Assembly (NCBI RefSeq): GCF_052425735.1
Contig: NC_135767.1
Coordinates: 21,390,001 to 21,454,000 of the forward strand
Length of the DNA stretch: 64,000 nucleotides
Origin: Oculina patagonica
Taxonomy: Eukaryota
Direction: 5' to 3'
Below, piece after piece: positions 1 to 64,000 of the stretch (positions within the stretch are counted from its first letter, which is position 1; each line of letters begins with the position of its first letter). A model generated the notes under the pieces. The model was not told where the DNA came from, did no database searches, and was given only the letters and a program-made list of their open reading frames with translations. The position numbers were made by a program, and so were the translations under genes.

Positions 1-2449
1 AGAATGCCCGATTCAGTGTTTCATAATATATTTTTCCTTTTTGAAAGTCTCTTACGAGCAAGCTTAATGCATTGTGGCAAAACCCATCATTACTTGTAAG
101 GCTTGGACATTTAAAACAAACAAAACAACCCATGAAATATAAGAAAAGTTGACTGATTGTTACCTTGAATTTGAATCTTGCAGGATGCTTCACAAGCGCA
201 TCGAATACGTAGGTGATAAATGATTAGTTGCGACTTGTTTTGCCAGTTTTAAACTTTTATTAAATGTGGGCCGTCTTTATCAAGGGGCCGTCTTTATCAG
301 CTTTAATGCTTCTCTCAAATTAAATGCAAATGCCTTTGCATTTTAATAACGGGAAGTCTTTCGAGACAGATGGCACAATTTGAAAATGAACTACCTTAAC
401 TTTCCAATACAGCACTTTATTAGGGCGTTTATCTTTACAAAATCGCGGTGTTTTGTTTTAGCTTTCGACAAGACTTGAATCACTGCCTAAATTGTACATA
501 AAAGTTGTCGGTATATGTTTTCAGTTGATAGAACTCTCTCAGAATATGTTAATTGTCGGAAAACTGTTTAATTAACAGACTGAACTGGCTAAAAAACTGA
601 CATCAAATAATACAAACGGCGCCTTTATGTCCATTGCTTCTTCGGTTTGTATTGTGATTAAAATGAGACTAATAAGAGGATATGCTCAAAGTCTAATTAA
701 CCACACTGACATGAAGTTTTCAGACAACAGCTGTCGCACTTTATTAGTCAGCCTCCGTTTCGATCACTTGAAGCGAAAAGTTTTTCCTTTTTTTGTTATA
801 TACGCGCCTGGGAGCGGCTGAGGCATTTTGAAAGCTATGATTATAGCGAAGATTGCTGTGGCACAAAACAGCAATAATTTGTTAGTCGCCAGGATGTGTA
901 GTTTAACAGTCTTTTCTATTGACATCAGGTTAACAAGCTGCACACAGGATCAAATACTTAATATGTTGGTTTTCAATTATTTGAAAAGCCTAATTATATA
1001 TTTATTTTGGGAATCTTGCAGTGTTGCAGAGATGAAATGAAGACGAACTGTTTTATCGTAATACATTGATAAAATAAGTTAGTTCCGTCAGCGATGATGT
1101 TTGCAAAATAGCCGTCCCTTTCTAGTGTAATCAACGAGGAAAGTACGTAGAAATAGGAATATGAAGGCGCACTTCTAGAACCGCAAAGTAGGGCGGGTAT
1201 ATATGTTTAGATGACTCTCAGTGATTGAGGAGAATTGGGGCGAGTGAAAGCCTGGTCCCAATTCTCTTTTCGTCTTTTTTGACACGCCCCAAAGATCGCT
1301 CCGCGTTTAATTGATTCAACGAGCCAACTTATTGATCGTTCGCAAAGAACAATTTGTTCTAGTCAGTAATAAAACAGTAACCGCTGTATTATCGATGATA
1401 CATGATAAATGATAGCGATATTCGTTGCCTCGTCAACTGTCACTATCCGGTTTTGTCTTTTCGAGAATTAAATTATCAAGAAATATTTCTTAATCTTTCT
1501 CCGAAACTTCAGAGAAACAAGAAAACGCCACCATTTTTTAGACAATCTCCAGCCACTGCGTACTAATGACTGACAGCATACAAAATATCTCAGCAATGAG
1601 ATTACAGCATTGCATTAGCCAACTAGTACAATTTTTCTAAAACTCTATAGAAACACGAAATATTTGCAACAGATATTTTTATTTTCAAGGGGAATCTGTT
1701 TTCGTTACGGAAAGGTTAGAATGGAAGCCAGCTACCATAAAATTGTGTTCACGAAAAGAGTGTTATCGCTTCTCGAGTGCTCTCCAAACTCCCGATTGCA
1801 TTCATTACTTGAAAGATGCACAGCTATATATAAGTATCGATCAATATTTTTGGCAATGAAAGCGTCAGGGATCGAGAATAAGTCGCTAGGTTGGTGTGTC
1901 AAAAAAATAAAGACTGATTTCAGCTTTAATGTAATTCAATATTTGTTGCATAACATGTTTTACATACATAATGTACGCTTTATCTCGACAAATTCAACAT
2001 TTGGAGGATATTCCATCTGGTTTTAAACTTGAACTGTGGCGCAAACATACATCTCCATCTTAACGTCAGGTGACCGTTAATGACAAAGCTGAATAATACA
2101 ATGCTTGCCTTCCTATAATATATATTATGGTTAAAAAGTTTTGATTTTTAAAACTGGGCACAATAATGGATAAAATAACAAGAACTGTTAAATTAATATG
2201 GACTACTTCAGTAAAACTTCCTTTCACAAAAATTCCTTATTTGTTTCTATTACTATCACTACAAAACAACTTCAAGAATATGAAGAGATCGCTTGGATCA
2301 TATTTGAAACGAATACCGAGCGAAATCTTAGTCACGTAAACAAGGCGAAATTTTCCTTTGAAGGTAAATCTCGCCTTCCTTTAATAATACACCAGCATCT
2401 TCTCAAACCAGATCACAAATTATCGATCGTTTTCTGTCATACAGGTCGT

Positions 2450-3783
2450 TCACTCAGTGGGATTGGTCGACTCCTCGATATATTTAAAGCTGAGTAACGT
2501 TATCGCCGATCCGTTCAGTTCCACTGTTGACAACCCGCCATCCAAAACTTTTCCAACTGCTAACTTGTTTTGGTTTCCATGTCGACTCGATTCCCCGCGA
2601 CAGATAATTTTGCTGAGGGATTCACGGTACTTTGGCATACGCCACGCGTAGACAAACGGATCTAACAGGACTTTCAAGTAAAGCAGGTTATCCACCATCA
2701 AGTTTGCAATCAGATCATTCGCGAAAAAAACATTGTCTTTAGAAAACATGTGTATTGTCCAAAAAATAGCTCCGGGCATGTTACATACAATCAACACAGT
2801 TAGCAGCATAAAATTCACACGGACAAAGTTGCGTTGCACTTGGATGTGCTTTCCGCTGTCTTGCGTCTCCGTTTGACCTCGAAGAGAGTTTCCTGCCGCC
2901 ATCTTCTTTTTCATCACGAAATGTAAAAGAATGTAAATAGCGATAGTCACAAAGGCTGAGAGATAACTGTGAATAAACAGGTCCATATAAAACTGAATAT
3001 TTTTGAGACATCCCCGTTAAATGCAGGCACCAGAACGCTGCTGAGTAAAGGTAGATCACTGCAACGCTTATCAACACTTTCCTCTTTGTCACCAAGCGGC
3101 CGTACTTCACAGGCGATGAAACTACGATGTACTGCGTCACGGTAAACGCTAAAATGATAAGAAAGGACGTGGTTATACCAAAAGCGCTTAAATATACAGT
3201 CAACTCTCTCTAAAACGGACACCTTCGGGACCGGCTTTAACTGTGCGTCTCAGAGAGGTGTCCGCCTTTTAGGGAGTTTAGTTACATTAAAATGACTGAA
3301 AACCGGCAGGGACGGGACCACTTCCAGGTGTCCTTCTTATGGAGGTGTCTATCCGTTTTATAGAGGTGTCCGTTAAGAGAGAGTTGACTGTAACCCATAG
3401 TTCAAGACATGTGGACATTTCTTCATCAAAGGATGCTGAAAATACAACAGCGTAACACAAGTGGCGTTTATGGGTTCTACAGTCAGTGCTGTTAGTAAGT
3501 CGACTATAGCCAAACCGATGAGATAATACGTGGTTGGGTTGCGAAAGATTTTCAATGGATCGACGCAGAAAGCGAGAAGAATAAGACCGTTTGCCAAGAT
3601 GGTGACAAACAAGGCGACAAACATGAAGATAGCTGAACCAAACGCAGCCTTGATAAAACCTTCCCATGGGTTGCGTCCAACAACAGGATGAGTAGCGTTT
3701 GCCAGAGAGGAACCGTTGTCGGTTGAATTGCTGTTAAGCATGATTTCCATTGTGGAATTAAAGGCTTCACTCGCTAACTGCAT
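2450..3783 (-). pseudogene. Atypical class A GPCR copy 1 (subfamily A), disrupted
   Basis: ORFs 3373-3783, 2781-3203 and 2450-2986 join into one 7TM protein. It is interrupted by the MITE at 3197-3390 (removal restores NYGL-YLSAFG) and by a +1 in the T run 3000-3004. Confidence 0.9.
3197..3390. mobile_element. Tc1/mariner-pogo type MITE inside GPCR copy 1
   Basis: TIRs CAGTCAACTCTCTCTAAAACGGACACC / GGTGTCCGTTAAGAGAGAGTTGACTG; TA duplicated at 3195-96 and 3391-92. Confidence 0.92.
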
Positions 3784-5789
3784 GTTCTAGGTGGCAATCG
3801 AACGAATAATCTCCGTGATGATTTTTTGGCTGTGATTCAAAGCAGCCTTTACGTTCAGAGGAAACATTGACCTTAATGGCTGCAACTGTCGCTTATTCTT
3901 CCTTTAAGAAGTATTTCCATCATTTAATTTCTCATGAATATTTATCTTTAATTGTTCGTTTCCAGCTGATTTATCCAGACTGATATACAATTATTTCACC
4001 CACTGGTGTTAATAAAGCGACCTCCCAAATGGCCTTAATGCTTTCTCTCCTGGACTTGTAGAATATTAGTTTCCCCGAAGTGGTCGTCATATGCCAGCTA
4101 ATTTATCCTTTTCAAGCTTTCGTGATAAGAAATTCGGCGAGTTTAAAAATAGAATAAAACTTGCGAAGACAAATATTTTTGCATGCAAGGTTGATGTGCC
4201 AGTAACTTCTGAGCCAGTATCACATATACATATATTAATTATTCCCTAAATTAAAGAAGCCCTCTCAAATGACTATGAGGAAGAGAATGACCAAGATCAA
4301 CGTTGTTAGATTCCCAAGTAAGAGAGAAATGAAGTAAATTTTCAAGTCTCTGAAGAATGCTTTTAATTCCTGATAATTGCACACACGCTATCTTTAAATT
4401 TCAGGGTTTTATTCTAGGTGTATGGCAAAAAGCAATCTTACTGCAGCTGGCATCAGGATGTTAAAATTCGGACTGAGAGAAAAATGAGTGTTTCAATAAT
4501 TTCACCCACGCTATCTTCAAATTACAGAATTTAATGTTAGGTGTATGCCAAGCAGCAATCTCACATTCAGCTTTACCAAAACTTTGTTCTCATTTAAGCG
4601 CCACTTATTAGTTCTGGGTGTTTTGAAAAAAAGAAAAGAAATACTTACCAGGTTTAATTTGAGCTACTCTATTCATGACGTTGACATATGTGCAGTTTCA
4701 TACATTGTCTCATGGCCTAGGTTCTCTTTGTTGAAATACAATTATCATGATAGCATATAGTGAAAGCGAAAGGATTGATATTGCAAGTGAATATAAAGCT
4801 AAACAAAGTAAGATATAAACTGTCAAAAGGAACTGAGCCGTGCCATCCACAAGAAATTAAAAATGTCCATTTACCGAATTTTCCTTTAATGTGGCATATA
4901 TGTTCAAACAGTTTCATACAGTTTTATTTTGTTATTTTGTTTTGGACTCCATATGATTGACTTAAACAAGAGGAACCAAAAAACAAATGATATTCTTTTG
5001 ACAAATATACAAGAAACTCATTAACTAGATCACATCCCGCTGTAGTTGTTTAGTAACAGAACTTCGCAAACAGATACTAATTATCTTAAAACCTCCCTCG
5101 CCTTCCCAACAAGCTTATAAACTGTTCGAAGGTGTGTCATAAAGTTTGACTGACATTGAACACAATCACATTACTTTGAACGTGTCTGTTATATGTTAAC
5201 AAAGAGCAAAAACCCTTACTTTGTGATACATATTTGTTTATTGACGATTAATGTACACATTTCGCATTCAGTGTAATGTTTGGAGAACACTTCAACAACA
5301 ATAATTAACGAAAACGTCTACATTTTTACGAGAAAGACCATTATTTATATGCAATGGTTCTATTTTCGTTCACTTAAAAAGCTTAATATAACATATGGTT
5401 TTTACAGACAATCGTTCTGCGTTTGAACATAAAAGCTAAATACAACACTGTTAATCTTTCTTTCAATATATATTACGGGACTATCTTGAAGTATCATGAC
5501 TTTAGTTGTCTCAACTGTATGCAGAAATATACATACCTAATCAGTATATAATAAACATATTAGGGCTGCTTCAACATCCACACGCATTCATTTACGAAAG
5601 TCCTCGTATTCTTTTATTTTTCGGCCGAAACATGATTGAAATGATACATCGCTACAGTCAAGCTAAAACTTTGACCGTCCTAAATATTTATACATTTTTT
5701 CGGACGACTCCACTTTTATTTATTATATTTTTAAAGCTAACTGCCTATCTATTCATTTCTATTGCTGACAATTCACCATGGAGACTTAG

Positions 5790-7558
5790 TCAAGTTGTCA
5801 CCTTGCTATCGTTTTTAATTCGACTTGATTCTCCGTCTTTATCATTTTCTGTCATACAGGACGTTCGCTCAATGGGAACGGTCGACACCTCGATATTTTT
5901 AAAGCTTAGTAAAGTTATCGCTGATTTGTTCAGTTCTGTTGAAAGTTCACCATCATGGCTTATTCCAACGGCTAACGTGTTTTGGTTTCCATTTTGAATC
6001 GATTCTCTGTCGATATTTTTGCGACAAACAATCTTGTTCAGGGACTCACGGTTCTTTGGCATGCGCCACGCGTAGACGAACGGATCTAACAGGAATTTCA
6101 AGTAAAGCAGGTTATCCACCATCAAATTTGCAATAAGATCATTTGCGGTAAAAACGTTGTCTTTGGTAAACTTGTGTATTGTCCAAAAGACAACTCCGGG
6201 CATGCTACATACAATTAACACGGCAAGCAGCATGAAATTTACACGGACAAAGTTGCGCTGCACTTGGATGTGCTTTCCGGTGTCTTGCGTCTCCGTTTGG
6301 CCTCGAAGAGGGTTTCCAGCCGCCATCTTCTTCTGAGGGTCAGAATGGGGGTACCTCGATAACACTAAACATTTATTTTTTTGGCTCTGTAACATAAAAC
6401 AGTTATATTTTAAGCATTTTAACACTAACAGTAAAAAAATTCACTGTAACAGTAATTTTTATCCAGAAAGAAACAAAAACGGCTCCAAAAAGGTCAATAT
6501 TATTTTGTTCAGTATATCAAGAAGTTGTCGGCCATTTTCCGATGATTCCCGATCATTTCGGAATATTTCCAAAGACTACCGAAGATTTCCGAAGGCTACC
6601 GAATATGTCCGGAGACTACCGAAGATGTCCGTAGATGTCCGAGGCGAAAACACACAGCACAGGCTCAAAGTTTATGAGTGATTTCATTACCGATTTTCGA
6701 AGAGCAGATAAGAATTTACAATGCTAAAGGACTATGGGTTTTTACGAAAAACCCTCCAAACGCTTAACAGTATTTTCTCTGGAAACAGTAAACATAAAAA
6801 AAAATTGGCAAATTTAACAGCAAACACTAAAAATATGGGCAAATAACACTAAACACCAAACCCCATTCAGACCCTCTCTTCTTCATCACGAGATGTAAAA
6901 GAATGTAGATAGCGATAATGACAAAGACCGAGAGATAACTGTGGACAAACAGGTCTATATATAACTGAATATCTTGTGACACACCCATTAAATACAGGCA
7001 CCAAAAGGCTGCTGAGTAAAGGTAGATGACTGCAACACTAATCAAGACTTTCCTCTTTGTCACCAAATGACCGTACTTCAGAGGCGATGAAACGACGATG
7101 TACTGCGTCACGGTAAAGACTAAAACGATGAAAAAGGACGCCGCCATACCAAAAGCGCCAAAATAAAACCCAAAGTCCATGATAGGTGGGCATTTTATCA
7201 CCAAAGGATGTTGAAGGTATAGCAGTGTAAAACATGTGGCGAATATGGGTTCTACACTGAGCGCTGTTACTATGTCGACTATGGCCAAACCGATGAGAAA
7301 ATACGTGGTTGGCTTGCGAAAGATTTTCAGCGGATCGACACAGAAAGCAAGAAGAAGAAGGTTGTTGGCCAAGATGGTGACAAACATGGACACAAACATG
7401 AAGATAGCTGAACTAAAGGCAGCCTTGATAAAAGCTTTGTATGGGTTGTTTGAAAAACCAGAATGTGTTGTATTCACCGGAGAGGAAGCGTTGTCGGTTG
7501 AATTGCTGTCAAGCATGATTTCCATTGTGGAATTGAAGGCTTCACTTGCTAACTGCAT
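5790..7558 (-). pseudogene. Atypical class A GPCR copy 2 (subfamily A), interrupted in ICL3
   Basis: ORF 6827-7558 (TM1-5) and ORF 5790-6425 (TM6-7 and tail) are split by the 542-bp insertion 6335-6876; no other lesion seen. Confidence 0.88.
6335..6876. mobile_element. Non-autonomous TIR element with GAG...CTC termini
   Basis: TIRs GAGGGTCAGAATGGGG / CCCCATTCAGACCCTC (15/16 match); flanked by TCTTCT on both sides (TSD of 3 or 6 bp, ambiguous in a CTT run). Confidence 0.85.
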
Positions 7559-9530
7559 GTTTTAAGTGGAAATCGAACAGACGATCTCGGTGATGATTTT
7601 TTGGCTATGATTCAAAGCAGCCTTCAACTTCAGAGGAAACAGTGACGGTAATAACCGCATCTGTCGCTTGTTCTTCCTTAAGGCATTATTTCCATCGAAT
7701 ACTTTTTCATGAAGATTTATCTTTAATTGCTCCTTTCCAGCTGATTTATCCAGTCCGATTTTTAATCATTGCTTAACCAACTTCTGTTAAAGAAGCGACC
7801 TCCCAAATGGCCTGAATGCTTTCTCCCCAGGACATAGAGAATATTAGTTTCTTCAAAGTGGACAGGTCCTCACATGCCAGTTAATGAAAACTTCAGGGAG
7901 GTTAAAAATAGAACTAAATTTGTGAAGAGGAATATTTTTGGATGGGAGCTTGATGTGCCAATTATCTTCTGAGCTAAATTAAACAGGTCATCTCAAAAGA
8001 ATATAAAAAAGGGAATTTTCCAGATCAACAGATGTTGTATTCCCGAGTGAGAGCAAAATGAAATTAATTTTCAAGTCTCTGAAGAGTGCTTTCCTGATTA
8101 TTGTACTCACGCTATCTTTAAATTACGGAGTTTAATTTTACAGCTTTACTAATTTTTTTTTTCTAATTTAAGCGCTACTTCTTAACTCTATGTGTTTTGA
8201 AAAGAATACTTATTGAGTCTAATTTGAATAAATGACCTTGAAATATGTGCAGTTTCAACCATTCTCTCATGGCCTAGGTTCTCTTTGTTGGACTAGAATT
8301 TCGGTTAATTGTCTCTTCATTATCGTGATAGCGTAGAGTGAAAGCCAACGGATCGATATTGGAAGGGAATATAAAGCCACCTAAAGAAAGACACAATCAC
8401 TGTCAATTGGAATTGAGCTGTGCTATGCAAAATAAACAATTCCTTAACCTAGTTTTCCTTGTCATGCGTTTAAAATGTGTTTTTAACCGTGTAAAATGCA
8501 GGAGAAAGATAATGAACCTTCACAAAGTACAACATCAAGTAAGCAATCAACTATTCTGTTGATTAGAAGTTCACGTGACTGCCATGATGCAAAGAGGTTC
8601 ATTTCTTTCAGTGCAGTTGCTAACAGTAACTTAACCGGTCTTTTACTCTCAAAAGTGCCAAAGATAAAATCCGTAGTGGTAATTTGAACAATATTAAAAA
8701 AGGTTCAGATTACAAGTGACTTACTCGCAGAAAAGGGCGTAACATAAAGTGACATACGGTATCTTTTGACACCGAAATACAAAAAAGTTTCTCTGCATAT
8801 TAGCTAGATCATATCCCAACGTTGTATAATAATAGAACTCAGCAAACAGATAGTAAATACCTTAAAACCTCACTCGAAAACCTTTTAAGCTGTCGAGAAC
8901 ATGAGATATTTGAAGGCGTGTCCTAAAGTTTGACTGACGTTTGGTTTGTCAATCACACTTCTTTGTTGGTGTAAAAGCGTAAAAACGGTTACTGCATAAT
9001 ATGTACATGTTTATTATATACTATGTGCAAAATTTGCAATCAATATAGTGTTTGGAGAACACTATATTTGGAACGAAGAATGATTAACGAAAATTTAACA
9101 TCTACATTTTTACAAAAAATACCATTTTTTTTTACAGGCAACTGTTATATTTTCGTTCATTTAAAGTAAAAGCCAAATACAACATACAGATTTTACAGAC
9201 AACTGTTCGTGTGTTTTATAAAAAGCTGAATACAACAATTAATTGCTTATATGATCTCTTTCAATATATGTTACAGGACTACGTTGACTAAGTTCATTGT
9301 CTCAATTCCTTTTGGGTACAGAAATATACATGGCTATATGACAGGACTTGGTAAACATATATGGGCTGCTTTAGCATGCATGCAGGAGCATTCTCTTGAC
9401 GAAGCCCTCGTCGAAACACATAATTGAAATAATGCATCGCTACAGTCAAGCTGAAACTCTGACCGAAAGTGTAATTCAACGTGCTAAAATATTTATATAT
9501 TTTGTCATGACTTTCTGTCTCAAGGGACAT

Positions 9531-9708
9531 TCACTCAATAGCAACAGACAACTCCTCTATTTGTTTTAAACTTAGTAAAGTTATCGCCGGTCTGTACATT
9601 TTAGCTAGTGACAATTCATTATCGCGACTAAGTCCAGTTGAAGAAGTACTATCGTTATTCATTTCGACTCAAATCTCTGTCAATATCTTTCTCTGTCCTA
9701 CAGGACGT
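9531..9708 (-). pseudogene. Duplicated GPCR C-terminal tail behind the copy 3 stop
   Basis: Minus strand reads ...GLSRDNELSLAKMYRPAITLLSLKQIEELSVAIE*, homologous to the family tail. Confidence 0.75.
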
Positions 9709-10861
9709 TCACTCAATGGGAACGGTGACACCTCGATATTTTTAAAGCTTAGTAAAGTTATCGCTGATCTGTTCAGTTCTGTTGAAAGTTCACCATCATG
9801 GCTTACTCCAGCGGCTAACAGGTTCTGATTTTCATTTCGACTGGATTCTCTTTCGATACTTCTGCGACAAACAATCTTGTTCAGGGACTCTCGGTACTTT
9901 GGCATGCGCCACGCGTAGACGAGCGGGTCAAACAGGAATTTCAGGTAAAGCAGGTTATCCATCATCAAATTTGCGATCACAACAGTTATTGCAGAAGGAG
10001 CATACTTTTCTTCCATGAACAGCCTTATGGTTATTGTGATCACTGTAGGCAAGAAACACACAATTAAAGCGATTTAAAGTAATACGTTCAAGCGAAGAAA
10101 GTTTCGTTGTACTTGAGTATGTTTACTCTCCTCGCGGGAAGCACCCTCGTTTCTAAGTGAGTTCGCTGCCGCCATTTTCCTTTTCATAGTGTAATGCAGA
10201 AGGATGTAGAAAACAATGGTGATCAGGACCAATGTATAGTTGTGAAGGAACAGTTCTACAAAATCTTTAATTTTCTTTGGAACACCCATCAAAGTCAAGC
10301 AAGAGAAGATTGCAGTGTAGACATAGATGAACAGAACGCTAATTAGGACTTTCTTCTACTTGTCACCAAACGGCCATACTTTAGAGGCGATGCAACCACG
10401 ATGTACTGCGTCACGGTAAAGGCAAAAACGATTATCAAAGATATAGTTATAGAACAAGATGCAAAATAACCAGCAAACTCCATGAAAGGTTGACATTTCC
10501 ATGTCAAAGGATGTTGCAAGTACAGGAACATGAAACAAGTGGCGTATATGGGTTCTTGAACCAGTCCTGTTAATAAGTCGACTATGGCTAAACCGATGAG
10601 AAAATACGTGGTTGTGTTGCGGAAGATTTTCAGTGGGTCGATGCAGAGAACGAGAAGAAGAAGGCTGTTGGCCAAAATTGTGACAAATGAGACGACAAAC
10701 ATGAAGATAGCTGAACCAAAGGCAGCTTTGAAAAAATCCTCAAATGGGTTGCCTCCATCTGCAGGAATTGAAGTGTTTGCCAGATTGGTATCGTTGTCGG
10801 TTGAATTGCTGTTGAGCATGATATCCAAACTGGAATTGAAGGCTTCGTTTGATAACGAAAT
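9709..10861 (-). pseudogene. Atypical class A GPCR copy 3 (subfamily A), multiple lesions
   Basis: The position of the paralogs' first ATG reads ATT (10859-61; next ATG at 10819). 2-bp insertion near 10358, in-frame TAA at 10074-76, 1-bp deletion near 9726. Confidence 0.9.
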
Positions 10862-11951
10862 CTTTCAAATGACACTCGAAGTCCACGAATTATCTGCGGC
10901 AGCGATATTTGCTGGGTTGTGGATACAGTATTTGTGGTACACTAGTGCAGATGTGTCACTTGTGAGTCTGCTTTAATAAGGACACGGGAAAACTGCAGAA
11001 AAACGTACAACAGAAAAACCTGGAACGATCTCTAAGTTCTAAACGAACGCCTTAATGGCCACATCTGACTTTTGTCGATCCTTAAAGTATATTGTTTTCA
11101 AGGGATAATGGTTCGTCCAAATTTAACTTTAATAGGTTGCTTCCAACTGGTTTGTTCAAACCGACATTCTTTGTCCACTTTTGATTGAACTGCACAATTC
11201 CATTTCTTCTTCGTATTGAGTCAGGAGATTAACAGCAATTGACAGTTCCATTCTTCGGTCGCATTGTTTGAGAGATTCACATGAAGAGGATGTCTTTGTT
11301 AATTAGGATTTTTTCATTATCGACGAAAATACCAAAAAAAAACAAACAAAGCAAAACCAACAGTTCAATCTTAAGGAGGCTCAATGGAACAGACAGTTTT
11401 ACCGATACAACTGTTTTGCAAAAACTCGACGGGAAACCTTTGGACAAGTTCGTCTTGAAATGTGTTTTACCATCTGGTCAGTAGAGACGCATTTTTTAAT
11501 GCGTTATATAATCACTAATTGATTTTTCGGTGAGCGTTTAAAATTGAAATTATTATCGCACGGAGTCTCTCTTTTAAATGGGGACCAACGGATCAACAGT
11601 GTGAGGATGCAAGGAAAAAATTGTTAGTTGACGTTCAATTTAAGTAGAAAGAAGATTTAATTTTTGAATGGAAAAAGATCGATGAAAAGCCAGTTAAAAG
11701 TTCCGATTGAATTCTTGATAATAGGTATTGCTTCACGCTTGTTTTGTCGACTCTGATAGGGTTGAAGTCAGGGTTTTATCCCGCCTTTCAAGGAAAAGAT
11801 CCTAGAAATGTTATGAGCGCGATATAAGTGGTTTTCTATTGATAGTATATTTTAGGTGCACCATAATAGCAACTATAATACAGGGAGCTAGATAAAATCA
11901 CGCGGACACCAGAGCAAACAATTAACAATGCACTTCAGTTTATGCTGATGT

Positions 11952-13064
11952 TTAGTCCGGAGAAATGCTTTTAAAATCCAGAGTGATCACAGTCTCACGT
12001 GACTTGCTCATCCGGGCTACAACGCGGTCACTGAACGTTGACGTGGTCTCAGCCTCTTCTCTGCCACAGCGAAGGACAATCTTGAGCGCCTGACGATACT
12101 TGGGAATTCTCCACGCGTACACAAACGGGTCAAGCAGGAATTTCAGGTAAAGCACGTTCTCCACCATAAGAAAACTAATGAGAACTCTTGGACTCGGAGG
12201 GTCTTCGAATACGTTCCCGTATAAATTGATACTCCACAGAATCACTGAAGGCTGAGAGCAAAGAAACAAAATGGCGATGAGAAGAAAATTAACGGTGATA
12301 AATTTTCGTTCCAGTGTCGTTTGTCTGTCATTTCGACATCCTCCTATGCCGTTATCTTCTCGGCGAAGATTTTTAGAAGCGGCCATTTTCTTCTTGAAAG
12401 CAACGTGCAAAAGGATGTAAAAGATTATAGTGAGATATGTAATAACAAATGAGTGGAAAATGTGATCAATTTTGTAGTGGATATCTTCGGGGACACCCAT
12501 CATACCCAAAAAGCTAAAAAATATAGCGTACGCATATATTGATATCACGGCTAACATTACACGCGTTTTGGTAACTTTAAGGGCATAGTTCAAAGGCGAA
12601 ATCACGACAATGTATTGTGTGACGGTAAAAGCCAACACGATAAGAAACGAAGCATTCCAGGCAGCAAGTGATATCGTTTGTCCTGTCTCAATGAGAGGTT
12701 TACATGTAGAAGCAGTGTCAGGGTGTCCGAGATACATCATTATGAAACATGTAGCGTTCATGGGCTGCTGAGTTGTGGCTGTTAAAATATCGACTAGGGC
12801 AAGACCGATCAGGAAATACGTGGTGGCGTTCTGGAATACCTTGAAAGGATCGAAGAAGAAAACCAAAAGTAACAAGCCGTTTGCCACGATGCTTGTGAAT
12901 GAAACGACGATTATGTAGATTGCGGAGCCAAAAGCGAACTTGTGGAACTCACGATAAGGGTTAGGCATAGCAACTGATGGCTGTGGTATAGTCAGTGGAC
13001 ATGATGAAGAATTTCCAGTGAAATTTGCTGTTAAGTTGCATCCTAATGCTGTTAAAGGTTCCAT
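11952..13064 (-). CDS. Atypical class A GPCR copy 4 (subfamily B), 370 aa
   Basis: Seven hydrophobic segments, TM1 Asn, LALVD, TQY, CSQP, LKFLLDPFVY, N-terminal glycosylation sequons. Confidence 0.93.
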   Translation of the reverse strand: MEPLTALGCNLTANFTGNSSSCPLTIPQPSVAMPNPYREFHKFAFGSAIYIIVVSFTSIVANGLLLLVFFFDPFKVFQNATTYFLIGLALVDILTATTQQPMNATCFIMMYLGHPDTASTCKPLIETGQTISLAAWNASFLIVLAFTVTQYIVVISPLNYALKVTKTRVMLAVISIYAYAIFFSFLGMMGVPEDIHYKIDHIFHSFVITYLTIIFYILLHVAFKKKMAASKNLRREDNGIGGCRNDRQTTLERKFITVNFLLIAILFLCSQPSVILWSINLYGNVFEDPPSPRVLISFLMVENVLYLKFLLDPFVYAWRIPKYRQALKIVLRCGREEAETTSTFSDRVVARMSKSRETVITLDFKSISPD

Positions 13065-14412
13065 TTTGCATTAACGCTTTGACAAAGTAAGGTCTGTCTC
13101 ACCTTAAATTGTAACAGGTGAAACAAGTGTAATTGGCTAACGCGATTGTTTTAGTTTCTTTTATTTATATGTACCGGTAGTACTTTGATGACAGAACATA
13201 GGGGGGTCTTTAGCGCTTTAAAACGCCTACTGCTTGTTGATATTTAGCTCGTCCCCTTTTCCTTTTTTTTTGGGGGGTGAAGGTTATTCCTTTTGTTTAC
13301 CACATTCATGCATTATAAGATTAGTTGCATGTCGATCTTTCCGTTTGATTTTTCTTTCTCTTGATGTCTGTCTTGTAATCCGCTGTACACTTTAGAACGT
13401 CAGTTTAAGTTTATGTTCTGCGTCACAATAATATCACGGTAGGATATCTCTCTTTGCAATATATGAAAGCCAGCACCAACCGATGGGCTAATGTATCAAA
13501 TTTGAAATCGAAATTACTTGTTAAATTTGTACGCTTACGTCCAGTGGTGGCTTTAATTGTTTTTTATTTTATTTTGGTGAAAAGATTAAAAAGGGTTGAA
13601 AGCCACGAATTGATGTATTATGGGTTTTCCTCGATGTTTTGCAGCTATAGTTTACCTGCTCTATGTTGTTTGAAGGTTTACGTAGTTTTCTAAGTTCTTC
13701 TTTGTTTCACGTTACTGGTGAGCTTTTTACACTGAGGGGAGCCGACCTGATTGAATACGAGGTACTTTTGTACACTAGAGGTTTCAATTAATGTTCGTGG
13801 GAAGCGAGATTCTCAATATTTCAGTTGTGATTGTATCCCTTAGTTGTTTATGACACCACAAAAAAATAAAAAAAATCATAATGAATGTTCGTAATTTCTT
13901 TAACTGTTAGTGAAATTTTCCAATTACACACATGGTCAATAATGCATTAAACCTTTCACTCCTGGAGACAGGAACAGAACTTTCGTCCCAGTTGCAGCCT
14001 GTAAATAAGCTATCTTTCTCAAGATAAGATAATTTAAAATTACAGACAGCAGGAGGGTATTCGAAACACACGTGACAAAATCGCGATTGGCTTCATTTGC
14101 CTTTGCATCTGATTAGTATAGTAAAAAACATCAACTTCATAAACTGTAAATTCCTTCTGTATGTTTTTTTTTTATTGACATGTATTCCTAAAGCTTTGTT
14201 TAACCCATGCTAAGTGCTTTCTGTCCAACTACAGCGGTGATCTATTGAGCTTTGAGTAACATTACTTTTTCTACTTGCATTAAATCTGATTAGTAACAAA
14301 TAGCATTTATAATTTAAACGGGACAACCTTGATTGAAAACTTCTGCTTACTTTGTGCTGCTCTATATAGATAAAGAGTTTTACTTTTATTTCACGTTCAT
14401 CGAGCTTCGAGC

Positions 14413-15516
14413 TTATTCCCTGGAAATGCTTTTAAAGTCCAGAGTGACCACAGTCTCACGTGACTTGCTCATCCGGGCTACAACGCGGTCACTGAACGTT
14501 GACTGGGTCTCAGGCTCTTCTCTGCCACAGCGCAGGACAATCTTGAGCGCCTGACGATATTTGGGAATTCTCCACGCGTAGACAAACGGGTCAAGCAGGA
14601 ATTTCAGGTAAAGTATGTTATCCACCATGAGATTGACAATCAGAACTTTTGGACTGTTAACGTCCTCATTGGAGTACAAGCGATAAATCCACAACATGGC
14701 GGAGGGCTGAGAAGCCAGAAACAATATGGCAATCAGAAGAAAGTTCACAATAATAAACTTTCGCTCCACGCCCGTTTGCCTACCATTCTTTCTTTCATCT
14801 TGTGTGTTGCTGTCTTCTTGAAGATTTTTGGAAGCGGCCATTTTCTTCTTGAAAGCGATGTATAGGAGAATATAAAAGATTATGGTCAGATATATCAAGG
14901 AAATGGAATGAAATGTATTGTCGATCTTTTGTGCGATATCTAACGGGATGCCCATACGAGGTGACACGCTGAACAGTATAGAGTAAACGTAAATGACCAA
15001 GACGCAGATAATCACACGTTTTTTCGTCACCTTTCGCGCGTGCTTCAAAGGCGAAATCACGACAATGTACTGTGTGATGGTAAAAGCCAACACGATAAGA
15101 AACGAGGCATTCATGGCAGCTACAGCTATCGTTCGTCCTGTCTCCAAGAGAGGTATACATATAGAAGCAGTGTCAGGGTGTCCAAGATACATCATTATGA
15201 AACATGTAGCGTACATGGGTTGCTGGGTCGCGGCTGTTAAAATATCAACCAACGCGAGACCGATCAGGAAATAAGTGGTGATATTCCTGAATATCTTGAA
15301 AGGGTCGAAGAAGAAAACAATAAGCAACAAGCCGTTTGCTACGATGGTTGTGAATGAAACGAAGATCATGTAGATTGCGGAGCCAAAGGCAAACTTGTAG
15401 AACTCGAGATAAGGGTTAACCATTGGCGCTGAAGGTGGCGGTATAGGCTGTGGACATGAAAAATTTGCAGTAAAATTTGTTGTTAAGTTGCATCCTTTCG
15501 CTGGTAAACGTTCCAT
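14413..15516 (-). CDS. Atypical class A GPCR copy 5 (subfamily B), 367 aa
   Basis: Intact 7TM ORF with family motifs; very close to 25148-26251. Confidence 0.93.
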   Translation of the reverse strand: MERLPAKGCNLTTNFTANFSCPQPIPPPSAPMVNPYLEFYKFAFGSAIYMIFVSFTTIVANGLLLIVFFFDPFKIFRNITTYFLIGLALVDILTAATQQPMYATCFIMMYLGHPDTASICIPLLETGRTIAVAAMNASFLIVLAFTITQYIVVISPLKHARKVTKKRVIICVLVIYVYSILFSVSPRMGIPLDIAQKIDNTFHSISLIYLTIIFYILLYIAFKKKMAASKNLQEDSNTQDERKNGRQTGVERKFIIVNFLLIAILFLASQPSAMLWIYRLYSNEDVNSPKVLIVNLMVDNILYLKFLLDPFVYAWRIPKYRQALKIVLRCGREEPETQSTFSDRVVARMSKSRETVVTLDFKSISRE

Positions 15517-16244
15517 TTTGCGTTAGACCGGTGAGTCTCACCTTTAAGCTACTGACATGTAAAGCACGTGTAACCCTCAACAGAACCATCTAATTTTTAT
15601 CTATTCTCATACCGGTAACGCTTTGATGACTGAACTTAGGTGGTTAACTGGCATTCAAGTCTCCTACTGTTTGTGAATATTTGTTTATTAGCCATATTCA
15701 TGTATTGAATGAATGAATAGTTCTTAGTTTATCCACTTCAATTTTTTATTCGCGGTTTGTTTTGTTAAGTATAATGTACTGCACGATTTATGTTATTCTA
15801 TACGTCACAACACAATGTTATTTCTCTTTTTATAATCTGATATGAAGCCATTACCAAACCTACAATATCAAATTTTGAAATGAAAATTAATAGGTAAAGG
15901 ATATAATTTTTATGTACACTTCCGGCAGCGATTTAATTATTTAGTTTTTTAGAGGAAACATTTGAAATGAATTGGAAACTGCAAATTGATTGATTCAAGA
16001 TTTTTGTGTTTAAGTTAAATCACTCTTAGCAGTGGTTTAATTATTTAACTTTTTGGAGGAAATATTTGTAATAAATTGGGATCCGACTAATTTAATTTTT
16101 TAGATTTCATGAAAAAAGAGATAGTCGCATTTGTGATGGAAATTGTTTAGTCAGTGAAGTTTCCAATAGGCCAAGCTTCTGAAATCGACATGAAGAAGAC
16201 AAAAAGAAAAAAAAACTCTGAAGCGGTCTCGTATCGAAATTACT

Positions 16245-16440
16245 CAGAAAAGAGAAATTCTGAGCCCCCCAACAGGAGTCCAACCCATGACCTTCCAGAT
16301 ACCAGTTGGACCTATTACCACTTAGCTATTGGAGATTCATGACGAGCGAGGTAGTAAGCTAAGTTCTTATGTGTGAAAGGTAGTTCGTACGACTCCAGTT
16401 AGGGCTCAGAATTTTATATGGTGAGTAGCTGCGTTTAAAA
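16245..16440. repeat. Degenerate palindromic, tRNA-like repeat
   Basis: aattctgagccc...gggctcagaattt inverted arms around a decayed B-box-like ggagtccaacccatgacc. Confidence 0.4.
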
Positions 16441-16934
16441 AACGATTATTCGTTCATTTCATCCAAGTCGCCATTTTGCCTATCAAATAAACTTAAACTA
16501 AAACACCGCTAATTTGTTGGAGATTTTGCTATTTTAAAAATAAAAGAGTTAATTTGAGCTCAACGAAATTTGCTAAGGCCTTATTTTTGTCTCGTTTTAA
16601 TCTTGCAGAAAACTCGCTATAGTATAACTTGATTCGACTACTTAAGAACACATAAAGCAACGTGCTCTATTTTGCTATTTGAGCGGTCGTTGCGCTGATT
16701 AAAGCAATTTGAAACTTAGGTCTTACATCCGAAATCCCCGAGATTCGTCAAATTAGCCCTAACTAGGGTGAGTTGTAGGAGGAAGCTTATGATCAAAATT
16801 TGGACAATTTGGCACGGAAGTTTAAAACCAAACAGAAACAAAACAAAGGGAAACCCAGCATTAGCTACATACTATGTTGTGAGCAAAAAGCATCAGGCTA
16901 CCTGCATGATATTTGTACGGTGGCCCACAACTGT

Positions 16935-17130
16935 CACGGCAAAAGAAAAAGACTCGCGGCAAAAAGAAAAGCCTCACGGCAAAAAGAAAAACCTCGCGGC
17001 AAAAAGAAAAACCTCACGGCAAAAAGAAAAACCTCGTGGCAAAAAGAAAAACCTCACGGCAAAAAGAAAACTCACGGCAAAAAGAAAAACCTCGCTGCGA
17101 AAAGAAAAGCCTCACGGCGAAAAGAAAAAT
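16935..17130. repeat. Minisatellite, about 10 copies of a ~20-bp unit CACGGCAAAAAGAAAAACCT
   Basis: Directly visible; explains the three overlapping Lys/Arg-rich ORFs. Confidence 0.95.
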
Positions 17131-18870
17131 AGGTCCGCACTGCGTACTAGTGCTGAGCTTTATTGAGCTTTGTGCATTACTGTATTGCTCGGTCACGGTA
17201 GTGCATTTATTAGGATTTTGTCGGCATAGACTATAGGTGTAGAGGAAGGGTCAAACTATCAAGCTTCAACAGTGTAGCGAAGGAATATTGGTAGAAGTTA
17301 TAAACAGGTACAAGGTGATCCAGGAGAGCCATCTGTAGTAGACGTTGCATAATAGCTAGAGTCGCCTCATAGAAGCTAAAGATGGACGATTCTTGCGCTT
17401 CTTGCGTGGTTAGCAACCTCCCTCGTGCATCCATAACTCAATAGTGCACGTTGTGGCGTTAACCATTTGTTAATTGGTTAGAGGCGGCGAAATACCAGAA
17501 CGCTGGGGTGATAGAACATCCACCGATCACATATGTGAATAATTATAAGCTATTACCATGGGTTCTTTTAAACTACGTATACATTTCACTTGTAACTTAT
17601 AAAAGCTAGTTTCATGTATATATCTCCTGGCTAAAAAGAGATCACGCTACCTATGTTAAACTGGTAAAAATTATAAAAGGCAAAGAATACAACGCAAGTT
17701 TTACTCACCACGCCAACGTCAGTTGAAATAAATGACTGATAAAGACCAACAGGTATTCCTCGGTTTGCATATAGAGTAACTGTGAAGCTTAGCTTATTTT
17801 ATACTGTTCGCTTTGGAAAGTAAAAATACGTAGCTTAATCCGTAAAGCGTGTTTCCTCTGGAAAATTCAAGAGGGACCTTTATATTTTTGAGCGGGGGGA
17901 GGGGAGAAGAGTGGCTGCACTGCAAAAAGGAAAAAAAAAAGAGAGAGAGAAAGAGAGAGAACAAAAAATTCGTGCAAAGCAAGACACTATAAGTAAATAT
18001 ATAGAACAAAGCCAAAAAAAATTCTTGCACAATTTGAAGCTGGACAATTATTGCTCAGAAAAATTGCCCAACTCCTCAAAAAGGTATAATGGTCCATTCC
18101 TTAGAAAATGAAATTTTCTAGTTACAGGTCGTTTCAGATTTTTCATTTTCCTAAAGGACTGAAATTTTGAGAATCATGTTTATTTCATGAATTGCAAAAA
18201 CAAGAAGCGAACTTATTGGTGAGCAGAAAAAAAATGCAAATTGGCATTCACTTGTTTAACTTCCATGATGTCACTATTAATTTAAGCCTCAAATGACCAA
18301 ACAAGCCAACTGGCTTTTTCAAGATCGTATATATCCATCGTCTTTTAATTAAAATACACTATTTGAAAAGATGAAATAAACCCAAAGATTACTAAACCAC
18401 CGAAAAAGAGGAAATTGAGAATCCGAAAAAAAAAACATTCAGGAGTCTTAGGAGTTAGAAGTTGGAAGTATTTCTAACTTGTAAGCTCTCAAAACACCGT
18501 CCAAATTTCAAACCGAGTTGCCGGCGGACTTTCACACAGATTTTTAAACACAGGAAAGGAAAACGCTATAGTTAGGTTACTGCTTCTTTTAAATGCTGAA
18601 TACAGTATGCTAAATGTTATTTTTAAAGGGTTGATTTGCTTTATAGGCCTTATCATGGTTTTCGAAGCCATCTTGACGAGTAGGCAAAAGCGGGTAGAAA
18701 TTATAGTGTTTGTATGGGAATCCGACGGCAAATATCTTTTACAAAAATTGAATTCTGGACAACTTATGTTAAGATACTAGGCAAAAGTTTTAATTGCCGA
18801 GTTTGAAGGATGTAGCTGGGCTAGAAAGCGTTCAGTTTAAACAACAACAATATGAAATAACTCAAAATAA

Positions 18871-19550
18871 AACGTTTTCTTTCCGCCCATAACGCTTTGA
18901 TAGCAAATGTCGGCCCAACCATGCAATTTTCTTGTTGACGAATGAAATGTTTTACATTTCAATGACTTATTTCTGGTGTTACGCGTTCTTCAGATATATT
19001 GGAACCTTGTGTGTGTTTGTCAGTGTGATGCTGTTTAAGGCAGCTGGTAAAAACGCTTTCGGCGAAAATGCTGCCTTAAATTCTGTAGGACTTCTTCGGA
19101 AAACGTTCATGTGTTGTAAACAATAAGAGGATATGTAATTCATTTAATTCCCGTGGAGTGTTTATATTACTGTTTCAATTTGCAGTACAAATATTCATTT
19201 CGCTCATTGTACAGAGACGCTTTAATAAACAACATAGAATCAAAAGAAAGCGTTTTCCTTCCGCCCATATCGTTTTGATAGCAAATGTCGGCCGGACCAT
19301 GCAATTTTTGTTGTTGACGAATGAAATGTTTTACATTTCAATGTGTTGCGCGTTCTTCAGATATATTCGAGCTTCGTGTGTGTTTGTCAGTGTGATGCTG
19401 TTTAAGGCAGCTGGAAAACAGTTTCGGTATAAATACGACCTTAAATTGTTAGGACTTATTGGGTGAAAACGTTTATATGTTGTAGGTTATGAGAGGGCAT
19501 GTAATTTAATTAATTCCTGTGGAGTGTTTATATTACTGTTTCAATTTGCG
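18871..19550. repeat. Two-copy tandem duplication, period about 380 bp
   Basis: ttccgcccata...gatagcaaatgtcggcc...gtggagtgtttatattactgtttcaatttgc at about 18871-19185 and 19249-19550. Confidence 0.9.
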
Positions 19551-20640
19551 GTTCAATAATTCCTTGGTTCAGTGTAAAGCTGCATTAATAAACAAGATAG
19601 AATCTTGTTTACAAGGGATCCGGAGGCGTATAATTAATAAATTGCCTCTAGGCTTCCCGCAGATATTGCACGAGCACTTAGCAATGTGTATTCAATCTCC
19701 TTTGTTTACTTTCTTCCGCTTCGCAACCCCACATGTATAAGTGCGTGGAGATTTCTTCAGAGAATGTGAGTCCAGCGCTATTCTAAATCGCGGAAGTCAG
19801 CTTTTCCATTCAACCCACGTTTTCCGTAGCTTGCTGTTTAAAATCGACCAGGATATTTCTGAAGTCTTATCATTATTGATAGAAGTTACAAGGCTAGTTT
19901 GTTTACAACCTTCGCTCCAATTTAAATACTTGAGCCGTCGTTGAAGATTCATTTTCGCTTCGTAATCTTTGTGGAAATTGGCTGAAGTAGTGGAATCAAG
20001 CTATTGTTGATTGTACAGGACACCGCAAAGTGCTACCTTAGCAAGAATTACAAAGTTGGATTTCATTCGTTGATACCAAATTCTGACACTACAAAGTTGC
20101 TTTACCAAGTCAACCAACTGGACTATTTGAGAGTGTGGTACTCTGTCGTGCTTCAAGACACAGATTCGACACAAATTTTAACAGATTTTTAAATCGACAG
20201 AAACTGCAGGTCAGTGATCTCTCTTACATCCAAGCAAATTCATTCAGGGGTGAACTGAATTTGAACACAACAGGCTAACCTGATTCTAGGCAGCGACCAA
20301 AACTGGGAAGTCGATTCGCAAGAAGCTTCACATTTTATAATATAATTACAAGCGGGGTCACCTTAAACCAGTCAAAACAGACGGTCAAATTTTCTGGGAT
20401 ACTCAAAACTTGATCATCTAGCTTACAATCAAATGTTTACGTGGAATAAAACCTAAAATACACACGGTCTGAAGCTGCAATTCCACGACACGATTGAGTC
20501 GTCAATAAAATTTGGAAGACTGGTCAATAAGAGAAAATTCCCTCGAAGTCAACCGTACACACTAAGGCGACTTCCGTATAATTGACTTACTGGATATTCA
20601 ACACTTTTAGAAGATAACATAATAAGAAGACGGTATAAAA

Positions 20641-21735
20641 ATGAATTCCTCCATCCATTGTAATATCACTGAAAACATAACAGTGAGCAATGACAGCACC
20701 TGTGGAGCAGAGCAGGAAGTTTTCTCAGACCCCTACGAAGACGCAGTGAGATTCGCTTTCGGTTCTGCCATATACATGATAGTGGTAGCCTTCATCACGA
20801 TTGTAGCGAACGCTCTACTGCTTCTAGTCCTGCTTATCGACCCGCTGAAGACGTTCAAGAATCCAACCTCTTATTTCCTCATCGGTCTGGCGATAAGCGA
20901 TTTGTTAACCGGAATGATCCAGCTGCCACTCTTCTCAAGCTGTTTTATTTTCTTTTATCTCCAAGGTCCAGAGCGAGGTCTAATCTTGTGTGATGAAATT
21001 TTGTTACCCTTAGGTGAAACTCAGGCGGCCATTACTATGACCATATCATTTCTAATAGTATTTGCGTTTACTTTTACACAATTTGTAATCGTGTCCTCCC
21101 CTCTCAAGTACGCCCGCATGGCGACCTCGCGCAAAGTCGCTATTTGCGTTGTTATTTTATACGTTTACACTATTTTGTTGTGGGTTTCGCAGTATTGGGG
21201 AGTGCCCATTGAAGTGCTTGGTAAGATCGATGTTTTTCTGCACAGTTTAACCATCCCCTATGCCACGATTATAATTTATATTCTGTTACATCGCACTTTC
21301 AAACGCAAAATGGCCGCTTCAAAAATGCTTTCGAGTGATAGGCACATACAACGGGAATCTAACGAGTCGCAAAGTAATCGCATCCAGCGCAAGTTTATTA
21401 CCGTTAATTGTATTCTGATTGCCATTCTATTCTTCTGTTCGCAACCTACAGCCATATTTTGGCTGTTAAGGGAGTTTTGGTTTCAAGAGATAACTCCGCA
21501 GTTGTTGATTATCAATCTTATGATTGATAATATACTTTACTTGAAGATTATGCTTGATCCATTTGTTTACGCATGGCGTTTGCCGAAGTACAGGGAGGCC
21601 CTGAGGGTTATTTGCCCAGTACTGAAGAAATGCAGGCGTAAATCAAGATATGAGAAGCGAATAGAAGAGTCGGTAATTGGCCAGTCACGAGAAACAATAA
21701 TGACTTTGGACATTAGAAAAATTGAAGGTGAATAG
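20641..21735 (+). CDS. Atypical class A GPCR copy 6 (divergent singleton), 364 aa
   Basis: Intact 7TM ORF; TQF, CSQP, LKIMLDPFVY, tail SRETIMTLDIRKI. Confidence 0.93.
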   Translation: MNSSIHCNITENITVSNDSTCGAEQEVFSDPYEDAVRFAFGSAIYMIVVAFITIVANALLLLVLLIDPLKTFKNPTSYFLIGLAISDLLTGMIQLPLFSSCFIFFYLQGPERGLILCDEILLPLGETQAAITMTISFLIVFAFTFTQFVIVSSPLKYARMATSRKVAICVVILYVYTILLWVSQYWGVPIEVLGKIDVFLHSLTIPYATIIIYILLHRTFKRKMAASKMLSSDRHIQRESNESQSNRIQRKFITVNCILIAILFFCSQPTAIFWLLREFWFQEITPQLLIINLMIDNILYLKIMLDPFVYAWRLPKYREALRVICPVLKKCRRKSRYEKRIEESVIGQSRETIMTLDIRKIEGE

Positions 21736-21966
21736 AAATGGCGAAAAGGTGGGGAGGGAGAAGTTGTTGAATGTCGAGAGGCGTTGATAATGATTGCATA
21801 AAAACTCATTTTCTCAACAAAATTATTTAGACATCGATAGTGCACGGGTCTAAAAACAGCTACGTCTGTAAAATAGCTACTTTTTCTCGATGAAACTGAG
21901 TCCGTGTCGAGGTTCTTTCAATTGATACACTGTATGTAAAGTATTATTAATAATAGAGTAAAGTCT

Positions 21967-22186
21967 GTATATCATGAATATATGAAAGTCATATATTTGA
22001 ACTGCGGATATACATTTTCAGCAAATGAAAGATCATCGCAGTAATGTACTCAACTTAAGCAGTTGAGAAATGCAAGCCTGAAAAAAAAAAAGGCTTGAAC
22101 GGGAAGACTATTTTTTTTTTCAGGCTTGCTTTTCTCAACTGCTTAAGTTGAGTACATTACTGCGATGATCTTTCATTTGCTGAAAA
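21967..22186. mobile_element. Fold-back insertion with 12-bp flanking direct repeat
   Basis: AGAGTAAAGTCT at 21955-66 and 22187-98; near-perfect ~75-bp inverted arms at 22015-22090 and 22111-22186. Confidence 0.85.
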
Positions 22187-23156
22187 AGAGTAAAGTCTAT
22201 AGTGAAAATTAACTCCCAGTAAATCTATTACAGCTAAGTGTTAAGCAGCTTTTGATAATATATGTAAACAGTAAATAAACCTTTATTCACGTATTTTATT
22301 ATTATTCCACTTTGTTTTATTCAACACATGAAATTAAAATAATTAAATGTACTTGAACACATAATTTTGTCTCATTCATTGCCTCTTAAAACAATTATAT
22401 ATTGCAGTGTAACGTACTTTAGTATATGAAATTTTCGATGATATGTTGCGATTTTGGAACGGCGATATTTTTAACCACCTACTTTTCACGAAATTCGAGA
22501 ATTTATGAGAACTTTCATCAAATAGTTTCAAATAGTTTTATATATATATATTTTTTTTTAATTTAAGATTTTTATCGCCATTCTTTTTAGTTTTTAGGGT
22601 TGCGCCCCGCATGGGTTACTATTTTTCCGTTCGCGCAATTCCTTTTTGGTCCTTTTCTTTTTCTTTATTTGTAAAAATTTTAAGACCAATAAAGTTGATA
22701 GATTTTTTCAGATTTTTTTTTTTTCGAAAAACTGCGAGAGACTTGAAAATTTAACGTAGCGTTTTTTACTTGTACGTTGTGTTAACTTCTTTGCTTATTA
22801 TTATAAGTACAATCTTGGCATTCAGTAGTTTATATTGGCAGGAGATGTAACAAATTTGAAGCAGTGTCAAAGTTGACAAATTAATTATAAACGAATTAAG
22901 TTTTGTGTAGAAAAATTAGTGGAGGTCCACTACAAAAACATCAGTTAGCTTAAGTCGTTCCATTGCATTTTTTTTTATCAGGGAGGTTAAGGACTAAGGA
23001 ATATTGTCAAACCGTCTTCGAATCGTCCCGTAAGATGGAAACCGCAGTCTAATTAAAATGTCATGAGCAAAAACGTGGGAGGGCGTAACATCTAATATCG
23101 TGTTGTTTTGTTTGAAAACTAAGTCAGATTTGAAATTAAACAAAAGAGGAATAAAA

Positions 23157-23494
23157 CACGCCGGGCCAGCAGAGCGCTTGAAGCTGCACTCTCGGAATAA
23201 CTTTTTGCTGTTTTATCCGATTGAGCTCAAATTTGTCACAATGATCCCGAACAATCGTGTCTCAGTGTCAAGGTCTTTCAGAAAAATGTACTTTTTGTGC
23301 CATAACAAAAAATGAAAATTATCCTTCAGTATTGTGACGTCATTTTCCCGCCAAAAACTGTTAAATTAAAAAAAAATCATACGATTGTTTGGGCTAAAAA
23401 GTTCTATCATTGTGCCAAATTTGAGCTCAATCGGATAAAACAGCAAAACGTTATCCCGAGAGTGCAGCTTCAAGCGCTCTGGTGGCCCGGCGTG
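23157..23494. mobile_element. MITE with ~80-bp TIRs (CAC...GTG ends)
   Basis: CACGCCGGGCCAGCAGAGCGCTTGAAGCTGCACTCTCGG... mirrored at the right end; flanks TAAAA/TAAAG, so superfamily is uncertain. Confidence 0.85.
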
Positions 23495-23594
23495 TAAAGC
23501 AAAAAGCAAGATTTTAAGCAGTTATGGCAGTTGCTTGGCCACTTTTTAACACCATTTTTTCCATTATTCAACCCTCCGATTCAGAATCATTTAA

Positions 23595-23796
23595 AGGGAC
23601 TGTGTCACGAATTTTAGCCAAATTTAGCCACGTGAAAAAGACCATCACGTTCAGTGAAATATTACAATAACGTCTTAAAACAGTGAAGGGAAATTCCGAT
23701 AACACAGCAAATACAAAAGAAGGCACGGATGGCCAAAAGTGACGAAGATTGAAACGGATTGCGATATGAACTTCACTCTGCCGTGACACAGTGCTT
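23595..23796. mobile_element. Kolobok-like MITE, shorter copy
   Basis: TTAA-AGGGACTGTGTCACG ... CGTGACACAGTGCTT-TTAA; inverted relative of 27368-27752. Confidence 0.7.
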
Positions 23797-24343
23797 TTAA
23801 TTTCAGAGTTTAAATGATTTATTTGGAGAAACCGTGGGAATTTTAAACGTGTTCTGTTCCTAATTATAAGCTTTCCCAGTTGTTTGCAAATTAATGTCAT
23901 AGAGTTTTATAGAAGAGTTTTTTCCTAAATGAACTGTGGGGAATGTCTCGCTGTATTTTCAGAGTGCTGATTATTTACAAGGTTTTGCAAATTTAATCAT
24001 CTGCCCGACTTTAATAATAGTGCAAGAAAATTACTAGTAGAAAGAGAGTTGCGAAATATGTTGGTCCCTTTCTTACAAATATCTGTAATGTTCAAGAGTT
24101 TTTTAACTGAATGGTAGCATTCTAATTCAATAGCAGCGGCAGGAAAGATTCAAAATAAAACTATTGTTGAAAATATGATCCGTTAAGAATTCTATTAAAA
24201 ATGTGATTCCGATTAAAATCTTTAATTTCGAAAATTTAATTTCATAAAGAGATACGGCGGGTTTTAAGCCCTTGTTTTGTTCAATCGTGTAGACTCGACA
24301 AGAGACTTTATTTCCGAGGGAATATTTATAGTGGGATGCACAA

Positions 24344-24398
24344 TTATTCCATGAGCGCACGTTGGATATGAGATGGTAGCGCCGAGTTGGCTATAACT

Positions 24399-24429
<31 letters not shown>

Positions 24430-24590
24430 CTGTTTTATTAAAAACACCAAAAGAATTGCAATATTTGAGGTGCCCGGCTGTCCTCGCCTACGCGTATACC
24501 TACCATATTTATGGTCCATGGTATATGAGCTCATATAACATGGCCTGTAAACTAGTCAAAAATAAGGAAATTGCAATATACCATGACTAG
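24344..24590. mobile_element. Hairpin-headed non-autonomous element, probably Crypton-type
   Basis: Imperfect hairpin 24344-24429 (ttattcca...gttggatatgagat / atctcatatccaac...tggaataa) followed by tgttttatta, as at the end of the 37746 element; right boundary approximate. Confidence 0.5.
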
Positions 24591-25147
24591 GGCTAGGTTT
24601 CAAATCGGATATACTATTTCAGAAATGATCGCTTCGCAAACGCTCTCCAACCGGCTAGCTGTTCCTGTTTTACTTTTTAAAAATGTAGTCTATAGTTATC
24701 TTTATCTGTTTTTAGTGACAGACCTATCTGAAATCTACAACTTAATGATGAACAAAGAACTTCTTTGTTACTGGTAACAACACAGCTTCTGTAATTAGAA
24801 CTGAGTTTTAATAAGTTTTCGTCTTAAAAATTAAAATGAATTTTTATTTCTTCTGACAATCTCTGCGTGAGTGACCGGTACAATAATTGTAAAAACCAGA
24901 CATGTCTTTCACAGACAATTGTGAATATAACAACTGTATGAGTCATTGTCATGCAGAAGCAAGCCTTTTATAATTATTATAAATACGTTTATTACTTCCA
25001 TTCATATATTTTCCTTAACAGATAATACTAAGGAAAGCCGTTAGAGTGCAAAAAACCCACGCTGTTTTAAACAAGAAAGTATAAAAGGGAAGAAAATTCT
25101 TTTCTGCCCAAAGCGGCCGCACCCGGTTAGAAGTTAAAGTTAGAAGT

Positions 25148-26251
25148 ATGATGGCTCTTGAATCAGACCTAATCTGTAATGTTACGACAAACTTCACTAG
25201 AAATTCTTCATCATGTTCACAGCATATCCCAGCAGCACCCATGGTCAACCCTTATAAAGAGTTCTACAAGTTTGCCTTCGGCTCCGCAATATACATAATC
25301 ATCGTTTCATTCACAACCATCGTAGCAAACGGCTTGTTGCTTATTGTTTTCTTCTTCGATCCTTTCAAGATATTCAGGAACATCACCACTTATTTTCTGA
25401 TCGGTCTTGCTTTCGTCGATATTTTAACAGCCGCGACGCAAGAACCCATGTACGCTACATGTTTTATAATGATGTATCTTGGACACCCTGACACTGCTTC
25501 TACATGTATTCCTCTCTTGGACACAGGACGAACGATAGCTGTAGCTGCCATGAATGCCTCGTTTCTTATAGTGTTGGCTTTTACCATCACCCAGTACATT
25601 GTCGTGATTTCGCCTCTGAACCACGCGCGAAAGGTGACAAAAAAGCGAGTGATAATCTGCGTGTTAGCCATTTACGTGTACTCTATACTGTTCAGCCTGT
25701 CACCTCGGATGGGCGTCTCATTAGATATCCAACACAAGATCGACAACATATTTCATTCTATTTCCTTGATATATCTGACCATAATCTTTTATGCCCTCCT
25801 GTACATTGCTTTCAAGAAGAAAATGGCCGCTTCTAAGGGTCTTCGAGAAGAAAACAACATGCAAAATGGAAACATGAATGAGAGGCAAACGGGCGTGGAG
25901 CGAAAGTTTATTATTGTGAATTTTCTTCTGATCGCCATATTGTTTCTGACGTCTCAGCCCTCCGCCATGTTGTGGATTTATCGCTTGTACTCCAAAGAGG
26001 ACGTAAACAGTCCAAAAGTTCTTATTGTTAATCTGATGGTGGATAACATACTTTACCTGAAATTCCTGCTTGACCCGTTTGTGTACGCGTGGAGAATTCC
26101 CAAATATCGTCAGGCTCTCAAGATTGTCCTGCGCTGTGGCAGAGAAGAGCCTGAGACCCAGTCAACATTCAGTGACCACGTTGTTGCCCGGATGAGCAAG
26201 TCACGTGAGAATGTCGTCACTCTGAGCTTCAATAAGATTTCCCCGGCCTAA
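25148..26251 (+). CDS. Atypical class A GPCR copy 7 (subfamily B), 367 aa
   Basis: Intact 7TM ORF with family motifs; TATAAAA at about 25080 and AATAAA at about 26319. Confidence 0.93.
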   Translation: MMALESDLICNVTTNFTRNSSSCSQHIPAAPMVNPYKEFYKFAFGSAIYIIIVSFTTIVANGLLLIVFFFDPFKIFRNITTYFLIGLAFVDILTAATQEPMYATCFIMMYLGHPDTASTCIPLLDTGRTIAVAAMNASFLIVLAFTITQYIVVISPLNHARKVTKKRVIICVLAIYVYSILFSLSPRMGVSLDIQHKIDNIFHSISLIYLTIIFYALLYIAFKKKMAASKGLREENNMQNGNMNERQTGVERKFIIVNFLLIAILFLTSQPSAMLWIYRLYSKEDVNSPKVLIVNLMVDNILYLKFLLDPFVYAWRIPKYRQALKIVLRCGREEPETQSTFSDHVVARMSKSRENVVTLSFNKISPA

Positions 26252-26629
26252 ATTGAAATATATGTCATATTGGACCGTGAAAATGTGACCGTCTTATTAC
26301 TGAACTTGTACATAGATGAATAAAAGTAACATTCTTGTGATTTAAAAGCTCTCTATGAAAAGTGGATTGCAGTATTGAAAACTGTATATATTGTATTATA
26401 AAAAATAGTCGAGTTTAGTATAAAAACATAGATAGAAACTGGATTAGTTACTCAAGTAAATCGTAATGGATTTATTTTTCCTGATGACCACTCTAATTTT
26501 AATGACAAAAGCAAACAGAGAGCGCTTGAACGCATAACTTAAGTCACATTAAAAAAACAAACAAACAAACAAAAAAACAAAAAAAAAAACAGAAAATGCA
26601 ATATTATTTGATGGTACGGCTGTTGCTAT

Positions 26630-26632
26630 GAT

Positions 26633-26663
<31 letters not shown>

Positions 26664-26715
26664 TTTCGTTTATTTCATTTATTCATATTTAAACATTTAT
26701 TATACATTTATTTGT
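26630..26715. repeat. (TTTA)n microsatellite
   Basis: Directly visible. Confidence 0.9.
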
Positions 26716-27367
26716 GTACGGTGCCTCATCTCGTTTTCAGTACCTAGCCAAGAATGACGTGATATTGGTAAATTTCAATTCTTAGTGCGGTTTTCACTTG
26801 AGTGTCGAAAGTAATTTGCGTTTGCTTTGGTTTTGCATTACTACGCTTATTGAAATAAAATATCGCGCCACTTTCTTAGCCAATCGGAACTAAAACCAGA
26901 TGACTCGCCCACGCACGGTTTCCCGCGCTTTGCGTCGGCAACTTGTATTTGCTTTAAGTTTTGACTGGTTCAATGGGTTGTCTGTGTCCTTTGTGATTGG
27001 CCAGAGTATATACTTTGCTTTTGGTCTTACGACGCTCAATTAAAAACTGCTCTAATGGTATTATCAATATTTTTCCCTAAAAAATACTTTCTGATACACG
27101 GTATTGCTGCTATTTTCCTTCCACCTTTACTTACATAAACGTATGGCAAAAGCGTTGTTAGTTGTTTTTGATGATTGTACTAGATATTTCTATCAACTGG
27201 TGATATTGTAACTAAGCGAATAAATAATAAATAATAAATAGAGTTAAAAAAAACTTGAGTTAAGCAAGTGAAAATGCTTTCAAATTTTCTTAAATTCAAT
27301 TTTTCGAGTTCACATCTTTACTTTTTAGATTTAAAATTACAGTGAAAAAAACTCAGATTATTTTTAA

Positions 27368-27752
27368 AGGGACTGTGTCACGGCTGAGTTAAGTTTATTT
27401 TTGTTAAGTTTTGCCAAATACTCGCTATGAAACTTAATGTTTGCAAAGAAATTACTACTATGGATCTAAATGACAAAACCATAGCTTCGTTGCAACCTAA
27501 TGTGTCTCCCGGGCGTTAAAATTTAAAGTTACAAGCAAACAAGTTATCTTTAAAAACTGTTCAGCCCAACAATATTTCAAAAACCCATATTGCAATCCGT
27601 CTCAATATTCGTCGCTTTTGGCCATCCGTACCTTATTTTGTATTTGGTGTGTTATTGAAATGTTTCTTTACAGTTTGAATAGTTCATTTTTATATTTCAG
27701 CGAATTTGATGGTCATTTCATAAATTTAGCTAAAATCCGTGACACAGTCCCT
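27368..27752. mobile_element. Kolobok-like MITE
   Basis: Perfect TIRs AGGGACTGTGTCACGG / CCGTGACACAGTCCCT with TTAA on both sides. Confidence 0.85.
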
Positions 27753-27845
27753 TTAACTTTCCGATAATTCGAACCAGCAATCGTTGGGACCTGCTTTACT
27801 AAGTCGAACTATGCAATTTTACCCCCCAATTTTTCGAATTCCCAA

Positions 27846-28270
27846 CCCGGGGGGGGGGGGGGCACTCAAAAAAGTTTTATACGGGGAGGCTCCGCCCCGA
27901 GCTCTGACCCCTTACCCTTTTATATACCATTTTTGACAGAAATTGTACCCCTTTCGTATACCTTTTACTGAAAAAGGGTACCCCTTTCATATACCTAAAA
28001 GACATGGCATACACTTAGAACAGGACGTTTTCTTGTCATTTTCACGTAGCGCTTAATACATTAAAATAATACAGCCGTAAATTGCGTTTGTTCGAAATAT
28101 TTTAATTAAAGGCCCTTTTAAATACCTAAATGACAGATTTCCATACCCTTTCGTATATCAAAACTTGTAAAATCCCTACCCTTTCATATACCTTTAGCCT
28201 GAAAAAGGTACCCCTTTCGGGCGGAGCCTCCCCGTATAGGCCATTATAGGGAGTACCCCCCCCCCCCGGG
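27846..28270. mobile_element. MITE with CCCGGG-polyG ends and 8-bp TSD
   Basis: ATTCCCAA at 27838-45 and 28271-78; internal inverted tatacggggaggctccgccc; repeated tacccctttc motifs. A decayed relative lies at about 40065-40163. Confidence 0.9.
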
Positions 28271-30419
28271 ATTCCCAATTACAAGATTCCGTTTACCTTG
28301 GTGGTTCGGCAAATCGGGATTTAACTGTATTATTAAAATTTAATGTTAAAAAAGGTCTCAGTAAGACAAACTCCGTGGGAGATATGTTTGCGTTCTTTTC
28401 TAAAGATATAATTAGCCTGCTTTACGCGTTGTTTACGAAAATGTCATGCAGTTGTTTGGAACGCTTTTGCAAACAAACTGTGGGAATTTTTTCGGATTTC
28501 TTTTTAGAGTTTTAATAAGTTGTACAAAGAAAACCATCTGCTTAACGTAACTTGTAGTGTTAGAATAAATGAATGGAAGAGAGTCACGAAAAGTGTTTTT
28601 CACTTTTTTGCTTAACATCTGTTATTTTAAAAGGAGGTTTAGTTTATAGCATTCCAATTTATTACCATCAAAAGAAACATTAAAGTTTTGATCCATACAT
28701 TATCTTATTATCATTCTATAAACATTATTACAATTGTTTTGTAGTTTACAAAAAAAAACTTTCAATTTCGAATATTAATTTTCTCACGGTTTAGAGCTTT
28801 GCTTATCACTTTCCTTAAACAATTTTAGTGAAAATAACTTGCTAATGTTTTTGGATAACGGACACCTAAAAATTTGCTTCGATGTCAATAAATATTTATT
28901 TTATTTTATTGAACTGCAAGATATCTTTTGTTTGTATCATTTCTATTTACAAGGAAAATAAAACAAATACTTGTTTTTCTTCTTAATTTTTCTTTTTTAA
29001 AACTTCAGTAATAGTTACAAATATGCGAAACAGACATTTTGGCTTAAGGAAGAAGAGCTTTATTCTTAAACCTATAATATGGTGTGACAAACATCTAGAA
29101 GCCGTCAATTGCAGGAGAAACCACGAATTTTCGTCCCACTGACATGAGAACTTCTCTACCGCTGTTAGCGCAGATGGCACAAGGATTTTCATCTAAAAAT
29201 TGAAAAGATCCATTATCGTCGCACACGAAAATCTCTGCGTGAATAACAGGTTTAATTATACATGTTGCAAGCCTTCATGGATATCATAATGTTGTGTTTT
29301 AATTGTAGATTCTTAGTTTTTGTCGTGTGGGTCCAAGCCTTAACTTGAAAAGAACTTGAAACTCCCAGGACAAACCGGATATAAATTTCACAGGCTGCTT
29401 TCAAAAGATATATCGGGATTGATTAAATAAAAACGCAAAAAACCTGGACTATGCTTTAAAGAAGTGTATTTGAGATCATGTTACTAATTGGTGAATAAAA
29501 AAATGATTTTACACTTAAACAAATAATTATTTTTTGTTTATGTTTAAAATTCATAAAGTTAGCTTATTTCGTTATGTAATCAGCTCAGTTGAGGTTTTCA
29601 AAATTCACCGATAGGTGACAAATGGGCTGAATTTTAACTGTTTATTGAGAAATCGTCAAAAATTTCAGGATGATAACTTCCAGCACCCCTTATCTTATAG
29701 CAGCAGATACTTTTCTTAAGGACGGAAAAATAAATATTCATCTTTGTATTTGACATGCGAAGTATTTATTTTCGCCTTTATAAGATTTCGAAAATTTTTT
29801 TTTTCGCTTAGTATTGCAGGGTATTTTTCTTCAGCTTTTACTGGCAAATAATTTTGTCACGCTTTTAGCCCGCAATGCTTAATTTATGCTGCGGTTTTGT
29901 TTAAGGCGGCCCACGTTTGTTTCAGCTAAACGATGATCTAACAGGTCCAATTTGTTATCTCAGCAGGAAAGGTTTAATTTTATCACTTTTGTGTTTATTG
30001 ATGAGTGTTAATCCCAGTGTTTTCCTTAAGAAAGTATTAAAACATCTCCTTTTCTTCTCATAATCACCGGAATTGGGCCTAAATTACGCCAAGCATTTAA
30101 CAAAAGCCTCCTGAATTCAAAATGCTTAATTTTCAAAGCTGGTGTGTGTGTGATTATAACTTCCAACAACTTAAGCAGCTTAAGTAATTACATCACAGTA
30201 GGAATTATGCAAACATAGCGAACGCTTTTGGAATTTCAATGAAAAAGTTGATACATTGGTTATGAATTCATTGCGTGTAATAACCGAATTATCCCCTTGA
30301 AAGCTCAACGGGTATAAAGGGCAAGAAAATTGTCGTTCACGATCCAAACCAATTACACCTCTGATTAGTTAACAGCTTTAAGGTGAGACACACCTTGAAC
30401 GGTTTACGTCGCAAGTACG

Positions 30420-31529
30420 ATGGATGCTGAAACAGCGCTAGAATGTAACGCTACAGCGGCTAATTTCACTGGGAATTCCTCATCATGCCTACCGTCTTTG
30501 CCGCCACCAGCAGCACCTATGGTCAACCCTTATGACGAATTCTTCAAGATCGCTTTTGGCTCCGCAATCTACATCATCATCATTTCATTTACAACCATCG
30601 TAGCAAACGGCTTGTTGCTTGTGGTTTTCTTCTTCGATCCTCTAAAAATATTCCGAAACGCCACCACTTATTTCCTGATAGGTCTTGCCTTTGTGGATAT
30701 TATAACAGCCGCGACCAACCAACCAATGTACGCTACATGTTTCATAATGATGTATATTGAACACCCTGACACTCGTGAAACATGCTTGCCTCTCCTGGAG
30801 ACAGGACAAACGATAGCACTTGCCGTCATGAATGCCTCGTTTCTTATCGTGTTGGCTTTTACCATCACTCAGTACATTGTGGTGATTTCTCCTCTGAACC
30901 ACGCGCGAAAGGTGACAAAAACGCGCGTTATCATCTGCGTGTTGGTCATTTACGTCTACGTTGCACTGTTCAGCGTCGCACCTCGTATGGGCGTCCCTAG
31001 AGATATCCAACAGAAGATTGATAACACATTTCATTCTATTGCCTTGATATATCTGACCATTCTCATTTACATCCTCCTGTACATTGCCTTCAAAAAGAAA
31101 ATGGCCGCTTCCAGGAGTCTTCGAGAAGACAGCAACAGAAACGACGAAGGAAGGAATGAGAGGCAAACAGGTGTGGAGCGAAAGTTTATTATTGTGAATT
31201 TTCTTCTGATTGCCATTTTGTTCCTGACGTCGCAGCCCTCCGCTATGCTGTGGATCTATCGCTTGTATTCCAACGAGGACGTTAACAGTCCAAAAGTTCT
31301 GATTGTCAATCTGATGGTGGATAACATACTGTACCTGAAATTCCTGCTTGACCCGTTTGTGTACGCGTGGAGAATTCCCAAATATCGTCAGGCGCTCAAG
31401 ATTGTCCTGCGATGTGGCAGAGAAGAGGCTGAGACCAAGTCAACGTTCAGTGACCAGGTTATGGCCCAGATGAGCAAGTCACGTGAGACTGTGGTCACAC
31501 TGGACTTTAAAAGCATTTCCGTGGACTGA
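30420..31529 (+). CDS. Atypical class A GPCR copy 8 (subfamily B), 369 aa
   Basis: Intact 7TM ORF with family motifs. Confidence 0.93.
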   Translation: MDAETALECNATAANFTGNSSSCLPSLPPPAAPMVNPYDEFFKIAFGSAIYIIIISFTTIVANGLLLVVFFFDPLKIFRNATTYFLIGLAFVDIITAATNQPMYATCFIMMYIEHPDTRETCLPLLETGQTIALAVMNASFLIVLAFTITQYIVVISPLNHARKVTKTRVIICVLVIYVYVALFSVAPRMGVPRDIQQKIDNTFHSIALIYLTILIYILLYIAFKKKMAASRSLREDSNRNDEGRNERQTGVERKFIIVNFLLIAILFLTSQPSAMLWIYRLYSNEDVNSPKVLIVNLMVDNILYLKFLLDPFVYAWRIPKYRQALKIVLRCGREEAETKSTFSDQVMAQMSKSRETVVTLDFKSISVD

Positions 31530-34500
31530 ATAACTGATAGCTTAGAATTGGTCCAAATTTTAATTATCATCAGCTGAGTTTTGAAGTCTTAAAATTCACT
31601 GATAGTTGGAAAATGGGCTCTTTTATTCGTGTAAATTATATATTTAAATAATATTATACCTCCTTTTTTCTGATAGCAGCACATATTTTTTCTTATGGCT
31701 GGAAACATAAATATTTTAAGTTCGTATTTGAGAGGCGAAGTTTTTGTTTTCACCCCCTTTTGAGGTTTCGGGCATTGTTTTTTGCTGCTGCAGCGTATTT
31801 TCTCAGCTTGTTCTGGCAAATCCTGCCGGAAATTAGTTTGCCTTTAGGTTACATGTTTAAATAGAGGAAAACGTTATAAGTCATGTATATAGAACAAGAA
31901 TGGGTTATCTGACTAGTTCTACCCACTGGGCTCAGTTGTTAAAAGGGTGAAAAAAGCTATGCACCCGATAATGATAAATCGCTTTCTAGTAGATAAGTGT
32001 TGACAAACAAACTATGTTACTATTCGGGTAACCATTTAGTCATGTTGCGTAGACTAAAAGGAGCTATGACACGGCGCAGCTTGAAAAGACCAAATCTCTC
32101 ATTCATATTTCTTGAAACCCTTTCATTCTTCTCTAATCTTATTTCTTTTTGTGTCTTAGTAAGCTTGTACAGTTTTGAAGTTTCCGTCGATTTTAAGGTG
32201 CGCGTTTTTAAATCACAAAAGATTACTAGTTTTCGTGTGTTCACTTGGCTAAAATAAGGAATGAAGATGAACTTGTTCATTTGAATTGCTGATGACGAAA
32301 GTAAATAAAAAGTGAATAAACTAAATTACTCTACTTAGAGAACAAGCCACACCAGCTCTCTGCTGGTTTTCACGCGGTTCCTCGCGAGGGTGAAAATTTG
32401 TGTAGTAATCTATATAGTCAGTATAAAATTTCTAATAATGTCAAAGGATCTATAACAAGATCATCAAAGAATGGGAAACTGAAATCCCAGCACAAGTGAC
32501 ATAAATAATTATGTCGTGTGATACTAGACTGAATTTATGTGAAGAAGAAGTTTTTTCTTTGTAAGTACGTAAATAATTTGTATTTAAGACTTGTGTAAGG
32601 CGTATTTATATGTATATTTGTAATGTTGTAAAAGTAATGCATGAGGCACATGCACATATGTACTATATGTATTGAAAATTAGAGCTGTTCTACTTCATCG
32701 AAATTCAATAATCTTAGTCTTTTACTAACAGGAAATCTTTAATTAGTTTAATATCTGAAGAGACTTTTTGACACCAGATTGTAAAAAAACATTAGTGTCG
32801 TTGACTCCACGAATAAATTGGTACCCGCGAGTGGTCCGTAAATCTTATCTAATAAAATTTTACCAACTCGTCTTTTTTTTTTTTACCGCGGTGGATCTTC
32901 ACACTTGGTTTAATATATATTGTGTATATACTGTATATAAGCGTAAATTAATATTGAATTAAAAGTAAAAAAAAAAAAAACATTCTACATTTGTCAGCAT
33001 TTGTCAAGGTCGAGCTTTCAGTTACTGTTTTATCCAGTTTTAATTAAGAAATTCCATACTGTTCAATTGACAAAATGTTTTTGAACAAACCACGGGGAAA
33101 GGTTTGCGTTTTTTTTTATATTCATAATAACTTATTTTTTAAAATTTTCTAGACTTTGACGTTTTGTATCCCTAGCAATATGCCTGACTCGAAACGTCGA
33201 TTATTTCATCTCATATATCGCAGGACAATTTTGGTCGCTTTTTCTTCCTTTGCTAGTTTGATAGTTACTTAATTTTTATTGTAAAATGATAAAAGTGCAG
33301 GGAAGTGCTCTACTGCTCAGTTTTCGTAAACCTTTTCACCATTCATAAACTTGGTAAAAAACAAATTTCCCCATATCATTCCACAGAGACAACTTATTGT
33401 GCTTTTCATGATGAAAAATCAAGTTAAATTAATTTCTTAATCAGTATGTAGCTGAGAAATGAACTCTTGCCATGCTATTCAATTTTCAATGAAAACAGGC
33501 TACTCGTATTTGGAAAAACCGAAATCTCATTTTGATACTGTAAAAGAGTATTCATACTGGGAATATAAAATTAGTTTTTTTGTCAAGTTTACGATTCCCA
33601 TTGTACTTAAGTTTTCTCAAAGGGTCTGTTTGGAACATTTCGTTACCAAAACAAACCAACAAATGGTCGATTATGATATAAGAGAGTCTGAGTGGGTCTG
33701 CACAGAGCTATCTCATAGGTTTAGAGTTAGGTGTTGGACAATGTAAAAGCCTCTGTTATCCTTGTAGTTGAGAACTTTATATCAGTACATAAACTTTTAA
33801 AGAATTCGGTCTTTTATAAAAGGCAAAAAGAAGATTAAAAATACCAAGCACCTCGTTTGTTTGGAGATGGACTTATAACTTAAAAAATATCCGTGATCAA
33901 TAACTTTTTCTAGCTTGTTGCCGCGCACTAGTAAGAGGAACAAGCCTTCCTGTATTTGATATACCATTGTGAAAAACAAAACTACCATTGCTACTGACCA
34001 AATTACGCGATATTTTTGTCTGTGACACCCAGTAGATATATTGGTCTTCATGTTTATATATATTAGCTTTTTTGAAAGAGCTGTTCTTAAATTTAATGAA
34101 AAGTCTTAATGACTGTTGAAGAACAAATGATATAGTAGGAAGCCAAGACGAAGCAAGGATATGTCCGAACTGTTTGATGAAATATTACCAATTTCTTTAA
34201 CTAAGCTCACTTAGATCAGCTTAAACAACGATTCAGTCATTAAATCAACCTGATTTTATTGTCCCTTGAAAGGTCGCAGTCACAGTTAATACGAAAGATG
34301 AGATAACGAAAACACTTCTTCCTTATATTTGCAATCTGTTTGAAAAGGATTTGTTGTTACATCTGTTGATCGAGATGTGAAATCGCCTCCTTTACGACAA
34401 CAATTAAATAACCAACTACATGCAGTGCCAAAAAATTGCTATTTTCCGATCAGTGGGAGCTGCCACAAATCTGTTTAGCTTTAGTACTTAATTTAACTTA

Positions 34501-35414
34501 AGTACGATGACTAAAAAGTTTTTATTTGCTTAAGAACGTTATAACATTGATTGGAAGATAGACATATAAGCAAAGGAAGTTTTTAGTTCATAGATTAATC
34601 TTGAGTTACATCATAATTTCTATAAATTATAAATAGCTAATTTACTAACTCAAAAATGTTAGTGGTATCTTACGGTACAGTTGACGGGGGTCATATTCAT
34701 CATCGTTGTTAATCTCTCCTTTCAAGAAATTGGGCGGCAGGAGGGATTATATTAAATTTATCTTAAAAAAATGTTTTAGAAAAGTGCCAATCGATCATAT
34801 AAATTGCATGTGATAGAGTTTTCGGTACAGTTATCACAACGCACCGTTGTAATCTAAATCAAACATTATACCCAGGGGTGTCTTACGGCGTATATGAGCT
34901 ATGGAGATGAATTGCGTGCAAGCAAGAACATTCTGGTGCAATGTACGTTAATTAAAAAAACTGATATTAATGCTTTGACCACCGGGGGCAATTATTCCAA
35001 TCTAAGAAATAAGCTGCCTTAAAATGTTCTTCCATTTCCTCCTTTCTGTGAAATATGATGTAATTAAAAACTTGGAAAAATTATAACGTCTATTAGCGTG
35101 GGTACACCGTTTTATCCTAGTGTTGCAAAAGTTGTTTGTTTTCGGTTCATGAAGCCAGTGAAGTTAAATTTATTAATTAATCAATTGCCACCGTACATAC
35201 GCAGAACTATTGAAATTAAAATGGTAATTAAAAATTACCAACTGATGTCAGTGAGAATAAAAATGAAAGATCTGCACGGTAGCTTTTGTATGCAGATGTT
35301 TCTTTTCATGTGGATTTATATAATCAGCTGGCACAATTCCCACTCTCAAAAGCTTAGCATAACCTGCCACAGCAACAAGTCAAGAAGTTAATCACCTTCC
35401 AAAGCTTCTCCAAG

Positions 35415-36557
35415 ATGAACCTTACATGCAACAACTCCTGGATCAACATCACCAGCAATTCTACAAACGAGCTAAATCGAAGTGTATCAGGCAACCATTC
35501 GTCTTGCATCAACGCCTCCCCCGAGTCAGCAATGGCAGTCAACCCGTTGGAAGATTTTTACAAAGCCGCTTTTGGTTCCTCCATCTTTATATACGTGGTC
35601 TCGCTCACAACCATCTTGACCAACAGTCTTCTTCTCTTCGTTTTCTATCGCGACCCACTAAAAATGTTTCGCAACCCAACAACATTTTTTCTCATTGGTT
35701 TGGCCATAGTCGACATACTAACAGCACTGGTTCAGCAGCCCATTTACGCCACTTGTTTCATGTTGCTGTACTTTAAACATCCTTCTACAAGGAAATGCCG
35801 ACCTTTTATAGATGCTGGAAGGATTGTTGGAGCTTTCGCTATGACCGCATCGTTCCTAATCGTCTTCGCCTTTACCGTGACGCAGTACGTCGTAGTTAAA
35901 TCGCCTCTAAAGTACGGCCGCTTGGTCACAAAGAAGAAAGTCTTGATCAGTGTTGCGTTCATCTATCTTTACTCAGCAACGTTCTGGTGCCTGCATTTGA
36001 TGGGTGTGCCTCCATATGTTCAGGACATCATGGAACTTTCCATTCACAGCTATCTGTTGGCCATTGTCAATATCGTTTTCTACATACTCTTGCACTGTGC
36101 TATGAAAAAGAAGACAGCAGCAGGAAAATCACTTCAAGGCGAAGCTGGAAATCGAGAAAGCGGTAAGCACATCCAAGTGCAGCGTAACTTTGTTCGCGTG
36201 AATTTCATGCTTCTATCCGTGCTGATTGTATGTAACATGCCGGCAGCTGTTGTGTGGACGATAAGACTGTTCATTGAAGACAACAAAACCCTTCCTACCG
36301 CGAAGACCCTGATTGCAAACCTGATGGTAGATAACGTGCTCTACATGAAATTTCTGTTGGACCCGTTTGTATACGCATGGCGCATGGTGAAGTACCGAGA
36401 GGCGTTTTATAAAAGCATCCGCCGCAAAGGAACTGGCAGGAAATCGCACGACAGCACCAGCACCACTGCAGGAGGAGAAACCCAACAAGTGGAATTGTCA
36501 AGCGCGCCATCAAACGGATCAATGGTAACTTTGCTGAGTTTTAAAAGTCTGGAATAA
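35415..36557 (+). CDS. Atypical class A GPCR copy 9 (subfamily A), 380 aa
   Basis: Intact 7TM ORF; TQY, CNMP, YMKFLLDPFVY. Confidence 0.93.
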   Translation: MNLTCNNSWINITSNSTNELNRSVSGNHSSCINASPESAMAVNPLEDFYKAAFGSSIFIYVVSLTTILTNSLLLFVFYRDPLKMFRNPTTFFLIGLAIVDILTALVQQPIYATCFMLLYFKHPSTRKCRPFIDAGRIVGAFAMTASFLIVFAFTVTQYVVVKSPLKYGRLVTKKKVLISVAFIYLYSATFWCLHLMGVPPYVQDIMELSIHSYLLAIVNIVFYILLHCAMKKKTAAGKSLQGEAGNRESGKHIQVQRNFVRVNFMLLSVLIVCNMPAAVVWTIRLFIEDNKTLPTAKTLIANLMVDNVLYMKFLLDPFVYAWRMVKYREAFYKSIRRKGTGRKSHDSTSTTAGGETQQVELSSAPSNGSMVTLLSFKSLE

Positions 36558-36774
36558 CGAAATCCCTTTGTTCCTGACTGTTATGTACTTGTATATAAAT
36601 ACTCGTTTAGATCGATCTAAGACACATCTCTCTCTTGATGACCAACAACATATTGCCTTCTCTTGTCAAATTAATTTACTCCTAAGAATCCAGTTACGTA
36701 GCTGGTGGTAGCCAAAGTTAATGTAAATAGCACATGTGGGATTTATCCTGCAGTATATTTAAGAAATCGCATAA

Positions 36775-37055
36775 TAGTAGCAGTGGCAGTGGTAGAGACT
36801 GTGGCTGGCGCAGTAATAGTGGCATTGCAGCTTTATAAGTGCTGGATGTGCCGCTTTGAGTGATGATGGCAGTGGCAGCAGCATTGGTGGTGGCAGGGAC
36901 CGTGGTACGGTAGTGGCAGATGGGGTGGCTGTTGCAGTGGCAGTAGCAGTGCCGGCTCAGGTGGCAATGGCAGTGATAGAGGCAGTGGTAGGGTTGACGG
37001 CAGTGGCACTGTAAGAGACATAAGCAGTGGCGGTGGGGGCGGGGCGGTGGTTATA
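36775..37055. repeat. Degenerate (GGCAGT/GGT)n low-complexity tract
   Basis: Directly visible. Confidence 0.85.
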
Positions 37056-37745
37056 CTAATGTTGGTGCTCCGTAATAGTATTATAGTACTTGCTGTTGTA
37101 AATACAGTCGAAACTCTTCTTTCTACTTAAAGGCCGTCGTTAGGAACCACAAGTTACCTTTGGGGTCAACCAATTGGGCTTTTCTATTGAATTGTTTTAC
37201 GCTCTAGTAAGCTACTACCTTTGAGTGACTGATTACAATAAGTCAGCATTACATTTAAAATAAGCAATACTCCCGTTTCAATTTTAATGTACAGATGATA
37301 AAATGCCTGTCATGGGGCAATAGAACTGTATACCCTTGCACCAAAAAACTGTATTCGCAATCTGTTTATGGATATTTTTAGTTCTCGTATGAGACCGACT
37401 TAAATTACCCCACTTGTTCCAAATCCCCCAGGTGATTAATTACTAAATTATTTAAAGCTCAATTTGTATTGTTAATTGTATATTGATATACATGTATATT
37501 AAATCATTATTAATGCCATTATTAATAGCTAGAGCGTCTGAATAGATTATTTGATTTTAACGAGATCATTTCACCAAAAAAACTCCCGTATCTCTTGTTA
37601 CTTAAATTAGATAATCTTTACACACGATGTAAGCTTTCTTCATGGTGGACCTATTTATCAGCTGCTATTTACATTATTGTACAAGTTAATTACAGGAATA
37701 AATACATAATCAAATTAATTAATCAATAAAGTATAATATATATAG

Positions 37746-39750
37746 ATTACTTCATAGAAAGTGCGACGTACGGATTTTTATTCACGAGTTGCAAAACTTT
37801 GTAAAACGAACGAGTGAGCGTAGCGAACGAGTGAGTTTTTCAAAGTTTTGAAACGAGTGAATAAAAATCCGTACAAAGCACTTTCTATGCTGTAATTTGT
37901 TTATTATATATATAACGAGAATTAAACATATTCTGCAAACCATTTATTTTTTCTCTACACTCACTCACTCACTCATCCTCATCGAGCCCATGAGGACTCT
38001 TGAGGCCGGATTTTTTCTCTACACCATAAGCTTACATACGTAAACTGAGCAAACAGTTCAAGACTGATCTAAACGACCGGGTGTAATAAAAACTGACAAG
38101 TCCGGCAACAAATTGAGATTATAAGCTTAAACATCACTTCATCAATTTCCCATTCAGAAAAAAACTTTAAAATACGGGAAAATTCGCTAATACAAAGAGT
38201 AAAATCTTTTAATCACTGTCGGATTCAATCAAATAATGGCGGCGCTTCGCGCTTTGCAAAGACAAATTTGGACTCTGTTGACTTACTGTTTACGGAAATG
38301 TTAAATGTCCCTCCTTGAATGTTTGCACCTTGGAAAAGAGATAAGGCTTGCTGAGGCGATTGCTGGCTGGTTCCGGAAGATATGCTGACCTCCTCGGTTT
38401 CTTGAATGGCCAGTGATCTTGAGGATGAAGTGCTAGCGCTCAAGATATTTCATCCCGCTGCTGTTTCTCCGAGAGTGAACTGTAATTGTTGAGGCTCTGA
38501 ACATTTTTATGCCCAGATATTTGCATGATATGAGTGGGAGGAACCTCTTTATCGTTCAGCTTTTGAATCATTCGCTTTCGGGCACTGTGGTTGGAAAGGT
38601 TTTCAGCATTCAAGCCAGCTTTTTCAGCCATTGTTTTCATGAGCGAACTCAATTTGTTGGAGCCCATCGGCGCTGCTTTGAACCAGGGTTTTGACGAGTT
38701 TGCTAGTTTGGTGTGGTTAATTGCCAAGTAAAACGGGCTGTCGTCTGACTTCATTTGCTCTGGCCTTTTGGAAGCATACAGGTGATAGGCTTGAAGAGGA
38801 TCTCTGTCACTGCCTGGAACAGAAAACATTTTCGGCTTAACTGGGCGAATATCTTTGGGCTCGGCACCGGTTCTTGTCTTTGTTTGTCGCTCGGTGTATT
38901 CAAGAAATTCGGCTCCATCTGCACTGGTTTTGAGTTGAACGTCGCCCCACTTCATGTCTCTATGCTCTTGGCATTCTCTCAGACCAACCAAAGTGCTGGG
39001 TGTTGTTCAACCATAAAGTGTTTAATAAGGACTCGGGAGACGAAAGACCCAAAAGATTTTTGCCGTAAAGAATATCGACTTCGTCGTCACTCAGAGCACG
39101 GGCAGCTTTGGTCTTGTTTCCTTTGCCAGCTTTCTTCAATTCCTTCTGCTTTGCAACGAGTGTTTCTCTGGTTTTTCTAAACTCGTGTCCGTCTATGATG
39201 GTTGTAGGATAGCCCTTCTTTCGTAAATAGCGGTCAAAGCTGGAAATAAACGACCTCAATGTTGTTGGCTCATATTCTCCTCCGTCCTTTTTCTTTACCT
39301 CCACGATGAATGCAGACAGTACTTCGTCAAGTTCTTTCGCTTCCAAGTTTTCAATCTCTTTATCAACTTGTTTCGCTCTTAAAAATTCTTTGAGCAAGGA
39401 GACATCCCGGTTTGTTTTACCCAAAGTGTTTTTGTTTGATTGCTCCTCAATAAAATCATCTAACGGCAATTCCAGAGGAACAAAACGTGAAGCCGAAGCC
39501 ATGTTTCCGAAACACAAACTTGCCGCTCGCTGTTCAACTTTGTTGGAAACCATTTGAGTGCGCGCGCTCTGATTGGCTGGGTCGTTCCACTCTAGATGCT
39601 GATTGGTTATATTTTTCACATGTGAAGAAAGCTATACGCGAAGCTGATTGGACGTATCGCTTTTCTCACATGTGAAAATATAGCATATAGAAATCTATTT
39701 GCAAGGTTTATTGCCCAAAATTCTCGCTATATATGTAATAAAAAACATTA
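37746..39750 (-). mobile_element. Crypton-like tyrosine-recombinase DNA transposon
   Basis: Recombinase ORF flanked by 24-bp inverted repeats at 37900-23 and 39719-42 (22/24 match), plus a ~150-bp terminal hairpin at 37746-37896; outer limits approximate. Confidence 0.8.
38225..39502 (-). pseudogene. DUF3504/KIAA1958-like tyrosine recombinase, two frameshifts
   Basis: KKKDGGEYEPTTL N-terminal domain; HFGLR (restored by removing the ACCA duplication at 38983-90), NHSAR, ISGHKN and LNNY give the catalytic R-H-R-H-Y set; second shift near 38450. Confidence 0.85.
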
Positions 39751-40173
39751 TTAACAGTACTAAAGTAAACAAGTCATGCATTGAGCCTTTAAAGTTACAT
39801 ATAAAATGCACATAAGCACTATGTTTATAGATGAAACATTACTACGCTTGTTCATATCTTGTCAGTGTTACGTTACCTAGGCCTTGGAGACAAGAAGTGT
39901 TGGAATTTTGTCATAATAACAAAAATGCTTAGAACGAAATAGTTGCATATAGAAAAACACCAATATAGGAAAAATAAAGTTGCGCTTGCTTTTAATACCA
40001 GTTGTGGTGTATGATCTATCTATTCTTCTGGATATTTTAACTGTTTACTCAAGTGAAAACTTTAGGTATACGAAAGGGTCACTTTTCCTGTAAAAAATGG
40101 TGCATGAAAAATTAAGGGTTTGGACTTCGGGATGGATCCTCCCCGTATGAAACTCTGTTGAGTAACAAAACAA

Positions 40174-40440
40174 GTGGCGCATCAGGCTGGAGTTTATCCT
40201 AGTTTCTGTAGCATAACGCGGCTAGGAATATTTCTTCTCCCCCTTGGATGGGATGCTAGTACATCGCAGGGTCACCCCCCGCCCAGGTGTAAATTCGCCG
40301 GTACCCAATTGCACACCTTGGTGAAGAGAGGGACTATGAGAGTAAAGTGTCTTGCCCAAGAACACAACCCAGTGCCCCGGCCAGGGCTCGAACCCGCACC
40401 GTTCGATCTGGAGTCCAACGAACTAACCGTTAGGCCACTG
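40174..40440 (-). mobile_element. tRNA-derived SINE
   Basis: Minus strand has A box TGGCCTAACGG and B box GGTTCGAGCCC, then ttgtgttcttgggcaagacactttactctc, resembling conserved animal SINE central domains. Confidence 0.8.
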
Positions 40441-41462
40441 AACGCAAGTTTATTGACGAGTTTAATTGTTCACCAAGGACAAACGAAAAGCCGGAGAAGG
40501 AAGTCAACTGAACAAGAACGATACAACAAGGCTAAAACATTAATTTACCATTGTTTATAGGTGACATCATAAACTACATTAAGGGCGGAATGCAAAACCT
40601 TGTATTCTTAGATTATTTGTTTGTACGTTTGACACACCGCGACGAAAGTGCTTGCAAAAGCCGCTTTATAGCGCGTGGGTAAAATTAAAGGTTTAGCCGG
40701 CGTTGTCTGAAGAACTCAACAAAAACCTCTAGAGATGCAGAGTTCTGTAGTTAAATCTTACGATTTATGTATTACTCTTCTGCGTAGCGTGTTAAATATA
40801 AGCCGAGTAGTAATTATAATTAGAGAAAAAAATAGATTTCTTGCCAACCGGCTTAAACGAGTGATTTTTTCAAAGCTTTGTGAAAGATTTGGAAAAAGTG
40901 ACAACTTACTTTCGAGGAAATGAAAGTATTCTGCTGTGCCAAAAATTAGTTTTTTTCTTTATCTTAGCGTGGGGTGATCTCATTTATTGATTAAGGTAAT
41001 TATAAGCTATTAATATAAGGCGCCAAAAGTGTTTCTATCCTGCAGTGATAAATTAATCTTCCTCATTTGTATGACTGAAAAGGGTAATATTTATAGTTTT
41101 AAACAAAACTGGTGCATGTATGCATTGCAAATGATGTGGTCGCATTTTTTCCTAACCTCTGCGTGGGTTCAACGGCTTATAAAGGTAATTAAAATTACAG
41201 TTTTTTGAACAAAGCGCTAGAAGTAAATGGATATTTCCTAGCCTGCTGTTAAAAAGTGATACTCACAGGATCAAATTAATATTTGATGTAGTTTGTTGGC
41301 AACATTGCAAATAGAAGATCAGACACTACCGGCTATTTACAGGTGTCCATTCTTGTGCTAATAAGACCTGATAAAAACAGTTTCAACTGCTACAGCAAAA
41401 CAAACTGACTTGCTATCACTTAACTCAAGAATCTGTTAGAGTTAGAAAAGTGCGTAAATAAG

Positions 41463-42632
41463 ATGAATTTTACATGCAACGCGTCACTGGCCAATATAAG
41501 CCTCAATTCTTCAAATGAGCTAAATCACAGTACATCTGGTAATAATTCAGTCTGCAGTAAGGCTTCCGCTGAATCAGCAAGGGCGACCAACCCGTATGAA
41601 GATTTTTACAAAGCCGCTTTCGGTTCCTCCATCTTCATCTTCGTGGTGTCGCTCACGACCATCCTAGCAAATGGTTTCCTTCTATTCGTCTTCTACCGCG
41701 ACCCACTTAAAATCTTCCGCAACGCAACAACATATTTTCTCATCAGTTTGGCCATAGTCGATTTACTAACAGCACTCAGTGTAGAACCCATTAACGCCAC
41801 TTGTTTCATGTTGCTGTACTTTCAGCATCCTTCTACAAAGAAGTGCCGCCCTTTCATGAACGCTGGAAGGTATTTTTCCGCTTCTACGATGACGGCATCG
41901 TTCCTGATCGTCTTCTTCTTTACCGTGACCCAGTACATCGTAGTTTCATCGCCTCTAAAGTACGGCCGCTTGATTACAAAGAAGAAAGTCTTGATCTGCG
42001 TTTCGGTCATCTATCTTTACTCAGCAACGTTCTGGTGCCTGCATTTGATGGGTGTGTCTCCGTATGTCCAGGATGTCATGGAACTCTTTATCCACAGTTA
42101 TCTATTGGCCATTGTCACTATCGTTTTCTACATACTCTTGCATCTTGCCATGAGAAAGAAGATGGCAGCAGGAAAATCGCTTGAAGGTCAATCTGGGAAA
42201 CGAGAAGGCGGTAAGCACATCCAAGTGCAGCGCAATTTTGTTCGCGTGAATTTCATGCTTCTATCCGTGTTGATTGTATGTAACATGCCGGCAGCTGTCA
42301 TATGGACGATAAGACTGTTCATAGAAGACAGCAAATCCCTTCCTTCCGCGAAGATCCTGATTGGAAACCTGATGGTTGATAACGTGCTCTATATGAAATT
42401 TCTGTTAGATCCATTTGTGTACGCTTGGCGCATGCCGAAGTACCGAGAATCCCTCAACAAACTTATTTGTCGCAGAAATATCGGCGGGGAATCGAGTCGA
42501 AATGGAAACAACAACATGTTAGCAGTTGAAGAGGTTCGTGATGGCGGGTTGTCAACAGTGGAATTGAACAAATCGGCGATAACTTTACTAAGCTTTAAAT
42601 ATATCGAGGAGTCGAACGTTCCCATTGAGTGA
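41463..42632 (+). CDS. Atypical class A GPCR copy 10 (subfamily A), 389 aa
   Basis: Intact 7TM ORF; body like copy 9, tail like copy 1. Confidence 0.93.
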   Translation: MNFTCNASLANISLNSSNELNHSTSGNNSVCSKASAESARATNPYEDFYKAAFGSSIFIFVVSLTTILANGFLLFVFYRDPLKIFRNATTYFLISLAIVDLLTALSVEPINATCFMLLYFQHPSTKKCRPFMNAGRYFSASTMTASFLIVFFFTVTQYIVVSSPLKYGRLITKKKVLICVSVIYLYSATFWCLHLMGVSPYVQDVMELFIHSYLLAIVTIVFYILLHLAMRKKMAAGKSLEGQSGKREGGKHIQVQRNFVRVNFMLLSVLIVCNMPAAVIWTIRLFIEDSKSLPSAKILIGNLMVDNVLYMKFLLDPFVYAWRMPKYRESLNKLICRRNIGGESSRNGNNNMLAVEEVRDGGLSTVELNKSAITLLSFKYIEESNVPIE

Positions 42633-42926
42633 CTGTTCATAGACGGTTATCTAGATTCTTTCGCGCAAAATGTTCTGATTGCAAACCCTATGGTAGATAA
42701 CGTGCTCTACATGAAATTCCTGTTAGACTCGTTTGTGTACGCGTGGCGCATGCCGAAGTACCGAGAGGCGTTTTATAAAAGCATCCGCCGCAAAGGAACT
42801 GGCAGAAGGTCGAATGACGACACCAGCACTAGTGCAGGAAGAGTAACCCCACAAGTGGCGTTCTCAAGCGTACCACCAAACAGATCAATTGTAATTTTGC
42901 TGAGTTTTAAAAGCCTACAAGAATAA
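42633..42926 (+). pseudogene. Second ECL3-TM7-tail module, in frame after the copy 10 stop
   Basis: LFIDGYLDSFAQNVLIANPMVDNVLYMKFLLDSFVYAWRMPKYREAFYKSIRRKG...ILLSFKSLQE*; the tail matches copy 9. Confidence 0.88.
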
Positions 42927-44024
42927 AACTCTTCCTGAGACTGGAGTGACTCACACAAAAAAGCGACGAAGATGCTCTTCAGAGATCTAACAAGACTCCT
43001 GAACCCATATTTTTGAGGAAGCCTCAAGCCTAGTTATAACCGTAAGAGGTCCCAAGGTAGACTCTTTTGTTGATGAGTACATTTCGATAATATTTTACCA
43101 AGAGCCACATCGAGAGAAAAAGAAATTGTTATTTTGCTTTTAAATCTTGGCCACTGTTTCATGTTTATTTTCTGCTTAAGGTGTAGTCTGACAGGTACTA
43201 TAATATCAACCTGAGGAGCAAAGTGTCCCCGGTGATTTTAAAGTTATCTTATTTACATGTATATGACATTTAAGCAATAATAATGATTTTTCCGAAAAGG
43301 TTTCGAGAACATTTTGTTGTGTTAGTTGTTTGGACACGTGACTTGGAGTTTCGGAGGCAAAGATCGAATATGGAAGACTTTTTTAAATGGATTGCGCCAC
43401 TTTGGCGTCATAATTCGCAATAGATTGTCACTAAAAGAAACATTTTTTCTTAATACACCATACAGGTTTGATTGTTTGTTTGTGAATAGCTTTGGAGATA
43501 CATGGGGGAACTTTGTGGCGCTCCCTCCCTCCCCTAAGTCCACTGTTTTACGGTGTCGAAGATATCCGTCAAATTTCCACCAAAAAGCTCACGAACAAAA
43601 AAAATACCAGTCTTAATAGGCTCATGCAGCGTTACCTTGAAAATTTAAAATGACACATTAACGCGGCACCAAATGATTTTCAACCCCTAAGGGGTGCGAC
43701 GGACATCCCATCTGTACTAAATATAGCCCCTCCCTTTGGGATTTCTTTGTACCTTGAATCAGTATCTATAACACTGTCTACGTTCGCCTGGAAACCTGAT
43801 TATATAGTTGGCTGAAACCAATGGAGATGCAAATTGAATTCATGGCAGTTTATTTGACCAATTACAGTGCCATAAAAATGGCTTTTCATTCTTAGGTTTA
43901 GTGTAAAACAACCTTAATTCGTTTGAAATGTATTACATATTAATTAGGAATGCTACACGTATAATATTTATTGCAGTGTCATTACTGAACGTCGAGGGTG
44001 CTAAAAATAACTGCTTTTAGAACT

Positions 44025-44172
44025 NNNNNNNNNNNNNNNNNNNNNNNNNNNNNNNNNNNNNNNNNNNNNNNNNNNNNNNNNNNNNNNNNNNNNNNNNNNN
44101 NNNNNNNNNNNNNNNNNNNNNNNNNNNNNNNNNNNNNNNNNNNNNNNNNNNNNNNNNNNNNNNNNNNNNNNN
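44025..44172. other. Assembly gap
   Basis: N run. Confidence 1.
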
Positions 44173-45304
44173 AAGTATGTAATTAGCAGATGACCTCCAG
44201 AATATTTACGGATGAAACATAGCTCTACCTGTACACATAATCAAGATTTATTTCACCTCACTGTCAAGATCAGGAGGTGGTCATGACTCCCCTGAATCTT
44301 GAACTATCCTGTTGTAGTCAGATAAAAATATAATAAAAATAAACAAGTTCATAGAGATTAACCTTGCTTCTACAGTTTCTCTACATGTTCCTAGAAAGGG
44401 TGGAATGTTGGTGCTTAAACGTTTGATAATTTTTGCCTGAGGGTATTATAATGGCCGCTAACCCTGTTGATCCCGCCATTGCTTGAGGTTTGGAGCGAAC
44501 TAAAAGCGATGACCCTCTCTCTTCACCCGTTAATTCCGCCAATCTCCTAACGGTTTGTTTGTCGAATTTTTTAAGAGTGTTGGAGCCTCTTTTGCGCTAG
44601 CCTAAGACAGTGTTCCGTCGCCAGGTGTTTGAACGAAGTGAAATAACCTTCAACTCCAATCGTCCGGGGTAAAAGCGATAAAAAAGTTTTTCAGACCCAT
44701 ACTCGTGTTTTAATCTGCAAAGCAGCAATATTAGTTTGCCATTCTGTTTATTTCATGGGAGTTTAACTTCTCAATACTTCGTACAATACAGATCCAATAC
44801 ACAAATGGTCGAAGCCCTCTTTTTGCTCGCATCAACTTAAAGTGGATGTGTATGCAATACTTCTCAAAAGCCACGGGACATTATCATTTTGCCGACAGGA
44901 TGAAAAGAAATTTTCTTTCCTCTGGGAGAGGTGGTAAAAAAACCTTTAATTTATAACAGTCTCCCTATTTGACTACAAGAACGTACTAGGCTTCAGATCT
45001 CATCTCTTGCTGAGTTAGGGCAATTATTTATCCGCTTTTGAAATTAAAAAATTACTCGACAAATAAAAGACCAAAGGACCAATTAGAGAATGGTTGCAAA
45101 TTATACTGAGCCATTTGGCCAATTATTAGCTTATTAGTTTTCTTGCTAAAAACACCTGGGCCCGCAGTGCTATGACCAACACGATGAACAAATAACAAGA
45201 TAAATTAATTTCTTCCTGATAAAAAATGCTCTTTTCTTCAATTCAAGGAAACTGAGAGAGCGCTAAACCTGTGCTTGTAAAATACATTTTACTCAAGAAG
45301 AAAA

Positions 45305-46243
45305 ATGGCGAATTGGACTGTAAACGAAAACCTTTACAAAGTTCGACTTTGCACGGAAGCTCTTGCGCAAGGAATGCTGGAAAATATAACTTTTTCAGTA
45401 TTGAATATTCTCCTTTCCATCGCAGCAGTTTTAGGGAATGCTTTAATTCTTGTCGCCCTTCAGAAGGAGTCATCTCTTCACTCGCCATCGAAGCTTTTAT
45501 TTCGTTGCCTGGCAAGCACGGATCTCTGTGTTGGGCTTATTCCACAACCTTTCTACGTTGTACACTTGCTGGCTTTGGCCAAAAAACATTGGAACCTCTG
45601 CTACTTAGGTTTTGTCGTAACTAGTGTGTCTGGCACGGTATTTAGTGGTGTTTCATTGATAACATTAACTGCCATAAGTATAGACAGACTCCTCGCACTG
45701 TTGTTGAGGCTCAGATACAGACAAGTTGTCACTTTAAAGCGAGTGCGGATATTAGTTGCTTTTTGTTGGCTTTCCTGCTTTGCTATCGGATCGTCTCTTG
45801 CCTTAAACTCGGCTGTAGTAGCACGCGTTGTTTCTGTTATGCTGATACTGTGTATAGTAACCTCAAGCTTCTGTTATTTAAAGATGTATCACACCCTTCG
45901 CCGTCACCAGACGCAAGTACACGATCATGTTCAACAAGGACAACCGAACGAAGGAGGGAGTACTTTAAACATGGCACGATACAGAAAAACAGTGTCCACA
46001 GCATTGTGGCTACAAATGACATTACTTGTTTGTTATCTTCCGTATTATATAACAATTGCTGTAGCAGGAACTTTTATTGGGCTTAAAAAGGAACTGCCTC
46101 TAGCTACTAACATTGCTTTTAAATTGACAATTACTCCCGTGTTTTTAAACTCGTCTCTAAACCCGATTCTTTACTGCTGGAAACTTAGAGAAGTAAGGCA
46201 AGCGGTGAAGAATACGATCAGGCAGTTGTTTTCATTCTCATAG
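45305..46243 (+). CDS. Canonical class A GPCR of a different family (adenosine/melanocortin-receptor-like orphan), 312 aa
   Basis: LGN, LASTD, SIDRL, W4.50, CYLP, NSSLNPILY. Confidence 0.92.
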   Translation: MANWTVNENLYKVRLCTEALAQGMLENITFSVLNILLSIAAVLGNALILVALQKESSLHSPSKLLFRCLASTDLCVGLIPQPFYVVHLLALAKKHWNLCYLGFVVTSVSGTVFSGVSLITLTAISIDRLLALLLRLRYRQVVTLKRVRILVAFCWLSCFAIGSSLALNSAVVARVVSVMLILCIVTSSFCYLKMYHTLRRHQTQVHDHVQQGQPNEGGSTLNMARYRKTVSTALWLQMTLLVCYLPYYITIAVAGTFIGLKKELPLATNIAFKLTITPVFLNSSLNPILYCWKLREVRQAVKNTIRQLFSFS

Positions 46244-46865
46244 TTAGCTGCTAACAAAAAAATATCATGATAAAGTGAATACCTTTTGTAGATCTGAGTG
46301 GAGTGATTAAAAATCTCAGTCTACAATTTGAAGGTGTGTTGTTTCTGATGGCTGCAACAAGCTGATTCTGAAAATAAAATCTAATTTTAATTAGATTATC
46401 TAGATTATTAGATTATCAGTTATGGGTATTTACTATATACCTCATGGAAAGAAAGACTTAAATGATTCACAGCTAATAAGTGAAAAATTACGAAGGAAAT
46501 TTTATATAAATTGTCTGTATTTCAAGCAAAGCGAAGGACTTGGTTGTAAGGCATCAAAATTAAGTCGCTCTTTAGAGCTGTTGTTTCGGCCTTTCTAGTT
46601 TGCCCAGAATCAAATTGCTTAATCCTCATTTTTGTTTGAACAATGTTTTTCGAAAAGGAAATTTGGAATTGTGTGTGAATTCATCTTTTAATTCCGTAAG
46701 TAGAGAATAAACACTATATATTAAAACATTGTGACTAAGGTATTGCAAGGAAATTAAATTTTATTAAAACTAATGGTAAAATGAACCATGACATCCGTTA
46801 GAATAATTATGTATACTTTTGAAGATGCAAAACCTATGGGGTTATTCCTTAAATATAACACAATG

Positions 46866-47040
46866 TAGCCTGCGCAGCTGGCGGTTTTGTTTGGGTTAAC
46901 GCGCGGGCGAAACCGCGACAACGAGCGGCGAAGCCGTAAGTGGCCTTGAGAGAAGAAATTCTTCTCCCTAAGGCCCTCGCGGCTTCGCGGCTTGCTCGTG
47001 CGCGCGTTTACCCAAACGAAACCGTCAGCTACGCAGGCTA
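46866..47040. mobile_element. Palindromic MITE, TAG...CTA ends, 9-bp TSD (AcademH- or MULE-like)
   Basis: AACACAATG at 46857-65 and 47041-49; TIRs TAGCCTGCGCAGCTGGCGGTTT / AAACCGTCAGCTACGCAGGCTA. Confidence 0.88.
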
Positions 47041-48204
47041 AACACAATGTCACAGTAGGTTTGTACTTTGTGTTTAACGGTTTCACATAACATTGATTGG
47101 TTTTGATCAGTGCTTTCAAAATAAATTAAAAACCAAGTATGTAGTGTTTGAAATAGGTATAAGTAATTACTACAGCTATATTTGAATTTTGAAGTAATAT
47201 TAATTTTCAACGTTATTGGAAAACGTGAGCCACTTGACGGCAAAATTATGTAGGAAAAAATGTTCTTCGACCATGTTAGAGTAATTAGGTCGGAAACATT
47301 TTTCGATCTTCCGATAGCATTCGAAAAATACAAAAGCCCTCTTATAAAGCTTAGGTCTTCGAATAATCTTCCCTATCATTGGGAAATGTCTTCGAGTCAA
47401 CTTGGAGTTTTTGGAAGTTCTCGGGCAATCTTCGGTATCTTCACAGTAATTTTCCTGCAAGGGGGACTTATTATAGCTGGCCTGGAGATACAGATCTTTT
47501 TAATATGCTGATATATTCCCGCAACAGTTACTGTGGAATTTCGGTACTAAATATACGTATGCACCAGGAAATAATTTTCTCTCGACTGTCATTTGTAGGG
47601 ATCAATAACCAAAGCCAGAGCGTAGCGAGTTCTTGATTGAGTTCACGGCACTAAAAATTGTTTCCCGGCAACAACGCTCGTAGTTCTTTGTCCCAGTAAT
47701 CTTATCTTATTTATCGTGAGATTTTTGATACTGTTAAAAAGTTATGAATGACAAGTTTAATGTGAGGAAATCCCATCCAATTCTCTTGGGTCTACTAAAA
47801 GATGCAGAAGATCGTCATCAAAAACAGGAATGTTAAATATTTATCAAGGAAGGAGGTTTTAAAGTACATTGTTTACGCGACCTACTACACCTAGAAAATT
47901 CTAAATGTGACATGTTTCTACGATTCATGAAATGATTAACTCGAGAAGGAAAAAAGTCATTGTTAACATCTTCATTTATGTATGATAGTTTGTAAGTTGC
48001 AGTGTTATTTTAATTAAAAACAAAAACCAATCAAATTAGGTAGTAAAAATACCTATGGTCTTTCAAGTTCGTTGGGGAGATTCCTATTTTATTTAGGACA
48101 AAAGAAGCAAAAAAAGCACCGAGTTGGTAAATCACAAGTCGTGTCATGCGGTAACTCATTAACACTGTATTTCAAAATGTGACCTTCATTATTCTTAAGT
48201 CAAA

Positions 48205-48610
48205 GTTTGACCTTAATTATATTCTTGAGAACCAACCAGATGAACACGAAATTTCCAGCTATTTCAAATAAATATCGCTTCTTCATCTCAACATGAACCG
48301 ATTGTAACTGTAAATGTGAAGCACCAAAAGTAATTTGACCTCTTTGTCATTCTTGAGAACTAACCAGATGGACATAAAACTCCATATTGTGCCAAATAAA
48401 TTTTTGTTTCCTTATCTCAGTGTAAGTTGACCCCCCTTACGATAATTGATATTGTAACTGTCAATATAAAGCACCAAAATTAAGTTGATATCTACATTGG
48501 CCTTGGGAATTAACCAGATGACACCAAAACATTATTCCCTATTATGCCAAATAACTGGTTTCTTAACTGGCACTGAAATAGTCAGAATCGGTAATATAAA
48601 GCACCAAAAA
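48205..48610. repeat. Three degenerate ~130-150-bp tandem units upstream of copy 11
   Basis: Recurring cttgagaac-aaccagatg and aagcaccaaaa. Confidence 0.7.
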
Positions 48611-49000
48611 AGAGTGATATTTTTCTAACTCATAAAGCTGGCTGTAAACGTGCATAAACAAGACGACAGAAGTATATAAAGAAAAAGGGGTACAATACTT
48701 GTGAAGCACATAACAAATTTAATTTGATTACTTATACAAGAAGAATGTATTCATTAATTAATTGTCTTCAAGAAGAAAGTTGAAAATGTAGAAAGCCGTT
48801 AATTGAAAATTGTGAACTCATGTCACTGACCAAATATAATTTCGCTACAGTGCTTTCTTTTTGTCGCCAGGTGTTTCTCTTCATTTGGCTCAATATAAAC
48901 GCTTGGCCAAATTTCACTTGACATAGTTTCCAAGTTTGAGTGACCTGCCAGCGCCCGGATTGGCTTAAGAAGTCTTCCACTCGTAAAAACCTCGTCCAAG

Positions 49001-50096
49001 ATGAACCTTACATGTAACAACTCCTTAAACGGCCAGCAATTCTTCAGTTTGCGCCCAGACACCGCCGATCAACCCGTTTGAGGATTTTTTCAAGGCCGCT
49101 TTCGGCTCTGCCATCTTCATGTTCGTGGTTTCGTTTATCACAGTTCTAGCCAACAGCCTTCTTCTTCTCATTCTCTGCATCGACCCACTGAAAATCTTCC
49201 GCAACCCAACCACGTATTTCCTCATCGGTTTGGCCATAGTCGACTTACTAACAGGACTGGTTCAAGAACCCATATACGCCACTTGTTTCATGTTCTCATA
49301 CTATCAACATCCCTCGATGGCCAAATGTAAACCATATATGGAGTTTGCATATTACTTCGCAACGTTCTCTATAACGGTATCTTTGATAATCGTTTTCGCC
49401 TTTACTGTGACGCAGTACATCGTGGTTGCATCGCCTCTAAAGTACGGCCGCTTGGTGACAAAGAAGAAAGTCTTAATTAGCGTCATGTTAATCTATGTCT
49501 ACAGTGCCATCTTCTCTTGCCTGACTTTGATGGGTGTTTCAGAAAAAGTTCACGAGGCCATAACATTGTTCCTTCACAGCTATGCAGTGGTCCTGGTCAC
49601 CATCGTTTTCTACATTCTTCTGCATTACACCATGAAAAGGAAAATGGCGGCAGCGAACTCTCTTCAAAACGAAAGTACATCCCGTCAGGGAAGTAAACAT
49701 ACTGAAGTGCAACGGAACTTCGTGCGGTTGAACGTTATCCTCTTAATTGTGCTGATTGTGTGTTTCGTGCCTACGATGATTATGATGACAATAAGACTGT
49801 ACATGGGTGATTATCTAAATCCTTCTGCAGTACCTGTTCTGATTGCAAATTTGATGACAGATAACCTGCATTACCTGAAGTTCCTGTTAGACCCGTTCGT
49901 GTACGCGTGGCGCATGCCGAAGTATCGGGAATCTCTCAGCAAAGTTGTTTGCTGCAAAAATATCGGTAAGAAATCGAGTCGAAATGGAAATAAAAGCATG
50001 TCGACAACAGCATTTAATGTTAGTGAATCAACAACTACAGAACTGAACAAATCGACAATAACTTTGCTCAGCTTTAAAAATGTCCCCACGGACTAA
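49001..50096 (+). pseudogene. Atypical class A GPCR copy 11 (subfamily A), single N-terminal frameshift
   Basis: ATG 49001 (MNLTCNNS) is out of frame with ORF 49119-50096. Removing one base near 49031 gives MNLTCNNSLNASNSSVCAQTPPINPFEDF. Confidence 0.75.
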
Positions 50097-51759
50097 GTAA
50101 CGGAATTGTATTGCCGAATTTACAAACAACGCATGTGTTACCCTTTTCGAAAATCCCACTAATCTTTTGCTTCCCAAAGCAAATTGTAGCCGACAAAGCG
50201 AAGGAAGATAAAAGTAACTTTTTTCATGTTAACAATTACAAACTGCAGAGTCTCAAGTTTATATACAGTGTCCAAAAATTTCACTAGTCATATTGCCCTG
50301 TTTGGTGTAAACCAATTTTCACTGGTTATTTTGCACTTAATTTCTTGATAAGTAATAAACAAATAAATAATAAACATAATTAATTATAATCTTGTTATCG
50401 TAGCTGTAAATACTTCTTACTGAAGCAGGAGGCTGGCGACTCAAGTTCAGTAAGCACTTTTTAATTATAACGATTTGTATACATGGAAAATAATGTGCAA
50501 CTTATTCTAGGGCCGCTGGAAAACGTGCTATTGAAAACCTTTGTCATTAAAATAAATTTTCTTGCTTGTGTAATATATTTCTGGTTGTGTTTGCGTGTAG
50601 TGACTTGAGTCAGAGTGGCTTTGGGAAGCTACTCAAAAGACAGGGAATATTTTGCGAAAAATCCATCACCCTCCTCACCCCCCCCCCCCCAAAAAAAAAA
50701 AAAAAAAAAAAAAGAGAATCCATTTGAAGACAATAAAATACAGGTCTTGCTTTTGTATGCAAGGTCCCTTGCCAATCATATCAAAGTTTCACAAAACGTA
50801 TAATTATTAATAAACGGAGGTAAATAAAGGATATCATGCACACTGTCAGTGGCGAAAAGCCTGGACTTTAAATTTAAATTCGGGTGATATTAAAAGGCAT
50901 TTTGCCATGAGTGAACTAAGGCTTCCGAACAAATAAGATTCTGCTCTTCTCTCAACATCTTGAAGCTATTCTGTGATGACAGTTCTTTACATTATTTCCG
51001 TGTCGAATGACGACAAAATATCTTATCAATAGGTAACCTGCTACGGAAAGCTCCGACTGTTTGTCATAACAGACTCATTCATTTAAAGTTCCAAAATAAT
51101 TTTGATGGAATTTAGCTATTGCCAAAAGCCATTATGCCTATTGCTGGAAACCTCACTTTTAGATTTTGGCCAAACATATGCAAAAGTTCTCAAAGATAGG
51201 ATAACTGAGTTTTTTTAGTTTTTCAGGATCAATGTCGATTTATATTATGCACATCATTCTGGAATACTCTGACAGAAATAGAATAGTACAGAAATAGACA
51301 CAAGCCTGTGATTTTTTTCAGATCGATGTTTCTTGCTTGTCGATCCTATGTCTTGATGTCCAGGTTTTCTTCCACCATATCACGGCAGATCGAGTGCGCG
51401 TCCTTCCCAACTTCGCGAAGGATTCGCAAGGGCGAGCTGTAGCTACCCAATCTAGATGGGAAATGGTGCTGCGATTTGTGATTTGTTGGGCTGATGTTGT
51501 ACCCCACATGACGACTGAATCTGTAAATCGTGTACGATTTTTCCGTATACAAATAAAAAATGAATAGTAGAATAATCGTTTTGGATGGTGTCCTTTAATT
51601 TTATTTCCTTGTTGTTTCATTTTAGATCCTTGTTGTTTTGAGGCAGCGCCCACCCAGTCGATGGCAATGTTGGGCAATAAAAATTACATGAGGCACCCCA
51701 ACTTTGCACCACATTTGACATGAAAACTCAGCTAACGGATCGAACTGATCACATCGTGG

Positions 51760-52480
51760 CTTCTACAACTGTAGGTTGATCGATTCCTGATTATCAAGGT
51801 CTTCTTCAGCATCTTGAATATCAGCTGGTTCCTCCGGGGGCCTCGTGTGCAGGACCTTTCGAAGGTGTTCTTCCCAATTTTTTGTCTCCAACTTCTCAAG
51901 CTCAGTTGCCAGAAATTCACCTTTCTTCTCACAAATACAGACCTCTTTTCCTGTGTTCTCCACACATTTGCTGTCTGGTCCTGGAGACTACTGATATCTT
52001 GCTAATGATGTCTGGCAGCAGCCTCTGCTTCTTTATCAAGGTTTTACTTTCCTCTTTTTGTGCTACTACCAGAACATGGATGATCCCACACATCAGCTTT
52101 TCTTTTATTTTCCCCTCCTTATCCAGTGAGAGCGTACAGGGTGTCCACATAGCTTATCCAGAGCCAAACATATGCTTAAATCCTAGTGTGTTAGTGGTAA
52201 TATTGGTAATATTGCCCTGGTTTTGACAATCTTGGCCCATTCAGATTACAACGGGCATTTTTTGACGGGTCTTTACCTACTCTTTATCTTGCACAGGAGT
52301 ACAAGTGACGAGTCGGACACGGGGAAACAATGGAAAACAATCGAGTCACTCCCTCCCTGCTGATCTTACAGGGGACTTTTCACCAATTTGGGTCTTATCG
52401 CACCTGTTAAGAGAGTGCCAGGAGATTTATGTCCCGGTCCCCATGCGGGAACAGTATTCGCTCCGATGACTTGGTTTTCC
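51760..52480 (-). mobile_element. Decayed RTE-clade LINE fragment (duplicated at about 55950-57755)
   Basis: WEEHLRKVLHTRPPEEPADIQDAEEDLD resembles the RTE endonuclease-RT linker; 52390-52480 resembles the endonuclease motif VIGGTLFPH..HK.TW.SP. Confidence 0.6.
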
Positions 52481-53908
52481 ACGCCGCTTTTTTCAACATA
52501 CTCGTTTGCATTACACCATTACCATACCTTCCCATGATTCTCTCTTTATTTTCAGATTTAGACTAATTATTCTAAGCTCCCAAAATTACTTTACGAGTTT
52601 AAGCAAGGCTATTTTCAATATTAATATTATTCCGTTCATTGCCAGTTACGAACGGTGTTGACTGACACTCGGGTTACGTATTTATCGTTTTACTTTCCAT
52701 ATATGAAGTTATTTAAAACAGAGGTGACTTGTCAAACACAAGGGGAAAATGGAGTTTCTATTTTTAAACAGATGACATAGTGAACCACCTGAAATGTATG
52801 CAAACATTCTTATTTTCAGTGTCAACATTCTTTTATGCGTTTGATATACCGCCGCGAAATTGGTTAATACCAGTTTTAAGCATAAAAGTGCTTTTTATAC
52901 TAATGTTTTAGAGCCGCGTACAAAATCCGCCTTGTGACCATAGGGAAATTTAAATAAAATAGGCCTTGTTTGGAGTTCCTCATTTCATTATATGGTCAAT
53001 TTTCACTCAAAGAGCATTGTTACAGAATTTTTACACTTCGTATATTCCTGATGAGGCGTAAGCTCTTGATTGAATAATCTTTCTTTCCTAGCCGGCGAGA
53101 TCAATTAAGATATATATTTGGTTTTGCCACCAAGGAAGGTAAAAACAAAAGCTAGTCTGCAAATTAGCCTCAGTTATGCGCTTAGACTCTTTTTTATATC
53201 ACACACATATAAAAAACGAAAGACTAGGAAGAGTTTGCAGTTACGTTTTCAGATTTACTCTTTGGATCAACGTCCGAAAATCAAATTTTTGCTATCATAT
53301 CTGACTTAAAAGGGGCTTTTCACAGTTTTGGACAAAATTGGGGCATTATTGATAAACGTAATTAGAGGAAACGAGAATTTCCTGCTGTGCCAAATAACGT
53401 GTTCTATTTCTTGACCTTAGCGTGGGGTAGACTTCCTCATTAATTAAAGTTATTGAAATTCCGCCTGTTTATCTAAAGCTACAAAAGAAAATTGATATTT
53501 CAATTTTAACCTGTTACTGTAAATGCGTCTAATTAAGAAAAGAGAGTGATAGTCATATGGCGGACAAACCTACTTGTAAAGCAAATTAGGCAAATTGGTG
53601 CAAGATATTAGGCTGGCAGATAGCTGGCAGTTGGATAATATACCCTTAAAAGGTAAAGAAAAACAAGCAACTAGTATACTTTAACCGTTAATGCTCAATA
53701 GAGATCATTTTAAATTGAAAGTAGCATGTTGATGTTCTTTGCTGACAAACACACATCTAAGTAGGCTCGGTGTTGTATTTCAGCTGCTGGTTTTCATGTG
53801 CTAATAACATTGAATCAGAGGTTTCCCACCGTTACAACAAACAAAACAGAAGACCCATAACTCGAAACTCAAAAGTTTGCGAGCCCTAGCTTCAGGAAAG
53901 TGGACAAG

Positions 53909-55060
53909 ATGAACCATACGTGCAACGCCTCATGGCTTAACATTAGCAGCAATTCTTCAAACTGGCTAAACCAAAACGTATCTGCTTATCTGTCAGCTTG
54001 CAGTGAGTTCGGCGCCCAGATACCTCCGCCGATCAACCCGTTTGAGGATTTCAACAAAGCCGCTTTCGGTTCCTCGATCTTCATGTTCGTGGTTTCGTTT
54101 ATCACAGTCCTAGCCAACGGTCTTCTACTTCTCATTTTTTGTGTCGACCCACTGAAAATCTTCCGAAACCCAACCACGTATTTTCTCATCGGTTTGGCCA
54201 TAGTCGACTTACTAACAGGACTGGTTCAAGAACCCATATACGCCACTTGTTTCATCTTCTTGTACCTTCAACATCCTTCGATGGCGAAATGTCAATCATA
54301 TATGCAATTTGCATATTATTTTGCGACCTTCTCTATAACGGTATCTTTGATAATCGTTTTCGCCTTTACCGTGACGCAGTACATCGTGGTTGCATCGCCT
54401 CTTAAGTACGGCCGTTTGGTGACAAAGAAGAAAGTCTTAATTAGCGTCGTGCTCATCTATGTCTACAGTGCCATCTTCTCTTGTCTGCCTTTGATGGGTG
54501 TTTCAGAAAAAGTTCACGAGGCCATAACACTGTTCCTTCACAGCTATGCAGTGGTGCTGGTCACTATCGTTTTCTACATTCTTCTGCATTACACAATGAA
54601 AAAGAAAATGGCGAGTGGAAACTCCCTTCGAAACGAGAGTACATCTCGCGAAGAGAGTAAACATGCGCAAGTACAACGAAACTTTGTTCGCTTGAACGTT
54701 ATACTCTTAATTGTGCTGATTGTGTGTTTTGTGCCAACGATGATTATGATGACAATACGACTGTACATGGAAGAACATCTAGCTCCTTACTGGCCAAATG
54801 TTCTGATGGCAAATTTGATGACAGATAACCTGCATTACCTGAAGTTCTTGCTGGACCCGTTCGTGTACGCGTGGCGCATGCCGAAATATCGGGAATCTCT
54901 CAGTAAAGTTGTTTGCCGTAAAAGTATTGGAAAGGAATCGAATCGAAATGGAAATAAAAGCATGTCAACAGGAGCAATCAGCGTCAGTGAATTGACAACT
55001 ACAGAAATGAACAAATCGACAATAACTTTGCTTAGCTTCAAAAATGTCCCGACAGACTAA
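53909..55060 (+). CDS. Atypical class A GPCR copy 12 (subfamily A)
   Basis: Intact 7TM ORF; first ATG is 53909 (the track start at 53900 is GTG). Confidence 0.93.
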   Translation: MNHTCNASWLNISSNSSNWLNQNVSAYLSACSEFGAQIPPPINPFEDFNKAAFGSSIFMFVVSFITVLANGLLLLIFCVDPLKIFRNPTTYFLIGLAIVDLLTGLVQEPIYATCFIFLYLQHPSMAKCQSYMQFAYYFATFSITVSLIIVFAFTVTQYIVVASPLKYGRLVTKKKVLISVVLIYVYSAIFSCLPLMGVSEKVHEAITLFLHSYAVVLVTIVFYILLHYTMKKKMASGNSLRNESTSREESKHAQVQRNFVRLNVILLIVLIVCFVPTMIMMTIRLYMEEHLAPYWPNVLMANLMTDNLHYLKFLLDPFVYAWRMPKYRESLSKVVCRKSIGKESNRNGNKSMSTGAISVSELTTTEMNKSTITLLSFKNVPTD

Positions 55061-56005
55061 GTGACGGAATTGTATTGCCGAATTTACAAACAACGTATGT
55101 GTTACTCTTTTCGAAAATCTTACTAGATCTTTTGCTTTCCAAAATAAACTGAAGCCGATAAAACGAAGGAATATGAAAAAATAACTTTTTCATATAAATA
55201 ATTACAAACTGTAATTAAAAACTGTAAAGTATCACAAGTTTATATATATATATATATAGTGTGCAAAAATATCACAAGTCGTATTGCCCTGTTTGGTGTA
55301 AACCAATTTTCACTGGATATTTTGCACTTAATTTCTTGCTTAAATTTGATTATATGAAAGCACAAATAAATAATAAACATAAATAATTATAATATATAAT
55401 CTAGCTAGCGTAGTTGTAAATATTTCTTACTGAAGCAGGAGGCTGGCGTCTCAAGTTTAGTGAGCATTTTTTAATCATAACGATTTGTATACATGGAAGT
55501 ATGGAACTTATTCTAAGGCCGCTGAAAAACGTGTCATTGAAAACCGTTATCTGTCATTAAAAAGAAATTTCCTTGCTTGTGTGATATATTTCTGCTTGTT
55601 TTTGCGTGCAGTGACTTGAGTCAGAGTGGCTTCGGCGAGCCACTCAAAAGACACGGAAAATCTCGTACAAAAAAATCACTCATCCTCCTCTTACCCCCGA
55701 AAATGAACCCAAAGATGATCCATTTGAAGACAATAAAATTCAGGTCTTAATTTTGTATGTAAGTTCCCTTGCCGATCATATCAAAGTTTCAATTTTCTTT
55801 TCTTCTGTCTAGATCCCAGTTGTTTTAAGGCAGCACCAAGTCGATGGCAATGATGAGCAATAAAAATGACATGAGGCACCCCAACTTTGCACCACATTTG
55901 ACTGATGAAAACTCAGCTAAGGGATAACTGATCAACTCATGGCTTCCACTACTGTAGGTTGATCGATGCCTGATATTATTAAGGTCTTCTTCAGCATCTT
56001 GAATA

Positions 56006-56339
56006 CCGTAGAATTCCGGTTATAAGCCCTGGGCTTATACAACTTCGTAAGGGGTTTTGGGTGGGCTTATAAGCGGAGAGGCTTATATCCGGGAGGGCTT
56101 ATAAGCGGAATAAAAAAAACGTTTCGAAACGAGCCACGGGAGTGTTGATCGAAATACGTTTTTAAGGTTAAAAACACATAATAAAGCAATATTTAGCCCT
56201 GTTCAGTACTGTCATTCAGCAGAGGGGGGCTTATATCCGGGGGGGGCTTATAACCGGATGTATTTTTTTGTTTTAAGGTAGATGGGCCTATAACCGGGGG
56301 GGCTTATAAGCGGGGGGGCTTATAACCGGAATTTTACGG
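56006..56339. mobile_element. Tc1/mariner-type MITE, TA TSD
   Basis: CCGTAGAATTCCGGTTATAAGCCC / GGGCTTATAACCGGAATTTTACGG; repeated ggcttata; empty site at about 51819 in the paralogous spacer. Confidence 0.92.
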
Positions 56340-56740
56340 TATTAGCTGCATCCTCCGGGGACCTTGTGTGCAGGACCTTTCGTGGGTGTTCTGCGCAACC
56401 TTTTGTCTCATCCTTTTCGAGCCGGTTGCCAGACATTTACTGTTCTCCACACATTTACTGTCTGACCCTGGAGACTACTGATATCTTGCTAATGATGTCT
56501 GGCAGCAGCCTCTGCATCTGTAGCAAGGTTTTCCTTTCCTCTTTTCATGCTGCTACCAGAACATGCATGATCCTTTACATAGCTCGAAATTTCTCTAAAA
56601 GCAAGAATACTTGGCTCTCATCAGCTTTTATTTTATTTTCCCTCCTTATCCTGTGGGAGCGTACAGGTTGTCCTCATTGATATAGCTTATACTCAGAGCC
56701 AGACAATTTGCCTAAATCCTAGTGTGGTCGTGGTAACATT

Positions 56741-57461
56741 TTTTTTTAATTTATTTATTTATTGCAACACAAAGAACACTACTTACAACACAAATACATA
56801 CACTACTTACAATGCTACTTACAATACATTACTTATTACATTGTTTCTTCACTACTTTTATAAACATTTCTTTTTAAATAGTAATATCACGATATCACGC
56901 ATTACAATGCCTACTATAACAAATAACATTCTTACAAAGGTTAAGGTTACAGTGTACTTACAAAATTCAGTTTTTACTAATACAATTAGATCTTAATACT
57001 AACTGTATATATTTTTAATTGTCTATTATTTATTCTTCTAGTAGTATTATATAAATATTATGCTTAATAATACAGTTCTAATTATCTAAAAGCTCACGGA
57101 TGCTCGAACGCCGGACGGTTCCGTAGACAATTTGTTTTTTAGCACGATTTTGAATGCTAGTAAGCTAAAGGATTCACTTTCTTTGGCTGCTGTGTAGATG
57201 TAGTATCGAGCTACAATCAGGCAAAAATTGAGCACGTGGAAAGATCGTTCCTCGGGGTGATATGCATATATTTTATCTTTGTTGGTCAGAGCCACCTTGG
57301 GTGAGTTGCAAGAGTTCCACCAAGAGGTAAAGAGGTTCCAGAAAATTTGGACATGCTGACATTCTGCAAGCAAATGTTGTAGCGTTTGTCTTGTTCCACA
57401 CAATTGACATTCATCATCGTCAGTAATTTTAGCTCTAAAAAGTTTATCACGAGTGTAAAGG
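56741..57461 (-). mobile_element. 5'-truncated L1/Tx1-type LINE 3' end
   Basis: 17-bp TSD GTGGTCGTGGTAACATT (56724-40, 57462-78); polyA tail on minus strand; open frame with CQLC-x7-HLLAEC zinc knuckle ending at 57086; empty site near 52190. Confidence 0.88.
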
Positions 57462-57767
57462 GTGGTCGTGGTAACATTGGTAATATTGCCCAGGTCTTGA
57501 CAATCTTGTCACATTCAGACTACAACGGGCATTTTGTGACGGGTCTTTATCAACTCTTTATCTTGCACAGAAGTACAAGTGACGAGTCGGTCACGGGGAA
57601 ACAATAGAAAACAATAGAGTCCCTCTCCCCTACTGATCTTACAAGGGGCTTTTCCCCAATTTGGGTCTTATCGCTTCTGTTAAGAGAGTACCAGGAGATA
57701 TATGTCCCTATCCCCATGCGGGAACAGTATGGCTCCGATGACTTGGTTTTCCACGCCGCTTTTTTCA

Positions 57768-58179
57768 GGCATCGTTTACACGGACGCGGTTATTAATCAA
57801 CACGGTTTCATGACCTCGAAACTTCCCCCGAAAACGACACGGTTTCAAAGTGTGTACACGAAACATAGCCTACCGTTTTCCAAGTGTTTTTGAACACGAT
57901 TGTATAAGCAGGTACTGCACTCTGTGCAAGGTTCGGCATGTTTACTCTTCGCAATCCAGTAAATTTGTGGCAAAACACTTGACCGTTTTCAAATCGATGC
58001 GGTTTTGCCGATTACACGATCAATGAAACCGTATCGTTTTGAAAACGCTCCACTTTTGAGAGCGTTTTCAAAACGATCCGGTTTCAGTTGTGTCTCGATC
58101 GGCGCCGTGTAAACGAAAGGCGTAACCGCATCGAAAGCGATGCGGTTACAAATGAAACTACATCCGTGTAAACAGTGCC
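57768..58179. mobile_element. PIF/Harbinger-type MITE, TCA TSD
   Basis: GGCATCGTTTACACGG / CCGTGTAAACAGTGCC; TCA on both sides; empty site at about 52493. Confidence 0.88.
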
Positions 58180-58593
58180 TCAGCATGCTCGTTTGCATTA
58201 CCATAACAATGCCTTCCCATGATTCTCTCTTTATTTTCGGGTTTAGACCAATTTTTCTAAGCTCCCAAAATTACTTTATGAGTTTAAGCAAGGCCATTTT
58301 CAATATTCTTATTATTCCCTTCATTCCCTGAAACAAAAGGTATTGCCTGACACTCGGGTAAAGTATTTACCGTTTTACTTTCCATATATTGAGTAATTTG
58401 AAACAGAGGTGACTTATCAAAATCAAGGGGAATAAAATGTGGGTTTTCTTTTTTTAAACAGATGACATAGTTAGCACCTGTAATATATGCAAACATTCTT
58501 ATTTTTAGTGTCAACATTCTTTTATGCGTTTGATATACCGCTGCGAAATTTTAAGCAAATAAATGCTGTTGGTATTGATGTTTTAGTGCCATG

Positions 58594-58934
58594 CATGCAT
58601 TTCTTATTTTCATGCAAGCTATACGAAAACATACGTTTAAAGTTCTTTAATGAAATAACCGCCAAATATAGTATTTTTAACGAGTTTGATATTAATGCAA
58701 AATCTTTATTTCTTTGTAACAGCATTGATCCTGCTGTTTGTCGATCAACTGCTGCTTTTGTTTTTCAAGCTATGTCTCTTAGACATGAAACTTTATTTTC
58801 CAAATGATAAAATCGCATTTTTTTTTTGTTTCATTTCTGATACTACTTGTAATTTCTCAAGTGTAAGTAGGTAATGCCATGTATTTTTATGGAAATACCT
58901 CAATAAATTGTTGTTGTTGTTGTTGTTGTTGTTG
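58594..58934 (+). mobile_element. 5'-truncated LINE 3' end (RTEX/CR1-like) with (TTG)n tail
   Basis: HFLFSCKLYENIR ORF2-type C-terminus with stop at 58807; AATAAA then (TTG)n; absent from the paralogous spacer near 52915. Confidence 0.65.
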
Positions 58935-59889
58935 TAAAAGCCGCCTTATAGCAATGGGCGCTTTTTGGAGTACTTCATTTACATGATCAATTTGCACTCA
59001 AAGAACATTGTTGCAGAATTTTTACACATCGTATATTTCAGATGAGGCGTAAGTTCTTGATTAAATAATCCTTTCTTTCCTCAGGCGAGATTAAGATATG
59101 TATTAGGTTTTGCCATCAAGGAAGGTAAAACAAAAGCTAGCCTACAAATTAGCCTTTTTATGCCCTCAGTTGCTTTTTTTAAAATAACACACATATAAAA
59201 AACGAAAGACTAGGAAGAGTTTGCAGTTAAGTTTTCAGATTTACTCTTCGGATCAACGTCCGAAAGTCAAATTTTTGTTATCATATGTGACTTAAGAGGA
59301 GCTTTTCACAGTTATGGACAAAATTTGGGCATTATTGATAAACGTAATTAAAGAAAACGAGAATTTCCTGCTGTGCCAAATAATTTGTTCTATTTCTTGA
59401 CCCTAGCGTGGGGTAGAATTACTCATTAATTAAAGTTATTGAAATTACGGCTGTTTATCTTAAGCTCCAAAAGAAAATTGATAATTCAATTTAACCTGCT
59501 ACTGTTAATGCGTCTAATTTAGAAAAGAGAGTGATAGTCATATGGCGGAAAAACCTAATTGTTAAGGAATTGGAGCAAGTTAGTAGGCAGGTAGGTGGCT
59601 GGCAGATGGATGATATACCCTTAAATGGTAAAGAAAAATAAGCAACTATGCTTTAGCCGTTAATGCACAATAGAGATCATTTTAAATTGAAAGTAGCATG
59701 TTGACATTCCTTGTTGACAAACACGCATCTAAGAAAGCTCAGTGTTGTATTTGACGTATTTCAGCTGTTGCTTTTCATGTGCTAATGACATTTAATCAGA
59801 GGTTTCCCACCGTTACAACAAACAAAACAGAAAAACCATAACTCGAAACTCAAAAGTTTGCGAACCCTTTCTTCAGGAAAGTGGATAAG

Positions 59890-61050
59890 ATGGACCTTAC
59901 GTGCAACGCCTCGTGGCTTAACATTAGCAGCAATTCTTCTGATTCTTCAAACTGGCTAAACCAAAACGTATCTGCTCATCTGTCAGCTTGCGGTGAGTTC
60001 GGCGCCCGGAGACCACCACCGATCAACCCTTTTGAGGATTTTTACAAAGCCGCTTTCGGCTCTGCCATCTTCATGTTCGTGGTTTCGTTCACCACAGTCC
60101 TAGCCAACAGCCTTCTTCTTCTCATTTTCTGCATCGATCCATTGAAAATCTTCCGCAACACTACCACATATTTCCTCATTGGTTTGGCCATAGTCGACTT
60201 GTTAACAGGACTGGTGCAAGAGCCCATATACGCCACTTGTTTCATTTTCTTGTACTTGCGACATCCTTTGACGCCCAAATGTCAACCATACATGCAATTT
60301 GCACATCACTTCGCAACCTTCTCGATAACGGTATCGTTGGTAATCGTTTTCGCCTTTACCGTGACGCAGTATATCGTGGTTGCATCACCTCTGAAGTACG
60401 GCCGTTTGGTGACAAAGAAGAAAGTCCTCATTAGCGTCGTGTTCATCTATGTCTACACTGCAATCTTCTCTTGTCTGCCTTTGATGGGTGTTTCAGAAAA
60501 AGTTCACGATGCCATAACACTATTCCTTCACAGCTATGCAGTGGTCCTGGTCACCATCGTTTTTTACATCCTTCTGCATTATACCATGAAAAGGAAAATG
60601 GCGGCAGCGAACTCACTTCAAAACGAAAGTACGTCCCGTCAGGAAAGTAACCATACTAAAGTGCAACGGAACTTTGTTCGCTTGAACGTGATCCTTTTAA
60701 TTGTGCTGATTGTGTGTTTCGTGCCTACGATGATTATGATGACAATACGACTGTACATGGAAGAACATCTAGCTCCTTACTGGCAAAAGGTTCTGATTGC
60801 AAATTTGATGACAGATAACCTGCATTACCTGAAATTCCTGTTAGACCCGTTCGTGTACGCGTGGCGCATGCCGAAGTATCGAGAATCTCTCAGTAAAATA
60901 ATTTGCCGTAAAAATATCGCAAAGAAATGGAGGGGAAGTGAACGCGAGAGCAAGTCTACAACTGGAAGTCGCGTTAGTGAATTAACAACTGTGGAACTAA
61001 ACAAATCGGAGATAACTTTGCTAAGCTTTAAAAATATCTCTGTGGACTGA
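59890..61050 (+). CDS. Atypical class A GPCR copy 13 (subfamily A)
   Basis: Intact 7TM ORF; first ATG is 59890 (the track start at 59881 is GTG). Confidence 0.93.
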   Translation: MDLTCNASWLNISSNSSDSSNWLNQNVSAHLSACGEFGARRPPPINPFEDFYKAAFGSAIFMFVVSFTTVLANSLLLLIFCIDPLKIFRNTTTYFLIGLAIVDLLTGLVQEPIYATCFIFLYLRHPLTPKCQPYMQFAHHFATFSITVSLVIVFAFTVTQYIVVASPLKYGRLVTKKKVLISVVFIYVYTAIFSCLPLMGVSEKVHDAITLFLHSYAVVLVTIVFYILLHYTMKRKMAAANSLQNESTSRQESNHTKVQRNFVRLNVILLIVLIVCFVPTMIMMTIRLYMEEHLAPYWQKVLIANLMTDNLHYLKFLLDPFVYAWRMPKYRESLSKIICRKNIAKKWRGSERESKSTTGSRVSELTTVELNKSEITLLSFKNISVD

Positions 61051-63029
61051 GGCTGAGGCTCTTAGTTAAATTGAAGAGATGTTTTCTGGAAAGCCCCAAT
61101 CTAGACATTGTCATCGTTGACCGGTCAGGAAAAGAGGATGCAATCTTTGGTTTCAAATGAACCTATACCTTCCTCGTTGTCTGTAGATTAAGGAACAGAT
61201 ATTGTATTGAGTAACTGAATCTTTTTTTGTTCGCTCGCGAGGGATTTAGATTTCCCGTGGAGGGTCCCATTTGACGGGGCGGGTATGCTTGTCGTCTCGC
61301 TTAAGGGTGCTAGTTATTTTTGGTCAATTACGTGCATCCTAGGGTAACCGTCCTTACTACTAACGCCAATAATTTAAGTGTGAGGTTTGTTTTGATAAAA
61401 AATAAAAAAACGGGGGGAGACTTTTAGGAGGGGAAAAAAAAAAAACAAGCTTGAGCCACGCACAGATTAATTGGTCTAATCAAAATATTCCGACTTGCAT
61501 CTCCTTCCTTTTTTATTTGGGTTCCCCTGGTCCGGCAGATTTGAACTTTCGTTTGCGCAGTCGATGTGTATTCTTTTTGCCCGCGGGAAATAATTAATAT
61601 CATTCGCCGCAATTTTCTTTACTCTAGAATTGACTAAAGCTTGTGGACTGAAATGTTTCATGAATCACTGTCATTATATGTGAACTCTTTTTCTTGTAAA
61701 TAGATAGCTACACGATTGATGGGCAGTTTGTTTCATTTTTACATTCAATTACGCTTATCAATTTGATGCGGAATAGGTATAAAGCGCTTATAACAAGCCG
61801 ACTACTTTTATGAAAATTAAGAAACTTGTGTGAAAAAAAATATCTCTAATGGGAATCAGTATCTACATTTAAGTATGCTTGTCTAACACGTCGGTGACAT
61901 TTTGTGGCAAAAACATCAGTTATTTCTTTTTATTTAAAAAAAAAAAAACATTTTTAGTTATCTTCCGAGAGGGGTAGCCAACCTTACCTGAGGTTGAAAC
62001 GATACTTGCTAGCCTTGTATATAGGAATTTTTTCGTAAAAATGAAATAGAGCGTAATTTACACTTTTAAATGAAAAGTGGTAAATGTGTGAAGTTACGGT
62101 GGAAAGACATTTATCTTTTAAATAGGCAAGCCAGTAAAATAGTAGTAACAAAATGTTTCAGAAACAAAAACGTCATATAACGGTAACAATACCTGACGGG
62201 GGTCAGAGCACCCAAACCGCCATTACTTATATACGGTGACGTGAATTGTTCCATATCATAAGCTGAACAATAATAAATATATAAATAAATGAATGTAAAT
62301 AAAATAAAAAATATATGTTTACCGATTTGTTGGTCGTTCAAGAAACTTTCCTAATGTCCCTTTTACCAATTAAAATGCGTACACCAACAAAATTAGTTTG
62401 TTAACTGAAAATATTAAGCTGAATGTATTAAGCGTGTTGTAGGTGGCTACATGAAGGTTATTTTTATAGTTCGCTTATCTCCATCCCTAGGTCCTTTACT
62501 TCTTCATTCGCGCCAAGCAAGATGAACCTTTTTTTTATAATACCTTCCTAAGAAGATCCTTTTTTCATATCATACGCAATGTTTTAACAATAATAAAAGT
62601 AAGGAATGGTATTATTAAAAGATGCGTTAGGAACGACCCAGATACAAACCAAATCCATATTAAAATATATAAATCCAGAGTTCCCAAAACTAATGGAAAA
62701 GTGATTTTTCTGTTTCCCTGCGTTACGTACGTTACCTGTGAATTTTTCTCAGGGCGTGAAAAGGTTGACGTCCACATCTATTTAACCGTGCATACAGTCA
62801 GGAGCCCATTACCTGAAACAAGTGCATGACTCACGGGCTTCCTTTTCGATTTAAAGAAAACATAGCAGGATAAACAAACTGAAAAAGGATTAACGAAAGC
62901 AAAATTTTCGGGCCTTAAGGTCGTCTTCTGTCTGCTTCTGGCTAAGGCTACCTAGTGTTTTTTATAGGTCCCCTGGTCCGGCAACAGTTGACCGTGAGGA
63001 GAATGGAGAAGAAGTGAAGCTTGGAAACC

Positions 63030-63092
63030 TGGCCGGAACTTAGTGGCCACGCAGTGTGTCTGTTTCTGTTTCCATTCGGCACGGAAGTGAAA
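63030..63092 (+). promoter_or_regulatory. Candidate UBL4A promoter with ETS-type sites
   Basis: CCGGAACT at about 63033 and CGGAAGTG at about 63082, 90-150 bp before the ATG. Confidence 0.4.
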
Positions 63093-63177
63093 GAATTTTG
63101 CTTCATTTTGACTTCAATAGGCAACAGTTTTGATCCTTTCCTTTGCTTTATAGTCTTTTAAAAGTATAGAATAGGAT

Positions 63178-63225
63178 ATGCAGATTACTGTTAAGATATT
63201 GAATGGCCAAGAAGTGCGATTAGAG
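63178..63225 (+). CDS. UBL4A: Ubiquitin-like protein 4A, coding exon 1
   Basis: MQITVKILNGQEVRLE followed by donor GTAAGA. Confidence 0.85.
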
Positions 63226-63504
63226 GTAAGAGGACAACTTATTTTGAGATTTCATAGAAATGCGTTTTGCAAGCGAAGCTCGATCCAACAGTTCTTTTCA
63301 AGTGAAGCAATTTCAAAATCGCCTTAATTCCCATTTTTCAATTTTTTTATCTTTATAATAAAGCCTCGTGTGAACGTATACATGCTTGCAAGTGTTACGA
63401 TCGTTAAGATTCTGACTAATGAAAGAACAGGCTCAACACTGCGTCTCCCAGTGTTTAACGTCTCTTCACTGTACTTACATTGTATTCTTGTATACAAAAT
63501 GTAG

Positions 63505-63610
63505 GTTTCCGAAAATGACCAGATCTCACAGGTAAAGAGACTTGTGTCTGAAAAACTTGATGTGCCTGTGGAACAGCAAAGATTAGTATTTAAAGGGAAA
63601 ACTTTAGCAG
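63505..63610 (+). CDS. UBL4A: Ubiquitin-like protein 4A, coding exon 2
   Basis: TAG acceptor, VSENDQISQVKRLVSEKLDVPVEQQRLVFKGKTLA, GT donor; closely resembles vertebrate UBL4A LVSEKLNVPVRQQRLLFKGKALA as recalled. Confidence 0.87.
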
Positions 63611-63707
63611 GTACAGTGTCATGTGTGTTTTACTAACTGTTATCATTTTCCCCGGGGGGGGGGGGTTTTTTTTTTTTTTTTTTTTGGGGGGGGCGGGTTT
63701 TTTTTTT

Positions 63708-63888
63708 NNNNNNNNNNNNNNNNNNNNNNNNNNNNNNNNNNNNNNNNNNNNNNNNNNNNNNNNNNNNNNNNNNNNNNNNNNNNNNNNNNNNNNNNNNNNN
63801 NNNNNNNNNNNNNNNNNNNNNNNNNNNNNNNNNNNNNNNNNNNNNNNNNNNNNNNNNNNNNNNNNNNNNNNNNNNNNNNNNNNNNNNN
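63708..63888. other. Assembly gap with low-quality homopolymer flanks
   Basis: N run bordered by G/T/A/C runs. Confidence 1.
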
Positions 63889-64000
63889 TTAAAAAAAATA
63901 TAAAAAATTTTCTATATATATTGTAAAAATATTATAGAGAAAAGGGGGGGGGGGAAAATATTATTTACCCCCCCCCCCCCCCCTCATTCCCATATGCCAG

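Follow-up and report, generated by a model that had tools for sequence, protein, structure and literature searches.

A tandem array of coral class A receptors without the DRY arginine belongs to a hexacoral clade with lysine at 7.45 and aspartate at 7.49

The arginine at position 3.50 and the sodium pocket rank among the best conserved functional elements in GPCRs (G-protein-coupled receptors) of class A, and in the receptors described here they have changed together. Arg3.50 is a main G-protein contact in solved complexes, so its loss could mean a different partner. A cluster of receptor genes in the coral Oculina patagonica, in which every copy reads T-Q-Y/F in place of D-R-Y, raises the question of whether such genes are decaying, have left G-protein signalling, or work through an altered core. 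They amount to a natural experiment on how the receptor middle communicates with the G-protein pocket.

The window, that is, the whole stretch of DNA analysed, comprises 64,000 nt of the O. patagonica assembly GCF_052425735.1 (NC_135767.1, 21,390,001-21,454,000, forward strand). It holds 13 intronless class A GPCR copies of one family arranged in tandem over about 2,450-61,050 (Table 1). In a six-frame motif scan of the window, true F-[TS]-x-T-Q-[YF] sites and K-x3-D-P-x-V-Y sites each numbered exactly 13, every copy having one of either kind, against a chance expectation that we roughly estimate from residue frequencies at about 0.1. Ten of the 13 copies are apparently intact with open frames and three (g01, g02 and g03) are pseudogenes. 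An earlier sequence-only reading of this DNA had counted 13 copies, and that number stands, corrected by the three pseudogenes and by the broken N-terminus of g12, whose NCBI model P0003 (354 aa) consists of 49038-50093 plus two codons taken from an upstream exon. The copies form four sequence groups (g04/05/07/08; g06; g01/02/09/10; g03/12/13/14), with g06 the most divergent at about 45% identity to the remaining copies. A 14th receptor at 45305-46243 falls outside the family: it carries DRL and NPILY and is a canonical, unrelated GPCR. The single assembly gap is flanked by a relic after g10 (end 42929) and by this unrelated GPCR (start 45305); no family-like HSPs were found between them within 1 kb either side of the gap, and no reading frames run across it. 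Because the gap could hide another copy, 13 is a lower bound, and at least 13 genes make up this tandem birth-and-death array, whose three pseudogenes are recent.

Table 1. Receptor copies of the family and the assembly gap, in positions of the 64,000-nt window
Feature	Position	Strand	Description
g01	2453-3792	-	Pseudogene with FTVTQY and DPFVY; tblastn pieces in three frames; ~170 bp insertion between 3204 and 3372, plus a frameshift near 3000
g02	5868-7567	-	Pseudogene split by a MITE of ~520 bp; two HSPs ~528 bp apart; MITE at ~6347-6875, precisely at the MKK/KMAAG junction, with terminal inverted repeats of 16 bp, GAGGGTCnGAATGGGG
g03	9714-10858	-	Pseudogene with FTVTQY and DPLVY; frameshift near 10352, in-frame stop in TM6
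g04	11952-13064	-	Intact ORF, 370 aa; Pfam 7tm_1 E 4e-11; Gln codon CAA
g05	14413-15516	-	Intact ORF, 367 aa; FTITQY and KFLLDPFVY
g06	20641-21735	+	Intact ORF, 364 aa; FTFTQF; Pfam 7tm_1 E 1e-9
g07	25148-26251	+	Intact ORF, 367 aa; both motifs found
g08	30420-31529	+	Intact ORF, 369 aa; both motifs found
g09	35415-36557	+	Intact ORF, 380 aa; Pfam 7tm_1 E 1e-15
g10	41463-42632	+	Intact ORF, 389 aa; same sequence as public protein P0029
Assembly gap	44025-44172		148 N, intergenic; interrupts no copy
g12	49038-50096	+	N-terminal region disrupted; ORF begins within TM1 at 49119, upstream frame broken
g13	53900-55060	+	Intact, 386 aa, reference copy; Pfam 7tm_1 E 1e-17; Gln3.50 = 160 (codon 54377-54379), Lys7.45 = 315, Asp7.49 = 319
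g14	59881-61050	+	Intact ORF, 389 aa; matches protein P0002

Both profile and fold place the family in class A. Matches to Pfam 7tm_1 reach 38-65 bits, where the curated cutoff is 30.5, over profile positions 2-260 of 260 and all seven helices, and the AF2 model of g13 (pLDDT 84.8) has seven TM helices and helix 8 and matches beta1-AR, A2A, H2R and CB1 with a Foldseek probability of 1.0. Residue numbers follow HMMER alignments to four solved receptors, beta1-AR, beta3-AR, CB1 and A2A, which agree with one another. The class A hallmarks N1.50 (N73), D2.50 (D103), P6.50 (P279) and Y7.53 (Y323) are all present and invariant in the ten aligned copies, as are P167 and L168 of ICL2 and Y226 (5.58). 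Three further hallmarks are missing: the E/DRY motif with Arg3.50, since v-T-Q-Y aligns to i-D-R-Y of all four solved receptors and places Gln at 3.50; Trp6.48 of CWxP, the residue next after C6.47 being F, N or S in the array copies; and Asn7.49 of NPxxY, to which D319 aligns. The absence of Trp6.48 is common to DRY-bearing sister groups too. S149, 11 residues ahead of Q160, aligns to S3.39, Y187 to W4.50 and K315 to N7.45. TM3 of the g13 model extends over residues 128-165, so that Q160 lies five residues short of the cytoplasmic helix end, a placement as expected for 3.50. Motif scan and alignments thus bear out the earlier assignments of F-T-x-T-Q-Y/F with Gln3.50 to all 13 copies, of Ser3.39 to the position 11 residues before that Gln, of Tyr to W4.50, of S/N/F to W6.48 and of DPxVY to NPxxY. 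That reading had also named, as evidence that would count against it, a structural alignment placing another Arg at 3.50; TM3 contains no Arg close to 3.50.

With three of 13 copies broken, the loss of Arg could be mere damage in a dying family, but this is scarcely credible, as ten copies have open frames, dN/dS within groups is 0.19-0.31, the motif is conserved across genera, and codon changes at the motif are synonymous. The Gln3.50 codon is CAG in 11 copies and CAA in two, all four ACN forms are in use for Thr3.49, and Gln3.50 is retained in 118 of 120 close homologues of other corals. Either CAG or CAA becomes an Arg codon by one transition, and Arg is never seen at 3.50 in these receptors. 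Values of dN/dS are 0.09-0.24 in the cytoplasmic half and 0.19-0.46 in the extracellular half, with pairwise identities of 0.67 and 0.49, respectively; the array genes are under purifying selection, strongest in the cytoplasmic half. The earlier preference for selection over decay is upheld by the dN/dS values, the synonymous Gln and Thr codons and the 118 homologues, and of the outcomes that it had listed against itself, the neutral dN/dS is contradicted. Its argument from invariance across three subfamilies needs amending: the groups number four, and the motif was not fixed independently in each but inherited from a much older clade ancestor.

This clade was delimited by a profile search over 1.84 billion representative proteins, in which 95 of the best matches (50% identity representatives) cover both TM3 and TM7. 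Lys7.45 occurs in 75 of these 95, all 75 without Arg3.50, 65 with Gln3.50 and 73 with Asp7.49, whereas the 20 without Lys7.45 keep Arg3.50 in every case and Asn7.49 in 18. A column-by-column contrast identified 3.50, 7.45, 7.49 and two TM6 positions, which we number 6.40 and 6.33, as clade-specific, the change at 6.40 being to Leu throughout the clade. In the tree the Lys7.45 proteins stand on one side of a single branch with support of 99 (UFBoot) and 94 (SH-aLRT), or 86 and 93 without the trait columns. All three changes date to the same branch and are therefore associated through a single evolutionary event, not through repeated co-evolution. The clade is defined, at the level of sequence, by the trio of non-Arg3.50, Lys7.45 and Asp7.49; the sequence-only reading had listed DPxVY correctly and missed Lys7.45, the most conserved of the three. 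Asp3.49 is also lost in the main clade, while in a basal subclade the residue at 3.50 is variable and Asn2.50 is paired with Asp7.49; wherever a residue aligns at 2.50 among the 75 Lys7.45 proteins, an acid is kept at 2.50 or at 7.49. The clade comprises 75 or more clusters (50% identity) and has so far been seen only in hexacorals, namely stony corals and sea anemones. Its taxonomic range includes at least the named members (Oculina, Orbicella, Pocillopora, Nematostella and Actinia), most members coming from metagenome or read assemblies. As a sign of transcription, clade members are among the Nematostella GPCRs that Thiel et al. 2024 compiled from transcriptome data. Selection has maintained the clade since before the divergence of stony corals and sea anemones. 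We found no paper that describes this receptor signature, and none came up when full texts were searched for K7.45 or Lys7.45.

An invariant Lys in TM7 might indicate opsins that bind retinal through it, in keeping with the NCBI auto-name 'melanopsin-B-like' of the Oculina and Orbicella members and with the presence of melanopsin and squid rhodopsin among many fold matches. We consider this very improbable, as the Lys aligns to N7.45 of beta1-AR, CB1 and A2A, two residues off the Schiff-base position 7.43, which is an invariant Tyr (Tyr313), and in sequence and profile comparisons the top matches were to adrenergic, adenosine and cannabinoid receptors, none of them an opsin. The auto-names carry no weight, because elsewhere in this clade members are called melanocortin-like or cannabinoid-like; all three labels mislead, and caution is due in coral studies that infer function from them.

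The best reading overall, and one that we regard as rather probable, is that of functional receptors with a rewired activation core. On the stem branch of the clade, the conserved activation core changed at three sites together: Arg3.50 was lost (mostly to Gln), Lys took the place of Asn7.45 and Asp that of Asn7.49. In other class A receptors sodium lies between D2.50 and N7.45, a D2.50/D7.49 pair has been proposed as a cation binder, and D7.49 can serve N2.50 receptors (PMC6685040). Lys7.45 of the coral receptors probably sits in this sodium pocket between Asp2.50 and Asp7.49, judging the contact by position alone. Its ammonium would take the allosteric sodium site as a built-in cation, paired with Asp2.50 and/or Asp7.49, and a core so wired would no longer need the Asp3.49-Arg3.50 pair or the ionic lock; Gln3.50 may then cap the transducer pocket as a neutral residue that forms hydrogen bonds. 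The other transducer-side switches, Tyr5.58, Tyr7.53, helix 8 and the Pro-Leu motif of ICL2, are retained. The receptors would be working and ligand-activated, their binding pockets diversified and their intracellular partner shared. The non-standard activation mechanism suggested by the earlier reading is plausible, and the chemosensory or immune role that it raised may or may not apply. G-protein coupling would seem somewhat likelier to have been retained than lost. The full proposal, in which Lys7.45 replaces the allosteric sodium bridging Asp2.50 and Asp7.49 and transducer coupling proceeds without the DRY arginine in a large, ancient hexacoral branch, is put forward tentatively, as possible rather than probable. 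If true, it would be a natural case of G-protein signalling without Arg3.50 and with a self-contained 'sodium' switch.

Loss of G-protein coupling would instead make these atypical receptors, whether arrestin-only, scavengers or decoys. Arg3.50 is missing from all 13 array copies and from each of the 75 clade representatives among the best matches, Asp3.49 is lost as well in the main clade, and the C-terminal tails are Ser/Thr-rich. These points speak for atypical receptors, but we think them unlikely: the clade is both ancient and very large, counting many clusters, which is uncommon for decoys, the cytoplasmic half is the most constrained part, and Tyr5.58, Tyr7.53 and the ICL2 Pro-Leu motif are retained. 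Resemblance to receptors that are arrestin-biased or scavengers, to which the earlier reading had pointed, lies solely in the absent Arg and fits poorly with the strongly conserved cytoplasmic face and ICL2 Pro-Leu motif. Vertebrate examples of a DRY motif altered at the arginine or as a whole are C5aR2 and the atypical chemokine receptors. These are single genes or small groups inside DRY families, whereas the coral receptors make up a whole ancient clade in which loss of Arg3.50 is coupled to changes at 7.45 and 7.49.

The receptors might also be constitutively active and ligand-independent, or accessory subunits, with the ionic lock gone and an internal salt bridge fixing one conformation; as such they would signal tonically or serve other receptors as partners. 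The Asp3.49-Arg3.50 pair is indeed lost, in some receptors, such as the R137 variants of the vasopressin V2 receptor, mutations of the DRY arginine make activity or arrestin binding constitutive, and the clade-wide Leu occupies the position numbered 6.40, which we take to be a known constitutive-activity site. However, paralogues differ most in ECL3 and in the extracellular halves of TM3 and TM5 (identity 0.17-0.37), parts that are likewise under purifying selection (omega 0.19-0.46); such a pattern would be expected of diversified ligand pockets rather than of a ligand-free scaffold, and makes constitutive or accessory receptors quite improbable.

For receptors with a rewired core, the closest known systems share some of the features but not the combination. 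Among PDB profile matches CB1 comes first (E 7e-13) and A2A second, so that the MECA group (melanocortin, EDG, cannabinoid, adenosine) is a possible relative; aminergic receptors score almost equally, and identity is only ~17-23%. Melanocortin-like features of the coral receptors include a very short ECL2 (200-202) with no conserved cysteine for TM3, an unbroken TM5 helix (203-244) without Pro, and DPFVY with Asp2.50. Melanocortin receptors likewise have a short ECL2, no TM3-ECL2 disulfide, no Pro5.50, and DPxxY with Asp2.50 (MC4R review PMC6685040). Melanocortin and cannabinoid receptors, however, keep DRY with Arg3.50 and Asn7.45 (CB1 by alignment), in contrast to Gln3.50 and Lys7.45 in the coral clade. 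The GnRH receptor has an N2.50/D7.49 swap, the same pairing as Asn2.50 with Asp7.49 in the basal coral subclade. PAR1 and P2Y12 are further D7.49 receptors (PMC6685040), and all three share Asp7.49 with the coral clade, yet keep Arg3.50 and lack Lys7.45.

The GPCR passages of a study of coral gene families hold no description of the Gln3.50/Lys7.45/Asp7.49 signature (PMC10236652). A tandem array as such is ordinary among corals: according to the same passages, the rhodopsin-like GPCR is the commonest domain in coral-amplified families (34 of 192 orthogroups), mainly through tandem duplication, and the array described here is one such tandemly amplified family (PMC10236652).

In the window, the motifs F-T-x-T-Q-Y/F and K-x3-D-P-x-V-Y are each found 13 times by a six-frame motif scan, once in every copy of the receptor family. 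Residue numbering is based on HMMER alignments of the reference copy g13 and of a ten-copy profile to solved receptors, all of which are concordant. T-Q-Y is aligned to the D-R-Y of the beta1- and beta3-adrenergic receptors, CB1, and A2A, and the same alignments place Ser149 at S3.39, Tyr187 at W4.50, the F, N or S that follows Cys6.47 at W6.48, Lys315 at N7.45, and Asp319 at N7.49. The sequence-only reading had described TQY/F at 3.50, Ser at 3.39, Tyr at 4.50, S/N/F at 6.48, and DPxVY, all of which the alignments and the scan show to be correct; it recognized DPxVY but overlooked Lys7.45. An AF2 model built from a 117-sequence alignment reached a pLDDT of 84.8, with the transmembrane core above 95, while the ten window copies alone gave a pLDDT of 55. 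In this model TM3 is formed by residues 128-165, which puts Gln160 five residues from the cytoplasmic end, as expected for 3.50. The alternative that structural alignment might place another arginine at 3.50 was also considered; TM3 holds no other arginine that could take the position, and it is the glutamine that lies on R3.50 of the solved receptors.

The family is intronless and is represented in the window by 13 members, identified from the ORF listing and by tblastn with intact copies, a count that is a lower bound since the assembly gap that follows g10 could hide a copy. There are no family-like matches within 1 kb of this gap and no reading frames spanning it. Five left-end copies (g01-g05) are on the minus strand and eight (g06-g10 and g12-g14) are on the plus strand, in a window with a GC content of 35-41%. 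Full open frames of 364-389 aa are present in nine copies, and the damaged ones are described in the table together with the other elements. In P0003, the NCBI model of g12, two codons are supplied by an upstream exon. The array is a birth-and-death array. P0092 (Oculina patagonica ACROYT_G034315), a protein encoded on the same contig outside the window, is a paralogue closest to g03, and the family thus extends past the window; the P0092 gene model is without ICL3 and TM6.

Receptor copies and other elements in the window (positions in nucleotides)
Feature	Position	Strand	State or content
g01		-	insertion of ~170 bp and frameshift
g02		-	split in the third intracellular loop, exactly between MKK and KMAAG, by a MITE of ~520 bp
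MITE in g02	6347-6875	-	16-bp terminal inverted repeats GAGGGTCnGAATGGGG
g03		-	frameshift and stop codon in TM6
Repeat ORF	16768-17166	+	Lys/Arg-rich tandem repeats, units like KEKPHGKKKNLAAKRKTS, between g05 and g06
Recombinase-like ORFs	38440-39619	-	two overlapping ORFs with QRICH1, DUF3504 and phage-integrase domains, between g09 and g10
Partial TM7 and tail	42633-42929	+	directly past the g10 TGA stop, in the same frame; reads NPMVDNVLYMKFLLDSFVYAWRMPKYREAFYKS
Assembly gap (N run)	44025-44172		between the partial TM7 and tail (end 42929) and the unrelated receptor (start 45305)
Unrelated class A GPCR	45305-46243	+	312 aa, canonical, DRL and NPILY, Pfam 7tm_1 E 1e-26
g12		+	upstream frame broken; open only from a Met inside TM1
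g13	53900-55060	+	reference copy, 386 aa
Second N run	63708-63888		outside the array finding

Selection rather than decay, as first proposed from the sequence, is borne out by pairwise dN/dS values of 0.19-0.31 (Nei-Gojobori) within the four sequence groups, dS between the groups being saturated, and by synonymous codon variation at the motif. Eleven copies encode Gln3.50 with CAG and two with CAA, and all four ACN codons are in use among the copies for Thr3.49; this variety indicates that the motif is kept at the protein level while the DNA drifts. Arginine (CGG or CGA) is one transition from the glutamine codon and is absent at 3.50 in all copies. The cytoplasmic helix halves together with ICL1, ICL2, and helix 8 have a mean pairwise identity of 0.67 and an omega of 0.09-0.24, compared with 0.49 and 0.19-0.46 for the extracellular halves, and the most variable segments are outer TM3, outer TM5, and ECL3 (identity 0.17-0.37). 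Such a distribution of constraint is what receptors with a common intracellular partner and differing ligands would show.

The ten-copy profile, searched against 1.84 billion representative proteins, gave 3787 matches at E ≤1e-3 and 123 at E ≤1e-30. The best 150 of the 3787 were aligned to the family HMM and the key positions were read; 95 of them span both TM3 and TM7. Among these 95, Arg3.50 is absent in all 75 proteins with Lys7.45, where residue 3.50 is Gln in 65, His in 4, and Ser, Leu, Tyr, Ala or Asn in 6, and Asp7.49 is present in 73 of the 75. Arg3.50 is present in each of the 20 proteins that lack Lys7.45, 18 of which also have Asn7.49. When the two sets are contrasted column by column, 3.50, 7.45, and 7.49 stand out as clade-specific, along with two TM6 sites, which we take to be 6.40 (Leu) and 6.33 (Phe). 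Maximum-likelihood analysis covered 85 full-length representatives and the ten window copies. The Lys7.45 proteins fall on one side of a branch supported at UFBoot 99 / SH-aLRT 94 in the careful tree, and at 86 / 93 once the trait columns are removed. The first split in a quick tree separates an 8-row subclade that keeps Asp3.49, is variable at 3.50, and has Asn2.50; the same rows form one group in the careful tree (100/98). The other 67 rows constitute the Gln3.50 clade in the quick tree (SH-aLRT 95), and the window family is a well-supported 15-row twig inside it. Tyr4.50 is found in just 12 of the 95 representatives, largely in the window-family twig, most of the 95 having Trp4.50. The joint change at 3.50, 7.45, and 7.49 counts as a single evolutionary event rather than a case of repeated co-evolution.

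All 120 close homologues compared from other corals have Lys7.45, and Gln3.50 and Asp7.49 are each present in 118 of them. Named clade members come from Oculina, Orbicella, Pocillopora, Nematostella, and Actinia; cluster look-ups returned names from Nematostella and Actinia only, word-index searches gave few matches, all with sea-anemone names, and ESM Atlas neighbours are mostly cnidarian. Since named members occur in both stony corals and sea anemones, the clade is older than their split, and the Gln3.50/Lys7.45 trait is much older than the window array.

The allosteric sodium ion of class A receptors lies between D2.50 and N7.45, the D2.50/D7.49 pair has been proposed as a cation holder, and D7.49 can serve receptors with N2.50 (PMC6685040). 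Lys7.45 would constitute a fixed positive charge in this pocket, where its position suggests a salt bridge. In the preferred model, this built-in cation would take the place of sodium and the polar core would be rewired, with the Asp3.49-Arg3.50 pair lost after that change. An acid at 2.50 or 7.49 is present in every one of the 75 Lys7.45 proteins having a residue aligned at 2.50. The variable 3.50 of the first-splitting subclade fits a constraint that may have been relaxed there once Lys7.45 and Asp7.49 were present. Tyr5.58, Tyr7.53, the ICL2 Pro-Leu motif, and helix 8 are conserved, which argues that a transducer probably still docks on the cytoplasmic face; candidates are a G protein, an arrestin or another partner. 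Two arginines were considered as compensating for the loss at 3.50 and rejected. The invariant Arg of Y-A-W-R at the TM7/helix 8 turn is also present in 19 of 20 DRY-bearing sister sequences, and Arg6.31 is common to the DRY-bearing sister groups.

The nearest solved receptor by profile is CB1, followed by A2A, 5-HT2, and the beta-adrenergic receptors, and the nearest by fold are beta1-AR, A2A, H2R, and CB1, at 17-23% identity. Melanocortin receptors resemble the coral family in having an ECL2 of about 3 residues and no TM3-ECL2 disulfide, an unbroken TM5 without Pro5.50, and DPxxY with Asp2.50 (PMC6685040). Unlike the coral family, however, neither they nor the solved receptors aligned here have Gln3.50 and Lys7.45. 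Automatic annotation calls clade members melanopsin-B-like, cannabinoid receptor 1B-like, or MSH receptor-like, names that do not agree with one another and are not to be relied on. An opsin reading was rejected because the TM7 lysine is at 7.45, two residues off the Schiff-base position 7.43. Two g13 cysteines are invariant, C117 at the outer end of TM2 and C131 at the start of TM3, and C8/C34 in the N-terminal region are a nearly invariant pair; both pairs may substitute for the absent TM3-ECL2 disulfide. Compared with beta1-AR, TM3 has one extra turn on its outer side (a 4-residue alignment gap).

Tandem amplification of rhodopsin-like GPCRs is described in PMC10236652 as a hallmark of coral genomes with function not known, and on that account the array itself is ordinary. 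A full-text literature search found no paper mentioning Lys at 7.45, and judging by titles and abstracts, none of the papers found on the DRY motif in cnidarians or Nematostella appears to treat the Lys7.45 clade. Clade members are included in the Nematostella GPCR set that Thiel et al. 2024 derived from transcriptomes, and this suggests that the anemone members are transcribed. These are NVE2971 (S-Q-C at the DRY site), NVE23282 (T-Q-F), NVE528 (A-Q-L, with Asn2.50), and NVEC200_006740 (S-Q-Y), all with Lys7.45 and Asp7.49. Among the 161 Nematostella receptors tabulated as tested in that study, none carries any of the clade TM7 strings that were searched for, and it seems that no clade member was deorphanised there. 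A Logan contig of one clade member is without a poly(A) tail and is neutral on transcription.

Several further elements lie within the array. In the partial TM7 that follows g10, Ser replaces Pro7.50, and the segment is closer to the tail of g09 than to that of g10; it appears to be what remains of a partial duplication or an exchange of tails. The unrelated receptor, just past the assembly gap, is a 14th receptor inside the array. The two recombinase-like ORFs resemble a tyrosine-recombinase element of the Crypton type, or a domesticated copy of one, and the Lys/Arg-rich ORF is more likely repeat DNA than a gene. Inside the MITE there is a run of degenerate short repeats with TCGG-containing units, and the element may help to date the death of g02. 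Over the final ~48 aligned codon columns (C-tail) of g04, g05, g07, and g08, dS is far below that of the rest of the gene, which suggests gene conversion of the tails; for g04-g05 it is 0.10 in the C-tail vs 0.69-0.85 elsewhere, a noisy estimate from a small region. The last ~15 residues of the ten aligned copies, past a poorly conserved tail, carry a conserved I/V-T-L-L-S-F-K or V-T-L-D-F-K-S-I-S motif in which Leu is invariant and Phe nearly so, and which may act as a signal for trafficking or docking.

What the first reader, a model, noticed from the sequence alone, without database searches (positions are those of the whole stretch)
11952..61050. Invariant TM7 lysine at about 7.45: built-in sodium mimic or shifted opsin-like lysine
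Seen: Y-[LM]-K-x-x-x-D-P in all 13 copies, with D2.50, S3.39 and D7.49 retained. Known: 7.45 is usually Asn and lines the allosteric Na+ pocket; the opsin retinal lysine is 7.43, which is Tyr here. Inference: the Lys amine could salt-bridge D2.50/D7.49 in place of Na+, making the receptors Na+-insensitive in seawater or pH-tuned. A covalent aldehyde ligand is a less likely alternative.
Basis: partly seen in the sequence, partly recalled or inferred. Interest (0 to 1): 0.7.

Follow-up and report, generated by a model that had tools for sequence, protein, structure and literature searches.

The report
Coral receptor family with built-in lysine
A tandem array of orphan coral cell-surface receptors belongs to a large sea-anemone-and-coral receptor family. 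In this family a lysine never varies at the spot where ordinary receptors hold a regulatory sodium ion, so the lysine probably acts as a permanently attached stand-in for that ion.

Summary
Y-[LM]-K-x-x-x-D-P occurs in 13 paralogous intronless class A GPCR copies. Ten lie in the stated range and three are broken copies upstream at 2453-10864. A relic tail at 42636-42926 is a fourteenth instance. Gap-free alignments to A2A, CB1 and H2 place the Lys at 7.45.

The Lys defines a hexacorallian clade (Scleractinia and Actiniaria), with at least 45 genes in this genome. It is the most conserved column: 115 of 115 sequences, at a median 27% identity, with both Lys codons in use. S3.39 is 99% conserved and D7.49 97%. 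D2.50 is kept in only about 75%. The clade never has R3.50 (TQY replaces DRY) and never has W6.48.

The best reading is a tethered cation in the sodium pocket. Published work supports this: DP1 has K2.54 with D7.49, C3.50 and S6.48; N7.45K in S1P5 is predicted to mimic sodium; N7.45K in the mu-opioid receptor loses function.

The opsin reading is not supported. The seawater argument is weak, because conventional DRY/N7.45 receptors sit in the same genome. The N gap is intergenic. A neighbouring window of this scan noted the same motifs.

The parts
11952..13064 (-). Intact intronless GPCR copy; K7.45 codon 12141-12143 (AAA)
   Evidence: (7tm_1 E=4e-11)
14413..15516 (-). Intact copy; K7.45 codon 14602-14604. 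Contigs of two probable RNA runs lie only on this ORF and about 150 bases either side
20641..21735 (+). Intact copy, the most divergent in the window (YLKIMLDP); K7.45 codon 21544-21546 (AAG)
25148..26251 (+). Intact copy, used for the high-confidence AlphaFold2 model; K7.45 codon 26060-26062
   Evidence: (pLDDT 87.5)
30420..31529 (+). Intact copy; K7.45 codon 31338-31340
35415..36557 (+). Intact copy, used as reference for numbering: N70=1.50, D100=2.50, S146=3.39, T156-Q157-Y158=3.49-3.51, P276=6.50, K312=7.45, D316=7.49. K codon 36348-36350
41463..42632 (+). Intact copy; K7.45 codon 42396-42398
42636..42926 (+). Relic second TM7 plus tail, directly after the stop of the previous copy. It keeps the Lys (42714-42716) but has Ser at 7.50 (YMKFLLDS)
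49029..50096 (+). Copy with an intact receptor body, but its MNLTCN start lies in another frame upstream (an indel in the N-terminal segment). K7.45 codon 49878-49880
53909..55060 (+). Intact copy; K7.45 codon 54842-54844 (AAG)
59890..61050 (+). Intact copy; K7.45 codon 60832-60834
2453..3790 (-). Pseudogene copy outside the stated range, in three frames with a TAG and an insertion of about 160 bases in TM3. K codon 2672-2674 is kept
5793..7561 (-). Copy outside the stated range, split in the third intracellular loop by an insertion of about 540 bases with inverted ends. K codon 6096-6098 is kept
9700..10880 (-). Pseudogene copy outside the stated range, with a frameshift near 10353 and a TAA in TM6. 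K codon 9939-9941 is kept
44025..44172 (.). Assembly gap. It is intergenic and touches no copy

Best explanation
These genes belong to a large clade of orphan class A GPCRs in Hexacorallia whose conserved activation core has been rebuilt around a lysine at 7.45.

Inferred mechanism: the Lys amine sits permanently in the cavity that normally holds the allosteric Na+ ion. It is ion-paired with D7.49, and with D2.50 where present, and hydrogen-bonded to S3.39. It therefore does what Na+ does elsewhere, which is to hold the resting state, but independently of ambient sodium.

The clade also lost the DRY arginine (TQY) and the 6.48 tryptophan on the same branch of the tree. A fixed cation that favours the resting state is thus combined with removal of the usual ionic lock. 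Agonist binding would have to move or neutralise the Lys-Asp pair to activate the receptor, as K2.54 does in the prostaglandin D2 receptor DP1.

Shown here: the position, the conservation, the accompanying substitutions, the single origin, and purifying selection. Inferred: the salt bridge, the insensitivity to sodium and the switching.
For: Position. Gap-free alignments put the Lys on N7.45 of A2A, CB1 and H2. Position 7.45 lines the Na+ pocket, and H7.45 touches Na+ at 2.4 A in CXCR4 simulations (PMC6037435).

Conservation. K7.45 is present in 115 of 115 clade sequences and is the most conserved column. S3.39 follows at 99% and D7.49 at 97%. Median identity to the reference copy is 27%. Both Lys codons are used.

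Single origin. On a tree built without the trait columns, K7.45 and the loss of R3.50 each change once, on the same split.

Other clade-specific changes: S7.46 becomes F/V, N7.49 becomes D, R3.50 becomes Q, and 6.48, 6.51 and 6.52 go from aromatic to small residues.

Acidic partners. No Lys-bearing sequence lacks an acid at both 2.50 and 7.49, although 2.50 changed at least 10 times and 7.49 at least 4 times.

The genes look functional. dN/dS is 0.19-0.31 between recent paralogues. The outer halves of TM3 and TM7 vary while the inner halves are conserved.

Published support. DP1 K2.54 fills the Na+ pocket and bridges D2.50, and DP1 also has D7.49, C3.50 and S6.48 (PMC12508460). S3.39R in M2 and N7.49R in M4 mimic Na+ and lock the inactive state (PMC7055379). 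N298(7.45)K in S1P5 is predicted to 'mimic sodium-binding' (PMC9374744). N330(7.45)K in the mu-opioid receptor loses function (PMC13309543).
Against: No Lys-Asp distance was measured. The AlphaFold2 model is confident (pLDDT 87.5), but its coordinates are not exposed.

K7.45 and the loss of R3.50 arose once, so their association is a single event and not repeated covariation.

The absence of sequences lacking both acids is not statistically strong, because about one such sequence would be expected by chance.

D2.50 is dispensable in about a quarter of the clade, so the Lys-D2.50 pair cannot be the universal contact.

Engineered cations in this pocket inactivate receptors. A clade that carries one and still signals needs compensating changes that have not been shown.

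No ligand, G-protein coupling or sodium sensitivity is known for any member.
Confidence: 0.5

Rival explanations
1. The Lys only neutralises the extra acid D7.49, one helical turn away on TM7 (positions i and i+4). The pocket is then electrically like a normal N7.45/N7.49 receptor, and D2.50 can still bind Na+.
For: K7.45 and D7.49 are the tightest pair, at 100% and 97%, while D2.50 varies. They are four residues apart on one helix. About a fifth of class A receptors carry D7.49 (PMC12508460).
Against: Many receptors carry D7.49 without any compensating base. S3.39 is also near-invariant. S7.46 is replaced by F/V, which removes a usual Na+-shell residue. A four-carbon side chain in this small cavity leaves little room for an ion and its waters.
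Confidence: 0.2
2. The Lys is a common non-covalent ligand anchor, as D3.32 is for amines. A polar or anionic group of the agonist reaches it through a pocket floor opened by small residues at 6.48, 6.51 and 6.52.
For: In the clade, 6.48, 6.51 and 6.52 are S/T/A/V/H, where the nearest DRY relatives have aromatic residues. The outer halves of the helices vary as in ligand-diversifying families. In DP1 the pocket Lys swings up to contact the agonist.
Against: The Lys sits beside one or two buried acids, which would repel an anion. It lies deeper than usual orthosteric contacts. This reading overlaps with the switch model and does not exclude it.
Confidence: 0.15
3. The receptors are locked in the resting state and do not signal through G proteins. 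They would act as decoys or scavengers, or through other partners.
For: They have no R3.50. Engineered pocket cations inactivate M2 and M4. N7.45K in the mu-opioid receptor loses function.
Against: DP1 lacks R3.50, has a pocket Lys and couples to Gs. The inner halves of the helices and helix 8 are strongly conserved. At least 45 genes are kept under purifying selection.
Confidence: 0.08
4. The Lys forms a Schiff base with retinal or another aldehyde. The family would then be an opsin-like pigment with its lysine shifted two residues.
For: Automatic annotation calls some members melanopsin-like. Melanopsins and squid rhodopsin are among many tied fold matches. D or E occupies 7.39, the counterion site of one anthozoan opsin group (from my own knowledge), in about two thirds of the clade.
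Against: Position 7.43 is Y/F/L, 3.28 is G/A, and 3.25 is not Cys. The second extracellular loop is short and lacks Cys in 97 of 115 sequences. No opsin is among the best 60 solved sequences by phmmer or by profile; CB1, H2, 5-HT2A and A2A lead. The fold matches are tied at 15-20% identity across many families.
Confidence: 0.03

Closest known systems
Prostaglandin D2 receptor DP1 (human PTGDR), cryo-EM structures of 2025 (PMC12508460)
   Same: A lysine amine occupies the Na+ pocket and takes the ion's place. The receptor has D7.49 (DPxxF), no R3.50 (ECW) and no W6.48 (Ser). It still couples to a G protein, and the Lys acts as the activation switch.
   Different: In DP1 the Lys is at 2.54 on TM2, and 7.45 is Ile. 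It is one receptor and not a family. The coral clade has G/A at 2.54. It is not close to prostanoid receptors by sequence; its best solved matches are CB1, H2 and A2A. The resemblance is therefore convergent.
N7.45K point variants of canonical receptors: S1P5 N298K and mu-opioid N330K
   Same: The same residue at the same position. The S1P5 authors predict that it mimics bound sodium and stabilises the inactive state. The opioid variant loses function.
   Different: These are rare variants in receptors that keep DRY, W6.48 and N7.49. In the coral clade the Lys is the wild type of a whole group that has changed those motifs too.
Engineered sodium mimics S3.39R (M2) and N7.49R (M4) (PMC7055379)
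   Same: A basic side chain placed in the pocket bridges D2.50 and S3.39 and replaces Na+.
   Different: These are man-made, use Arg at other positions, and lock the receptor inactive for crystallography.
Chemokine receptors with H7.45 or R7.45 (R in CCR7, CCR10 and CXCR6) (PMC6037435)
   Same: A natural family-level replacement of N7.45 by a basic or ionisable residue in the Na+ pocket.
   Different: The residue is His or Arg, not Lys. DRY, W6.48 and N7.49 are kept, and H7.45 helps bind Na+ and does not replace it.
MECA and amine receptors of the alpha group of class A GPCRs (cannabinoid, adenosine, melanocortin, histamine H2, 5-HT2A)
   Same: These are the best sequence matches among solved structures (CB1 E=2e-15). 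As in the MECA receptors, there is no TM3-ECL2 disulfide and no P5.50 (and my own knowledge of MECA). Melanocortin receptors also have DPxxY (my own knowledge).
   Different: Identity is 15-20%. There is no orthology; automatic names differ from species to species. K7.45 and TQY are absent from all of them.

Membership tests
Class A (rhodopsin-like) GPCR, Pfam PF00001 7tm_1 | Match to the 7tm_1 profile above Pfam's gathering score, over its whole length | tested here: met
   Four copies score 38-58 bits against a cut-off of 30.5, over profile positions 2-260 of 260
Class A (rhodopsin-like) GPCR, Pfam PF00001 7tm_1 | Seven-helix fold matching solved receptors | tested here: met
   The model has pLDDT 87.5 and pTM 0.84, with seven helices plus helix 8. 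Foldseek probability is 1.00 to many class A structures
Class A (rhodopsin-like) GPCR, Pfam PF00001 7tm_1 | Canonical microswitches: D/E-R-Y at 3.49-3.51, W6.48 in CWxP, and NPxxY | tested here: not met
   The clade has T/S-Q-Y/F and never R3.50. It has S/T/A/V at 6.48 and never W. It has DPxxY/F. The fold and the other anchors (N1.50, S3.39, P6.50, P7.50) are kept, so this is a divergent member and not an outsider
Opsins (retinal-binding GPCRs) | Lysine at 7.43 (bovine K296) for the Schiff base | tested here: not met
   Position 7.43 is Y in all window copies and F/Y/L across the clade. Anthozoan opsin surveys discard sequences without K296 (PMC8097283)
Opsins (retinal-binding GPCRs) | Counterion acid at 3.28 or in the second extracellular loop, and the C3.25-ECL2 disulfide | tested here: not met
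   Position 3.28 is G/A and 3.25 is hydrophobic. The ECL2 region has no Cys in 97 of 115 sequences. An acid at 7.39 is present in about two thirds, which alone is not diagnostic
Opsins (retinal-binding GPCRs) | Closer by sequence to opsins than to other class A groups | tested here: not met
   No opsin is among the best 60 solved sequences with one protein or with a profile. Fold searches tie opsins with cannabinoid, serotonin and adrenergic receptors
Receptors with a built-in cation in the Na+ pocket (DP1 type) | A basic side chain at a pocket-lining position, with an acid at 2.50 and/or 7.49 | tested here: met
   K7.45 by gap-free alignment. D7.49 is present in 97% and D2.50 in about 75%, and the two are never both absent
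Receptors with a built-in cation in the Na+ pocket (DP1 type) | An observed salt bridge between the amine and the pocket acid, and exclusion of Na+ | not testable with these tools
   Model coordinates are not returned, and no simulation or assay is available
Receptors with a built-in cation in the Na+ pocket (DP1 type) | The same residue as DP1 (K2.54), which would indicate homology with DP1 | tested here: not met
   Position 2.54 is G/A in the clade. Prostanoid receptors are not among the best solved matches. This is an analogue and not a relative

The most novel reading that the evidence does not exclude
The invariant Lys, reachable through a pocket floor emptied of its aromatic residues (6.48, 6.51 and 6.52 are small), binds a carbonyl ligand covalently as a Schiff base. 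The ligand could be retinal or another aldehyde. The clade would then be a second, independently derived kind of lysine-linked pigment or aldehyde sensor among animal GPCRs.
Probability: 0.04. Interest if true: 0.9.

Novelty: new variant of a known kind. Interest (0 to 1): 0.55.

Why it matters
The allosteric sodium site and the DRY arginine are treated as near-universal parts of class A GPCR activation. This is a natural group of more than 100 sequence clusters, maintained since before the anemone-coral split. It keeps a lysine on the sodium site and does without both the DRY arginine and the toggle tryptophan.

If the lysine is a tethered ion, the clade is a ready-made test of what sodium does in activation. 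It is also a family-scale counterpart to the single human case, DP1. It would show how a substitution that inactivates a canonical receptor (N7.45K) can be made compatible with signalling.

For coral biology, it marks a large, tandemly expanding and probably chemosensory receptor family that is now mislabelled as melanopsin, cannabinoid, adenosine or melanocortin receptors.

Tried and rejected
Lys-Asp distance. Two AlphaFold2 runs were made. With 21 sequences the model was poor (pLDDT 60); with 134 it was good (pLDDT 87.5).

Fold searches. The PDB and Swiss-Prot searches gave only tied generic class A matches and do not place the family.

Literature. Searches for K7.45 or Lys7.45 found no description of a natural Lys-7.45 family, only the two point variants. 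Searches for cnidarian GPCR papers and for the Nematostella accessions found nothing about this clade.

Taxonomic range. Named ones are all Scleractinia or Actiniaria. Absence elsewhere is not shown.

Expression. One look-up and one lay of contigs gave only a hint for the copy at 14413-15516. The runs' RNA label is a guess, and close paralogues could contribute.

Covariation. The link between K7.45 and the loss of R3.50 looked striking in tables, but it reduces to one event on the tree. It is not counted as repeated evidence.

Seawater adaptation. This is rejected as a necessity, because at least 17 conventional DRY/N7.45-type receptors were found among the nearest relatives in the same genome.
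Full report
WHAT IS IN THE WINDOW

The window holds a tandem array of intronless genes for class A GPCRs. Nine copies have intact frames:
- 11952-13064 (minus strand)
- 14413-15516 (minus strand)
- 20641-21735
- 25148-26251
- 30420-31529
- 35415-36557
- 41463-42632
- 53909-55060
- 59890-61050

All match Pfam 7tm_1 over its full length. A tenth copy, 49029-50096, has an intact receptor body, but its MNLTCN start lies in another frame just upstream.

Three further copies lie upstream of the stated range and are broken:
- 2453-3790 is in three frames, with a TAG and an insertion.
- 5793-7561 is split in the third intracellular loop by an insertion of about 540 bases with inverted ends.
- 9700-10880 has a frameshift and a TAA.

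A relic second TM7 plus tail follows the stop of the copy at 41463-42632.

The array continues outside the window, with three more intact copies upstream on the same contig.

THE ASSEMBLY GAP

The N run at 44025-44172 lies between the relic tail (which ends at 42926) and an unrelated conventional GPCR gene (45305-46243). No open frame longer than 22 codons touches it. Its flanks show no similarity to the family, even with HMMER's filters off. It affects none of the copies. I did not try to fill it.

THE OBSERVATION

Y-[LM]-K-x-x-x-D-P occurs in all 13 copies, plus one chance match full of stops. The relic reads YMKFLLDS.

Alignments to A2A by phmmer, and to CB1 and histamine H2 by profile, run without gaps from 7.43 to helix 8. 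They place the Tyr on 7.43, the Lys on N7.45 and the Asp on N7.49.

HOW FAR THE LYSINE REACHES

A profile search of 1.84 billion cluster representatives gave 126 hits at E<=1e-30. A search of the whole genome gave 78 matches. I tabulated the key positions in both sets.

Every sequence falls into one of two classes:
- K7.45 with D7.49 (rarely N or H) and no Arg at 3.50. Position 3.50 is Gln in 89%, otherwise H, S, L, Y, A, N or C.
- N/S/T/G at 7.45 with R3.50 and, in most, N7.49. This is the conventional pattern.

At least 45 genes in this genome carry the Lys. They lie in several tandem arrays, for example about ten on contig 3 near 17.73-17.83 Mb.

Among 115 full-length Lys-bearing sequences, median identity to the reference copy is 27% and the minimum is 20%. 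The Lys column is the single most conserved one, at 115 of 115. S3.39 follows at 99% and D7.49 at 97%. N1.50 is at 95% and P6.50 at 90%. Both AAA and AAG encode the Lys: 10 to 3 in the window, and 19 to 36 in the other loci. The amino acid is therefore held by selection and not only by recent ancestry.

On a FastTree built without the three trait columns, K7.45 changes once and R3.50 changes once, on the same split. The Lys is thus a shared derived character of one clade. Its link with the loss of the arginine is one historical event and not repeated covariation.

Named members are:
- Nematostella vectensis ('melanocortin receptor 5')
- Actinia tenebrosa ('cannabinoid receptor type 1B-like')
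- Actinostola
- Pocillopora ('adenosine receptor A3-like', earlier 'neuropeptide Y receptor type 2-like')
- Stylophora ('adenosine receptor A1')
- Orbicella, Oculina and Montipora ('melanopsin-like')
- Desmophyllum

The clade therefore spans sea anemones and stony corals. The conflicting automatic names show that it has no known orthologue.

WHAT ELSE CHANGED WITH THE LYSINE

The clade was compared with its nearest DRY-bearing relatives:

| Position | Nearest DRY relatives | Lys clade |
|---|---|---|
| 7.46 | Ser | Phe/Val |
| 7.49 | Asn | Asp |
| 3.49-3.50 | D/E-R | T/S/V/A-Q |
| 6.48 | L/F/W/Y | S/T/A/V |
| 6.51, 6.52 | aromatic | small or His |
| 6.44 | Phe | Leu |
| 3.40 | small aliphatic | Phe/Tyr |
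| 5.50 | Pro (20 of 38) | I/V/L |

D2.50 is kept in only about 75% of the clade. It changed at least 10 times within the clade, mostly to Asn. D7.49 changed at least 4 times. No Lys-bearing sequence lacks an acid at both sites. With these frequencies only about one such sequence would be expected by chance, so this agrees with charge pairing but does not prove it.

The constant trio is K7.45, S3.39 and D7.49.

ARE THE GENES FUNCTIONAL?

Recent paralogue pairs give dN/dS of 0.19-0.31. Across the clade, the outer halves of TM3 and TM7 are much more variable than the inner halves: entropy 3.17 against 1.80 for TM3, and 2.74 against 1.21 for TM7. This is the pattern of receptors that diversify their ligand pocket while keeping a common signalling face.

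In two runs that are probably RNA, contigs lie only on the ORF at 14413-15516 and about 150 bases either side. A DNA run covers the whole stretch. This is a hint of expression and no more.

Tandem arrays, missing introns, pseudogenes and transposon hits fit a fast-turnover family, plausibly chemosensory. That last point is inference.

MECHANISM

Position 7.45 lines the allosteric sodium pocket. In crystal structures N7.45 holds a water of the ion's shell. In simulations of CXCR4, H7.45 touches the ion at 2.4 A (PMC6037435). A lysine there can place its amine on or beside the ion's site, within reach of D2.50, D7.49 and S3.39. This follows from homology and side-chain length. I could not measure it, because the high-confidence model (pLDDT 87.5, pTM 0.84) is not available as coordinates.

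The literature supports the idea at four levels:
1. Arg engineered at 3.39 (M2) or 7.49 (M4) bridges D2.50, replaces sodium and locks the inactive state (PMC7055379).
2. [quoted passage not shown] In the mu-opioid receptor, N330(7.45)K is a loss-of-function variant (PMC13309543).
3. Three chemokine receptors naturally carry R7.45.
4. The 2025 structures of the prostaglandin D2 receptor DP1 show K2.54 occupying the sodium pocket and bridging D2.50. The same receptor has D7.49, C3.50 in place of the DRY arginine, and S6.48 in place of the toggle tryptophan. On agonist binding the Lys swings to the ligand and the pocket collapses. Restoring R3.50 lowers basal activity and potency (PMC12508460).

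The coral clade shows the same four departures with the Lys on TM7 instead of TM2. By sequence it is not a prostanoid receptor, so the likeness is convergent.

My reading is as follows. The Lys is a tethered cation that stabilises the resting state independently of ambient sodium. Loss of the DRY ionic lock offsets that stabilisation. Activation requires the Lys-Asp pair to be moved or neutralised. I put this at about 0.5.

RIVALS

- The Lys may merely neutralise D7.49, one turn away on the same helix, leaving D2.50 free for sodium (0.2).
- It may be a common ligand anchor, reached through the hollowed floor of the pocket (0.15). This overlaps with the switch model.
- The receptors may be locked and non-signalling (0.08). 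DP1 and the conserved inner face argue against this.
- The Lys may form a Schiff base as in opsins (0.03).

Against the opsin reading: 7.43 is Y/F/L, 3.28 is G/A, there is no C3.25, and ECL2 is short and lacks Cys in 97 of 115 sequences. No opsin appears among the best 60 solved sequences, where CB1 (2e-15), H2, 5-HT2A and A2A lead. Melanopsin and squid rhodopsin do appear at the top of fold searches, but they are tied with cannabinoid, serotonin and adrenergic receptors at 15-20% identity. This probably explains the 'melanopsin-like' labels. Opsin surveys of Anthozoa discard sequences without K296 (PMC8097283), so this clade would have been filtered out of them.

The same genome keeps conventional DRY/N7.45/N7.49 receptors among the clade's nearest relatives. 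pH tuning by the buried Asp-Asp-Lys group is possible but untested.

NOVELTY

The principle of a side-chain cation replacing pocket sodium is known from engineering and from DP1, and the N7.45K idea is in print for a point variant. I found no description of a natural family built on K7.45, nor of this hexacorallian clade. The library searched lacks most subscription journals.

I class this as a new variant of a known kind, of moderate interest. It offers a natural, family-scale system for testing what the sodium site and the DRY arginine contribute to activation. A first-stage note on the neighbouring window of this genome (s1-317174) recorded the same motifs, and I confirmed them independently.

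Noticed in passing
window 42636-42926 (+): Directly after the TGA of the copy at 41463-42632 lies an in-frame relic of a second TM7 plus C-terminal tail. It resembles the tail of the copy at 35415-36557, with Ser in place of P7.50. This is a partial duplication or the remains of a tail exchange.
   Followed up: partly
window about 6335-6876 (-): An insertion of about 540 bases splits the copy at 5793-7561 in its third intracellular loop. Its ends are inverted repeats (GAGGGTCTGAATGGGG and CCCCATTCTGACCCTC), and AAGAAG flanks it on both sides. It looks like a miniature inverted-repeat transposon with a target-site duplication.
   Followed up: partly
window 38443-39631 (-): Two adjoining open frames match DUF3504 plus Phage_integrase, and QRICH1. 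This is a Crypton-like tyrosine-recombinase element or a gene derived from one, sitting inside the receptor array.
   Followed up: partly
window 45305-46243 (+): An unrelated class A GPCR gene (7tm_1 E=1e-26) sits in the middle of the array. Its TM7 is conventional (NSSLNPILY: N7.45, N7.49).
   Followed up: partly
window 48990-49120 (+): The copy at 49029-50096 has its MNLTCNNS start in a different frame from the receptor body, because of an indel in the N-terminal segment. It is either a young pseudogene or an assembly error. dN/dS against its sisters is still 0.19-0.29.
   Followed up: partly
G000 contig 10, 21377456-21386935 (just before the window): The array continues upstream with three more intact Lys-7.45 copies and one badly broken copy. 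Other arrays of the clade lie on contig 3 (about ten copies at 17.73-17.83 Mb), and on contigs 9 and 2.
   Followed up: partly
clade alignment; in the copy at 35415-36557, residues about 207-211 and 306: Two features of the outer pocket are conserved. An Asp (77%) and a His (73%) lie four residues apart at the top of TM5. An acid sits at 7.39 in about 64% of the clade. Together they could form a shared ligand or metal site.
   Followed up: no
window 16825-17218: Contig depth is very high in all four runs laid, up to 2360 in the DNA run, and many loose ends fall at 16916 and 17147. This is a high-copy repeat between two receptor copies.
   Followed up: no
window 63708-63888: A second assembly gap, outside the finding and beyond the last copy.
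   Followed up: no
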